Notes: generated from the sequence alone by a model not told the origin. Positions 1 through 64,000 are shown, numbered from the stretch's first letter. The stretch is DNA of 64,000 nt from Macrostomum lignano (GCA_002269645.1 NIVC01000385.1:575493-639492); one strand, 5' to 3'. Numbers and translations: made by a program.

Positions 1-103
1 GAAGGCGTTGCGCCACAGGTTGAAAAAACTGTTATTCATAACAATTCTGAAAGTCTGACGAACTGAAAATCTACAAAACATTTTATTCATATAACATCCT
101 CAG

Positions 104-586
104 CTGCAGAGCATCGAACACCCCGATAGCGAAGAGATCGCAGGTCTACTCGCCTCGCTCAACTCGCATTGGTCTCGCCTAGTCGACTTGACCGATTGCC
201 GCAGATTTCAAATCAATTCCGCCTACGATTTGAACGCCTATCTGGTGGCGTGCCGTGAGACCGCAGCCTGGATTGAGGACAAGTCCAACCTGATTGGCTC
301 CACAGATCGGCTGGGCGACAACCTCGCCGGATTTGTACAGCTGCAGCGTCGATTGCAACGACTTAACGCCGATATGCTGGCAATTGAAGCTCGACTGAGC
401 AGTCTTGATGACGAATGCGACAGACTGATTGACTGTCTACCAGATGAAGCTGAGAGGCTGACCGAACAGCGCAATCGTCTTGCCGATCTGTGGCGTCAGT
501 TGTGCGACCAACGCGATAGACGTCTTAGTAGACTCGAAGCGTCCTCTGAGTTGCAGAAATTTCTGCAGGATTTGGATCACTTTCAG
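104..586 (+). CDS. beta-Spec: beta-spectrin internal exon (spectrin repeats; gene begins upstream of the window)
   Basis: CAG acceptor at 101-103 (alternative 107-109) and CAG|GTTGGG donor at 587. The frame reads LQSIEHPDSEEIAG...LQRRL...KFLQDLDHFQ, matching the conventional beta-spectrin motif LHRFLRDLDHFQ. Confidence 0.92.
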
Positions 587-820
587 GTTGGGTGATTTTT
601 TTATAAGTTTCTCTTCTTTAAATTCAGTAGCATAAGAAGAATGTGTTAGCTGTTATTATGAAAACAAATACAATACAGATACAAATACAAATGCAAATAC
701 TTGATAAACAACTCTTAATGTACATTAGGATAACGCCACTGTAAATGTACATGTTTGAAAATGTGCTAAGCGGCTTTACCTAATTATAATTGCAAGCATC
801 AATTTAGATTCAATATACAC

Positions 821-1293
821 TTGGGAATTCACACCCAATGTACACTGGCCAATCCTCACCTGATGTACACTGGCCAATCCTCACCCGATGTACACTGGCC
901 AATCCTCACCCGATGTACACTGGGCAATTCACACCCAATGTACTCTGGCCAATCCTCACCCAATGTACACTGGCCAACCCTCACCAAATGTACACTGACC
1001 AATCCTCACCCAATGTACTCTGGCCAATCCTCACCCGATGTACTCTGGCCAATCCTCACCCAATGTACACTGGGCAATTCACACCCAATGTACTCTGGCC
1101 AATCCTCACCCGATGTACTCTGGCCAATCCTCACCCAATGTACACTGGGCAATTCACACCCAATGTACTCTGGCCAATCCTCACCCAATGTACACTGGCC
1201 AACCCTCACCAAATGTACACTGACCAATCCTCACCCAATGTACACTGGCCAATCCTCATCCAATGTACACTGGGCAATCCTCACCCAATGTAC
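821..1293 (+). repeat. 25-bp minisatellite (ATGTACACTGGCCAATCCTCACCCA), about 18 copies, intronic
   Basis: TACAC recurs at 841, 866 and 891. Confidence 0.95.
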
Positions 1294-1304
1294 ACAAATT
1301 TCAG

Positions 1305-1682
1305 ATGTGGCTAAGCACCACTCAGACAGCCATCGCTACAGAGTCCATCCCAAGAGATCTAGCAGATGCTGAGAAGCTACTGATGGAGCATCACAGCCTG
1401 AAACAGGAGATCAACGGCTACTCAAACGAGTTCGACAGTCTTATCAGCTACGGCAGGCAGATCTGCTCTGAAGGTCAAACTGACCCGCAGTACATCCTGC
1501 TGGATCAGAGACTCAGCGCCATATCGGATGGTTGGCACAGCCTGGCTCAGATGTGGCAAGCGAAACGGTTAACTCTGTCGAATGCGCTGAGCTTGCACCT
1601 GTTCCTGAGAGATGCGGCCCAGTGCGAACTGCTTCTGATCCGGCAGGAGAGCTTTCTGGCTAAACAGGAGATGCCCAGCTCT
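1305..1682 (+). CDS. beta-Spec: beta-spectrin exon
   Basis: TTTCAG|ATGTGG acceptor and TCT|GTTAGT donor. Joins DHFQ|MWL and EMPSS|AEHAD in register with beta-spectrin ETPTNLEQAE. Confidence 0.9.
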
Positions 1683-1701
1683 GTTAGTGCAGTTGCAGTC
1701 T

Positions 1702-4308
1702 TTGAATCTGCCTCTCCGCTCTCCTCACTCAGTCCTTGAATCTGCCTGTGCGCTCTCCTCACTCAGGACTTGAATCTGCCTCTCCGCTCTCCTCACTCAG
1801 TCCTTGAATCTGCCTGTGCGCTCTCCTCACTCAGTCCTTGAATCTGCCTCTCCGCTCTCCTCACTCAGTCCTTGAATCTGCCTGTGCGCTCTCCTCACTC
1901 AGTCCTTGAATCTGCCTCTCCGCTCTCCTCACTCAGGACTTGAATCTGCCTCTCCGCTCTCCTCACTCAGTCCTTGAATCTGCCTCTCCGCTCTCCTCAC
2001 TCAGTCCTTGAATCTGCCTCTCCGCTCTCCTCACTCAGTCCTTGAATCTGCCTCTCCGCTCTCCTCACTCAGTCCTTGAATCTGCCTCTCCGCTCTCCTC
2101 ACTCAGGACTTGAATCTGCCTCTCCGCTCTCCTCACTCAGTCCTTGAATCTGCCTCTCCGCTCTCCTCACTCAGGACTTGAATCTGCCTCTCCGCTCTCC
2201 TCACTCAGGACTTGAATCTGCCTGTGCGCTCTCCTCACTCAGTCCTTGAATCTGCCTCTCCGCTCTCCTCACTCAGGACTTGAATCTGCCTCTCCGCTCT
2301 CCTCACTCAGGACTTGAATCTGCCTGTGCGCTCTCCTCACTCAGTCCTTGAATCTGCCTCTCCGCTCTCCTCACTCAGGACTTGAATCTGCCTCTCCGCT
2401 CTCCTCACTCAGGACTTGAATCTGCCTCTCCGCTCTCCTCACTCAGTCCTTGAATCTGCCTCTCCGCTCTCCTCACTCAGTCCTTGAATCTGCCTCTCCG
2501 CTCTCCTCACTCAGTCCTTGAATCTGCCTCTCCGCTCTCCTCACTCAGGACTTGAATCTGCCTCTCCGCTCTCCTCACTCAGTCCTTGAATCTGCCTCTC
2601 CGCTCTCCTCACTCAGTCCTTGAATCTGCCTCTCCGCTCTCCTCACTCAGTCCTTGAATCTGCCTCTCCGCTCTCCTCACTCAGGACTTGAATCTGCCTC
2701 TCCGCTCTCCTCACTCAGGACTTGAATCTGCCTCTCCGCTCTCCTCACTCAGTCCTTGAATCTGCCTCTCCGCTCTCCTCACTCAGTCCTTGAATCTGCC
2801 TCTCCGCTCTCCTCACTCAGTCCTTGAATCTGCCTCTCCGCTCTCCTCACTCAGGACTTGAATCTGCCTGTGCGCTCTCCTCACTCAGTCCTTGAATCTG
2901 CCTCTCCGCTCTCCTCACTCAGGACTTGAATCTGCCTCTCCGCTCTCCTCACTCAGTCCTTGAATCTGCCTCTCCGCTCTCCTCACTCAGTCCTTGAATC
3001 TGCCTCTCCGCTCTCCTCACTCAGTCCTTGAATCTGCCTCTCCGCTCTCCTCACTCAGTCCTTGAATCTGCCTGTGCGCTCTCCTCACTCAGTCCTTGAA
3101 TCTGCCTCTCCGCTCTCCTCACTCAGGACTTGAATCTGCCTCTCCGCTCTCCTCACTCAGGACTTGAATCTGCCTCTCCGCTCTCCTCACTCAGTCCTTG
3201 AATCTGCCTCTCCGCTCTCCTCACTCAGTCCTTGAATCTGCCTCTCCGCTCTCCTCACTCAGGACTTGAATCTGCCTCTCCGCTCTCCTCACTCAGTCCT
3301 TGAATCTGCCTCTCCGCTCTCCTCACTCAGTCCTTGAATCTGCCTCTCCGCTCTCCTCACTCAGGACTTGAATCTGCCTCTCCGCTCTCCTCACTCAGGA
3401 CTTGAATCTGCCTGTGCGCTCTCCTCACTCAGTCCTTGAATCTGCCTCTCCGCTCTCCTCACTCAGGACTTGAATCTGCCTCTCCGCTCTCCTCACTCAG
3501 GACTTGAATCTGCCTGTGCGCTCTCCTCACTCAGTCCTTGAATCTGCCTCTCCGCTCTCCTCACTCAGGACTTGAATCTGCCTCTCCGCTCTCCTCACTC
3601 AGGACTTGAATCTGCCTCTCCGCTCTCCTCACTCAGTCCTTGAATCTGCCTCTCCGCTCTCCTCACTCAGTCCTTGAATCTGCCTCTCCGCTCTCCTCAC
3701 TCAGTCCTTGAATCTGCCTCTCCGCTCTCCTCACTCAGGACTTGAATCTGCCTCTCCGCTCTCCTCACTCAGTCCTTGAATCTGCCTGTGCGCTCTCCTC
3801 ACTCAGTCCTTGAATCTGCCTCTCCGCTCTCCTCACTCAGGACTTGAATCTGCCTCTCCGCTCTCCTCACTCAGGACTTGAATCTGCCTCTCCGCTCTCC
3901 TCACTCAGTCCTTGAATCTGCCTCTCCGCTCTCCTCACTCAGTCCTTGAATCTGCCTCTCCGCTCTCCTCACTCAGTCCTTGAATCTGCCTCTCCGCTCT
4001 CCTCACTCAGGACTTGAATCTGCCTCTCCGCTCTCCTCACTCAGTCCTTGAATCTGCCTCTCCGCTCTCCTCACTCAGTCCTTGAATCTGCCTCTCCGCT
4101 CTCCTCACTCAGTCCTTGAATCTGCCTCTCCGCTCTCCTCACTCAGTCCTTGAATCTGCCTCTCCGCTCTCCTCACTCAGTCCTTGAATCTGCCTCTCCG
4201 CTCTCCTCACTCAGTCCTTGAATCTGCCTCTCCGCTCTCCTCACTCAGTCCTTGAATCTGCCTCCGCTCTCCTCACTGAGTCATTGAATCTGCCTCTCCG
4301 CTCTCTTT
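1702..4308 (+). repeat. 34-bp minisatellite (TTGAATCTGCCTCTCCGCTCTCCTCACTCAGTCC), about 76 copies, intronic
   Basis: Period 34 (1741 to 1775). Two variant positions: TCC/GAC and CTC/GTG. Confidence 0.97.
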
Positions 4309-4446
4309 CAGTCTTGAAAGTTCGACTTTTTCATTCATTTTTCATCTTTGCCACGATATTCGACAACAACCTACGTTATACTACTATTCCACAGTTTAAA
4401 GTAGCGTAAATCGTATAAAATATTATTGTATCTATGTTTATTCCAG

Positions 4447-4868
4447 GCCGAACATGCCGATAGGCTGGTGCACCAATGCGAAGCGTTCATCGCTTCGATG
4501 TGTAACGCCGAGCAGAAGCTCGAATTGCTAGACGAGACTGGTCAGCGCCTGCTCGAGGATCAGGATGCCTCTGCTAGTGCGGACGCGGCAACGTCGGATG
4601 TCGAAGCATCCCAGCAGCAGCGCCGCTGTTTGGGGGGACGCGATAAAGTCGTTCAGAAACTCGACTCGATTCGACGCAGACGCCTCGCCAATTCTAACAG
4701 AGCCGCAGAGCTGCTAGATAAGCTTCGGGGTCTGGCTCAACTGCAGCAGCTTCGACAGGAGGTGGGCGACCTGGCTGAATGGATCGACGATCGGCTGGCA
4801 ATGGCAGCGGCTGCCGCCGATGAAGCCGCTGACCCTAGCAGAGATGCTGCCGGGAATTTAGCTGGGAG
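4447..4868 (+). CDS. beta-Spec: beta-spectrin exon
   Basis: TTCCAG|GCC acceptor and AG|GTGAGT donor (phase 2). Encodes AEHADRLVHQCEAF...LQQLRQEVGDLAEWI. Confidence 0.9.
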
Positions 4869-4958
4869 GTGAGTTGAGGAGAAATCAACTGGGAATGGAC
4901 AGCACAATCTTGGATATACGTCATTAGAAGCGCCGAGCCCCTAATCTAAATATACTAA

Positions 4959-5102
4959 TCCTATATACTAAAAATGAAAATCTTGCTTGCTTGCTTGCTT
5001 GTAATCGATTAGAGAAAAAATGGCTTAACCGATTTTCATGAGACTGGCACTGTTCGATCAGATATTCTAACTGAACGTCACTAATCACCAAACTTCAATC
5101 CC
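4959..5102 (+). mobile_element. 5' end of a non-autonomous Helitron-like element ((TTGC)n seed)
   Basis: A|TCCTATATACTAAAAATGAAAATC(TTGC)n...AAAATGGCTTAACCGATTTTCATG has the same architecture as the units at 29629 and 32652. No 3' end was identified. Confidence 0.55.
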
Positions 5103-5830
5103 TGTCATTAGGCGTCCACCTCTGATCCCTAATGGGTGTCATTTGGCGTCCACCTCTGATCCCTAATGGGTGTCATTTGGCGTCCACCTCTGATCCCTAA
5201 TGGGTGTCATTTGGCGTCCACCTCTGATCCCTAATGGGTGTCATTTGGCGTCCACCTCTGATCCCTAATGGGTGTCATTTGGCGTCCACCTCTGATCCCT
5301 AATGGGTGTCATTTGGCGTCCACCTCTGATCCCTAATGGGTGTCATTTGGCGTCCACCTCTGATCCCTAATGGGTGTCATTTGGCGTCCACCTCTGATCC
5401 CTAATGGGTGTCATTTGGCGTCCACCTCTGATCCCTAATGGGTGTCATTAGGCGTCCACCTCTGATCCCTAATGGGTGTCATTTGGCGTCCACCTCTGAT
5501 CCCTAATGGGTGTCATTAGGCGTCCACCTCTGATCCCTAATGGGTGTCATTTGGCGTCCACCTCTGATCCCTAATGAGTGTCATTTGGCGTCCACCTCTG
5601 ATCCCTAATGGGTGTCATTTGGCGTCTACCTCTAATCCCTAATGGGTGTCATTAAGCGTCCACCTCTAATCCCTAATGGGTGTCATTTGGCGTCCACCTC
5701 TAATCCCTAATGGGTGTCATTTGGCGTCTACCTCTAATCCCTAATGGGTGTCATTTGGCGTCCACCTCTTATACCTAATGGGTGTCATTAGGCGTCAACC
5801 TCTAATACAGAATGGGTGTCATTAGGCGTC
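5103..5830 (+). repeat. 34-bp minisatellite (TGTCATTTGGCGTCCACCTCTGATCCCTAATGGG), about 21 copies
   Basis: Period 34 (5103 to 5137). Confidence 0.95.
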
Positions 5831-5838
5831 ACTCCTAA

Positions 5839-6182
5839 TTTAGCTTCTTACGTAGAATCAGAGGGCACCCTGGCGCACTTTAAGCGACATTGTCATACAG
5901 CCGGCGAGAGGCATTGCTGCCCATTCCGCCGACTCCCCTGAGCAGGCATACAAGCGCGCGGATACGTACGCAGTCATACGCACAGGTACACACTCACACA
6001 GGAGTGTACAGCGGCCCTAACTTTATTTATCGTTAGGCATGTGCACTTCACTGCGCCTTTGGGGTTTGGCCCTCAAGCTGGGCGTTAATTGAAGCCCCAA
6101 ATTAATGTGACTGAACTTGGAATCGAGCCTGGGCTGCTGGCACATTAGAGCGCCGCGCTAGACCACTAGGCTACGGCACCCC
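5839..6182 (-). mobile_element. tRNA-derived SINE, family 1
   Basis: The minus strand has an A-box (GTAGCCTAGTGGTCTAGCGC) and B-box (GGCTCGATTCCA). The body is shared with the copies at 6691 and 57917. Flanked by the direct repeat CACTCCTAA (5830-5838 and 6183-6191). Confidence 0.88.
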
Positions 6183-6298
6183 CACTCCTAAAAACTCAAT
6201 GGGTGTTAGTTATTAAGCGTCAACCCTAACCCATAAGCTGCTTAGTATTAATTCCTCACCAATCACTAAATTTGCCACGTAAATAATCTTGACCTCAG

Positions 6299-6413
6299 GT
6301 ACAATCGTCATCGAAATTTTGAACGCGAGATAGCGGCCAACAAGGAGAGACTGAGCACTGTGATTTTGTACGCTGAGCAGCTGATTTCTCAGCTGCCCGA
6401 GCACCGGAATGAG
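6299..6413 (+). CDS. beta-Spec: beta-spectrin 115-nt exon (not in the ORF track)
   Basis: CTCAG|G acceptor and GAG|GTGAGT donor. Encodes (R)YNRHRNFEREIAANKERLSTVILYAEQLISQLPEHRNE, matching beta-spectrin WTRHQAFEAEIASNKDRL. Phases fit both neighbouring exons. Confidence 0.9.
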
Positions 6414-6469
6414 GTGAGTTCATTTAATAATGAATTTTGTCTAATTCAGTTTAAATCTAAATATAAAGT

Positions 6470-7375
6470 CCAATGTGTTTGAGGTGCCTAATGTATCCCA
6501 AAAGTCTAATGTGTCTTAAATGTCTGATGTGCCCCCAAGTGTCTACGAGCGTAATGTGCCCCAAGTGTCTAATGTGTCCCTAGTGTCTATACTGTGTCCC
6601 AAGAGTCAATAATGTGTCTCAAGTATCAAACGTGTCTTAAGTGTGTGATGTGTATAAAATATCTAATGAGACCCAAGTGGTATGTGTCAAGGGGGGCCGT
6701 AGCCCAGCGGTAGCGCAGCTGCTCTGGTGTGCCGCGACCCAGGCTCGATTCCAAGTGCAGCCACATTAATTTGGGGCTGAATTGGAATTTCGGCTTGGCT
6801 CGCCTGTGCAATTAACGGCCTTGAGAGCCAATCCCCCAAGGCGCAGTGAAGTGTACATGCCTAACAATTGATAAAGTTAGGGCCGCTGTACACTCCTGTG
6901 TGAGTGTGTGCCTGCGTAACGTATCCGCGCGCTTGTATGCCTGCTCAGGGGAGTCGGCGGAATGGGCAGTGATGCCTCTCGCCAGTTGTGTGCCTATGTC
7001 GCCTAAAGTGCGCCAGGGTGCACACAACCCCCCTGCCTCTAATAAAATAAAAAAGTGGTATGTGTCCAAAATGTCTAATGAGTCCAAAGAAGTATGTGTC
7101 CCGAATGTCTAATATGTCTTAAGTGACGAATATGTCTCGGATGTCTAATGTGTCCTAAGTGGTATGTGTTCAAAATATCTAATGTGTCCTAAGTGGTATG
7201 TGTCTAAAATGTCTAATGTGTCTGAAGTTTCTAATGTGTCGCAAATGTCTAATGTGTCTCAAATGTCTAATGAGTCCTAAGTGTCAAGTGTGTCCCAGAT
7301 GTCTAATGTGTCCTAGATTTCGAGTGTGTCCCATGTGTCTGATGTATCCTAAATGTCTAATGTGACCCGAATTTC
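6470..7375 (+). repeat. degenerate ~20-bp repeat (ATGTCTAATGTGTCC...) interrupted by a SINE
   Basis: Recurrent GTCTAATGTGTC motifs on both sides of 6691-7052. Confidence 0.75.
6691..7052 (+). mobile_element. tRNA-derived SINE, family 1
   Basis: GGGGGGCCGTAGCCCAGCGGTAGCGC head, GGCTCGATTCCA B-box and A-rich tail. Flanked by AAGTGGTATGTGTC (6675-6688 and 7053-7066). Confidence 0.9.
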
Positions 7376-7451
7376 TTGTATATCTCACCTGTCTTATTCA
7401 TTCTGACCGTGTGTTAAAGCATCATAGCATACTCTCAAAATTGTTTGACAG

Positions 7452-7874
7452 ATCCAACAAGAGATGAGCGCCCTGACATCTAAATGGTCAATGTTGGAAG
7501 ATCTGGTGCAACAGAAAGGCCAAGAACTTCTAGAAGTGAACAGAGAGGCTATTTTTAATAGCACTGCTCAAGACTTCAGCGGCTGGATGGAGAAGCTGAT
7601 CAGCCAGATGTCCCTTGACGAGGAGCAAGTGGTCACCCTGACTGATGTAGACGTGCTTCTGCGCGGCATCGAAGCTCAGGAGCAAGAGATGCTGGAGCGC
7701 CAGCAACAGCTCGAGGACCTGGACGAGCATCGGGCTCGTTTGATCGAACGGCACCCTGAGCGGGAGGCAGTGTTTGAGAAGACTCACTCCACTTTGAAGC
7801 AGACTTTTGTGCAGCTACGCGAACCAGTTGACAAGATCAAGGCCGATTTGATGAAGCGGCGGAGGCTGAGACAG
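7452..7874 (+). CDS. beta-Spec: beta-spectrin exon
   Basis: GACAG|ATC acceptor and CAG|GTAATA donor. KGQELLEVNRE corresponds to KGERLFDANRE. Confidence 0.9.
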
Positions 7875-7924
7875 GTAATAACGTAAAGACATGGATCTCT
7901 ACCGCTTCTTAACTGGATTATCAT

Positions 7925-8340
7925 AGGGATCTCCCTAGAATGCATTTCCCTGGAATCTCCTTTGAATTGATTTCCCTTGGATCTCTCTTAAATGGATTTC
8001 CCTAGGATCTCCCTTGAATGGATTTCCCCGGGATCTCCCTTGAATGGATTTCCCTGGGATCTCCCTTTGAATGGATTTCATGGGGTCTCTCTTGAATGGA
8101 TTTCCATGGGATCTCCCTAAAATGGATTTCCGGGATCACCATTGAATGAATTCCCTTGGATCTCCTTTTGAATGGATTTCCCTGGGATTTCTCTTTAAAT
8201 GGATTTCCCTGGGATCTCTCTTGAATGGATTTCCCCGGGATCTCCCTTGAATGGATTTCCTTTGGATCTCCCTAAAATGGATTTCCCTGGGATTTCCATT
8301 AACTGAATCCCCTGAGGATATCCCTTATTTAGATTGCCCG
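7925..8340 (+). repeat. degenerate ~27-bp repeat (GAATGGATTTCCCTGGGATCTCCCTT)
   Basis: Visible tandem motif in the intron. Confidence 0.8.
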
Positions 8341-8439
8341 AGGCTTCCCCTGAATGATAAAGTACACATCAAGTACAGCTCCAATTTTCTTTACCATTTT
8401 TCTCACTCATCTCAAGAAAACTAAAACAATATCCCTCAG

Positions 8440-9288
8440 ATACTACTCAGTCTGGACGAAGAAATCGCCTGGGCCGTCGAGCGACTCGCCATGGCTGGCT
8501 CCCAGGACGCGGGCGATTCTCTTCTAACCGTGACTCAACTCAAGCGCCGGCACCAGACGCTAACGGCCGAGATTGCGGCCAGGCGGCCAAGGATGCTGGA
8601 GATTCTGGCCTCCGCTGATGAAGCGGCAAACGAAGCTGGGCAGCCAAGCGAATCAGCCAAGCGCTACTCGGACAGTGCCGGACAGTTGGAATCGACTTGG
8701 AACCGGCTGGACGAATCTCTGACTGTTAGATCGGACCTGCTGGACCGCAGCGAATCAGTGCACGGCTGGTTGAATGATGCTCACGAAGCTGAACTCTGGC
8801 TGGCCGAACGGGAGCTGCTCTGCGCTGCCGGGCTCGCTGCCACCGCGCCTGATTCGCCAGAAGCTGCCGCCGCCGCCGCCTCCGGCGCCTCGGAGGCCTC
8901 CATCGCCAAGTCTATCCGTCGACACGACAATCTAGAATCCGACGTTGAACAATACGGTCGCGATATAATTAGTCAGCTGGGGATTCGAGCTCGCGACCTT
9001 TTAGAATCGTCTACAATTGGTAGAGAACTGGTTGAGCAGGGCCAGAGTAGGCTAGACCGATTGTACGCTACTCTCAAAGAGATGATTGCCGAGAAACGAA
9101 TCTGGCTGCTTGAGAAGCTGCGCCTGTGTCAGCTGAGCAGACTGGTTGACGATCTGGAAGCCTGGATTCGAGTGCGCACTGTCGCGGCTCAGAGCAATCA
9201 GATTGGCGAGGATTTTGATCATTGCGCGGTCATTGACGACCGATTTCGGAGCTTCGCTAAGGAGACGGAAACTGTGGGAGCTGAGCTG
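8440..9288 (+). CDS. beta-Spec: beta-spectrin exon
   Basis: CTCAG|ATA acceptor and CTG|GTGGGT donor. Contains AHEAELWLAEREL, QSRLDRLYATLK, QIGEDFDH and RFRSFAKETETVG. Confidence 0.92.
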
Positions 9289-9349
9289 GTGGGTTTGATC
9301 GTAGCGCTGCCGGGATTTCCTGAAATTTATTCTCCTGTAAAAATATCCC

Positions 9350-9870
9350 TGATGGGATTTCCTTAAATATACCTAATGAAATTTTCCTAGGATATCCTTG
9401 ATGGGATTCCCCTGGGTTATCCTAAATGGGATTCCCCTAGGATTTCCTTGATGGGATATTCTTGATGTGATTCCCCTGCAATATCCTTGATTTGATTCCC
9501 CTGCAATATCCTTGATGTGATTCCCCTAGGGTTTTCTTGATGTGATTCCCCTGGGATATCCTTGATGTGATTCCCCTAGGGTTTTATTGGTGTGATTCCC
9601 CTAGGTTATTCTTGATGGGATTCCCCTAAGATATCCTTGATAGGATTCCCCTAGGATATCCTTGATGGTATTCCCCTAAGGCATCCCTGATGGGATTCCC
9701 CTAGGATATCCTTGATGTCATTTCCCTAAGATATCCTTGATGGGATCCTCCTAGGATATCCTTGATGGGATCCTCCTAGGATATCCTTGATGGGATCCTC
9801 CTAGGCTATATCTGATAGGATTCAACGAGGATTTCCCTTGATGGGATTATCCTGGGATCTTTCCAATGGG
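9350..9870 (+). repeat. degenerate ~25-bp repeat (GATGGGATTCCCCTAGGATATCCTT)
   Basis: Visible tandem motif that resembles the 7925-8340 array. Confidence 0.8.
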
Positions 9871-10016
9871 ACACTCCTATGATCTCTCCTAGAGCTTTCT
9901 ACGAGATATTCTTTAGGATTTTGTGATTTGAATTCAATAACATCCTACAATGAGTATGGGACGCTACATGAGATAACAGTTAGCTAATAATCAGACAAAC
10001 TCAAACAACCAAACAG

Positions 10017-11377
10017 GTGCACGAAGCGAACACCTTCGCAGACAGTCTGATCGATTCTGGTCACCAGGCCAGCCCCATCGTGGCCAGCTGGCGCGATCGA
10101 GTCAACGAGTCGTGGGCCGACCTGCTTGAGCTGCTGGACACCCGCGGCCAGCTCCTGTCAGCTGCACTGGCCTACCACCGCTACCTGAGCGACTGTAGCG
10201 ACGTTCTCGATCGTATCGACGAGAAATCAGCGTCGATGATTGGCGGCGACGATTCGTCACCTCTGTCGGCCTCTCGTCGGCACGCGGTATTTGAGCGAGA
10301 TTTGGTTGGCTTAGAATCGGCTGTTCGTTCGATTGACAACGAGGCTAGCGAGCTGCGACCGGCGTACGCTGGCGAGCGGGAGCGGCAGATTAGCGACCTT
10401 CGCAATCAGGTGGTGGAGGCCTGGAACCGGCTGATGAGGCGCTGTCGTGACAGGAAGCTGGCTCTGGATGAGGCTACGGAGCTGCAGCGATTCCTACGCA
10501 TGGCCAGAGATCTGTCTAGATGGATGTCTACAGTCAGCGAGGAGATGTCGTCAATCGGGACCTGGGATCTAGCCGGGGTGGAACTGCGAATCAATGAGCA
10601 CAAAAGTTTGAAAGCAGAAATCGATGCCCGAGAAGAGAATTTTGCCATAACGTCGAATTTGGCGAAATCGCTGGTTCAGCGACGGCATCGGGAGACTCAG
10701 CTGGTGCGGGACACCATGGCTGAGCTGGCTGGGCAAAGATTCGACCTGGCTGACAGCTGGGAGCTGGTATGGCAGCGGCTGCAGCTCATGCTGGGTGTAC
10801 ACCAGTTCGCCAGAGACGCGGCCAGCGCCGAGGCCTGGCTGATGACGCACGAGCCGCAACTGAAGATAGGTCGGCTCGGCGACAGTCTGGACGAGACGCT
10901 GGCGATGATTCGGCAGCACGAGGCGTTCGAGAGGGCAGCTAGAGGACAGGCGAACCGGTTCAAAGCGTTGGAGAAGCTCACCGGACTTGAGGAGCGACAG
11001 CTCGTTGAAGACGCCAGATCGAACTCGAAGCTGCTGCTAGAGACAGCCGCTAGAAAGCGACGCGAGGCGGTTGATGCAGCAGTGCCTCAGCTTCCGCCGC
11101 CGCCGCCGCCGCCGCCGAAGCCAAAGCCGCAGTCGCAGCAGTCGCGGTCGTTGAGGCCTCCGCCACCTCCTCCGCCGCCTCCTCCGCTTTCGCCTGTTAA
11201 AGAAAGAGAAGAGAAGATTCCTCAAAGCTATGATCAGGAGCGGATGGCTTCGGCTGATACTTCAATGGCAGGAGCTCAGCAACAGGCGGCTGCGGCACGG
11301 ATGGAGGGCGGTCTGTGGCGCAAGCAGGAGTGGGATCAGGGCGGCAGGAAGGCCCAGCATCGGAGCTGGCAACAGCT
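10017..11377 (+). CDS. beta-Spec: beta-spectrin exon: last spectrin repeats, poly-Pro linker and start of the PH domain
   Basis: AACAG|GTG acceptor and CT|GTGAGT donor. Contains HKSLKAEIDAREENF, QFARDAASAEAWL and MEGGLWRKQEWDQGGRKAQHRSW, which are signature beta-spectrin segments. Confidence 0.95.
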
Positions 11378-11489
11378 GTGAGTTTCAATTGGATTGGACC
11401 CAGTTTTTATATGATATTTGACAGCAGGCATAGGGAACAAAAGACACGAGGCAATGTAGATACGAGCCGTATGTGGGACACTCGGGGCA

Positions 11490-12105
11490 CGCAAGGACAC
11501 ACAAAGAGCACAAAAGACACAGAAAGACACACAACGACAAATATGCCTGGCCCTGTTTTACCGATACACAAAGAACACACAAGGATACACAAGGACACAA
11601 AATAGCATACAAGGACACACAAGGTCACACAAGGACACAAGAGCATATAGGGACGCACAAGGACATACAAGGACACACAGTGACACAAAATAACATACAA
11701 GGACACTCAAGGACACAAAAAGACACATCAGAACACATAGGGACTCACAAGGACACACAATGACACAAAATAACATACAAGGACACTCAAGGACACAAAA
11801 AGACACATCAGAACACATAGGGACTCACAAGGACACACAATGACACAAAATAACATACAAGGACACTCAAGGACACAAAAAGACACATCAAAACACATAG
11901 GGACTCACAAGGACACACAATGACACAAAATAACATACAAGGACACTCAAGGACACAAAAAGACACATCAGAACACATAGGGACTCACAAGGACACACAA
12001 TGATACAAAATAAAATATAAGGACACTAAAGGACACAAAAGGACGCATAAGGACACATAAAGACACACAAGGACACAAAATGACACAAAATGACGCACAA
12101 AGAAC
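11490..12105 (+). repeat. GGACACACAA-type decamer repeat with an 80-bp higher-order unit
   Basis: GGACACTCAA recurs at 11701, 11781, 11861 and 11941. Confidence 0.88.
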
Positions 12106-12125
12106 CTTCTAAAACCTATCCACAG

Positions 12126-12426
12126 TCACGTGATTCTCGACTCTGGCCAGCTGCGCTTCTACAAAGACCAGCGCATCGCTCGAGACAGACCCGAGGACAC
12201 ATTCCATCGCGAGGCGCCGCTAGACCTGAGTGGCGCCAGCTGCGCCCCAGCCGCAGACTACACTAAGCGACTGTTTGTGTTCAGACTGAAACTAGCGAAC
12301 GGATGCGAGTACCTGTTCCAACCGAGAATGGAGTCGGAACGCAACGATTGGGTGCGCAAGATTAACGCTGCTAGCGGTAGAGGATCTCAGGCAGCCGCTG
12401 GGACAGGAAGACTCTTCCATAAGTAG
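12126..12426 (+). CDS. beta-Spec: beta-spectrin terminal coding exon (PH domain, stop TAG)
   Basis: CACAG|T acceptor (phase 2). Encodes LRFYKDQ...DYTKRLFVFRLKLANGCEYLFQ...WVRKI, typical of the spectrin PH domain. Confidence 0.9.
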
Positions 12427-12539
12427 CGGATTTTTACGAGTAAATAATTAACTGACAACAGCTGTTTGGCTTTTCTATCGCTTTTACATATTTTGTTTTA
12501 GTTAACTGTAAAAGTGCAATTTTTTAAATATGGGGTTCG

Positions 12540-12920
12540 ACCCAGCTGAGGTATCTATGCCAGTGGGGTGTCCACCCAGTTGAATTATCTATGCCAGTGG
12601 GGTGTCCACCCAGTTGAATTATCTATGCCAGTGGGGTGTCCACCCAGTTGAATTATCTATGCCAGTGGGGTGTCCACCCAGTTGAATTATCTATGCCAGT
12701 GGGGTGTCCACCCAGTTGAATTATCTATGCCAGTGGGGTGTCCACCCAGTTGAATTATCTATGCCAGTGGGGTGTCCACCCAGTTGAGTTATCTATGCCA
12801 GTGGGGTGTCCACCCAGTTGAATTATCTATGCCAGTGGGGTGTCTACCCAGTTGAATTATCTATGCCAGTGGGGTGTCTACCCAGTTGAATTAACTATGC
12901 CAGTGGGGTGTCCACCCAGC
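12540..12920 (+). repeat. 34-bp minisatellite (CCAGTTGAATTATCTATGCCAGTGGGGTGTCCAC), about 11 copies, just 3' of the spectrin stop
   Basis: Period 34 (12601 to 12635). Confidence 0.95.
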
Positions 12921-15239
12921 TATGCCATCCCCACCTACTATGCATACCTCTGTCTTCGTCCACTTAAAATCCTATATGCTGTTGTTTTAAATAGCATTGA
13001 TATTTTGTTTCATTTTCGAATGGCGCAACGCAGCTCAATTGAAAGTTAGTTTTTTCTTTGCTTTAGTTCATATATACAGCGGTTTTTACACTTACTATTA
13101 ATACTGTAATCATAAAGCATGAAAATACTACATTCCAATTTAATTTTACCGAGCCTTTGATCTCTTTAATTTTTAAATTAAAAATTAAACAACAAAAATT
13201 TCGCACTTTACGCGAGAAGATTTATTATTTTATTCTCGCGTCCAAAAAATTGTTGATTTCGCACTATTTTCTACTCACACTACTAACTCAAGTAACTGAG
13301 TAGTAATATTTCGTTTCGTACCCCATTGATTTCGATTTTTACAAATTGCAATTTTCTAAACACACCCTCAAAATTGCCGTTAAATCGTCCTTTTTTGTCC
13401 TATTTTAGTCGCCTTATACTAGTCTTTATGCTATACTAGGTATGCTATATTTGCTACCAAAATGCTTCTTACTTAAAAACATTCCTGCGTTATTATAGTT
13501 CGATTTCATTCAAAGAACTATTGAGAATTATACGAGTTGTCCTGAATTTTTATTAGTTTTGCGTTTTTTTATTTCCATTGATTAATTCGAGCAATTTTTG
13601 CGTATCGCCGGACTTGATTTTTACAGCATCGATTTTGTCATGAGCAATTTTGTTTTTGTTGGAAGTCACACCGTGCTGCACACTTAACAGCTCTAATTGG
13701 CTATAAGCTTTCTTTGCGATTTGCCCCTACTGCAAAGACACATTAAAGTATTTTATTTTGTTTGTTTCAATAATTTAGCCTAAATTAGACTGTCATCCTA
13801 CTATTATACATATGCAGATTTAGTATTAGCAAATAAAAGCGCAACTTCTTATACTCAAAAATAATTTTCAATGCGCTCAATTTATTTCCATTTGTTGAGC
13901 AAAATTCTAAACTATGTATACAGTTTTATAGTCTAGTTATTTCACTCATTTTAATCTAATTAATAAATATCATTCATTCAGTTTGATCCAGACTCAAAAT
14001 CATTCAGCTGAAATACATTTAGCTATAAAATAAATATAGTTTTTTTGACTTCTAAAATTTGATCCAAAGCATTTTCGCTTGCTTCTATCATTTTGTTAGT
14101 GACATGAGAATAACTAATTCTCTGTTTAGTAAAAACATACAAAACCTTTTAAAGTTCCAGTTGAAATACATTTATCAATGTATATATATTACACAACGTC
14201 AACGATGCGTTCGAACACATGTACATACGTTTGCACCCGTATATACACGTTAGGCGGTATAGAACACGGCAAAAACCGCCTATAAGGCAGTCCGTATCAT
14301 GCTATATGATACAGTAGCATGCTATAGACCGCCTTTTTTATGCGCACAAGGGCCAAATATGGCACAAATTTGAACAGACGTTTCTGCTTATTTTTTAGTT
14401 CACTAATGCAAAGTAGGCCTAGCGATTTTACTAACCTACTACGCTACTATTCTCTAGTACAGTATTTTAGTGTCACTAGAATGCTAGATAAATATTAGGT
14501 CAGGATGACTTAGTTACAAGTGTAAGTGTTAACATTTAACATTATTTTATGTAGGCCTACTAAGTACTAGCTGTTTATTATTTCCACAATATTAATAGGC
14601 CCAGCGAATTAATATTAGAACAGGAGAACAATACGACTCGACTTAAAGTTCAATAAGTGAACTTGGATGGCGCTCAGTTTCAGTTTGTAGCTAGGCCTAT
14701 GCACAATTTTGTAACTGAATGCAATAACTGTGTGACTAAGCTAGGCCTAGGGCTATATATTCAATATTCTTTTTTCTGAACCCTGAATCCTGAGTTTAGG
14801 AGAGAAACTATTTAGTAAAGCTAGCTATATTGATAGATATATTGAACAACCATAATTTAGGGTTCTAATATACTATACTAATAGCCTATTTTATATATTC
14901 CATAAATGGATATATTTTTTATTTTTTATTTTTTATTTTATTGATAAATTGGGTTCTATTCTACTATTTTATGTTATAGGTTAAGCCTGAAATTAGTATT
15001 TAGTATTTAGAGGTTCTATATTTTTTTAACCTTCCCTTTCCCCATAACCTGCTAGCCTTCCCTACATGGTTACACCCTACTGCCCTTTACCATACCTTAC
15101 CCTGATGGCCTTCCTACAACACTTGCTACCTTTTCTTATCAATACAAGCCTTTCCCATACCTTGCTGCCCTTCATTGTCTTTTATGGGCCTTTTCCATAC
15201 CCTGCTGTCTTTCACAAACCTTGCTGCTCTTCAATGTAT

Positions 15240-18200
15240 CCTGCTTGGCCTTCATTGTATATTGTTGGCCTTCCCACATGGCTACACCTTGCTGGCTTTT
15301 CCTATATCCTGCTAGCCTTCCCCACACCCTGCTGTCTTTCCCCATACCCTGCTGTCTTTCCCCTACCCTGCTGTCCTTCCCCACACCCTTGCCAGCCTTC
15401 TTTACTCCTTGCTAGATTTCCCCACACCCTGCCAGCTTCCCCACATCCTGCTGGCCTTCCCTACTCCTTGCTACCCTTCCCCACACCCTGCTGTCCTTCC
15501 CCACACCCTGCTGGCTTTCCTTACTCCCTGCTACCCTTCCCCACACCCTGCTGTCCTTCCCCACATCCTGCAGGCCTTCCTCACTCCCTGCTGGCATTCC
15601 CCACACCCTGCCGGCCTTCCCCACATCCTGCTGGCCTTCCCTACTCCTTGCTACTCTTCCCCACACCCTGCCGGCCTTCCCCACATCCTGCTGGCCTTCC
15701 CTACTCCCTGCTACCCTTCCCCACACCCTGCTGTCCTTCCCCACACCCTGCTTGTCTTCACTACCAATGCAGGCTTTCCCTACACCCTGCTGTCCTTCCC
15801 CATACCCTGCTGTCTTTCCCCTACCCTGCTGTCCTTCCCCACACCCTGCCAGCCTTCCTTACTCCTTGCTGGCTTTCCCCACACCCTGCTGGCTTCCTCA
15901 CATCCTGCTAGACTTCCCCACACTCTGCCAGCTTCCCCACATCCTGCTGGCCTTCCCTACTCCTTGCTACCCTTCCCCACACCCTGCCGGCCTTCCCCAC
16001 ACCCTGCTGGCTTTCCTTACTCCCTGCTACCCTTCCCCACACCCTGCTGTCCTTCCCCACATCCTGCTGGCCTTCCCTACTCCCTGCTACCCTTCCCCAC
16101 ACCCTGCTGTCCTTCCCCATCAATGCAGGCCTTCCCCACACCCTGCCTGCCTTCCCTACTGCTGGCCTTCCCTATTTCCTGCTACCCTTCCCCACACCCT
16201 GCCGGCCTTCCCCACACCCTGCCGGCTTCCCCACTTCCTGCTGGCCTTCCCTACTCCCTGCTACCCTTCCCCACTTCCTGCTGGACTTCCCTACTCCCTG
16301 CTACCCTTCCCCACACCCTGCCAGCCTTCTCTACTGCTGGCCTTCCATATTTCCTGCTACCCTTCCCCACACCCTGCTGTCCTTCCCCACACCCTGCCGG
16401 CCTTCCCCACACCCTGCCGGCTTATCCACTTCCTGCTGGCCTTCCCTACTCCCTGCTACCCTTCCCCACACCCTGCCGGCTTCCCCACTTCCTGCTGGAC
16501 TTCCCTACTCCCTGCTACCCTTCCCACACCCTGCTGTCCTTCCCCACACCCTGCCGGCCTTTCCCACATCCTGCTGGCCTTCCCTACTCCTTGCTACCCT
16601 TCCCCACACCCTGCCGGCCTTCCCCACACCCTGCCGGCTTCCCCACTTCCTGCTGGCCTTTCCTACTCCTTGCTACCCTTCCCCACACCCTGCTGTCCTT
16701 CCCCACACCCTGCTTGTCTTCACTACCAATGCAGGCTTTCCCTACACCCTGCTGTCCTTCCCCATACCCTGCTGTCTTTCCCCTACCCTGCTGTCTTTCC
16801 CCACACCCTGCCAGCCTTCCTTACTCCTTGCTGGCTTTCCCCACACCCTGCTGGCTTCCTCACATCCTGCTAGACTTCCCCACACCCTGCCAGCTTCCCC
16901 ACATCCTGCTGGCCTTCCCTACTCCTTGCTACCCTTCCCCACACCCTGCCGGCCTTCCCACAACCTGCTGGCTTTCCTTACTCCCTGCTACCCTTCCCCA
17001 CACCCTGCTGTCCTTCCCCACATCCTGCTGGCCTTCCCTACTCCCTGCTACCCTTCCCCACACCCTGCTGTCCTTCCCATCAATGCAGGCCTTCCTCACT
17101 CCCTGCTGGCATTCCCCACACCCTGCTGTCCTTCCCCACACCCTGCCTGCCTTCCCTACTGCTGGCCTTCCCTATTTCCTGCTACCCTTCCCCACACCCT
17201 GCCGGCCTTCCCCACACCCTGCCGGCTTCCCCACTTCCTGCTGGCCTTCCCTACTCCCTGCTACCCTTCCCCACTTCCTGCTGGACTTCCCTACTCCCTG
17301 CTACCCTTCCCCACACCCTGCCAGCCTTCTCTACTGCTGGCCTTCCCTATTTCCTGCTACCCTTCCCCACACCCTGCTGTCCTTCCCCACACCCTGCCGG
17401 CCTTCCCCACACCCTGCCGGCTTATCCACTTCCTGCTGGCCTTCCCTACTCCCTGCTACCCTTCCCCACACCCTGCCGGCTTCCCCACTTCCTGCTGGAC
17501 TTCCCTACTCCCTGCTACCCTTCCCCACACCCTGCTGTCCTTCCCCACACCCTGCCGGCCTTTCCCACATCCTGCTGGCCTTCCCTACTCCTTGCTACCC
17601 TTCCCCACACCCTGCCGGCCTTCCCCACACCCTGCCGGCTTCCCCACTTCCTGCTGGCCTTTCCTACTCCTTGCTACCCTTCCCCACACCCTGCTGTCCT
17701 TCCCCACACCCTGCTTGTCTTCACTACCAATGCAGGCTTTCCCTACACCCTGCTGTCCTTCCCCATACCCTGCTGTCTTTCCCCTACCCTGCTGTCCTTC
17801 CCCACACCCTGCCAGCCTTCCTTACTCCTTGCTGGCTTTCCCCACACCCTGCTGGCTTCCTCACATCCTGCTAGACTTCCCCACACCCTGCCAGCTTCCC
17901 CACATCCTGCTGGCCTTCCCTACTCCTTGCTACCCTTCCCCACACCCTGCCGGCCTTCCCCACACCCTGCTGGCTTTCCTTACTCCCTGCTACCCTTCCC
18001 CACACCCTGCTTGTCTTACACTACCAATGCAGGCTTTCCCTACACCCTGCTGTCCTTCCCCATCGATGCAGGCCTTCCTCACTCCCGCTGGCATTCCCCA
18101 CACCCTGCCGGCTTCCCCACTTCCTGCTGGCCTTCCCTACTCCCTGCTACCCTTCCCCACACCCTGCTGTCCTTCCCCACACCCTGCTGTCCTTCCCCAC

Positions 18201-18485
18201 ACCCTGCTGTCCTTCCCCACACCCTGCTTGTCTTCACTACCAATGCAGGCTTTCCCTACACCCTGCTGTCCTTCCCCATACCCTGCTGTCTTTCCCCTAC
18301 CCTGCTGTCCTTCCCCACACCCTGCCAGCCTTCCTTACTCCCTGCTCCCCTTCCCCACACCCTGCTGTCCTTCCCCACACCCTGCCGGCTTCTCCACATC
18401 CTGCCGGCCTTCCCTATTTCCTGCTACCCTTCCCCACACCCTGCCGGCTTTCCCCATACCCTGCTGTCATTTCCCACACCCTGCC
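15240..18485 (+). repeat. C-rich ~19-20-bp minisatellite (CCTTCCCCACACCCTGCTG / CCTTCCCTACTCCCTGCTA) with ~1-kb higher-order duplications, left arm
   Basis: Identical translated blocks end at 15911, 16873 and 17874. Confidence 0.93.
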
Positions 18486-18608
18486 ACTCTACCTCTCACA
18501 GGCTACCCCTCCCAGACAGCCCTCCTAGACAGCCCCTCCAGGCTAACCCGACTCTACCCCTCCCAGGCAGCCCTTCCGGGCTTCATCTCCCACTCAACCT
18601 CTTCCAGA

Positions 18609-18750
18609 AGCGGAGGACGATCGCAGGACTGTTTGCTGCCTGCCGCTTCGGCTGCAGTGACCGCCGGCTCAAGCGGAGGACGATCGCAGGACTGTCTGCT
18701 GCCTGCCGCTTCGGCTGCAGTGACCGCCGGCTCAAGCGGAGGACGATCGC
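18609..18750 (+). repeat. 63-bp GC-rich tandem repeat at the inner end of the left arm (mirrored at 25230-25445)
   Basis: AGCGGAGGACGATCGCAGGACTG...CCGGCTCA occurs more than twice. Confidence 0.85.
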
Positions 18751-20122
18751 TGCTCCGCGTGCTATCATCTAAGTACTAGTGTTGTGAGTGCTAAGGGCGA
18801 TCGAAGGACTAATGAAGAAGCATATTATCCGATTTCTTTTAGAGGAGATCTATGCCAGTTATTTATCTTCTCGTTTAATTAGCAGTGAGGAAAAAAAGAC
18901 GACTATTATATGCTGCCGCTTATACACTTTACAATATCATCAGCAGAATACGTAAATTGAGGTCGTTTGAAACAAGAGTACGTAGATGGTAAGATGGCAT
19001 GTATTTAGCTTCTTCCTAGTGAAATCAGTGAATTGTGTTGGTCGCTTACAGAACCTATTCAGCTTCTCCGCTCATAGTCACTCCAGCATCAAGTGCTAAC
19101 AATGCAGATTAGCTATGAACTGTATTGGAATGCTTTGCATCATGCATTTGCATTTTAAATACAAGGACTTTTTCTCTCGTTCATTGGCAGGTATCAAGAT
19201 GAGACAAAGCAATGTGCATTATGCTGCTGCCTATTCATAGGACGCAGAGTGCACGCAGGATCCTCTGAGGTGAAAGAAGACGACGGTGACGACTACGACA
19301 TGTATGACTATTCAGCCACATTGGACAGAAATTAGCTGTTAGCCGACGTAGCCGTATAAATGTTTGGTCACACTTCTCTGTGCCCGTGGCGTATGCAACA
19401 TTTAATCCGTGACTTCTTTGCACTATTGCACTACCATCAAACGCTGACGCTCTTTTTCTCGCTCTGTAATGCTGTAACCAGTTTTTTGTCCCCCCCTTGT
19501 CGAGTTTGAGAGAACTATGCAGCGCATTTTTTCGACAAGAGTTTTTCATTGTCTTTTGTCAATGTGCAGTTTTACGAGTACATGTATATACTTAACTGAG
19601 TATTGTAAACATGTGCCTCTAAAATAAAACAGACTTCACTGCTTTTAACTATGCTTTTTACGATAATTCGCTCTGTCATGTCCTGAAACATTCCTGTTTT
19701 ATCGAATTCTCTTTTGATGATGACACAAATATGGTCACAAAGAATAGTGGGAGGTAGAGCCATATGGCGAGAGGTATAAAGTGATTTTACATGATTTTAC
19801 ATGATTTTACGAGAGGTATGATTTTACATTACAGTAGTCTCAATAGTTTATCTGCCCCTATTGGCCTCCCTTTCTCCTTCTCGCCCTCTGTCTCTGCAGC
19901 ACCTGTTGGTTAAAAATGAGAGGAAAGCTCGGCAAGAAAAGCCTCTGTGGAAAAGTCTCGTGCTCTCATAGCCTGACATCCTGCCACTTTTTAAATAGCC
20001 ATGACTTTCCTGGTACATGGACATTTACATACGTAAGTTGTTTCCATCGGATTGAGACATGATTTATAACTAGTATAGGTATATTAGTAATAGTAAATTC
20101 AGTCAGTCTTATCATATACGAG

Positions 20123-20220
20123 CAGTGGCGGATCTAGAATTTCATTTTGGGAGGGGGCGGTCCAAGTTTGGGAGGCCAACATGAGTAATGAGGGGCACCT
20201 ATTATGAGGGGGTGCAAAAA
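20123..20220 (+). mobile_element. orphan hAT-like terminal fragment
   Basis: CAGTGGCGGATCTAG followed by G-runs, the same terminal style as the complete MITE at 63021. No partner end was found. Confidence 0.45.
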
Positions 20221-20387
20221 TGCTGTACTGCTGAAAATAACGAACGGGAAACACGGATTGCATGTTATTAATTTAAATACGTACGAGTATTTGATTTGAG
20301 AAGCACAATATATCGGGAAAAGTTTTGCCTTCTCTGTGACGTGCTTGGCAAGTGCACATGCACTATAGCTACATGGGGAAGGGGGGG

Positions 20388-20651
20388 TTCATAAGACCGA
20401 AATTTCACAACGCCGAAACCATACTTCACAAGACCGATACTTCATAAGACCGAAGTTTCACAACCCCAAAGCTTAAAATACTGGGCCCTTCACAAGACTT
20501 GCGAACTTGCTGCCTTTTTTGCTGCCTCGTCGTTACCACGAAATACTTTTATTTGTAGTAACGAAGTTTGAACTTATGAAGTTTCGGTCTTGTGAAGTAT
20601 GGTGTTTCGGCGTTGTGAAATTTCGGTCTTATGAAGTTTCGGTCTTGTGAA
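20388..20651. repeat. ~265-bp palindromic MITE-like element built from TTCA(T/C)AAGACCGAAA subrepeats
   Basis: 20388-20465 is the reverse complement of 20570-20651. Confidence 0.75.
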
Positions 20652-20710
20652 GGATCGTGCAGCAGTTTTTGGCGTTTTCGTCGTTCGGCGGAGTTTTAAC
20701 AAAAGCTCTC

Positions 20711-20770
20711 AGCCAATCGGAAAATTCAGCGTGCGTTATAACAAATCGGCCGCGTGAGAGCTATAAAAGG
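20711..20770 (+). promoter_or_regulatory. candidate Pol II core promoter (CCAAT plus TATA)
   Basis: AGCCAATC at 20711-20718 and CTATAAAAGG at 20761-20770, with canonical spacing. The transcript is unknown. Confidence 0.35.
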
Positions 20771-22586
20771 CGGCAACTCTAACTGCGCTCGAAATATCTC
20801 CCGGTTTTTGTCCTTGCCAAGGCCTGGGGCGCTCAACTTGGCCTGATACTGCCTTCTGGCTCTTCCCCCTACGGTCCTGCCGATCTGATCCTCCTTCCCC
20901 CGGCAGTTTCGTCTTCAAAAGCTAAGTTCCCACTGAGAAGCATCATCAATATCTCCCGGCAGTGATCTAAGAGCAGCAACGACAACCGGCAAGTTTAGGA
21001 TTGCGGATTAAGTGAGAAAGTTAAATCTGGAAGTTAAAGACTTAGCGTTTTCTTTCTTTTTCGCAATGCCAGCTGAGATGAGCAGCTAAATCTAGAGGCA
21101 GAGGTCACAGTGGACCGGAAGCGGCACAGTTCCCAGTCAATCAGTCGATCTAAGAAATCATTATGTTAAGCATGCAAATTAAGTGCCAGACTGGCGCTTT
21201 CGCGCTGTCTCAGGCAGCTAAGCGGCTAAAACGAGATAAATATTAGTCTGAAGGTCTCCAAAAGTGACAATACATCTACATCATCGCTATCTGTCGACGT
21301 GTTAACACATTTAGTTCCAAAAGCGTGCAGTTACGTGTACTTATACATGTACTTCTGGGAATTTGGTAATGAAATAGTACATTTGGTAGTGTATAGAGGC
21401 TCGCCAGTGCAAGAACCCCCTGCAAAAGTCCTCTCTGTCCCTGCATGGCCAATGCGATCTTAGTCCCAGCAGCGTCCGTTCTATTCGGCTATGACTTCGA
21501 GATTTAGACAGCTAAAAGACTAGATGGCAAATAAGTGCAGTGCCCCTCTAGTCGGAAGTCCGATTTCGATAGCTCCGGTTTGGTGAGCCGGGGGGCACGG
21601 ACTGGTGGCAGCGGGTTAGTTAATCTGCGGATTAGCTAATCTCTACCTTTCAAATTCTCCCTGCTTGTCTCTCGCTGTCTTCTCCTAGCTATAGGACCTT
21701 GCTGCTCGCCCACAATCTTGCTACCATGGGGCTGACCATCTGACAGGAGTGAGAGGCCAGAGTTCTAAGTGATTCATTTCTGAATTCTGAGGCCCGAAGC
21801 TATATAGGCTTAGAAAGGCCGAACCCATCAAATTGAAGAGAATGTCAGTTTTGATGAGCTACAGGTAATTTATTCTTTGCTCGAATTTCTACCGAGGAAA
21901 AAGCCTCTATTTACTACATAAGTGGCTACGTTTACACACAAGCCTTCCTTAGGCTCAACCTCAGGGATCTTAAGAGCATTTACATGTACATGGGCCCTCT
22001 CCGGGCATGCATGGCTGCTTCTCTCGCCACCGCTTCCTTCAGGGCCAGGTACTTGAGGAGCCGTGCGCGGTGCCCCAAGCTCTTCTGCCGCTCAACAGGC
22101 AGTAAAAATGCAGAACAATTTATCTGCCACTACCCGGTCTTCACCACTCACTCACCCCGGCCCAACTCTCCGACGCTTGCAGGCCCGAGAGCATATCGAT
22201 GCTCACCCGGTACCGCGCTGCAAGCGAGACCGACGCCCCCGGAGGGACATCACTTCGATGGAAGTCATTCATGGTCGCCAGAGGCTAGCGGAATTGGGCG
22301 GTCTTCTTCGCCTCCTGATTGCTGCATCCGCCGGATGATCTCCTCTGCAGCTAGGTCAAACATACTCGTGTGCATACTGGCACTAATCCATGATTGAACA
22401 TACATGTAGGTGAAATACTTGCGTGAGTTGCGTCAGTGTCAATACGCTCTTGCTCCAAAATACTTGAGCTCTTGTGCTAATCTCCATTCTAGCCGTGCTT
22501 GCTTTTGCTAGTGCGAGCTTGTTCATGCAACCCAATTTTGGTGCTATTTTTAAAACCTCTACGCGACGGGTGGGGTTTAGAATCAC

Positions 22587-24612
22587 CCCTGTTGCTGACG
22601 GCTGTCCCGAAATCGGGACATAGACTATTGAACAGTCGCTAAAGTTGCTGCTGCAGCACCCCCTTTCCCGCCGGTTTCTCTCTGTCGCGACTGTCTTAGT
22701 CATTTCTTAATTTCATCTGCACTTGTCTCTGTTTACTGTTTTTTCCCTTCTTTGTCCAGTTCAGTCTTGTTATTTTTATCTGTTTCCCTCGCTGCCTTCT
22801 GATTGGCTCTTCAACCTCGCCTCTTTTAGTCGCGAGTTCCATCCCCTTTTTTATTATCTTCACTCCCCCCCCCCTAGTTTAATGTCTTTTAAATATATTC
22901 GTTTAGGGCCCTGTCCAATTACAATTAAATAGCCTCTCTTATTTTTCCTGCACTTTCACTCTAACTATATATTTACTGTCTCACTGGCTGCTGCGCTTAC
23001 TCGCGTTGTTATTGCCATGGAATCTGAAAACGAATACGCAGCCATTTTCACTGATGACGACTCGCTGGAGTCGCTAAATAGAATCGAGGACGAGTTGATG
23101 GAGGAAGAAGGCGAAGAAGCAGAAGAAGAAGAAGAAGGCATGCAGACAGAGGAAGTTGGTGATGTACCAGAGTGGCACTTTGTTCAGACTGGAATGGATG
23201 CTGTGCCGAATGAAGCCGAGTTTCTGGGAACATTAGGGGTTCACCCAGATTGGAGGCCTCAAGCTTCAGCTGATGGAAACGAAGGAGTTTCTGAGTTTGT
23301 ACCTCACTGATGGAATTATTGCAAGCGTGAAAACCTGGACGAATCGTAGGGCGTGGAAGATATTCGAGGAGTGCGCTGACGAAGAGCAGTTGCCGAAGCT
23401 GGTAAAGAACTGGAGAGATTGTACAGATGATGAGGTGAGGAAGCTGTTCTGTTGATGGGCCTGGACAAAAAGCCGGAGATCAGCAGCTACTGGAGCCAGG
23501 ACCCTGTTTTCCATTGCTCCTTTCTGTCCATGCCCAATGCCCTCTCGAGAGATAGGTTGAAGCAGCTGCTTTCCTGCCTTCGTTTCTACGACTGCACGGA
23601 TGTTCAGGAAGGGCCCTTGGCCAAGATCCAGCGGACAGGAAGAGCAGCGGAACAAAGACCGTGTATCTCCTGGACACTGCTGGCCAGGCTGCCTGTGTGA
23701 ACGTGCCACGAGTCCGTCGGGGAGGCGAGCAGCAGGTGATCGCGAAGCCAGTGACAGTGGTCACCTACTCGAAGAGTATGGGCAGCGTGGACTGTATGGA
23801 TTCGGCAGCGAACCCCTACCTGGCCAGCCGGAAAACGCTGCGCTGGTTTCAGAAACTTGCGTTTTACCTGCTGCTGCTTCTGGTTCGGAACTCGTGGATT
23901 GTCTACCGCCAGCACGGAGGTACCAAGACTTTCGTGGCGTTTCTGCGCAAAGCAGTCAGCATCTTGGTGGAGGAGACTGGCAGGGGCAGGCGCCATTTCG
24001 CTGTCAGGGCAGGCTGTCCTGCAGCAGTCGGACCGGCAGGTGATGGCCCTGCAGTACAGCATTTGCCGACCAAAGCTCCATTGAACGCTGCCCATGTTCG
24101 GCCACGCAATCAATGCCGCGTGTGCAGCGAGAACCGAATCGCGAAGAAGAGTGTACATATGCCCTGATTGTCCGGGAGTACCAGCACTTTGTATAGGCCA
24201 GTGCTTCAGAAACTGGCACAGCCAACCGTACTGACTGTTACAGACCTCGTCTTCATGTTTTTTTTCTTCCACACCCCCGGTTGACTTTGCTCTCTCCATT
24301 CCTAACGCGCTCCCCTTTTAGTCCCCACCCTTGAATAAAATTTAAGTAAATATTTATGGAGTACCCTTACAAGGAGCTTTCCGTTGCTATGGTGTCAATC
24401 AAAAATTATCTGTTCTAATCCTGTTTCTGTTCTGTTAGCACTTTCACTTATTTTAAATTAAAGTAAAGCAGTGTGTCCCGTTTTTGGGACACAGCCGTCG
24501 GCAACGGCAGTGCAGCGCAGCTGCAGTTTTGACCATAGAACTTAGTTTTAAGTTTTCGGCTGAAGCAGAAGTGGCTGCTTGTCCCGTATTCGGGACATCC
24601 GTCGGCTTACCG
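22587..24612 (+). mobile_element. internally deleted piggyBac-like element
   Basis: Inverted end motifs G(C/T)TGACGG-TGTCCCG-N4-CGGGACA at ~22590-22622 pair with ~24472-24505 and ~24581-24612. The last is followed by TTAA (24613-24616). The left TTAA is not recognisable. Confidence 0.65.
23017..24234 (+). pseudogene. piggyBac (PGBD-like) transposase remnant
   Basis: Across shifted frames: SYWSQDP, RDRLKQLLSCLRF, KP...YSKSMGSVD...RKTLRWFQKLAFYLL...NSWIVY, and a C-terminal CRVC...CPDC...LCIGQCFRNWH cysteine-rich domain. About 200 aa of the catalytic core are missing between LAKIQ and KTVYLLDT. Confidence 0.85.
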
Positions 24613-25974
24613 TTAAGCCTAGCTTACTTGAGGTAGCAAATTAGCCAGACTATGTGGATAGTTTGCCATTAGCTAAGGATAGTTTAACATTCTGAGCAGG
24701 ATGAGAGACTTTTCAGGCCGCCGCGATCCGAAATTCAAACCGCGACTTGCAGTCTGGTCATTTCTTTTGCACGAACGAAATTTCTCAAATAAGTGTAACA
24801 CAAAGTGAAAAAATTAGAAAACTACTTGGACGATTTGACCTTTCAAAACTGCACTAAAATGCGTGGCGCAACAGCCAAATTACCGGGTGACATCGGTCGA
24901 GAAAAAAGCTTTTTTATTTGTTATTCGGACAAAAAATAATTATAGCTCTCAATAAACGCAAAGGTAATGTGCCGCTTGGATAGAAAAACTTTATGCAGCT
25001 ACGCAAAAACAACTGAAGTAATGCGCGCAACATAGAGCTGCCCGCAAAAACTTCAGCTACACAGCAACTACAAACCGCTGGTACAGGACTGCGCATCGCC
25101 AGGGTGTGAGTCCCACGAACACGCATCACTTCAGACAATCGTTCAGGTAATAAACATAGTTATTAAATAACCCTCACTTTGCCACTGTTCGTTAAGGTCG
25201 AAACGGAACCGGACTGGATGATAGCACGCGGAGCAGCGATCGTCGGCCGCTTGAGCCGGCGGTCACTGCAGCCGAAGCGGCAGGCAGCAGCAGTCCTGCG
25301 AAGCGGCGGTCAGCCGCGGCAGCAGACAGTCCTGCGATCGTCCTCCGCTTGAGCCGGCGGTCACTGCAGCCGAAGCGGCAGGCAGCAGACAGTCCTGCGA
25401 TCGTCCTCCGCTTGAGCCGGTGGTCACTGCAGCCGAAGCGGCAGCATTTATCGGATCCTTGCAAAATAGAATTTCTTTTCTGGCATTCCAAATCCCAAAT
25501 GGCTTTCATAAACGCACAGTTCCCCGTTGGAAAGCCGAATACAAAGTGCGGCGTCAGCGTTAGCTGACTCGCATGTACGCACCTGAAATGGTGAGAGTGA
25601 AGCGTCTGAAGTAAATAACGATGCATAGTGTTATATTTTTAAATAATACCGAAACGAAACAATCTTCTCAGTTTTGAACATAAATGGAGACAGTACTCAA
25701 GGGCACAGTGGGAGATAGCCTGGAAGTGGTTGCCATGGAAGGGGGAGCGCTGCCTGGGAGGGGTAGAGTGGGAGAGGAGCCTGAGAGGGGTTGAGTAAGA
25801 GGGGTAGCCTGGCAAGAGTAGCCAGGAAGGGTAGCCTGGGAGCGCTGTCTGGAAGAGGTTGAGTGGGAGATGAAGCCCGGAAGGGCTGCCTGGGAGGGGT
25901 AGAGTCCGGTTAGCCTGGAGGGGCTGTCTGGGAGGGCTGTCTGGGAGGGCTGTCTGGGAGGGGTAGCCTGTGAG

Positions 25975-26870
25975 AGGTAGAGTGGCAGGGTGTGGGAAAT
26001 GACAGCAGGGTATGGGGAAGGCCGGCAGGGTGTGGGGAAGGGTAGCAGGAAATAGGGAAGGCCAGCAGTAGGGAAGGCTGACAGGGTGTGGGGAAGCCGG
26101 CAGGGTGTGGGGAAGGCCGGCAGGGTGTGGGAAAGGGTAGCAGGAAATAGGGAAGGCCAGCAGTAGGGAAGGCAGGCAGGGTGTGGGGAAGGCCAGCAGT
26201 AGGGAAGGCAGGCAGGGTGTGGGGAAGGACTGCAGGGTGTGGGGAAGGGTAGCAGGGAGTAGGGAAGTCCAGCAGGAAGTGGGGAAGCCGGCAGGGTGTG
26301 GGAAAGGGTAGCAGGGAGTAGGGAAGGCCAGCAGGAAGTGGGGAAGCCGGCAGGGTGTGGGGAAGGCCGGCAGGGTGTGGGGAAGGGTAGCAGGAAATAG
26401 GGAAGGCCAGCAGTAGGGAAGGCAGGCAGGGTGTGGGGAAAGACAGCAGGGTGTGGGGAATGCCAGCAGGGAGTGAGGAAGGCCTGCATTGATGGGGAAG
26501 GACAGCAGGGTGTGGGGAAGGGTAGCAGGGAGTAGGGAAGGCCAGCAGGATGTGGGGAAGGACAGCAGGGTGTGGGGAAGGGTAGCAGGGAGTAAGGAAA
26601 GCCAGCAGGGTGTGGGGAAGGACAGCAGGGTGTGGGGAAGGGTAGCAAGGAGTAGGGAAGGCCAGCAGGATGTGGGGAAGCTGGCAGGGTGTGGGGAAAT
26701 CTAGCAAGGAGTAAAGAAGGCTGGCAAGGGTGTGGGGAAGGACAGCAGGGTAGGGGAAAGACAGCAGGGTATGGGGAAAGACAGCAGGGTGTGGGGAAGG
26801 CTAGCAGGATATGGGAAAAGCCAGCAAGGTGTAGCCATGTGGGAAGGCCAACAATATACAATGAAGGCCA
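25975..26870 (-). repeat. the same C-rich/G-rich minisatellite, right arm (shorter)
   Basis: Reverse complement of the 15.2-18.5 kb array. Confidence 0.93.
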
Positions 26871-29628
26871 AGCAGGATACATTGAAGAGCAGCAAGGTTT
26901 GTGAAAGACAGCAGGGTATGGAAAAGGCCCATAAAAGACAATGAAGGGCAGCAAGGTATGGGAAAGGCTTGTATTGATAAGAAAAGGTAGCAAGTGTTGT
27001 AGGAAGGCCATCAGGGTAAGGTATGGTAAAGGGCAGTAGGGTGTAACCATGTAGGGAAGGCTAGCAGGTTATGGGGAAAGGGAAGGTTAAAAAAATATAG
27101 AACCTCTAAATACTAAATACTAATTTCAGGCTTAACCTATAACATAAAATAGTAGAATAGAACCCAATTTATCAATAAAATAAAAAATAAAAAATAAAAA
27201 ATACATCCATTTATGGAATATATATAATAGGCTATTAGTATAGTATATTAGAACCCTAAATTATGGTTGTTCAATATATCTATCAATATAGCTAGCTTTA
27301 CTAAATAGTTTCTCTCCTAAACTCAGGATTCAGGGTTCAGAAAAAAGAATATTGAATATATAGCCCTAGGCCTAGCTTAGTCACACAGTTATTGCATTCA
27401 GTTACAAAATTGTGCATATGCCTAGCTACAAACTGAAACTGAGCGCCATCCAAGTTCACTTATTGAACTTTAAGTCGAGTCGTATTGTTCTCCTGTTCTA
27501 ATATTAATTCGCTGGGCCTATTAATATTGTGGAAATAATAAACAGCTAGTACTTAGTAGGCCTACATAAAATAATGTTAAATGTTAACACTTACACTTGT
27601 AACTAAGTCATCCTGACCTAATATTTATCTAGCATTCTAGTGACACTAAAATACTGTACTAGAGAATAGTAGCGTAGTAGGTTAGTAAAATCGCTAGGCC
27701 TACTTTGCATTAGTGAACTAAAAAATAAGCAGAAACGTCTGTTCAAATTTGTGCCATATTTGGCCCTTGTGCGCATAAAAAAGGCGGTCTATAGCATGCT
27801 ACTGTATCATATAGCATGATACGGACTGCCTTATAGGCGGTTTTTGCCGTGTTCTATACCGCCTAACGTGTATATACGGCTGCTCGATGAGAATCACCCA
27901 AAGGAAAAACGGTTAGTTAACTGCTTTCGTAAGAAAAAGAGAGCAACAAAATATAACTCTAAATAATTTGTTGACAGCTTGTCGGCTTGGCTTATACAGA
28001 CATAAGTATTAGCAAGTAAGAGAAAGATAATTATAATGCTTCTTGCTGGAGAAGCCGGAAGTTTACTTTTACGAAGTTAACTTTACAAATAGAAATCGAT
28101 CAGACGATCACTTCTTTTGGTAATGGTAACTGTAGCGAGCAACTCTAGCTGGTTGTTGCAAGTGTTAGTTAGCCACTCAAAAAAGGTAGAGAAATAGAAT
28201 GTGGCTATGCCTGTATATTTATTGTCTGGTAGAACACAGATTTCCGGTTCATTGAGTGCATGTTGGGATGTGCTCGAGCAGAGGGAAGTGCATGGATAGG
28301 CTGGATGGCGGTCACGGAGTGCAAACTGGGTGCCCGAACTGCCTGTTGCGCATGCTACAGTAACTTAGACAGCGTGACATTTAATAGAAACTCTTCCGAT
28401 CTGTTTAGATTCGTGGATATGCAAAGATACGTTTTTACCAGCTTGACGGAAGTAAAAGTGCGAAGCTGGACGTAGTTTGAAATTCACAGCGTCAGGTCTA
28501 GATAAACTTTAGTCCAATGCTTACATGAAGATGAACTGGTACCCTTAATGTACTATAATATTGATAACTTTTGTTAGGCAACCTTGAAATCTTACTGTAC
28601 TTTACAATTTACATAATACTAAGGACCAGTGCATGTATACAGAGGTTCTTGACATAATCCAAATATTGCAGTACATGTGATGATGTACATTTACAGTAAT
28701 GAAGAACTACCTGTAGCTGCTCCTTCAATGGACACAAGCCTATTATAAACTTGCAAAGATGTGCATGAGCAAGCACTTAGTATTACAGCTGTAAACATGA
28801 ATTCTGCAGACGTCGGGGGAGAAGATGGGCGCAAGACGCTTGGGCTGGTATAAGGAGGGTGGCAAAGCCGATGGGGTCAAGGACTACTTAAGTAACATAT
28901 AGGACGCTACACTCGAAATCTATGGTAAATGTTTTGAAGGCAACTTTTCTCCGAAAAATACACTGTACAGAGACAGGTTTTAATTTTTTAAGCACAAAAA
29001 TTGTTTTTGCTTTTGATGGGAGGCAGATCCAGTGTTCATCTTTTGATATGTTGTGCCTTTCTTATTGCTCTATCGATATTTATAAAGCTTTTTGTTCAGA
29101 AATAGTTTTAAAAGCAGGTTTCACCGGAAAAATACACTACGGAGATAGGAAATTTCACGATTTTCAGCACTAAAACATGCAGTGATTGGGTCTTTTTAAC
29201 AGTGTCAGAGAAAGTTCTAATCACACTATTTTGTGCCTCACATGCTGCTCTAACGACGCATTGATCGATTTTTCATGTTAAATTGGTCTGTCACTTGAAA
29301 AAAACGTTAAAAATTACGAAGAGCAAGAGCTTGCGTGCACGGCAGCCGTTCACGTAAGCTCAGAATTGCGTGCACTGCACGGCGGCTATCTACCTAGTGC
29401 TTTATTTGCATGTATGGCAGCCGTTCATCTAGTGTTGAAATTGCGTGCACGGCAGCCGGTAAATGGCCAGGACTGGGGCCCTTAAATTAAACAATAACTA
29501 ATTAAAAAGTTATTGTTACTATATTGTTTTATGTTTTATCCCACGTACACCATGTACACCCAATGTAATCTTAATTCATTGCTTTTTTGTTAATTTGAAT
29601 ATTATTCGAATAGCTATGACTTACTGTA

Positions 29629-29651
29629 TCTCTACCTATAAAAATCAAAAC

Positions 29652-29688
<37 letters not shown>

Positions 29689-31687
29689 GGACAAATTACT
29701 TCGCTATGGACTCCCAAACCGCTCAACCAAATGACACCAAACTTTACACCCACCCTAAACTTACTACGGAGAATGTCTTAGGCTACCTTTAAATTTCCTA
29801 GACTCAAGTCTTCCTACCTAAAAGTACAAAAAACTGCTCAAAATGCGCGATTTTTTCACTAAATCCTCCATAGCGCCGCTCCACTTCTACCGATTCTCTT
29901 CAAATTTGACACAGATAATCTTTAACTATTTTGGCACAATCATGTAAAATTTTGAGTCTCAAAGTTAATCCTGAGCGGTGCTGTGCACTTTTAAAGTTAG
30001 GCTGTTTTTTTCAGCGTAGCAACCACCCCAACCTCCGCCCGCCTGCCTCTCTTTCCCGATCCCGATCTGGGCCCAGATGTGTAAAATGGGTTTCAAAATT
30101 GACTAACTTTCAGCTGCCATAAGTTTGCTCCACGTGAAGCGATTGACTTTAAGCTTCACACAATTCTTCATTGACTCATTCTCTGTCTAAATGTAGAGTT
30201 ACAACTCTCTAACTCTTTCAGAAAAGAAACTGTAAGCGTGTGAAGTTTGTCTGCTTTTTCTGTTGTTTGTGCCACTCACTCACTCATTCCCCCAGAGCCA
30301 GACGAAGGATCAGGCGATAGGACTGAATGTACATAGCAAATGTACAGTGTTTTGGAATAACTTTTTTATAGCCTTCTCGCACCCCGAGAGTGGAGAGGCT
30401 AGGTTTAGCCATAACAGTTTAATTAGTGAGAAATTCTAATCACTGCCCTCCCCTCCTCTGTATTGGCAAACTCTGCAGCAGTTTAACAGTGGATGGCAAT
30501 TGGCAGATCGAGGGAATCCAGCAAAAAAGCGAAAGCGAAAAGCGGTTTGTAAAAGCGAAAGATTTATGAAAAGGCGATGCGATGCAATGCAATACAACCC
30601 TACTAAATTAGGCACACCCATGGAAATTTTAGGTTTCTTTTAAAGGTAGTGTGTAAATTTTAAATGGCCTCCTAAGAAATGCGTATTTCCTTGGTTGTTA
30701 GACTGATGCAGACTGCAGTGGAGCTGAAAATACAAAAATTCCTTTCAGGGCTGCAAATTGGCAAGAAAGATGACGTGATCAAAGCATGAGAACAACGATG
30801 AGAGTAGTACGTCCCACAAACTGGCTTTCGAAGCAGGGATCGGCAGACTTTTACTTCAAAAGCCAGAAAAAGAATCCAGCTTATGTGCGGGCCAGATGAG
30901 AGTGGAAAGGAGAAGGAATAGACTATTTAGAAGAGAGGAGAGGCGAGAGGGGGATAAAGAAAACATGGAAGATAAGAGGGGAGACAAGTGGTGAGGAGAG
31001 AGCAGAGAAGAAGGGAGGAAGAAGCGAGAGGAGGGGAGAAAGGAGGGAGAGGAAAGAGTAAATGTGAGAAGAGAGGAGAGATGAGACAGAGGATCGATGA
31101 GAGGAGAATAGAGAAGAGTGAGAAGAGAGTAGAGATGAGTAAATGTGAGAAGAGGGTAGAGATGAGACAGAGGATCGATGAGAGGAGAATAGAGAAGAGT
31201 GAGAAGAGAGAAGATATGAGAGAGCAGAAAGAAGATGACAGAGGGTCAAGAGGAGAGGAGAGATTAGAGAGGAGAGAGTAGAAAGGATAGAGAAGAAATG
31301 AGATAAGAGGGGGAGAGAGGAGTGAGAAGAGAAGAGATAGAGATAAGAGAGGGGTGTAAGAAGAGGGGAGAAAGGAGAGATGAGATTGTAGAGATGAGAC
31401 AGATTAAAGGAGAGATGAGAGAGTAAAGATGAGAGATGAAAAAGGTGAGAGGAGAGTGCAGAGAGACGAGAGCAGACAAGAGAGGGAGACAGTATAGAAG
31501 AGGGAAGAGAAGAGAAGAGGAGAGGAGAAAGGAGAAAGGAAAGAGAGGAGTCAGAAGAGGTGAAAGAGAAGAGTACAGAGGAGATAAGTGAGAGAACGTA
31601 TAAGAGAGTAAAGATGACAGATGAGAGAGAAGAGATGAGGGTGAACAGACGAGAGACGGGAGAGGAGAGATAAGAGAGAGAGAGAGG

Positions 31688-31730
<43 letters not shown>

Positions 31731-32651
31731 GAGCAGAGAGAAACGAGAAGAGATAAGAGAGAAAAGATAAAAGAAGAGAAAGGAGAGATGAAAGAGCAGA
31801 CGAGAGAGAAGAGAGGTGAGGGAAAAGACGAGCGACGAGGGGAGAGAGAAGAGATAAAACAAGAAAAGAGATAAAAGGAAAGAGAGAGAGGAAAGAGGTG
31901 AGGGAAGAGACGAGAGAAGAGGGGAGAGATGAGAGAGAGAGGAAAGAGGAGAGAGGAGAGATGAGAGAGTAAAGGAGAGAGTTAAGAGATGAGAAAAAAG
32001 AATAGAGAGGAGAAGGAAGAGACGAGAGAAGAGGGGAGAGAGGAGAGAGGAGAGGAGAGAGAAAAGAAGAGGGAAGAGATAAGATAAGAGATATGAAAGA
32101 GAAGAAAGATGAGGGAGGATACGAAAGAAGATGGGAGAGAGGAGAGAGGAGAGGAGAGGAGAGAGAAAACGAAAGAGTTGAGAGGAGAGAGGAGAGCAGA
32201 GAGAAAACGAAAAGTAGAAAGGAGAGAGGAGAGGAGAGAGAAAAGAATAGGGAAGAGATGAGGGAAGATACGAGAGAAGAGAGGAGAGAAGAGAGAGGAA
32301 AGAGTAGAGACGAGGGATGAGAGAGAAGAAAGGAAACAGAAGAGACGATAGAAATTTTAAAGGATCCAAGGGACATAGGGAGAGTCAGGGAGAGGCCAGA
32401 GTTTGCCAATACATGTTTTAGAGTCAGACAGACATTGCCTGACATTCTGCGGAGTACCCCCAGCCAACAATATCAATGTTTGCCTCAAACCCTAATTTTA
32501 CACGAATGTGCTCCATTTTATGTCCACCTCTATCTTACTAACTATTAACAAGTTTTTGTTTGTGTATTGCCTTAGATTTCAGAATACATGCAAAAGTAGT
32601 TCCAGGGATTGGAATTCCCCGGGTTCAAAATCCGCGGGTTTCAACAGCTTG
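29629..32651 (+). mobile_element. non-autonomous Helitron-like unit 1
   Basis: Starts A|TC, has (CTGT)n near the 5' end, and ends with a hairpin at 32617-32638 followed by CAGCTTG. Carries an internal GA-rich tract. No TSD. Confidence 0.8.
30900..32350 (+). repeat. GA-rich low-complexity tract inside Helitron unit 1
   Basis: Almost pure purine strand. Confidence 0.95.
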
Positions 32652-35559
32652 TCTATACATATAAAAATCAAAACTCTGTCTGTCTGTCTGTCTGTGTGTG
32701 GACAATTTTGATTGCTATGGACTCCCAAACCGCTCAACCAAATGACACTTTGCACCCACCCTAAACTTATTACGGAGAATGTCTTAGGCTAACTTTTAAT
32801 TTCCTAGACTCAAGTCTTCCTACCTAAAAGTACAAAAAACTGCTCAAAATGCGCGATTTTTTCACTTAATCCTCCATAGCGCCGCTCCACTTCTACCAAT
32901 TCTCTTCAAATTTGACACAGACAATCTTCAACTATTTTGACACAATTGTGTAAAATTTCAAATCTTAAAGTTAATCCTAAAAGCTGCTGTGCACTTTTAA
33001 AGTTGGGCTGTTTTTTTTAGTGAGGCAGCCAACCCAACCTCCGCCCGCCTGCCTCTCTTTCCCGATCTGGACAAAGGGTGCAAATAGGTTTTTAAATTAC
33101 TAACTTTGGGCTGCCATAAGTTTGCTTCACGTAAAGCGATTGACTTGAAACTTGACACAATTCTTCATTGACTTATTCTCTGTCCAAATATAAAGTCTCA
33201 ACTCTGTTTGAGATTGTGTCATAAAGATTCAACCACTGTCCTCACTTCTGTATAAGACAAGTCTGCAGGAGTTAAACAAGGATGGCAAATCAAGGCAATG
33301 TGGGATGGTTTGTAAAAATAGCGAAAAATTAATGAATAACTGATTTCAATGCAATCCTACTAAATTGCTTACACCATGAAAATTTTAACATTAAGATACG
33401 AATAAGGTACTTGAAAATTTAAATAACCTCCTAAGAAATGTGTATTTCCTTGGTTGTTAGACTGCTGCAGACTATGGTGGTGGAGCTAGAGAATGGAGAT
33501 ACACAAATTCCTCTCAGGACTACTAATTGGCCAGAAAGAGCACAAGAAATTATAACAAACATGATAGTACTACGTCCCATAAACTGGCTTTCGAAGCAAG
33601 GATCGGCAGATTTTTATCTCAAAGGCCAGATAAAGAATCAAGCTTATGGCTGCGGGCCAGATGAGAGTGAAAAGGAAAAAGAATAAACTATTAGAAATGG
33701 AGGAGGGGTGAGGGGAGAAGAGAATAGATAGAAGATATCAGGAGAGACGAGGGGGTTGAGGGCAGAGCAGAGAATATGGGAGTCGGGAGGAAGAAGCGAG
33801 AGGAGGGAAGAGAGAAGGGAGATGGAATAGTAGAGGTGAGAAGATGGAGAGAGAAGTGGGGAGAGATGAGACAGAGGATCAATGAGAGAGAGGAAAGTAG
33901 AGAAGAGTGAGAAGAGATAAGAGATGAGAGAACAGAGAGGCAGATGAGAGAGGATCGAGAGGAGAGATTAGAAAGGATAGAGAAGAGAGGAGATAAGAGG
34001 GGGATAGAGGGGAGAGAGAGGAGTGAGAAGAGGAGATAAGAGATGAGAGAGGGAAGAGTGAGAAGATGAGATAAGATATAAGAGATAAGAGAGAGAGAGA
34101 CAGAGTTGATAAAGAAGAGAGGAGAAAGGAGAGATGATAGAGCAAAGGGAAGAGGAGGAGAGAGGAAAGAGATGAGATCGTGGAGATGAGAGAGATGAAA
34201 AAAAGATGATCGAGAGAGTAGAGATGAGAGATGAAGGAAGAGAGAGCAGAGTGCAGAGAGACGAGAGAAGAGAAGAGGAGAGAGAGTATAGAAGAGGGAA
34301 GAGAAGAGAGGAGTAAGGAAAGAGGGGTGTCAGAAGAGGGAAAAGAGAAAAGTACACAGTAGAGAGAGTAGAGATGACAGAAGAGAGGGGAATGAGAGAG
34401 CGAAGATGAGAGTGAACAGACGATATAAGAGAGGAGAGAGAGTGAGAAAGAAGAGAGAAGACAAGAGAGGGAGAGAGTATAGAAGAGAGAAGTGAAGAGA
34501 CAAGAAGAAAGAAGAAAGGATTGAGTCCTCCTGAGTCAAAAAAGAGGAAGGAAAGAGAGGAGTACAAGTGGAGAGAGGTGAGAGAACATATGAGAGTAAA
34601 ATGCCAGATCAGAGAGGGGAGATAAGAGATCAGAACAGACGAGAGATGGGAGAGTAGAGAGAAAAGAGGAGAGATAAGAAATAAGAGATGAGAGGTGCAG
34701 ACAAGGAAGAGATGAGAAGTGAGTGAGGAGAGAGGAGGGGAAGGGAGAGAATCGAGAGGACAAGGGAAATTGGTGAAAAGGACGAGTGAGGAGAGGAAAG
34801 AGGGGAGAGATTAGAGAGAAGAGAGATAGGACAGGAGATAGCAGAGAGATGAGAGGAGAGAGAGGGGGGAGAGGAGAGAGAAGATAAAAGAAGAGAAATG
34901 AGAGATAAGATAGCAAAGACGAGAGAGAAGGGAGGTGAGGGAAGAGACAATAGAAGACATGAGAGGAAAGAGTTAAGAGAAGAGAGGAAAAAGGAGAGAG
35001 TAGAGATGAGGAAAGTGTTAAGAGAGGGTATAGTAAGGAGTGAGAAGCGAGGTGAGGGAAGAGAGAGCAGAGAGCAGAGGGAAACGAGAAGAGATAAAAG
35101 AGGAGAAAGGAGATATGAGAGACCAGAGACCAGAGAGAAAAGAGGAGAGGAGAGAGAAAAGAATAGAGGGGAGAGGGAAGAGATGAGAGAAGAGACAAGA
35201 GAGGAGAGAGGACAGAGGAGAGAAGAAAGAAGAGATAAGAGGAGAGAGAGAGAAGAGACAAGAGAGAAGATAGGAAACAGAAAAGAAGATGGAAGTTTCA
35301 AAGGATGCAAAGGACATAGGGAGAGGCAGAGGTAGAGGCCAGAGTTTGCCTGACATTCTGCGTAGCACCCCAGCCAACAATAGCAATGTTTGCCTCAAAT
35401 CCTAATTTTACATGAATGTACACTATTTTATGTTTAACTCTAATCCTAACTATTAACAAGTTTTTGTTTGAGTTTGACCTCAGATTTTAGAATACATGCA
35501 AAAAAAATTCTGGGGAATGGAGTTCCCCGGGTTCAAAATCCGCGGGTTTCAACAGCTTG
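32652..35559 (+). mobile_element. non-autonomous Helitron-like unit 2 (head-to-tail with unit 1)
   Basis: The junction reads CTTG|TCTATAC. Same 5' block, hairpin and CTTG|T end as unit 1, with diverged internal sequence. Confidence 0.8.
33695..35290 (+). repeat. GA-rich low-complexity tract inside Helitron unit 2
   Basis: Almost pure purine strand. Confidence 0.95.
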
Positions 35560-36300
35560 TAGGCCTATAAGATACAGCTCTGCCGTGCACGCAATTCTGA
35601 GCTTACGTGAACGGCTGCCGTGCACGCAAGCTCTTCGTAAAAATTAACGACAAGAAGATAAGGTAAATTGAAGTGAAATAAAAAACTACTGTTAACTGTC
35701 GAACTGTCACAGTTGTTCTGCACTTCAGGCGAGCCTGAGTTTCAATTCTGCAATCACATGGAATGTCTAAAGCACAATAATTGCATGTATATACGTGTAA
35801 CAGCTGTAACTCCATGCATAAGTTATCTACCTACAGTGCATATTTTAGAAGTTTTTGCTTTCTTTTAAAAGCAGTGACAAAGTTTTTAACGAAAAGAAAC
35901 TTGGAAGAAAACCACTAATCAAAACACATTAACATGTACATAAAAAAATTGAACTTTTATGCTCGTAAAGTCTTTTGATTTGCATGTAGCCTTTTTTATT
36001 AGTTTAAGTATCAATTTTGTAAAAATTGCAGTTCATGGTAAAAGTGCACCGATTTTGTAATAGGAAGCCAGCTTGTAGAAAAGTTTGTTTATCAAAAGCT
36101 ATGCTGCAAAAGCAGTCAGTTAAAACATTAGCAATTTAATTTACAGTAGTACGTAACTAGGAGTTGGATTATTTGCATCGCTGGATTATTTGCATTGCTG
36201 CTCCAAGAGAAACACAAAAGGAGATCCATCAGGTCTCCTCGGACTTGGCATGCATGTACGAGTACATGCGTGGTTGCTTGGATAATTACAATTTCTGAGT

Positions 36301-36540
36301 CTAAAACTTTGATGCATAGAAGTCTTGGTATCTTGCAGCCAGAGGGTACTCCGGCACTTCGTGATGTTGATGAAGCTTTGGCCTGTGGCACTGATGGCAC
36401 AGGTTTAAGACTTGCTGCTGGTACAGCTGATAAAGATGATGCTGCTGCTGCTGCTGCTGCGGAGCCGGTCCAAAAAGTTGCTGATAGTTGGTGACCATCT
36501 TTTTTAGGCGACTGTTCTCCAGTTCAAGATCTTTCAGTTT
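36301..36540 (-). CDS. Fos/ATF3-like bZIP gene C, last exon (short leucine zipper plus Gln/His tail)
   Basis: TTTTAG|AAA acceptor. Encodes KLKDLELENSRLKKMVTNY in frame with the basic exon. Stop at 36301-36303. Confidence 0.8.
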   Translation of the reverse strand, partial: KLKDLELENSRLKKMVTNYQQLFGPAPQQQQQQHHLYQLYQQQVLNLCHQCHRPKLHQHHEVPEYPLAARYQDFYASKF

Positions 36541-37249
36541 CTAAAATCGGAGGCACAGACTTCGTTTAGTTTTAACAAATTTTATTTAAGAAAGAATGCT
36601 TTTATATTGCAAACCGAAAACTTTTACACAACGGGACACATATTAACATATTAACATATTTTGTTTTACTCGTATGAAGTTTCATGAAGATGAAGCCTTA
36701 TGATTAAAAATGACAAAAAAATTCTCGATAGTGTCTTCTTCGTCGAAACGACGGCCTTCCAATATTCTTCTTAGAAACGAAGTTCCCGCGTCCTAAGCCG
36801 CCGAATCGAACTCCAAGAAAGATTTCAGCATGACGAGAAACTTCGTTTTGTAGAAAAACTGTAAGACTGGCTTCATGCGAAAATGCACCAGGAAGGTACG
36901 ACCTATAGGAATCTTTCTACAAAAATAGCGATAAAAACGATCTTTCAAAACGACATGCTTATTTCGTCGCTCTATTGACTTTTAAAACTTTCTCTCTAAT
37001 AAGAAGTTATTCATAAACTGTTTTATACTTTTAGCTAATGAGATTTTCAAATGACCAAATAGTCTCGCAATTAATTTTTCAGTATTCGATCTGTTTCCAC
37101 AATAAAACATTTCTGTTGCGCCGAAACATGAAAAGTTTCGATCTCGGTAGCTAGTGCATTTATTCACAGCCAGCCTTCAAAAACTTCCTTAGAAACGAAG
37201 TTTCTTATCGCCCTTCCCCCTTTTCGAATATCTGCTCAACTCAACTCAC

Positions 37250-37357
37250 GGTCTTCATTTTGGTCTCCTTGGACTTCTTGTTTTCCCGGCACCTTCTGGC
37301 TGACAATTTGTTTCGCTCTCGTCGGTCCTCCATCTTCCGGCGGGCCTCTTCGCTGAG
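37250..37357 (-). CDS. Fos/ATF3-like bZIP gene C, 108-nt basic-region exon
   Basis: CAG|CTC acceptor and ACC|GTGAGT donor. Encodes LSEEARRKMEDRRERNKLSARRCRENKKSKETKMKT (36 aa, Asn at position 16 as in c-Fos exon 3). Confidence 0.85.
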
Positions 37358-37479
37358 CTGCTCGGCAGAGGGGGGGGGGCAGGGGTGGCAGGATTTAGTG
37401 CGAGCTGATAGCTCTGTGCATCTAGCCGAATTCGTGTGCGTGAGCAAATCCTAAATTCCTTTGAAATACCCGCATTAAC

Positions 37480-38290
37480 CTTGGGGGAACCCTGGTTACC
37501 CCCCGAGATAATCATGGTTATACCCTTAGAGAGACCCTGGTTACCCAGCTTAGAGATACCCTGGTTACCCTTAGAGAGACCCTGGTTACCCTTAGAGAGA
37601 CCCTGGTTACCCTTAGAGAGACCCTGGTTACCCTTAGAGAGACCCTGGTTACCCTTAGAGAGAAACCCTGGTTACCCTTAGAGAAACCCTGGTTACCCAG
37701 CTTAGAGAGACCCTGGTTACCCTTAGAGAGAAACCCTGGTTACCCTTAGAGAAACCCTGGTTACCCAGCTTAGAGAGACCCTGGTTACCCTTAGAGAAAC
37801 CCTGGTTACCCAGCTTAGAGAGACCCTGGTTACCCTTAGAGAAACCCTGGTTACCCAGCTTAGAGAGACCCTGGTTACCCTTAGAGAGACCCTGGTTACC
37901 CTTAGAGAAACCCTGGTTACCCTTAGAGATACCCTGGTTACCCTTATAGAGACCCTGGTTACCCTTAGAGAGACCCTGGTTACCCTTAGAGAGACCCTGG
38001 TTACCCTTAGAGAGACCCTGGTTACCCTTAGAGAGACCCTGGTTACCCTTAGAGAGAAACCCTGGTTACCCTTAGAGAAACCCTGGTTACCCAGCTTAGA
38101 GAGACCCTGGTTACCCTTAGAGAAACCCTGGTTACCCAGCTTAGAGAAACCCTGGTTACCCTTAGAGATACCCTGGTTACCCTTATAGAGACCCTGGTTA
38201 CCCTTAGAGAGACCCTGGTTACCCTTAGAGAGACCCTGGTTACCCTTAGAGAGACCCTGGTTACCCTTAGAGAGACCCTGGTTACCCCTT
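37480..38290 (+). repeat. 21-bp minisatellite (GAGAGACCCTGGTTACCCTTA), intron of gene C
   Basis: Direct tandem repeat with slightly longer variant units. Confidence 0.95.
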
Positions 38291-38313
38291 GAGATCTCAC
38301 TGAAAGGACTCAC

Positions 38314-38463
38314 CTGCGGCGGCTGTGCCCTGACCGCGGCCAATTCCTTCGGATCAATTTCATCTTTGCCGCTGTTTATTCTGCTAAGGAGTATCTTGCA
38401 CTTCAGCTCCTCCATGACCAGCCGCCTGTACTCCTGCTGATGATCTTGGTCGTTCTGCTGCTG
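38314..38463 (-). CDS. Fos/ATF3-like bZIP gene C, exon with ATF3-type N-terminal motif
   Basis: AACAG|CAG acceptor and CAG|GTGAGT donor. LVMEELKCKILLSRINSG resembles ATF3 FVKEELRFAIQNK. Confidence 0.8.
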
Positions 38464-38516
38464 CTGTTAAAGTTTTATGTGTACAGATTGTAAGCGCAGT
38501 TTGAGCTATTCTTTTT

Positions 38517-39275
38517 CCTGTGTCAGCTGCGTCTCACTGTGTCAGCTGCGTCTCCCTGTGTCAGCTGCGTCTCCCTGTGTCAGCTGCGTCTCCCTGTGTC
38601 AGCTGCGTCTCCCTGTGTCAGCTGCGTCTCCCTGTGTCAGCTGCGTCTCCCTGTGTCAGCTGCGTCTCCCTGTGTCAGCTGCGTCTCTACTACCTGTGTC
38701 AGCTGCGTCTCCCTGTGTCAGCTGCGTCTCCCTGTGTCAGCTGCGTCTCTACTACCTGTGTCAGCTGCGTCTCCCTGTGTCAGCTGCGTCTCCCTGTGTC
38801 AGCTGCGTCTCTACTACCTGTGTCAGCTGCGTCTCCCTGTGTCAGCTGCGTCTCCCTGTGTCAGCTGCGTCTCTACTACCTGTGTCAGTTGGGTCTCTAC
38901 TCTCTGTGTCAGTTGGGTCTCTACTCTCTGTGTCAGTTGGGTCTCTACTCTCTGTGTCAGTTGGGTCTCTACTCTCTGTGTCAGTTGGGTCTCCCTGTGT
39001 CAGCTGCGTCTCCCTGTGTCAGCTGCGTCTTCCTGTGTCAGCTGCGTCTCTCTGTGTCAGCTGCGTCTCCCTGTGTCAGCTACGTCTCCCTGTGTCAGCT
39101 GCGTCTCCCTGTGTCAGCTGCGTCTCCCTGTGTCAGCTGCGTCTCCCTGTGTCAGCTGCGTCTCCCTGTGTCAGCTGCGTCTCCCTGTGTTAGCTGCGTC
39201 TCCCTGTGTCAGCTGCGTCTCCCTGTGTCAGTTGGGTCTCTACTCTCTGTGTCAGTTGGGTCTCTACTCTCTGTG
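38517..39275 (+). repeat. 19-bp minisatellite (CTGTGTCAGCTGCGTCTCC), intron of gene C
   Basis: Period 19 with slightly longer variant units. Confidence 0.95.
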
Positions 39276-39350
39276 TCAACTTCTACTCCCCTGTCAGTGC
39301 CAGATAGATTTATGGGTGTATTCTCCCCTAAATAAATGCCAGCAGCTTAC

Positions 39351-39356
39351 CGTCAT
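39351..39356 (-). CDS. gene C putative first coding micro-exon (ATG ACG)
   Basis: ATGACG|GTAAGC donor, phase 0 and in frame with the next exon. Upstream pyrimidine-rich CTTCAG acceptor at 39371. Confidence 0.6.
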
Positions 39357-39489
39357 GATGAGATGTGCACCTGAAGAAGCGAAGGATAACACAGTTTCAT
39401 AAAAATGTGTTAATTATTCACTATCAGAGTAGCAGCTGTACCAAGCCAATAAGATTGGTTCAACTCAAGCAGCACTTACAACGCTGGGG

Positions 39490-39750
39490 TTTATATAGAG
39501 CAGCCGTGAGCTATTAAAGATCGCCATAGCTGGTAGCATTTATCTCAGTACTAGCCACTAGCGTAAATTAGATGATTGAACGATGCGAAAATGAGGTGGC
39601 ACGCGGATATGCTTATGCATCCCGTATCAATAATTTTGTAGTTAGCCAACGCCCCCCCTCCAGCCAGCTCACCCGCCGCCGCAGCGCAATTCCGCAGCCA
39701 CCGGTGATTTGATAAGAATGCGGCCGCAAATTTTTTCAGCGATGACGTGT
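39490..39750 (-). promoter_or_regulatory. gene C promoter candidate: TATA box plus CRE/XBP1-type site
   Basis: TATATAAA on the minus strand at 39490-39497 and GATGACGTGT at 39741-39750. Confidence 0.45.
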
Positions 39751-40189
39751 GGCTGTAAAAATTAGCCAAGCCAAAGCCAGCCGCCATCCACTATTACATG
39801 TAGGTGAGCATGTCATTTTACACTAACAAGGACCCCGATAGATTTCTGCATTCTCTATCAACCGATGTTGTCAACCGGATTAACAGATTTTCTATAATGA
39901 TAAAACTGAATTACTTTTTATATTTTGTTGCACAGAACTTAAGATGAGTGTCCGATCCAAGTTAAGCGCTGTTGGTCCTGGCTAGTATAGGAAGTCATTA
40001 AGCTTTAGCTGTGCTTCTGTGCGACCTCTAATACAGTCTCAGCAGCTCGGCGGTGTTCGACTTCAACACAAGGACCACTAGGATTTGCAAGAAAATTGGA
40101 TCAGTGTGTTGTTGTTGTGCAATTCGAAACTCCTACATGTACAGGCACAGAAATTGTACACAATACACAATCTGACGATTAGAAAGTCA

Positions 40190-40330
40190 GGACCGCTGTA
40201 CACCCTGTGTGAGCGTGTGCATGAGTGCCTGTCTGCGTACAGCATTGGCGCGCTTGCATGTGCTCAGGAGTCTGCGGAATGGGCAGAATTGCCTCAGCGT
40301 GTGGTTGCCGAAGGCGTTACGCCAAGTTCT
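40190..40330 (+). mobile_element. diverged fragment of the SINE family 1 body
   Basis: CCGCTGTACAC...GCGCGCTTG...GCGGAATGGGCAG aligns to the SINE at 6691. Confidence 0.6.
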
Positions 40331-40429
40331 TGCCTAAAATGCTACCGGTCAGCAGGAAAACTACCGGCGAAGTTTCAGCAGTCCCTGACTCTGCATGGCG
40401 TGCATTTTTTTCTGGCTCAGATGTTTTTC

Positions 40430-41025
40430 TACCGGATTTGTCTATGGCGCAACCCCATTTGCACATGAAACCCGGATTTGTCTATGGCGCAACCGGCCAT
40501 TTGCACATGAAACCCGGATTTGTCTATGGCGCAACCCCATTTGCACATGAAACCCGGATTTGTCTATGGCGCAACCGGCCATTTGCACATGAAACCCGGA
40601 TTTGTCTATGGCGCAACCCCATTTGCACATGAAACCCGGATTTGTCTATGGCGCAACCGGCCATTTGCACATGAAACCCGGATTTATCTATGGCGCAACC
40701 CAATTTGCACATGAAACTCTGATTTGTCTATGGCGTAACCCCATTTGCACATGAAACCCGGATTTATCTATGACGCAACCCCATTTGCACATGAAACCCG
40801 GATTTGTCTATGGCGCAACCGGCCATTTGCACATGAAACCCGGATTTGTTTATGGCGCAACCCCATTTGCACATGAAACCCGGATTTGTTTATGGCGCAA
40901 CCCCATTTGCACATGAAACCCTGATTTGTCTATGGCGAAACCTCATTTGCACATGAAACCCGGATTTGTCTATGGCGCAACCTCATTTGTAGATGAAACC
41001 CGGATTTGTCTATGGCGAAACCCCA
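40430..41025 (+). repeat. 40-42-bp minisatellite (GATTTGTCTATGGCGCAACCCCATTTGCACATGAAACCCG), about 14 copies
   Basis: Direct tandem repeat between genes B and C. Confidence 0.93.
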
Positions 41026-41744
41026 ACCCCGTTTGCCCATGTGCAAAAAAGCAAATCTGTTTTAGAAAGCCAAACTGTCTATTTTTTAGCTTTGCCGCTT
41101 CTTGAGAATATTTTTCAAACTTTTCTTGAAACACTTGCGCATCAAACTCGGAAAAAAACATGTCATGGGGAACTCGAAAGTGAGTGCAGAAAGTGGGAAA
41201 TCACGCATTGGGAGTCAAGCTAATTTTCCTCTCATCTCATCAAAAAAGAATAAAAAGCCGCACTCATAAACAACTGTTTAGAGCAGCAATTTCAAATGCA
41301 GGAAAGCGATCTGAGATGTACTTTTATTAAACAGTACAGGGAGTACTCTATCAGGCGGAACACACAGTTGACAATAATTCGAAAAAGCAAATCCTTTAAT
41401 TAGAGAATAAAAAATGACAATGGCTGATCTCACATGATTTTGCAGAATGAATGCTACTAGATTTACTATTCTGCACATTGAATCACAGTTATTGGCATTG
41501 ATTTTGGATATCTATTTTTTATTCATCTCTGTACAGCAGAAAAAAATCAATATTGAACTTCGCTCTGTTAATAACTGCAGACTGTAAAGGCACTTCGACG
41601 TGCTGTGTTGTTGCGGATGGAAACCAGCACCATAGCAACGAGTGTTTACCACCCTGGAAACACCTTGAGAAACTTATTAAATGACTGAAGATTTTGGCTC
41701 GGAGTTAGACTGGATTGGGATCATGATCAGAAGCGTGCTCTGGC

Positions 41745-42405
41745 TGGGATCAGGGATGGGATCAAAGCTAGCATCATGGCTATGGTCATAGTTAAGATCA
41801 TTGAGCTGGGATCATTTAGCTGGCATTAAAGCTGGGATCAAAGCTGGGATCTAGCTGGGATCAAAGCTGGAATCGTAGTCAAGATCTAGCTGGAATCTAG
41901 CTGGGATCATAGGGATCTACCTGGGATCTAGCTGGGATCATATCTGGGATCTAGCTTGGATCAAATCAGGGATGTAGCTGGGATCTAGCTTGGATCAAAT
42001 CAGGGATGTAGCTGGGATCATAATAGGGATCTAGCTGGGATCATAGTCGGGATCTAACTGGGATCATAGCTGGGATATAGCTGGGATCATAGCTGGGATC
42101 TAGCTGGGATCATAGCTGGGATCTAGCTGGGATCTAGCTGGGATCTAGCTGGGATCTAACTGGGATCATAGCTGGGATATAGCTGGGATCATAGCTGGGA
42201 TCTAGCTGGGATCTAGCTGGGATCATAGCTGGGATCTAGCTGGGATCTAGCTGGGATCATAGCTGGGATCTAGCTGGGATCTAGCTGGGATCATAGCTGG
42301 GATGTAGCTGGGATCATAGTCGGGATCTAGCTGGGATCATAGTCGGGATATAGCTGGGATCATAGCTGGGATATAGCTACGATCTAGCTGGGATCTAGCT
42401 GGGAT
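41745..42405 (+). repeat. 10-11-bp repeat (AGCTGGGATC(T/AT))
   Basis: Direct tandem repeat. The stop of gene B falls at its edge. Confidence 0.92.
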
Positions 42406-42659
42406 TTGGAATCCTGATTGAGATGGCGGCAATCCGTAGCAAAGCTGGTAGATGACGCAGTTTCCAAAATCTGGCGAACATTCAGCAGCAGGCGGCTCAG
42501 CCACGGATCCAGCGGGTCGGCCTGCTCCAGCCGCCGGGTCAGGAAGCTGAGCAGGCAGCTGGGAGATGGGAAGTCGCCAAGCAGCTCGGCAAATTCCTGC
42601 CTGGCCGAATCGAGGCAGCGCCTCAGCCTGAGCAGCTCGAGTTCGCTGTGCCGGATTTG
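42384..42659 (-). CDS. Fos/ATF3-like bZIP gene B, last exon (degenerate zipper)
   Basis: TTTCTCCAG|CAA acceptor, phase 0. Encodes QIRHSELELLRLRRCLDSARQEFAELL in heptad register with the basic exon. The 3' end is less certain. Confidence 0.7.
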   Translation of the reverse strand, partial: QIRHSELELLRLRRCLDSARQEFAELLGDFPSPSCLLSFLTRRLEQADPLDPWLSRLLLNVRQILETASSTSFATDCRHLNQDSKSQLDPS

Positions 42660-42664
42660 CTGGA

Positions 42665-42890
42665 GAAATAGAACAGTAGAATAGAACAATAAGATAGAAC
42701 AATAGGATAGAACAATAGGATAGAACAATAGGATAGAACAATAGGATAGAACAATAGGATAGAACAATAGGATAGAACAATAGGGTAGAACAACAGGATA
42801 GAACAATAGGATAGAACAACAGGATAGAACAATAGGATAGAACAACAGGATAGAACAACAGGATAGAACAATAGGATAGAGCAACAGGAT
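42665..42890 (+). repeat. 13-bp repeat (AGGATAGAACAAT)
   Basis: Period 13 (42721 to 42734). Confidence 0.93.
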
Positions 42891-43569
42891 ATAAGAATTT
42901 TCAGGAGAGAACGGTAGAATAAAAAATAGAATGGAACAACTGGAAGGCCCGGGATGGGCCAGGGAAGCCTCTGTGTTCGCTTTGCTCAAGCAGAATCCAT
43001 AATTGTATAATTTACACAAAACAGACAGACCGAGTTACAGAGCAGCCTCTCACATAATTTGGTATATAACTCCCATTTTCTGCGGCCGATTTTGATAATT
43101 ATTCAAAGCATTCAAGGCGGCAGTTTTTTCTATTAGTACTCGGTGAACTTTGGAAAAGAGACAATTTCCCAATTTTCGATAATTAACCTCGAAAAGTTGC
43201 AGAAAGTTTTTTGACACTTCCAAAACTCCCAGGAAACCGAGAGGCTTCCCTAGATTTTTTGAGACCGAAATGCTGCTAGCAGTGAAAGGCGGTGGTTAAG
43301 AGACTTTGAGCCAAGTCAGTCAGTCTATAAACAGCTTAGGTAAACAGACTGATAAGGAAGCCCTGTGTAAGTGCTTGTTATCTGTCCACAGCCCCCAGTG
43401 CAGAAGTGTATCAATCTAGGCATCTACTTGACCAAAAGTGGACGCTAGTTAATTACTAATCTGCATCAGATTAAATTGCAAGCCACAAACTTTAAAATTG
43501 AATAACAAAGTAAATATGCTTTTTTTACAGTAGCTAATTTTTGCTGTGCTTAGCTGATGAAACCGGTGT

Positions 43570-44660
43570 CTGGAACAGGTGAAGCCTGTGTGTATAGAAC
43601 AGGTGAAGTTCGTGTCTAGAACAGGTGAAGTTCGTGTCTAAAACAGGTGAAGTTCGTGTCTAGAACAGGTAAAGCCCGTGTCTATAACAGGTAAAGCCCG
43701 TGTCTATAACAGGTAAAGCCCGTATCTATAACCAGTAAAGCCCGTATCTATAACCGGTAAAGCCCGTGTCTATAACAGGTAAACCCCGTATATAGAACAG
43801 GTAAAGCCCATGTCTATAACAGGCAAAGCCCGTGTCTATAACAGGTAAAGCCCGTGTCTATGACTGCTAAAGCACGTATCTATAACCGGTAAAGCCCTTG
43901 TCTATAACAGGTAAACCCCGTGTCTGTAACAGGTAAACCCCGTATCTATAACAGGTAAAGTCCGTGTCTATAGCAGGTAAAACCTGTATCTAGAACAGGT
44001 AAAGCCCGTGTCTATAACAGGTAAACCCCGTATATAGAACAGGTAAAGCCCATGTCTATAACAGGCAAAGCCCGTGTCTATAACCGGTAAAGCCCGTGTC
44101 TATGACAGCTAAAGCACGTATCTATAACCGGTAAAGCCCTTGTCTATGACAGCTAAAGCACGTATCTATAACCGGTAAAGCCCTTGTCTATAACAGGTAA
44201 ACCCCGTGTCTGTAACAGGTAAACCCCGTATCTATAACAGGTAAAGTCCGTGTCTATAGCAGGTAAGGCTCGTGTCTATAACAGGTAAACCCCGTGTCTA
44301 TAACAGGTAAAGCCCGTGTCTATAACAGCTAAAGCACGTATCTATAACCGGTAAACCCCGTGTCTATGACAGGTAAAACCTGTATCCAGAACAGGTAAAG
44401 CCCGTGTCTATGACAGGTAAAACCTGTGTCTAGAACAGGTAAAGCATGTGTATAGAACAGGTGAAGTTTGTGTCGTGTCTGGAAGAGGTAAAGACCTGTC
44501 TAGAACAGGTAAAGCCTCTGACAAGAACATGTGAAATTTGTGTCTCGAGCAGGTAAAGCCCGTGTCTATAACAGGTAAAAGCTGTGTCGAGAACAGGTAA
44601 AGCCCGTGTCTATAACAGGTAAATCCCGTGTCTAGAACAGGTAAAGTTCACGCCTGTAAC
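43570..44660 (+). repeat. 22-bp minisatellite (AACAGGTAAAGCCCGTGTCTAT), about 50 copies, intron of gene B
   Basis: Period 22 (43681 to 43703). Confidence 0.93.
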
Positions 44661-44732
44661 AGACAAAGCCGGTGTACAAATAATTACCGGATTAGTCTGG
44701 GAGGTGGATCCTACAACCAACAAGTCACTAAC

Positions 44733-44840
44733 CTCAGTCAGCTGGGAGAACTCCAGCCGTCGCTTCGCCCGGCACCTCCTCGCCGCCAGCCGGTTGCCCG
44801 CCCGCCGTCTCTCCTGCATTTGCAGCGTCTCCTCGCTTAA
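44733..44840 (-). CDS. Fos/ATF3-like bZIP gene B, 108-nt basic-region exon
   Basis: TGCAG|TTA acceptor and GAG|GTTAGT donor. Encodes LSEETLQMQERRRAGNRLAARRCRAKRRLEFSQLTE (36 aa, N-x7-R motif). Confidence 0.85.
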
Positions 44841-45158
44841 CTGCATGTGGAAAACATGGATTTGGGACAAAACGCTATCCTGGCTACTAATAGCGGTGTA
44901 ATAAGCATTTTTGATTCCAAATTTACGCTGCCAGTGAATAAATGCGTCATAGCACGCCGAGACGGTAGAGTTTGGCGGATTCTCCAATGCACTAATAAGT
45001 CCCGTCTGCCTGTCTGCCTGTCTGTAACTCCGGTGCAGCCCCGTGTGCGCCTTTTGAACACAAATGTCAGCTGATTAGCCTGGGGGCAGCGCACCTATAC
45101 CTATATTGGTCTTCCAGACGGATGCTCATTCATTAATGCCCCCCCCGCCATGACTCAC

Positions 45159-45359
45159 AGGCGATTCAACATTTCTCTCGGTGTCCTCAACAGCCGAGGC
45201 GGACAGCGAGCGGCCCTGCCGAAGCAGCTTGAGCTGAATCTGGCAGCTCAGCTCCTCGCGCACCAGCCAGCTGAGCAGCCGACCCTCTTCGGGCGCCTCG
45301 CTTGGCCGCTGGCTCGGCCCGGCCTGGCCGCTGCCACCGCTGCCGCTGCCGCTAGCCAG
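45159..45359 (-). CDS. Fos/ATF3-like bZIP gene B, exon with ATF3-type motif (5' boundary uncertain, no ATG)
   Basis: Encodes LLSWLVREELSCQIQLKLLRQG (ATF3-like). CCT|GTGAGT phase-0 donor at 45158. An in-frame TGA lies just upstream. Confidence 0.7.
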
Positions 45360-45371
45360 CTTTGCTGAGCG

Positions 45372-45420
45372 TCACGTGATTTCCGGTTTTTGGCCGGGTC
45401 GCTGCGCCAAGCCAATTTTA
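45372..45420 (-). promoter_or_regulatory. motif cluster upstream of gene B (CCAAT, ETS-like CCGGAAA, TCACGTGAC E-box)
   Basis: The plus strand reads GTCACGTGATTTCCGG...GCCAATT immediately 5' of the gene B exon. Confidence 0.35.
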
Positions 45421-45599
45421 GCAGTAATTAGTCAGCATGTACATGAATAATAATGGGAACACGATATAAATAGCTAAAATCTTAATCTCAGTCCGATCTG
45501 GTGTAAGAAAACGGCCGTAGGTCACGTGATAGAGTGAAAGACAGTGCGGAGAACGAGACAATAGGATAGAAGAATGAGACAGTCATGTGATATAGTTAG

Positions 45600-46460
45600 A
45601 GACAGGATGAGAGAGACAGGGTGAGAGAGAGAGACAGGGTGAGAGAGAGACGGCGAGAGAGAGACAGGGTGAGAGAGAGAGACGGCGAGAGTGAGACAGG
45701 GTGAGAGAGAGAGGGGGTGAGAGAGAGACAGGATGAGCGAGACAGGATGAGAGAGACAGGATGAGAGAGACTGGGTGAGTGAGAGAGACAGGATGAGAGA
45801 GACTGGGTGAGAGAGAGACAGGATGAGAGAGACTGGGTGAGAGAGAGACAGGATGAGAGAGAGACAGGGTGAGAGAGAGACATGATAACAGAGGTAGGGT
45901 GAGAGAGAGACAGGGTGAGAGAGAGACAGGATGAGAGAGAGACAGGATGAGAGAGAGAGACAGGGTGAGAGAGAGACAGGATGAGAGAGAGAGACAGGGT
46001 GAGAGAGAGAGACAGGGTGAGAGAGAGAGACAGGGTGAGAGAGAGACAGGATGAGAGAGAGACAAGGTGAGAGAGAGACAGGGTGAGAGAGAGACAGGAT
46101 GAGAGAGAGACAAGGTGAGAGAGAGACAGGGTGAGAGAGAGACAAGGTGAAAGAGAGACAAGGTGGGAGAGAGACAGGGTGAGAGAGAGACAAGGTGAAA
46201 GAGAGACAAGGTGAGAGAGAGACAGGGTGAGAGAGAGACAGGGTGAGAGAGAGACAAGGTGAAAGAGAGACAAGGTGAGAGAGAGACAGGGTGAGAGAGA
46301 GACAAGGTGAGAGAGAGACAAGGTGAGAGAGAGACAGGGTGAGAGAGAGACAGGGTGAGAGAGAGACAGGGTGAGAGAGAGACAAGGTGAGAGAGAGACA
46401 GAATGAGAGAGAGACAGGGTGAGAGAGAGAGAGAGACAGGGTGAGGCAGGAGAGAGGGTG
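45600..46460 (+). repeat. (GAGAGAGACAGGGTGA)-type low-complexity repeat
   Basis: Visible tandem repeat. Confidence 0.95.
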
Positions 46461-47229
46461 AGAGTGAGAGGGAGTTAATACAAGAGCAGGGCGAAGGCAA
46501 AATGAGACAGATACCTAGTCTAGTGGGCGTCATGCGAAGGAGCTCGTAACAATAATTAATCCTCAATGACCATGCACACTTATAGACGCATGCGATGAAT
46601 ATCGAAATTCAAGCAAATAAGTATCAATACATTTTCGTTCTTTAGTGAACTTATCTAGATTTGCCTGGCGCTGCAATCTTATAATCATAAATACATTAGT
46701 TAAGCTGTTGCATGTCAATTTTGTTATTCTTACCTTTGCTGAAAGCAAAGCCGACTCACTGCAGTTCAGACCAATGCGATATTCGGCCAACAGCAAAATC
46801 TGCTGCTTCAACAATAGGTATACTTTATAGCTGAAGGGAATAACAAATTTAAAGCCACTGCGCCGATAGGGCCGCCGATAGGCCGCGTGTGACCGCACGT
46901 CGGCTCACTGGGAGAGGCCAGTTGTATTTGTACGGAGAGCGCGGGGTCGGCTGGGGCTATTTTTAGAACTGTCGTCATTGGCTCACCGTACGGACCCCGA
47001 ATTTAACTGGCTGCCGGCTCGCGGCAATGAAATGTGTTCATTGCATATTGTACGAGTACACTCCCCCCAGCCCAGTCAGTTCATAAAGCACGGCCGGCCC
47101 TGGGGCTGCCTGTGAAGATCCAGCAGCGAGCAGAATGCCGTCAGAGAATGATTTTTGCAATGTAAATACCCGGAAAAAGTTTCTTGCACTGCTGACAGTG
47201 ATTGGAAGAAAATCGGTGAACTTGGAAAA

Positions 47230-47291
47230 GATAGATGGATAGGTAGATAGATAGGTAGATAGATAGGTAGATAGATAGGTAGATAGATAGG

Positions 47292-47329
<38 letters not shown>

Positions 47330-47343
47330 CAAACAGACAGACA

Positions 47344-47376
<33 letters not shown>

Positions 47377-47480
47377 ACAGACACAAATAGACAGAGAGAC
47401 AGACAGACAGACAGGCAGGCAGGCAGGCAGGCAGGCAGACAGACAGACAGAGAGACAGGCAGGCATGCAGGCAAACACAA

Positions 47481-47529
<49 letters not shown>

Positions 47530-47539
47530 TAGATAGACC

Positions 47540-47573
<34 letters not shown>

Positions 47574-47600
47574 TAGACAGATAGATAGACCGACAGACAT

Positions 47601-47689
<89 letters not shown>

Positions 47690-47699
47690 TAGATAGACC

Positions 47700-47737
<38 letters not shown>

Positions 47738-47756
47738 TAGATAGACCGACAGATAT

Positions 47757-47811
<55 letters not shown>

Positions 47812-47874
47812 CACAGACAGACAGACAGACAGACAGACAGAGAGGCAGGCAGGCAGGCATGCAGGCAGACACAA

Positions 47875-47913
<39 letters not shown>

Positions 47914-47914
47914 C

Positions 47915-47955
<41 letters not shown>

Positions 47956-47988
47956 GAGGCAGGCAGGCAGGCATGCAGGCAGACACAA

Positions 47989-48047
<59 letters not shown>

Positions 48048-48098
48048 CATAGACAGACAGACAGACAGACAGAGAGACAGGCATGCAGGCAGACACAA

Positions 48099-48137
<39 letters not shown>

Positions 48138-48138
48138 C

Positions 48139-48179
<41 letters not shown>

Positions 48180-48212
48180 GAGGCAGGCAGGCAGGCATGC
48201 AGGCAGACACAA

Positions 48213-48283
<71 letters not shown>

Positions 48284-48365
48284 CATAGACAGACAGACAG
48301 ACAGACAGAGAGACAGGCATGCAGGCAGACACAAATAGACAGACAGACAGTCAGACAGACAGACA
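47230..48365 (+). repeat. compound (AGAT)n/(AGAC)n/(AGGC)n microsatellite, about 1.1 kb
   Basis: Visible tandem repeat with a recurring GGCATGCAGGCAGACACAAAT block. Confidence 0.97.
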
Positions 48366-48829
48366 GTTTAGACACAACAGTTTAGATTTAAATGAAAAAC
48401 GCTGCATGCAGTCAATAATAACACGGATTTTCAACCGCAATAACAGAGCGGGACCAATAAGACAAAACAGCGTCTATCATACAAAAAGTGAGCGAGCCGT
48501 TCTATTTGTCACCGCGGTGCAGGAATCAGCGCACACAAAAACTGTTCGCATTTCGGAGAAGTGAAATACAGTCATAAGCACAGGGTCAGTAGTTGAGCCG
48601 GGATGAAAAACCGTAACAAACGACAAGTGCAAAAACAGTGCAAAATACAAAAATTGACTCAGATTAGCAGGGAGGTTTGCTGAAAAGTGCTATGAAAATT
48701 GAAACTCCCGGCACAATAATGTCATGAATTAAATTCAACACGAGCGGCAAGGCTCAAGGGCTCAGCTGGTTGGTTCTACTCCAGCACTCCAGTGGGCACA
48801 GCTAAATTTACTTTTCATAGCTGAGGGAG

Positions 48830-49392
48830 ACCTAATGAGACAGATGAGGGAGATCTAATGCGATTAGATGAGAGAGATCTAATGAGATTAGATGATAGAG
48901 ACGTAATGAGACAGGTGAAGGACACCTAATGAGACAGGTGAGGGAGACCTAATGAGACCGTTGAGGGAGACCTAATGAGACAGGTGAGAGAGCCCTAATG
49001 AGACAGGTGAGAGCGACCTAATGAGACAGGTGAGAGCGACCTAATGAGACAGGTGAGAGAGACCTAATGTTACAGGTGAGAGAGACCTAATGTTACAGGT
49101 GAGAGAGACCTAATGTTACAGGTGAGAGAGACCTAATGTTACAGGTGAGAGAGACCTAATGAGACAGGTGAGAGAGACCTAATGTTACAGGTGAGAGAGA
49201 CCTAATGTTACAGGTGAGAGAGACCTAATGAGACAGGTGACAGAGCCCTAATGAGACAGGTGAGAGACCTAATGAGACAGGTGAGAGAGACCTAATGTTA
49301 CAGGTGAGAGAGACCTAATGAGACAGGTGAGAGAGACCTAATGAGACAGGTGAGAGACCTAATGAGACAGGTGAGAGACCTAATGAGACAGA
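48830..49392 (+). repeat. 21-bp minisatellite (GAGAGACCTAATGAGACAGGT)
   Basis: Visible tandem repeat. Confidence 0.93.
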
Positions 49393-50039
49393 TAAGGGAG
49401 GCAACTACACCGAACCAGGTTGAGCAAGCCAAGAAAGTAATTAACTAGATAACAATAATACTAGATGATTTTTTTTAAAAACTATGAAAAAATTAACAGA
49501 ATTTGATAATGAAAAAAGCTTTGGAAAAGGGCCGCAGAAAAGACTCTATATTGCAGATTTGTATTCATAAAAAATCAAAAAGAGAACTCAAAAAAAACTA
49601 TTTTTTGCAACGAATACAAGTAACAGATCGAGCAAGTATAATAATACAATTCGTATGATATAAAAACAAAAGGAAGAATTCATGCTTAGGTAATTAAGCA
49701 AATAAATCAATCAAAATCTGAGCTGATTATTTTAGTTTTGTCACCTGCACTTTTCTTGAGCGTCGATTTGACGATTGTAAAAAAAGCACCTAATAGGTAG
49801 TAATTTATATATAGCTAATAAAAAACTGACTTAGCACAGTGCGCTACTAACAGTAGCAGGGAAAAAGTTTACGATAAACGAATATAAATAGATGTACATG
49901 GCGCGCGCAAAATAACACCACGCTTGTTTAATTAGTAATAGGCGAGACGACTTCGGCGGTTGACTAAATAAATAAACGAGAATACAAATGATAAGTAAAA
50001 AGAGCGCTATATATAGCATGCTTGCCATGGCTCAGCCAA

Positions 50040-50430
50040 GGACAACTAGGACAATCTGGACTGATAGCTTCTCAAAAATATTCAAAGACAACTAAGTAAG
50101 ACAATCCTGGACTGATAGCTTCTCCTCAAAGATTAAATTCAAGGACAACTAAGTAGACAATCCTGGACTGATAGCTTCTCCTCAAAGATTAAATTCAAGG
50201 ACAACTAAGTAAGACAATCCTGGACTGAAAGCTTCTCCTCCAAGATTAAATTCAAGGACAACTAAGTAAGACAATCCTGGACTGAAAGCTTCTCCTCCAA
50301 GATTAAATTCAAGGACAACTAAGTAAGACAATCCTGGACTGAAAGCTTCTCCTCAAAGATTAAATTCAAGGACAACTAAGTAGACAATCTGGACTGATAG
50401 CTTCTCAAAAATTAAATTAAAGGACGACTT
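50040..50430 (+). repeat. ~57-bp tandem repeat (GGACAACTAAGTAAGACAATCCTGGACTGATAGCTTCTCC...), about 7 copies
   Basis: Visible tandem repeat. Confidence 0.9.
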
Positions 50431-51136
50431 AAGTAGGGAGGACAGGAAACTTTATTTCTTAGAAAACTCACTACTCCAAGACTTTTAAATGGAGCACTTG
50501 TACTTTTATTAATATACAAGACGTCTAGACAAATATTTAGCAGAAATTTTCACAGGTTTCCCGACCCTGAGTATTTTTTAAGTCAGAAGGGGGCTATATC
50601 CGAAGCCCAGATCTCCAGCTCACTCTGACTCAACAGCGCCAATAGATGAAGAATATCAATAGATTATTATTACAAAACTTGAAACACGATACAAAAAAGC
50701 AGAGCAAATTGAACTAACAAAGAAACACAAGAATTGCAGAAGAAAAAGCACAACAAACTAGAAATAAACTGCAATAAAAGTTGAGAACTGAAAAATGGTA
50801 TTATAAAAGCAGAAACCGGATCGCTGGGGATGGGATGGAGCTAATCATAAAGCAAGTTATGCTGTTCTAGACCAGATTAGAATTATATTGTATTAATAAC
50901 TATAAACGCAAAACAAAAATCAATGCATATAAATATGCTTTATATACAGTCATCAAAACTTAGGTACTTTTTGGACAACCCGATAAGACGCTGAAATCAT
51001 CGAAATCAACTCAAGAATATAAAAAGAGTTTCTGAATCAAAACTAAACAAACGATTGAAACTGAAAATACACCAATAATACATCCTGACTTTTTATTCCA
51101 GCTTTATTTAGTTTAAAGGCAATCTTTCTCTTCAAG

Positions 51137-51439
51137 AGGGGTTGCAGCCTAGTGGTTAGAGTGTCTGACTCATGACCAAAGGTCGGGGGTTCGATTCCCG
51201 ATCCCACTGGAACAATTTGTGTCCCTGAGCAAGACAACTCTGCATTGCTTCAGTTCACCCAGCTGTAAAATGGGTGCCAGCATTAGCTGGGGTAACTGAG
51301 GGTGTGTGGCGACCCCCCAGTCCTTGGACTGGACAGCCGTACGCAGCCTTCAGATGCGCCGTGCAATAGCTGCGGCTGAGCTTTCGGCTGCTCATCTAGC
51401 CGAATTGGGGCAGGTGTAGTTAATTATGAATTATTATTA
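51137..51439 (+). mobile_element. tRNA-derived SINE, family 2, with a CORE-like domain
   Basis: A-box GCAGCCTAGTGGTTAGAG, B-box GGTTCGATTCC, central TGTGTCCCTGAGCAAGAC...CTGTAAAATGGG resembling the MIR CORE, and (ATT)n tail. TSD TTCTCTTCAA at 51126-51135 and 51440-51449. Confidence 0.85.
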
Positions 51440-51899
51440 TTCTCTTCAAAGATACTGGCAATTTGTCCTCTAATCTTCCCTAAGCTGTTTGTCAGTTTGT
51501 CGCGCCTCTCCCAGACCTTTGACGCGCACACATCTCGATCTACAACACCTGAGCCTCACAGGCGCAGGCACAGATACTATAAACACTAGACAGGCCACTC
51601 CAGCCAATCCTCACAACACGACAGTTTACTCTACTTTCTGCTTAGTAGTAGTAAAAACATTTTAGCGTTATTTATATTTTTTAAAATAAAAAAACAGATG
51701 AATGCAATGCAGCAATTGTATTGATTTTTTGCAAAAAGAAACTTATAATTATACTTTCCACAATTCAAAGCAACATTGTGAATGCTTTAGATTGCATAGA
51801 AGGCTATATTATTGCAGTCTACTATTGTATATTTAGCAAATACGAGCTATATCATATACTCCATAATCCATATTCGTGAAGCAAAATAGAAAGATTTCT

Positions 51900-53127
51900 C
51901 ATCTTAATCAGCTCATCTGTTTGTGAAACTCGCAGCGTGCTGTCGAAGAACAGGGTCGCCAGTCGCCCTTGTTCAGAGGCAGCATTCAGAACGGCCCAAC
52001 AGATGAAAAAAACTGGCGAATGCGCCACTTCAAGGTCCAGGGATGTATCCGATGGAGCCAATCCTCAGTGGTTTCGTAACAGGCAGCCGATAAGCAGCAG
52101 GACTTTTGTGGTGCAGCTGCAATGAGCTGCTGATGAGATGACATCCTTTGACCAGAGCACCCCTGACTGCGAGCGCCCTGCCGCCCAGTCGACCGCTGGA
52201 AGCTGCGCTAGCCACGCCTCCACAGTCCATGGATGCACGACTGCGCTGCACTTGCCTTGACCATCGAGAGTTGCCGCTGCAGCCGCTTGATTTGCCTGTC
52301 GCTTTCGGGATTGCCGCTGCAGCCGCTTGATTTGCCTGTCGCTTTCGGGATTGCCGCTGCAGCCGCTTGATTTGCCTGTCGCTTTCGGGATTGCCGCTGC
52401 AGCCGCTTGATTTGCCTGTCGCTTTCGGGATTGCCGCTGCAGCCGCTTGATTCGCCTGTCACTTTCGGGATTGCCGCTGCAGCCGCTTGATTCGCCTGTC
52501 ACTTTCGGGATCGTTGCTGCAGCCGCTTGATTCGCCTGTCACTTTCGGGATCGTTGCTGCAGCCGCTTGATCTTTGCCTCTAGCGCTTGGAACCCGCGAA
52601 TCGGCTGCAGAGGTGAGAGCTTTCAGCCGCAACAGCTGTTCTCGGCGCAGAATCTGGTAGCCGAAGGTTGCTCTGCCACAGCACTGGCAGCAGGCAAGTC
52701 GCAGGCTCGGCTGCAGATAGATTGCTAATTGGCCCCAGCACTGGAGGGTACATGTCGTCTGCCTCTTCATCGTTTATCAGTCCTTTGCACAGAGGGTAGC
52801 TGGTCTATTTGAACGAGCCGAGGCAGCATCAACTCTTGGTGTGGGATTGCGTCCCAGCGAAAACAGATGTCTTGCACATCCGTGGCACTTTGTAAGGCAG
52901 CAGTAGGCCTCGTCCATAAAGTGCAAGCTGAACACACGGAGGCCCCGTGATTTAATTGTTTATAAAGATCAATATCCACGCTCCTGTAGTAGCTGCTGCC
53001 AGCGCTTCGCCAGTGTCATCTTTTGGTAATTTATGCATTCGCAACGGATTTTTCTTTCTCGGATGTTAATAGCACTAGTACAAAGCTCGTGCAAGTGGGA
53101 GCACAGCAGTGGTTCGAATCAAAACAT
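51900..53127 (-). pseudogene. THAP-domain P-type transposase remnant (frameshifted, truncated after the first catalytic Asp)
   Basis: Across frames: NHCCAPTC, HKLPKD, AKRWQQLL, LRVFSLHF, WDAIP (THAP domain); LEAKIKRLQ coiled coil; WSKDVISSA/LQLHHKSPAAYRL and RLATLFFD, resembling the P transposase segments DISTAICLHTAGPRAY and LCVLAFDE. Confidence 0.82.
52271..52570 (+). repeat. 40-bp minisatellite inside the transposase remnant (7.5 copies)
   Basis: TTGCCGCTGCAGCCGCTTGATTTGCCTGTCGCTTTCGGGA at an exact 40-nt period. Confidence 0.95.
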
Positions 53128-53638
53128 TTCTCGAGTACAAGATTAGATAGAAAAGCTAGTATGCACTCGAACTTTCTTTAACTCTGACTCTTGTCCTGTT
53201 CATCTATATAAGCTTGTATTTAAGCACGATTCGCCACCCCCAAATTTTCTAACCCACAACCTCTCAACCCCCACCCCACCCCTAACCCAGGCTAGCTATG
53301 TGCAGTCCTTTATTTTCTATCCCACCACCAGTAGGCCTAAATTATCGATCCACTCACCCTGCCTTATACGAAACTGATATTAACCCTATTCCAGACTACC
53401 CCCCTTCCTCCACTTTGAAAGATAGCGGCATTGCACACTGTCTGTCGCGTCTTAATGTACACCATTACTGCACAAAACAAGTTAGTTGTTTATGGCGCTA
53501 GCAAAACGATGTCTTAAAAACAGTCACTCGATTTGTCTAATTTAGCAAATAATACTGTTGCTTCCTTTCATTGCTACTAAGCAGAAAGTAGAATAAAAAA
53601 CTTGCCCAGAAAATTAGCCTGAGTGGCCTATCTAGTGT

Positions 53639-54154
53639 TTATAGTATCTGTGGGCGCAGGTAGCCGCCTTCTGCCTGGCCGCCGTCTGGGAAGCCGTCAA
53701 TCAGCTGGGAGCCCAGCGGTTGCAGCTCATGGCCGGAGCCGCCAAGCGCCCCACTGCCGAACGAGGAGCCCAGGCCTCCGCCGCCGCCGCACCGGCTGGA
53801 CGAGCTGAGGCAGGACTCGCTGCCTTCGTCCGCTTCACCCACTGACGATAGCGAAGCCTGCGCCGGCTGATGCTGCAGCTCCTCGGATTCGGCAACTGCG
53901 GCGTCGGCGGAGGCCAGCAGTTCGCCGGAGTCCGGGCAGCGCAGTCGATGGGCCCGGACCTCGCCAATCAGCTGACTGCGCCGGCTAATCAAGTGCGACA
54001 CCGTGGACTCCAGCTGGGCATTGTCGGACTCCAGGCCGCGTACAGCCTCAGTGAGGCATTCGATGCGATCTTGGCGCTTCTTGCGGCACTTGGCTGCGGC
54101 CACTCGATTGCGCTCGCGGCGCTTCTCCCGGCGCTGCAACTCCTCCGGCTGGCT
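53639..54154 (-). CDS. Fos/ATF3-family bZIP gene A, last exon (complete bZIP)
   Basis: CTTCTCCGCCAG|AGC acceptor. Encodes RRERNRVAAAKCRKKRQDRIECL, a full L-x6 zipper and the HRLRC motif (Fos/ATF3 HxxxC). The stop lies inside the P-element TIR. Confidence 0.92.
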   Translation of the reverse strand, partial: SQPEELQRREKRRERNRVAAAKCRKKRQDRIECLTEAVRGLESDNAQLESTVSHLISRRSQLIGEVRAHRLRCPDSGELLASADAAVAESEELQHQPAQASLSSVGEADEGSESCLSSSSRCGGGGGLGSSFGSGALGGSGHELQPLGSQLIDGFPDGGQAEGGYLRPQIL

Positions 54155-54339
54155 CTGGCGGAGAAGGGCAGGCGGACAGGCCAATGCGCGACACAAAGCA
54201 CAAACATTTCAAACAAAATGCTAACCGTTTTTTCAGGACATTAGGTGGGTGCACACGGGGGAACCAGCGTGGTAGCGCCATCATGGAGGCGCTTAGCCTG
54301 GCAAGGAGGCGCCATCGTGGGGGCGCCAGCAACAGCAGT

Positions 54340-54505
54340 AAGTACTCTACCCTCTCCAGCCATTCATTCAGTAAGCACCCTACCCTCTCCAGCCATTCAT
54401 TCAGTAAGCACCCTACCCTCTCCAGCCATTCATTCAGCAAACACCCTACCCTCTCCAGCCATTCATTCAGCAAGCACCCTACCCTCTCCAGCTACTTTTT
54501 CAGCA
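54340..54505 (+). repeat. 33-bp repeat, about 5 copies, intron of gene A
   Basis: Period 33 (54371 to 54404). Confidence 0.9.
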
Positions 54506-54680
54506 AGCACCCTATCCTCAAAAGATCATTAATTCAGTAAGCGCAGCTACCCTTTCTAATAATTAATTCAGCAAGCGATGCTCTCCAATGCTTTATGACG
54601 CTGCCCCAACCCAACCAATTAGGGATCAGGCTATCCTAAGCAACTACAAAGTAAAATTAAAGCAATATAACCTAACCAAC

Positions 54681-55274
54681 CTTAGCCGTTTTACTCCAAA
54701 ATTTCCGACCTCCGCCAGTGCCGGTGGCCGCGCCGCTTCGCTGCTTCTTCGACGACCGACTTTTTGTTAAAGCTCCGCTGGTGCCGCCATCAACAGCTGC
54801 TAGCAGATTCGAATCTCCATCATCGCCAGTGTCATCAATCTCGTCTTCATCGTTATCGTCTTGATCAACGTCTTCGTTGAAATGGGCGCCTAAAGGCTCT
54901 GACTGGACGGTAGGCGGCGGCGGAGGCTGCTGCTGATGGTGCTGCAGCAGGGGCTCGGTGAGCGGCAGCTGTAGCTGTTGCACATAGTGCTCTTGCGGAT
55001 GCTGGAAATGATGCTGATGATGCTGATGATGCAAATGATGAGGCATATCAGCATAGCCTTGGCCGCCTAACAATGGGCCATTGGAAAGTACAATTGGCTT
55101 CAGTATGAGCCCCGGCTCAAGCGACTGCTGGTGCGGCTGGTGATGATGCGGCTGCTGCACCGGATGCTGCTGGTAGCAGCTAGCCGCCGATAAGTAGGCT
55201 CCGCCGCTGCTGCCGCCGCTGGCGTCGATGCAAAAATTTGCCGAATTGTATCCCGCATTAATATTGGTTGTCAT
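54681..55274 (-). CDS. Fos/ATF3-family bZIP gene A, N-terminal exon (His/Gln/acidic-rich); the exon may extend to an acceptor at 55370
   Basis: ATG at 55274, open frame to a phase-0 AAG|GTTGGT donor. TTTCAG|GTC acceptor at 55371 is in the same frame. Confidence 0.75.
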
Positions 55275-55385
55275 GACAACGATTCCGCCGCTGCCGACGC
55301 CGGAACTGGGAACTGCTGCGAAGCCGCTGATTTCAGTTGGGCTTCGGGCAGCAGAGTCGGAGTAGATGACCTGAAATTCGAATAG

Positions 55386-55703
55386 TTGTAGCCTAGTGGT
55401 CAGAGCGTCGGACTTACGACTTGAAGGTCGAGGGTTCGATTCCTGATCCCACTCGGAACAATTTGTGTCCTTGAGCAAGACACTCAACTCTGCATTGCTT
55501 CAGTCCACCTAGCTGTAAAAAGGGTGCCAGCATTAGCTGGGGTAATTGAGGGTGTGTGCCCCCCCCCTTCCCCAGTCCTTGGACTGAACAGCCATACGCA
55601 GCCTTCAGATGCACCGTGCAATAGCAGTGGCTGAGCTGTCGATTGCACAAATGGCCTGATAGGGCAGGTATAGTCAATCATTATCATTATTATTATTATC
55701 ATT
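55386..55703 (+). mobile_element. tRNA-derived SINE, family 2 (CORE-like)
   Basis: Paralogous to 51137-51439, with A/B boxes and an (ATT)n tail. Possible TSD GAATAGT. Confidence 0.85.
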
Positions 55704-56228
55704 GAATAGTACATTGATGCCCAATGGAAACTAAATTCTTGTAGGTCTGGTGTTTAGCATACATTTTTATACACTTATTTCATACTAATATGCCATTAAC
55801 TAAAATTTACAGATAGGCTTACCAATTTGGGATATTTTTAAAAAATAATTTTTTTTTATTACAGAAATATAGACCTTCCCTATCCACATTGAGTAATTTG
55901 ATGAGCATAATGCTTAATGATGTGTTTATTATCATAGAAAAGACAATATTTCTAATATATTGTAGATTATAAAATTCTAATTTAATAGACAAAGTGACCA
56001 AAGATCAGATGACATTTTATACAATTTCCATGGGCATGATTATTAGATAACACAATTATTTATTTTGCCATACATGTAGGCTATAACCATTAATATAGAT
56101 GACTAGAGATAGGGTAACATCTGTATATATATATATTTAAATACATTAGAAAAAATGATATAGAAAAAGAAAAAAGTAGCTATAAATATAGGTTAGGCCT
56201 ATCTTGTTAAAAAATGTGTTATTACTTC

Positions 56229-56444
56229 AGCAAGCCTAGGCCTAGAGTCTAATATAAAACAACATAGGTTTATTAGCTTTTGTTAGAATATATTTGTCAA
56301 AGCAAGCCTAGGCCTAGAGTCTAATATAAAACAACATAGGTTTATTAGCTTTTGTTAGAATATATTTGTCAAAGCAAGCCTAGGCCTAGAGTCTAATATA
56401 AAACAACATAGGTTTACTAGCTTTTGTTAGAATATATTTGTCAA
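56229..56444 (+). repeat. 72-bp direct repeat, 3 copies
   Basis: Period 72 (56281 to 56353). Confidence 0.9.
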
Positions 56445-57024
56445 AATATAGGAGGTTCTAAAATATAGACATCTTAGGCCTATCCCATGGACAGTTTAAT
56501 TAGACTATTTATAATAAAATACATAGGCTAAACAATCAATTTTTGAGGGACTAATAAAAAACTATTACACTTTAAATATTATATACAATAAACACCCTTG
56601 AAATACCCAAAAAAATATAAAATTAAATACTTTTTATCAGAATAAAGGGAATGACCAATAAATGCATATACCTTAGTCTAAATCTTACCTGGTAGTAACC
56701 TAGGCTATAGCTATAAGCTGTAGAGCCCTATTGCAACAAAGGGTCAAATCATGTCAGATAGTTCTTTAGGTGTCCCAAACAAAGCTAGCCTAGCTTTCTT
56801 TGGTATAGACACTTGAATCTTTACATGCTAGCATGCCAATCAGCTTTTTAGTTACGAGTATACTAGACTATTATCATCACAAAAACTCTTTGCTTGCAAT
56901 AAGGCTATAAAGATAAAATTTGATTCTTATTTTAGGATAAAACTAGCAATCCAGCCCATTTGGGGAGTGCAAAAAAGAAAATGAAAATATGGCTAAAATA
57001 CTAAAGAATAAACCCATGCTCCTA

Positions 57025-58550
57025 ATAAGCCTTGATATCTCAGAAATTCCCCCAGCTACAAGCCTTGACATCTAAGAAACTCTTCCAATAAGCCTTGATC
57101 TCAACAATTCCCTCTGTAAGCCTTGACAACCCAGCAATTCCCTTGTAAGACTGGACCTCCCAGCAATTCCCCTATAAGCCTTGACATCCCAGCCATTCCC
57201 TCCCATAAGCCTTGACATCTTAGTGATTCCCCCCATAAGCCTTAACATCTCAGCGATTCCCCCAGTAGTCTCAGCAATTCCCCAGTAACCTTTGACATCT
57301 TAGAAAGTTCCCCACTAAGCCTTGAAGTCTTAGCGATTTCCTCACTAAGCCTCGATATCCCAGAACTTCCTCCCATAAGCCTTGACATCCTAGCAATTCC
57401 CCCAGCTACAAGCCTTGACATCTTAGAAACTCTCCCAGTAAGCCTTGACATCTCAACAATTCCCCCCATAAGCCTTGACATCTTAGCAATTTCCCACTAA
57501 GCCTTGACATCTTAGCAATTCTCCCAGCTGCAAGCCATGACATCTTAGAAACTCTCCCAGTAAGAATTGACATCTTAACAATCCCCCTATAAGTCTTGAC
57601 ATCCCACATTTTCCCTGTAAGCCTTGACATCCTAGCAATTCCCCCCATAAGCCTTGATATCCTAGCAATTCCCCCTATAAGCCTTGATATCCTAGCAATT
57701 CCCCCCATAAGCCTTGACATCTCAGCAATTCTCCTAGCTGCAAGCCTTGACATTTCAGCAATTCCCCAGCTTGAGGCAATTCTCCCCATAAGTCTTGACA
57801 TTTTAGCAATTTACGCACTAAGCCTTGACAGCCAAGCAACTTCTCTTTAGCCTCAATGTCTCAGCAATTCCCCTAGCTGTAAGCCTTGAAAATGACAACT
57901 TAGCAATGCTCCCAGTGGGGGCTATAGCCCAGTGGTCTAGTGCAAGCTCTGGTGTGCCAGCAACCCAGGCTGGATTCTAAGTGTAGTCACATTAATTTGG
58001 GGCTGAATTGGAATCTTGGCTTGGCTCTGCTTGTGCAATTAATGGCCTTGAGAGCCAACCCCCCCCCCCCAAGATGCAATGAAGTGTATATGCCTAATGA
58101 TAAAATAAAGTTAGGGCCATTGTACACTCCTGTGTGAATGTGTGCCTGCGTATATATCAGCGCGCTTGTATGCCTGCTCAGGGGAGTCGGCGGAATGGGC
58201 AGTAATACCTCTTGCTGGTTGTGTGCCTATGTCGCTTAAAGTGCGCCAGGGTGCACACAACCTCCCTGCCTCTAATAAATAATAATATGCTCCTAGTAAG
58301 CTTTGACATCTCAACAATCCCATCATAAGCCTTGACATCTTAGCAACTGCCCCTGAAAGCCTTGAAAATGACATCTTAGCAATGCTTCCAGTAAGCCTTG
58401 ACATCTTAACAATCCTCCCATAAACCTTGACATCTTAACAACTGCCCCTGTAAGCCTTGACATCCCAGCCATTCTCCCCATAAGCCTTGACATCCTAGCA
58501 ATTCCCCCCATAAGCCTTGACATCTTAGCAATTCTCCCAGTAGTCTCAGC
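57025..58550 (+). repeat. degenerate ~30-bp array (TAAGCCTTGACATCTTAGCAATTCCCC) interrupted by a SINE
   Basis: Recurrent AAGCCTTGACAT motif. Confidence 0.88.
57917..58286 (+). mobile_element. tRNA-derived SINE, family 1 (CpG-decayed copy)
   Basis: Full-length alignment to the copy at 6691. Flanked by ATGCTCC(C/T)AGT. Confidence 0.88.
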
Positions 58551-58879
58551 AATTCCGTCTGTTTGCACCTAGGCTAGCTTTCATTGATATATGCTTGTAT
58601 ATGCATTGTAGCACTTACAATTTAACACTCATATCATATCAGTTAGAGTAAAACTCATGATGTAATTTATTTCTCAGTCAGTCAGTGTCAGTCACCATTA
58701 AAGTTAGCAATTCAATTGCACAATATCAATCAAGTCTTGTACTATATGCTTCCATATTGTGTATTTCAGACTGGCACAATTCAAGCCAGTGTGAATATTC
58801 AGCCAGTAAACAACAAAAAATAAAAAGCCTGATATGATGCAATCTATTTCAGAATCAGAATTCAACCAGTCAGTTTTTT

Positions 58880-59145
58880 CTCTAGCATTTTTACAATGAT
58901 TTTCAAGTCAAAATAGCTGTTTGACCTTTGCAAAAAGAATGTTTTTCGAATATTTAATCCTTTAGCATTGAGAAATCTCTTAGCCACAACCGTTTTTTCT
59001 GATTTTCTGATCAGGAAAAATTTCTGATTGAATGGTGCAAGTTTGGTGGAAATCAGTTGAGCCATTTTTCTATTTAGATATATAGATTTCTATTATCAAT
59101 TGCACAGACAGACAGACAGAGACAGTTCAGATTTAAATACATAGA
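58880..59145 (-). mobile_element. 5' part of a Helitron-like element ((CTGT)n seed)
   Basis: The minus strand reads A|TCTATGTATTTAAATCTGAACTGTCTCTGTCTGTCTG...AAAATGGCTCAACTGATTTCCACCAAACTTGCACC, the same layout as the unit at 29629. Confidence 0.55.
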
Positions 59146-61165
59146 TATATAGATATTTAAAATCAAATAAAAAAGGCCTTTTAATGTCATAATTGATCCT
59201 TTATTTTGCTAATCCTCTTTGAACTCCTATTGTGGTCATTTTTAGAAAGTAACCTACTGAAATTTGAAAAAGTGTTGGTATACTAGTGCACATAGGCTCA
59301 TATCTATTGCAAAAAGAGGGCTAGCTTTCTTTGGTATACTAGCATTTTTCTAATGCTTTAGCATTTAGTTTGGTACAAGATTTACTTAGAACTGCCTAGT
59401 ACAATTTGAACTTTTGCTAGGCCTGTAAAAAAGTAACCCATAAAATTTTTAAACATTTATAAATGTCATGTTTATAGGCCTTATTATTACTATTAGAATA
59501 AATTCTAAAAATCAATACCATAGATACATGTTAAGAATCTAGAAAAATGAATCAAGGGTCTTATAGCAACAATAACAAAATGCATTGTCAGTCAGTTAAC
59601 AGACAATGTCACAAGGCTTGTTTTAGGCTAAGGTGCAAACCTATAGTTTGGAAGATGACATATAGGCCTATTAGGATTTCCTAGTATACAATAAGGGTAC
59701 TTGCCATTTTTTTAGGATATATTAGCATATATGATATAGTAGAAACCTTTAGCAAGCACTTAGTGAAACAGTTTCAATGACACATTTTTTAGACCCAGCA
59801 TAAAAATAAGATTTTGCACTTTTTCCCTTGCTAACTAGGCATGGCTATACTAATATATCTTATAATCTAAACTATGAGTATAGTGCAAATGGTTTTTTTG
59901 GGGCCATATAGGGCCCTAAGGGTTTTTTGCCCCTTGAAAATTGTATTGGCAACAGGATTTTTGGTATCAGAGGCCAATCTGGCAACTTCATTTTCTTGTG
60001 CCAGTTGCCAATTTCAAAAAAAGATTTTGTAAATGTATAAAGTACCATATAAATCAATAGGCCCTATGCTAGAATTTTTTGCTTGTTATTGTTTGCAGCA
60101 TAGATAGCAATCTTAGAATTGAGAACAAATTTCTGCTTTTCAAATATAGCCTTGGAAATATCCATCCTCAAGAATTTGGCTAGTTGCCAATAGGCAACCA
60201 AAAATAGGCCTAGCCATTGGCAACTGGATTTTGAGCCCCAAGGGCAAGTTGGCAATTGGATTTCCAATCTTAAAAAAAAACCTAGGGTGCAAATATAAGC
60301 TACGAGTACATTGCTAACAGTGTCTAAGGCATTAGCATCATCCAATATGCAATTGACAAAACACTGAGTATATACCTACCCTTACTAATAAAGGCCTCAT
60401 ATTTACAACATTAATAGCAGCACTTTTTGTATAATGTACACTACCAACTATAGGCAATACATTAATACAACTTAGCTTAGATGAAATGGCCTATTAGATA
60501 AAGTTGCCAATGGAGAGATAATATATGGCTTGCAAGACTACAAGTGCACATTAGCATATAAGTGTTTATGGCATTATTGCACACACAAAACGTGCTTCTA
60601 TCATATTGTCATATCAACTAGCCAATAGTACAACTCAATAAAAGACAAGTATTATAATGCATGCTGACCAATTGATAAGCATCCATAATTAGTCTATGAC
60701 TATGGTAATTTGTCCAGTACAAATGGATAGGCCCCCCTAAAAAGAGTTGAGGGGCTGTTGAAAAAGCTGAGCTACAAAACTGTCTCAGTATGTCTTCATT
60801 CAATACTATGATTAATTTGTTTCAATTCCCAACTTTTTTATTCCTTGTATTACTGGCTTGACTAAATAAAAAATTGCTAACCTACTAAATGTTATACCGG
60901 GTACAATGTTTGACCTATCGTCATTTTTTCATTGTATGAAGCTGGCTTTTGCTTGGAATAGATAGGCCTATCACAAATCAAAACTGTCCAGCAATAAGTT
61001 TTTATAGGCCTATTTGTATTTTTTTATTCTTTACTTGAAAGTATTCTAAATAATAAACCTATGGAACCTGATTGCAGCGCATGGGCATTTTGGCGGACGG
61101 CGTCCGGCGCGGATCTAATACGGCGCGGCGCGGCGCGTACGGCGCGCGGCGATTAGTACGGCGCG

Positions 61166-61238
61166 GCGCGCGGTACTAATTAGATGCCGAGGCATTTAGG
61201 CTTGATAAGACAGTCATAGTTACTCCTGCCGTTTACCC
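61166..61238 (-). pseudogene. 28S (LSU) rRNA-derived fragment
   Basis: Reverse complement of GGGTAAACGGCaGGAGTAACTATGACTgTCTTA...AAATGCCTCGgCATCTAATTAGT, the conserved LSU segment around the R2 target site. Only about 73 bp. Confidence 0.8.
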
Positions 61239-63020
61239 AAAACTGCGTTAATTTTGCTTTAGAGTTTCTTTCATAGGTAAGTCATTTCACAGCGTGGCGC
61301 AGGTTGTGTAGGCGTCTGGCGTACTTAAGCCATGCGCTGCAATAGGGCTATGGAATGAAAGCCAACTACTATTATATCTTAATGTCATTAGATTAAACAT
61401 GAGATTCAATGTTTGACATTTTGTATTGAAGTTGCTATTCTGACTGCCTTATGTTTTGAGCCCACGGAGGTACTGGAGATAGACATTGAGGGGGATCACT
61501 ACAGAATCCTTATTATAGTTGACAATGGCTTATTAGTTGAAGAAGATGAATTGGCTCTATATAGCAAAGTAGATAGACTGTCAGACATCTTGCCTAGGCC
61601 TAGCTCATTTGCCTTTCACTTGCAATTAGTTTAGTAACTAAAAAAAGTTTGCATAAGTTTCAAATGTTACTTTGCTATTTGTATATTAATTTTAAGGTGC
61701 ATTATTGCATAGGCCTATTGATTGCAAGTTGCCTATGGCAGAAATTCTCATTATCTTGTCTCACTTGTTGGCTAGACCATATAATATTAACATAGGCTTA
61801 ACTATAATAGTTTGCTAGGACAAGATAGGCCAGTCTGATGACTAGGCCTAGCTTTATTTTTTGTGCAATAGGGATATTATAGCTATACATAGATAGGCCT
61901 ATATAGCATATTTTGACTTTTAAAATTGCATCTTTAAATTGGATTGGACCTTGTTTGCAATTCTGCATCTTAGCATCCTGCCCTGCCCTATGCTTTCACT
62001 GTATTGAGCATTGCACTTGAATTGCTACCAGATTATAACACTCCTATGCCATGCCACTAGGCTTACCATTTGCATTGCATTGCCATTGGGTCGACTCGAC
62101 CTAGAGCTAGAGAAAGGGACTCCTGGCCCCTGGGTGGGTCCGCTGCCACCTATATCTTTAAGTAGGCTTAAAGACCTATGGTAGGCCTAGGCCCTAGGGC
62201 CTAGCCGTCTAGGCCTGACTATTTATGGCTACGATTCTATGAATGAAATTTTAAAGCTAGCTAAATTATTGCCAAATGCAGATGAACGCTTATAATAATA
62301 GGCCTAGGCTTAGGCTAGCTAGGGACTAGGCCAGGTAGGCCTATTATGGCCAATAGTATATAGCCTGCTCTACTACTGGTATAGCCAATAGGCCCTAGGC
62401 CTATGTTATTCTTATAAATAATAGTTATAATACACGAATCTTTAAATTCTTAGGTATAGGCCTAGTCAAATTTAGAGTCAAATGTAGCTCGAACACAACA
62501 TAGGCCGTAGCTTTAGTTTAAGATAGGACTTAAGCTAAGAATCTGAACTTTTTTAACTTCAACAAAATCCACATAACCTCGTCATACCTACGACATATAT
62601 ACGGATCCATAAATTTAAAATGTTACAATGGGTAAAGTAAAGGTGGGTGGGGCCGTGGGTGGGGGTGGGTATATGATAATGTGCGCGTGCCCAATGGGAC
62701 TTGGAATGGGAGTGGTCGGCTATTTACCACTGTTACCCTGGCCCTGACTTTGGATAGAAAATTACTTTATGATTGTTGAGCGAGCGACGTACGCAACGAC
62801 CAGCCAGGTGTTCCTTAGGTTCCCGTCTCCTCCATGACCGCACAGTCTTGCTGTCTTTCTTCTTTTAGAGCGGAAAAATCGATAGTACTATCAATGTTAC
62901 GAGCGTTCTATTAAAAATAATTTAGCTGTATTGTCAAATTGAATCTAAACGATTAATACGACCGTTTTAGCCAGATCGTTTTATTACTGTATTAGAATTA
63001 GATTTCCAACCAGCTGTAAC

Positions 63021-63208
63021 CAGGGGCGTAGCCAGGAATTTCCTTCAGGGGGGGGATACACCAAGGTGAATTTTCTACGGGGGATACACCAAGGTAAAAG
63101 TGCTATGACAGAGTCACATGGTAGCATGTATAGCAACAAAGGGCAACAAAAAGTTTTGGTCAGGCTCTTCGGGGGATACATCCCCCTATCCCCCTCCCTA
63201 CGCCCCTG
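63021..63208. mobile_element. hAT-type MITE (188 bp)
   Basis: 11-bp TIR CAGGGGCGTAG/CTACGCCCCTG and exact 8-bp TSD GCTGTAAC at 63013-63020 and 63209-63216. Confidence 0.92.
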
Positions 63209-63289
63209 GCTGTAACCACTGAAACAAGAATGGGAAGTTTGCCTGTGCCTGTAGCAAGTATTGTAGCATGGCTTAGAATCTTAATTTTG

Positions 63290-63430
63290 GTCAAGGGGGG
63301 TCGACTAGAGGGAGCATTGGGGTCAATAATTAAGGTGTTAAGCCCCCTCAGGAATATCTCTTGGAAATAAATATCTCAGGAGTATCAGGAATTTAAGCCC
63401 CCTCGCCCCCGCCCTGGGACTCCGCCACTG
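63290..63430 (-). mobile_element. orphan hAT-like terminal fragment
   Basis: Ends in CTCCGCCACTG (reverse complement CAGTGGCGGAG) with C-runs. The partner end was not found. Confidence 0.45.
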
Positions 63431-64000
63431 TAAACAAGGAAATCTCATCAATGTAGATTTTGAAAACAGTGCTGCTCAACTATATTGAGCAAGCTAATGA
63501 TAAGCGACCTGAAATTCGACTTTATTTTCCGTAATTTTGTTACTTGTCTTCATATATTTTACAGAAATATGAAAATATAAAAAGCAGACTGACTGATATA
63601 ATTCACAATTGAAAATAAATACAAGAAAAAAGTATATTGAAGGGGTGCATGCACAAAGAGAACAAAGTGGGACATTGTACAACATACTACTTACACACAA
63701 TTTGCGCGATCCTTTGTTCCCAATTAATTGTGCCTATGCGCTGCACATGCTATAGACTGACCTAGCTGTCAATGCGGAAAATCTCAAATAAATGCAAAAA
63801 CAGATATTACACGACTCGATGATCTTGTTTAAAGTTTTCGTTGCTCCAGTTAAATTCAGAATGCTGGGCACTGCACTACACACTCACTATAGCTTAATTG
63901 TATCTTAACGAATAGTTGCCATCGAAGATTTAGATCTCAACAACTTATTGAGTTAATTAGTTGTTCATCTAAAATGAAAGTTTCGGGTACCTCCTATCCA

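What the first reader, a model, noticed from the sequence alone, without database searches (positions are those of the whole stretch)
36301..55370. Tandem cluster of three divergent Fos/ATF3-family bZIP genes
The three genes are co-oriented within 19 kb, and two are nearly invisible in the ORF track because minisatellite introns split them. All start the basic region at the same phase-0 intron position as c-Fos exon 3. Genes B and C keep the exact 108-nt exon and an ATF3-type (V/M)xEEL motif, while gene A lacks the following intron and has a complete zipper plus HxxxC. Gene B has a degenerate zipper (d positions L,S,L,A,L) and RAGN for RERN. Gene C has a short zipper (M,L,L,Y) and NKLSA for NKxAA. 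This suggests a lineage-specific AP-1 expansion with altered dimerisation or DNA specificity, possibly including modulators or dominant negatives of wound and stress responses (inference).
Basis: partly seen in the sequence, partly recalled or inferred. Interest (0 to 1): 0.75.

Follow-up and report, generated by a model that had tools for sequence, protein, structure and literature searches.

The report
Flatworm Fos plus ATF3/JDP2-like gene cluster
Three co-oriented bZIP transcription-factor genes of the flatworm Macrostomum lignano (one Fos-like, then two small ATF3/JDP2-like) are real, intact and under purifying selection, and their order and orientation match the Fos-ATF3-JDP2 array of amphioxus and the Fos/Jdp2/Batf locus of mammals, so the cluster looks old rather than a flatworm novelty.

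Summary
The window is Macrostomum lignano DNA. Independent database proteins reproduce every junction at 99% identity.

- Genes B and C are divergent members of the metazoan ATF3/JDP2 family. They have the N-terminal KEELK-type motif, the 108-nt basic-region exon and a separate zipper exon.
- Gene A has Fos-like architecture, but its zipper is Jun/ATF3-like. Its subfamily is unresolved.
- All three are under purifying selection across homeologous copies: C 6 synonymous and 0 nonsynonymous changes, B 4 and 1, A pN/pS 0.23.
- The "degenerate" RAGN and NKLSA basic regions have counterparts in related invertebrate proteins, so they do not point to dominant negatives.

The Fos to ATF3-type linkage is not lineage-specific. 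Amphioxus has a co-oriented Fos, ATF3, JDP2-like array. Mouse Fos, Jdp2 and Batf are neighbours. A second M. lignano locus repeats the Fos-like then ATF3-like order. The B/C duplication itself may still be lineage-specific.

Still unresolved: B's start codon, direct transcript evidence for C, and any wound or stress role.

The parts
53639..54154 (-). Gene A, last exon. It carries the basic region, a complete 5-heptad zipper, H-R-L-R-C and an acidic/Ser-Gly-rich tail, and includes the stop codon. There is no intron between the basic region and the zipper.
   Evidence: Pfam bZIP_1 50.1 bits, E 3e-13. tblastn of P0001 is 99.4% identical. The acceptor ccgccag| lies 15 codons before the invariant Asn. 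Against copy L001 this exon shows 3 synonymous and 0 nonsynonymous differences.
54155..54680 (-). Gene A intron, phase 0, mostly a 33-bp minisatellite (54336-54542).
   Evidence: The same intron is 1351 nt in copy L001.
54681..55370 (-). Gene A N-terminal coding exon. The first in-frame ATG is at 55274. It is His/Gln-rich, then acidic, and ends ...GGGRKFWSKTAK| with donor AAG|gttggt. The reading frame stays open up to the acceptor at 55371, so further 5' exons are possible.
   Evidence: tblastn of P0001 is 97.8% identical. The GGGRK motif aligns with the mite Fos P0003.
45159..45371 (-). Gene B motif exon (...EEGRLLSWLVREELSCQIQLKLLRQG...NVESP|gtgagt). It has no in-frame ATG in any of the three genomic copies.
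   Evidence: The motif HMM hit has E 0.028 and is the second best of 2001 chunks.
44733..44840 (-). Gene B 108-nt basic-region exon: LSEETLQMQERRRAGNRLAARRCRAKRRLEFSQLTE.
   Evidence: cag|TTAAGC...ACTGAG|gttagt. 100% match to P0005.
42384..42659 (-). Gene B zipper and C-terminal exon (QIRHSELELLRLRRCLDSARQEFAELL...), stop included.
   Evidence: The spliced protein passes Pfam bZIP_2 at 24.5 bits against a cutoff of 22.3.
46909..46978 (-). Candidate 5' coding exon of gene B (uncertain). ATG at 46978, donor CCA|GTGAGC at 46908, in frame with the acceptor at 45364.
   Evidence: Enumeration of ATG/donor/acceptor combinations. Part of the exon lies in the stretch 46730-46910, which is 100% identical in copy L010. 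One UniProt model (P0010) includes sequence from here.
38314..38463 (-). Gene C motif exon (QQQNDQDHQQEYRRLVMEELKCKILLSRINSGKDEIDPKELAAVRAQPPQ|gtgagt). The first genomic ATG is at 38415. The acceptor ttaacag| is in frame.
   Evidence: Motif HMM E 1.9e-8.
37250..37357 (-). Gene C 108-nt basic-region exon: LSEEARRKMEDRRERNKLSARRCRENKKSKETKMKT.
   Evidence: gagcag|CTCAGC...AAGACC|gtgagt. tblastn of P0013.
36301..36540 (-). Gene C zipper and Gln/His-rich C-terminal exon (KLKDLELENSRLKKMVTNYQQLF...), stop included.
   Evidence: The spliced protein passes Pfam bZIP_2 at 29.9 bits. Across three copies the gene shows 6 synonymous and 0 nonsynonymous changes.

Best explanation
The region is a tandem, co-oriented array of three functional AP-1-type bZIP transcription-factor genes of Macrostomum lignano.

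Gene A is a long, divergent Fos-like protein of at least 369 aa. Genes B (about 200 aa) and C (149-166 aa) are small ATF3/JDP2-family proteins. B and C share a three-part build: a conserved N-terminal KEELK-type motif exon, a 108-nt basic-region exon and a zipper exon.

Shown here: intact genes, family membership of B and C, purifying selection, and the same gene order and orientation in amphioxus and in a second M. lignano locus.

Inferred:
- The Fos to ATF3-type linkage is a retained remnant of the ancient tandem duplication that produced the Fos and ATF3/JDP2 families.
- The proteins bind TRE/CRE-like sites as dimers. C's zipper favours homodimers or pairing with other Asn-bearing zippers: it has an a-position Asn and two attractive g-e' pairs. 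A has the same Asn. B has an all-hydrophobic a-layer with a mixed d-layer.
- B and C, which have no obvious activation domain, modulate AP-1 output as ATF3 and JDP2 do.
For: Gene models and junctions.

bZIP domain.

Family of B and C:
- The exhaustive profile search gives 267 hits. Most of the top non-Macrostomum hits are 130-330-aa animal proteins matched in one stretch from motif to zipper.
- Their source names include ATF-3(-like) from Branchiostoma, Asterias and Clavelina, and JDP2-like from Actinia and Asterias.
- The independent motif HMM supports the motif in both genes.
- The identical 108-nt exon, with Asn at codon 16 and the d1 residue at codon 34, occurs in Actinostola, Asterias, Lineus, Gigantopelta, amphioxus ATF3 and JDP2-like, and M. 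lignano Mlig024024.

Selection: C 6 synonymous and 0 nonsynonymous changes (P about 6e-5), B 4 and 1 (P about 0.017), A 7 and 5 with pN/pS 0.23. Exons are 97-100% identical across copies. Unique intron, intergenic and flank segments are mostly 93-99% identical, and repeat-rich stretches 89-95%.

Transcript-based annotation covers A and B (method described in PMC8629364).

Synteny:
- Amphioxus L008 carries Fos (FosB E 4e-23), then ATF3, then a 162-aa JDP2-like gene, all on the + strand within about 22 kb.
- In mouse, cFos and Batf are called 'neighboring genes' of Jdp2 (PMC2724284).
- M. lignano locus L002 has a Fos-like ORF about 4 kb upstream of ATF3-like Mlig024024 on the same strand.
- FOS and ATF3 are reported as sister families (PMC4736632).
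Against: - Gene A's bZIP is not cleanly Fos. Its best solved-structure match is JunD (E 3.5e-9), ahead of FosB (1.6e-6). Its best ungapped domain score is to amphioxus ATF3. If A is a derived ATF3-type gene, the synteny argument weakens.
- The NJ tree puts B, C and Mlig024024 together, though with only 15-31% bootstrap. That would fit a lineage-specific B/C duplication.
- No linked bZIP gene was seen within +/-10 kb in a mite, a sea star, a nemertean or Actinia.
- B has no in-frame ATG ahead of its motif. The transcript-based annotation calls only a 120-aa product starting at an internal Met.
- C is absent from that annotation.
- There is no expression, DNA-binding or dimerisation data.
Confidence: 0.6

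Rival explanations
1. This is a lineage-specific expansion. A, B and C, together with the Mlig024024 locus pair, arose by tandem and segmental duplication inside the Macrostomum or flatworm lineage and then diverged quickly. The resemblance to the chordate Fos-ATF3-JDP2 order is coincidence.
For: - The NJ point estimate groups B, C and Mlig024024.
- Mlig024024 is the best or near-best hit of both B and C.
- A's bZIP scores highest against ATF3 rather than Fos.
- Tandem duplicates of this family arose in other lineages too: Gigantopelta and Actinostola.
- No linkage was seen in the mite, sea star or nemertean within 10 kb.
Against: - Bootstrap support is only 15-31%.
- B and C share just 28% identity and are not each other's best hits.
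- A lacks the KEELK motif that defines ATF3/JDP2. It has the GGGRK pre-basic motif and the CRKKRxD(Q/R) signature (x = Q or V) shared with an arthropod Fos.
- The same order and orientation are seen in amphioxus.
Confidence: 0.3
2. B, and possibly C, is a decaying or non-coding duplicate. B has no start codon for the motif exon, an odd basic region (AG in place of ER before the Asn) and a weak d-layer. It may be an expressed pseudogene or may yield only a truncated 120-aa product.
For: - No in-frame ATG precedes the motif in any of three copies.
- NCBI's transcript-based model starts at Met79.
- The motif HMM gives only E 0.028 for B.
- bZIP_1 scores below its cutoff (23.2 against 27.6).
- C is missing from the transcriptome-based annotation.
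Against: - All three copies keep every exon open and in frame with canonical splice sites.
- The synonymous-to-nonsynonymous counts are 4:1 for B and 6:0 for C.
- Spliced B and C pass the bZIP_2 cutoff.
- An in-frame upstream ATG exon is possible. So is an AUG donated by the spliced leader, because the SL ends in ATG and in-frame AG acceptors exist.
- RRRAAN-type basic regions occur in other family members.
Confidence: 0.1

Closest known systems
ATF3 / JDP2 family (vertebrate ATF3 and JDP2; invertebrate 'ATF-3-like' and 'JDP2-like' proteins)
   Same: B and C share these features with the family:
- small size;
- an N-terminal (L/I)(I/V)KEELKxxIQxxRLxxG motif about 30 residues before the basic-region exon;
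- a phase-0 intron 15 codons before the invariant Asn;
- a 108-nt basic exon and a separate zipper exon.
C also has the a-position Asn in heptad 2, as ATF3 does.
   Different: B has AG in place of (E/D)R before the Asn, Ser and Ala at two d positions, and a roughly 90-aa unique C-terminal extension. C has N-x2-SA in place of N-x2-AA, only about 3.5 heptads, then a Gln/His-rich tail. Neither keeps the H-x3-C that follows the zipper in most family members. The motif is weak in B.
Fos family (c-Fos, FosB, Drosophila kayak, mite Fos P0003, amphioxus Fos)
   Same: Gene A shares these features with Fos genes:
- the phase-0 intron position;
- the AAAKCR basic core;
- a GGGRK motif 7 residues before the exon boundary (mite Fos: GGGRKPHSSQN|);
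- the CRKKRxD(Q/R) extension (x = Q or V);
- H-R-x-x-C after the zipper;
- no KEELK motif, a long N- and C-terminus, and the 5' position in the array.
Like amphioxus Fos, it has the basic region and zipper in one exon.
   Different: A's zipper has an a-position Asn and scores better against JunD and ATF3 than against Fos. Vertebrate Fos has Lys or Thr at a-positions and a strongly acidic e/g surface. No Fos C-terminal motifs were recognised.
Chordate Fos-ATF3/JDP2(-BATF) gene arrays (amphioxus Fos, ATF3, JDP2-like; mouse and human Fos/Jdp2/Batf locus)
   Same: The Fos-type gene comes first, followed by one or two small ATF3/JDP2-type genes, all in the same orientation. This spans about 19 kb here and about 22 kb in amphioxus. 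In mouse, Fos and Batf neighbour Jdp2.
   Different: Orthology of B to ATF3 and of C to JDP2 is not established. No BATF-like gene (without the motif) was seen here. The flanking genes differ: spectrin here, ATG14 in amphioxus.

Membership tests
bZIP superfamily (Pfam PF00170 / PF07716) | Basic region with N-x2-AA-x2-(C/S)R, followed in register by a heptad leucine zipper, scoring above the Pfam gathering cutoff. | tested here: met
   A scores 50.1 bits on bZIP_1. Spliced B scores 24.5 and spliced C 29.9 on bZIP_2, against a cutoff of 22.3. Both fall just below the bZIP_1 cutoff, at 23.2 and 27.2 against 27.6.
Fos/ATF3 superfamily | A phase-0 intron 15 codons upstream of the invariant Asn. | tested here: met
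   A, B and C all have it. The same position is seen in amphioxus Fos, ATF3 and JDP2-like, and in the Actinostola, Asterias, Lineus and Gigantopelta genes. The human FOS exon 3 boundary is recalled from memory only.
Fos/ATF3 superfamily | A 108-nt (36-codon) basic-region exon ending two codons after the first zipper d residue. | tested here: met
   Met for B (44840-44733) and C (37357-37250). Not met for A, which has the basic region and zipper in one exon. Amphioxus Fos also has them in one exon, so this does not exclude A.
ATF3/JDP2 family | The N-terminal KEELKxxIQxxRLxxG motif about 25-35 residues upstream of the basic exon. | tested here: met
   A motif HMM built from 95 non-Macrostomum proteins gives C exon 1 E 1.9e-8 and B exon 1 E 0.028. 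These are the two best of 2001 window chunks, and the next best has E above 4. Nothing is found near gene A. The match for B is weak.
ATF3/JDP2 family | Closest full-length relatives are ATF3/JDP2-type proteins, matched as a single stretch from motif to zipper. | tested here: met
   Shown by the profile search together with the source names ATF-3 and JDP2-like.
ATF3/JDP2 family | Orthology of B to ATF3 and of C to JDP2 specifically. | tested here: inconclusive
   NJ bootstrap support is below 35% for any placement. The BLOSUM scores lean slightly towards tunicate ATF3-like proteins for B and cnidarian JDP2-like proteins for C.
Fos family (gene A) | bZIP domain closest to Fos proteins. | tested here: inconclusive
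   With the full-length protein, the best non-Macrostomum hits are the mite Fos P0003 and c-Fos. With the bZIP domain alone, JunD (3.5e-9) beats FosB (1.6e-6), and amphioxus ATF3 gives the best ungapped score.
Fos family (gene A) | Fos-type heterodimer-only zipper: no a-position Asn and an acidic e/g surface. | tested here: not met
   By direct reading, A has Asn at a2 (GLESDNAQL) and only a mildly acidic e/g surface. The zipper aligns best with Jun.
Fos family (gene A) | A G-G-R-(R/K) motif just upstream of the basic-exon boundary, and no KEELK motif. | tested here: met
   A has GGGRKFWSKTAK|. The mite Fos has GGGRKPHSSQN| and c-Fos has IGRRGKVEQ|. No KEELK motif is found near A. That this motif defines Fos rests on few sequences.
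Jun family (gene A, considered) | An RIAASKCRKRKLERI basic region, and the protein ending shortly after the zipper. | tested here: not met
   A has AAAKCR rather than AASKCR, about 100 residues after the zipper, and the Fos/ATF3 intron position.
Immediate-early / wound-induced AP-1 genes | Rapid induction after wounding or stress, with SRE/CRE-type promoter elements. | not testable with these tools
   No expression data were reachable. CRE (0 matches), TRE (8 against 10 expected) and CArG (9 against 4.8 expected, none placed at promoters) are not informative.

The most novel reading that the evidence does not exclude
The A, B, C array is a surviving copy of the ancestral bilaterian Fos-ATF3/JDP2 tandem array. 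That array is the physical trace of the duplication that created these families. On this reading its order and orientation have been kept in a spiralian (twice, at two paralogous M. lignano loci), in amphioxus and, stretched out, in vertebrates (FOS-JDP2-BATF). Such retention would imply a long-standing constraint, for example shared regulatory elements for co-induced immediate-early genes. I found no description of this microsynteny in the searchable literature.
Probability: 0.45. Interest if true: 0.55.

Novelty: new member of a known kind. Interest (0 to 1): 0.4.

Why it matters
AP-1 factors (Fos, Jun, ATF3) are among the first genes switched on after wounding in many animals, and M. lignano is a regeneration model that can be made transgenic.

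This work identifies which of its 'hypothetical' bZIP genes are Fos-like and which are ATF3/JDP2-like. It corrects misleading database entries: frameshifted models with unrelated automatic names, and a 120-aa truncation of B. It also gives three closely linked candidates for knock-down and reporter studies.

The repeated Fos to ATF3-type order in flatworm and chordates, if confirmed by broader synteny, would document an old conserved transcription-factor gene array. It would suggest that shared regulation holds these stress-response genes together.

Tried and rejected
- The seven apparent 45-62% 'paralogs' of gene B (P0006-P0012) are not paralogs. They read the same exons in shifted frames, and two fuse B with C. 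They are artefacts of an indel-rich assembly.
- Exact-sequence look-ups of the UniProt B and C proteins found no contigs.
- Classifying A, B and C against solved structures is limited, because the searches returned no ATF3, JDP2 or BATF chain. B and C gave only weak generic bZIP hits, and C's top hit (a cytochrome c555 trimer) is a Gln-rich artefact.
- NJ with bootstrap on the 65-aa domain gave no supported deep nodes.
- Scans for CRE, TRE and CArG promoter motifs showed no enrichment. The TRE at 45151 simply overlaps B's splice donor.
- Checks for linked bZIP genes around the mite Fos, the sea-star JDP2-like, the nemertean 'c-Fos-like' and the Actinia JDP2-like genes found none within 10 kb. 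The Actinostola neighbour is a second ATF3/JDP2-like gene, not Fos.
- Enumerating ATG/donor/acceptor combinations for B's 5' end gave 362 possibilities and only one attractive candidate, so the start codon remains open.
- Literature searches for a described Fos-ATF3-JDP2 synteny, or for M. lignano bZIP or Fos studies, found nothing specific.
- Structure prediction was not run. A monomeric coiled-coil model would not discriminate between the hypotheses.

Full report
**Origin of the window.** The spliced product of the largest bZIP gene is 99% identical to NCBI 'hypothetical protein BOX15_Mlig024519g1' of the free-living flatworm Macrostomum lignano. Three other genomic copies from assembly GCA_002269645.1 align to the window with rearranged minisatellites: L001 at 93-98% identity, and L010 and L011 at about 89-98% over most of their length. 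The window is therefore one homeologous or allelic copy in this hidden-polyploid genome.

**Checking the observation.** A six-frame scan for the bZIP basic-region signature finds three credible sites in 64 kb, all on the minus strand. Reading the DNA gives canonical, frame-consistent splice sites.
- Gene A: 55370-54681 | 54154-53639.
- Gene B: 45371-45159 | 44840-44733 | 42659-42384.
- Gene C: 38463-38314 | 37357-37250 | 36540-36301.

Independently annotated proteins map back onto exactly these blocks and junctions at 98-100% identity. They are P0001, P0005 = UniProt A0A1I8I4N8, and P0013 = A0A1I8I3V8.

- The basic-region exon begins 15 codons before the invariant Asn, in phase 0, in all three genes.
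- B and C have the exact 108-nt exon.
- A has no intron between the basic region and the zipper.
- The d positions are L,S,L,A,L in B and M,L,L,Y in C.
- RAGN, NKLSA and H-R-L-R-C are present.
- The introns are dominated by minisatellites.

Splicing raises C's Pfam bZIP_2 score from 13.4 to 29.9 bits. It extends B's alignment over the whole domain at 24.5 bits, against a cutoff of 22.3. This supports the models on its own.

**What B and C are.** I built a profile from the B+C alignment (28% identity) and searched it exhaustively against 1.8 billion representatives. It gave 267 hits.

After the Macrostomum entries, most of the best hits are 130-330-residue animal proteins. Each matches in one stretch running from profile position about 30 (the LVxEEL motif) to about 130 (the zipper). 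Their sequences share (T/L)P(L/I)IKEELKxxIQxKRLxxGxxEL, then about 25-35 residues, then L(T/S)xEE...RRRERNxxAAxxCR and a zipper.

The names given by the sources include:
- 'cyclic AMP-dependent transcription factor ATF-3(-like)' in Branchiostoma, Asterias and Clavelina;
- 'jun dimerization protein 2-like' in Actinia and Asterias;
- many uncharacterised mollusc proteins.

As an independent test, I built a motif HMM from 95 non-Macrostomum members only and ran it against all 2001 six-frame chunks of the window. The two top hits are the predicted first coding exon of C (E 1.9e-8) and of B (E 0.028). The next best has E above 4, and nothing appears near gene A.

The three-exon structure, with a 36-codon basic exon (Asn at codon 16, first zipper d residue at codon 34), is found directly in genomic DNA of:
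- a sea anemone (L004);
- a sea star (L007);
- a nemertean (L006);
- a gastropod (L005);
- amphioxus ATF3 and a JDP2-like gene (L008);
- a further M. lignano gene, Mlig024024 (L002).

B and C are therefore divergent members of the ATF3/JDP2 family.

Their unusual basic regions are not unique. RRRAAN occurs in P0016. N-x2-SA occurs in bivalve (Sinanodonta, Saccostrea) and other unnamed hits (P0028, P0054, P0021). N-x2-SA-x2-(S/C)R is also the normal form in plant and CREB3/ATF6-type bZIPs (established knowledge). B keeps all of N, AA and CR.

**What A is.** With the full-length protein, A's best relatives outside Macrostomum are a mite Fos (P0003, itself closest to c-Fos) and snake c-Fos.

The features A shares with Fos are:
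- the intron position;
- AAAKCR;
- a GGGRK motif just before the exon boundary;
- a CRKKRxD(Q/R) extension (x = Q or V);
- H-x3-C after the zipper;
- no KEELK motif.

Its zipper, however, has an a-position Asn and looks Jun/ATF3-like. JunD is the best solved-structure match (E 3.5e-9 against 1.6e-6 for FosB). Amphioxus ATF3 gives the best ungapped domain score.

NJ bootstrapping resolves only that A groups with two M. lignano paralogs, A0A1I8HEP3 and an unannotated ORF in L002, at about 40%. I call A Fos-like by architecture, with its subfamily unresolved.

**Are the genes functional?** Across three genomic copies, C has 6 synonymous and 0 nonsynonymous substitutions. The binomial P is about 6e-5 given 80% nonsynonymous sites. 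B has 4 and 1 (P about 0.017). A against L001 has 7 and 5, with pN/pS 0.23 and 3:0 in the bZIP exon. Exons are 97-100% identical, while repeat-rich introns and spacers are 89-95% identical and vary in length.

A and B are in the transcriptome-derived Mlig_3_7 annotation (the method is described in PMC8629364). C is only in the older UniProt set.

One open problem is that B's motif exon has no in-frame ATG in any copy. NCBI therefore calls a 120-aa product from Met79, which would drop the conserved motif. There are two possible solutions:
- an upstream exon (ATG 46978, donor GTGAGC at 46908, acceptor at 45364, in frame);
- an AUG donated by the spliced leader, because the M. lignano SL ends in ...TTGCATG and in-frame AG acceptors exist for both B and C. 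This is inference.

**Lineage-specific or ancient?**
- In amphioxus chromosome CM022886.1, the ATF3 gene (P0075) is preceded on the same strand by a gene whose last exon is unmistakably Fos (FosB E 4e-23). It is followed 3 kb downstream, again on the same strand, by a 162-aa JDP2-like gene with the motif and the 108-nt exon.
- In mouse, cFos and Batf are described as the 'neighboring genes' of Jdp2, the 'Fos/Jdp2/Batf locus' (PMC2724284). From memory, human FOS, JDP2 and BATF lie co-oriented at 14q24.3.
- In M. lignano itself, a second locus has an unannotated Fos-like bZIP ORF (L002 5752-6114). It lies about 4 kb upstream of, and co-oriented with, the ATF3-like Mlig024024.
- FOS and ATF3 are reported as sister families that split on the bilaterian stem or earlier (PMC4736632).
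- B and C are not each other's closest relatives.

Together these points favour an inherited Fos to ATF3-type array over a recent flatworm expansion.

There are caveats:
- A's Fos identity is not secure.
- The NJ point estimate groups B, C and Mlig024024, though weakly.
- The family duplicates in tandem in other lineages: Gigantopelta and Actinostola.
- No linkage was visible within 10 kb in a mite, a sea star, a nemertean or Actinia.

I put about 0.45 on the specific 'ancestral array' reading. I put about 0.6 on the overall explanation, namely functional Fos-like plus ATF3/JDP2-like genes with the Fos to ATF3-type linkage inherited.

**Mechanism (inferred from the families).** The three proteins should bind TRE/CRE-type sites as dimers. 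The heptad readings below use the g-e' rules of Vinson and colleagues (established knowledge).
- C has Leu/Asn/Val/Phe at a positions and K-E and E-K g-e' pairs. This is a short but homodimer-competent zipper that could also pair with other Asn-bearing zippers, such as A or Jun.
- A has Asn at a2 and one repulsive D-E pair. It could form both homo- and heterodimers, unlike vertebrate Fos.
- B has an all-hydrophobic a-layer (I, L, L, F, F), one attractive E-R pair and a unique helical-looking C-terminal extension.

B and C lack obvious activation regions, as do ATF3 and JDP2, which act largely as repressors or modulators. A modulatory role is therefore plausible, but nothing here shows dominant-negative behaviour. 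No wound or stress link could be tested, and promoter motif scans were uninformative.

**Verdict.** The family assignment is right at the superfamily level and can be sharpened: B and C are ATF3/JDP2-type, and A is Fos-like. The 'lineage-specific, degenerate' framing is weakened. The genes are ordinary in kind and are already present in databases as uncharacterised proteins. The repeated Fos to ATF3-type gene order across phyla is a modestly interesting lead that I did not find described in the searchable literature.

Noticed in passing
window 188-11381 (+): A multi-exon spectrin-repeat gene lies at the start of the window, about 25 kb beyond the 3' end of the bZIP cluster (Pfam Spectrin E 2.5e-39 and 2.8e-17 on two ORF blocks).
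   Followed up: partly
window 14233-18800 and 25200-27883, with 23661-24167 between them: A large inverted repeat has a 1391-nt core that is 99% complementary. Its arms continue as Pro-rich minisatellite ORFs. It flanks a remnant of a piggyBac-type transposase (DDE_Tnp_1_7, E 6.6e-5). This may be a composite transposon or a palindromic rearrangement.
   Followed up: partly
window 54155-54680, 45372-46900, 42660-44732, 37358-38313; loci L001, L010, L011: Almost every intron of the three bZIP genes is mostly minisatellite. Array lengths differ strongly among homeologous copies: the A intron is 526 nt here against 1351 nt, and B intron 2 is 2073 nt against 3008 and 1657 nt. The exons remain 97-100% identical.
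   Followed up: partly
window ~55385-55700 and ~51141-51444: Two SINE-like repeat copies match related copies in locus L001 at about 84% identity. Their translation suggests a tRNA origin ('GIEPPTF...DALTTRLQ'). One abuts the acceptor of gene A's first coding exon.
   Followed up: no
window 51568-53653 and 29630-35560: There are structural differences between copies. About 2 kb containing a 40-bp minisatellite, directly 3' of gene A's stop, is absent from L001, where the protein ends differently (...GGYLRL against ...GGYLRPQIL). A GA-rich block of about 6 kb is absent from L011.
   Followed up: partly
UniProt A0A1I8JS05, A0A1I8F8P2, A0A1I8FD91, A0A1I8F8Z9, A0A1I8F200, A0A1I8FPX9 (P0006, P0008-P0012) and one more UniProt entry (P0007): These database entries are named 'ARHGB factor', 'SCAN box domain', 'DEAD/DEAH box helicase', 'Coiled-coil domain containing 117' and similar. 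They are frameshifted models of gene B, and two fuse B with C. The names are spurious.
   Followed up: yes
L002 5752-6114 (+), M. lignano NIVC01004211.1: An unannotated Fos-like bZIP ORF (RRRERNRAAAARCRKKRQDQLDGLAAEVRELETERAELESRV; Pfam bZIP_1 34.8 bits) lies about 4 kb upstream of the ATF3-like gene Mlig024024 on the same strand. It is followed by a microsatellite.
   Followed up: partly
L004 ~14650-17170 (-), Actinostola sp. JAUJYZ010001042.1: An unannotated second small ATF3/JDP2-like gene has three exons (motif KENLRTTIQCRRRARGLNEL, and a 108-nt exon LSRHEEESRRIRRERNKEAANKCRKKKREKVDILEK). It lies tail-to-tail with the annotated JDP2-like gene.
   Followed up: partly
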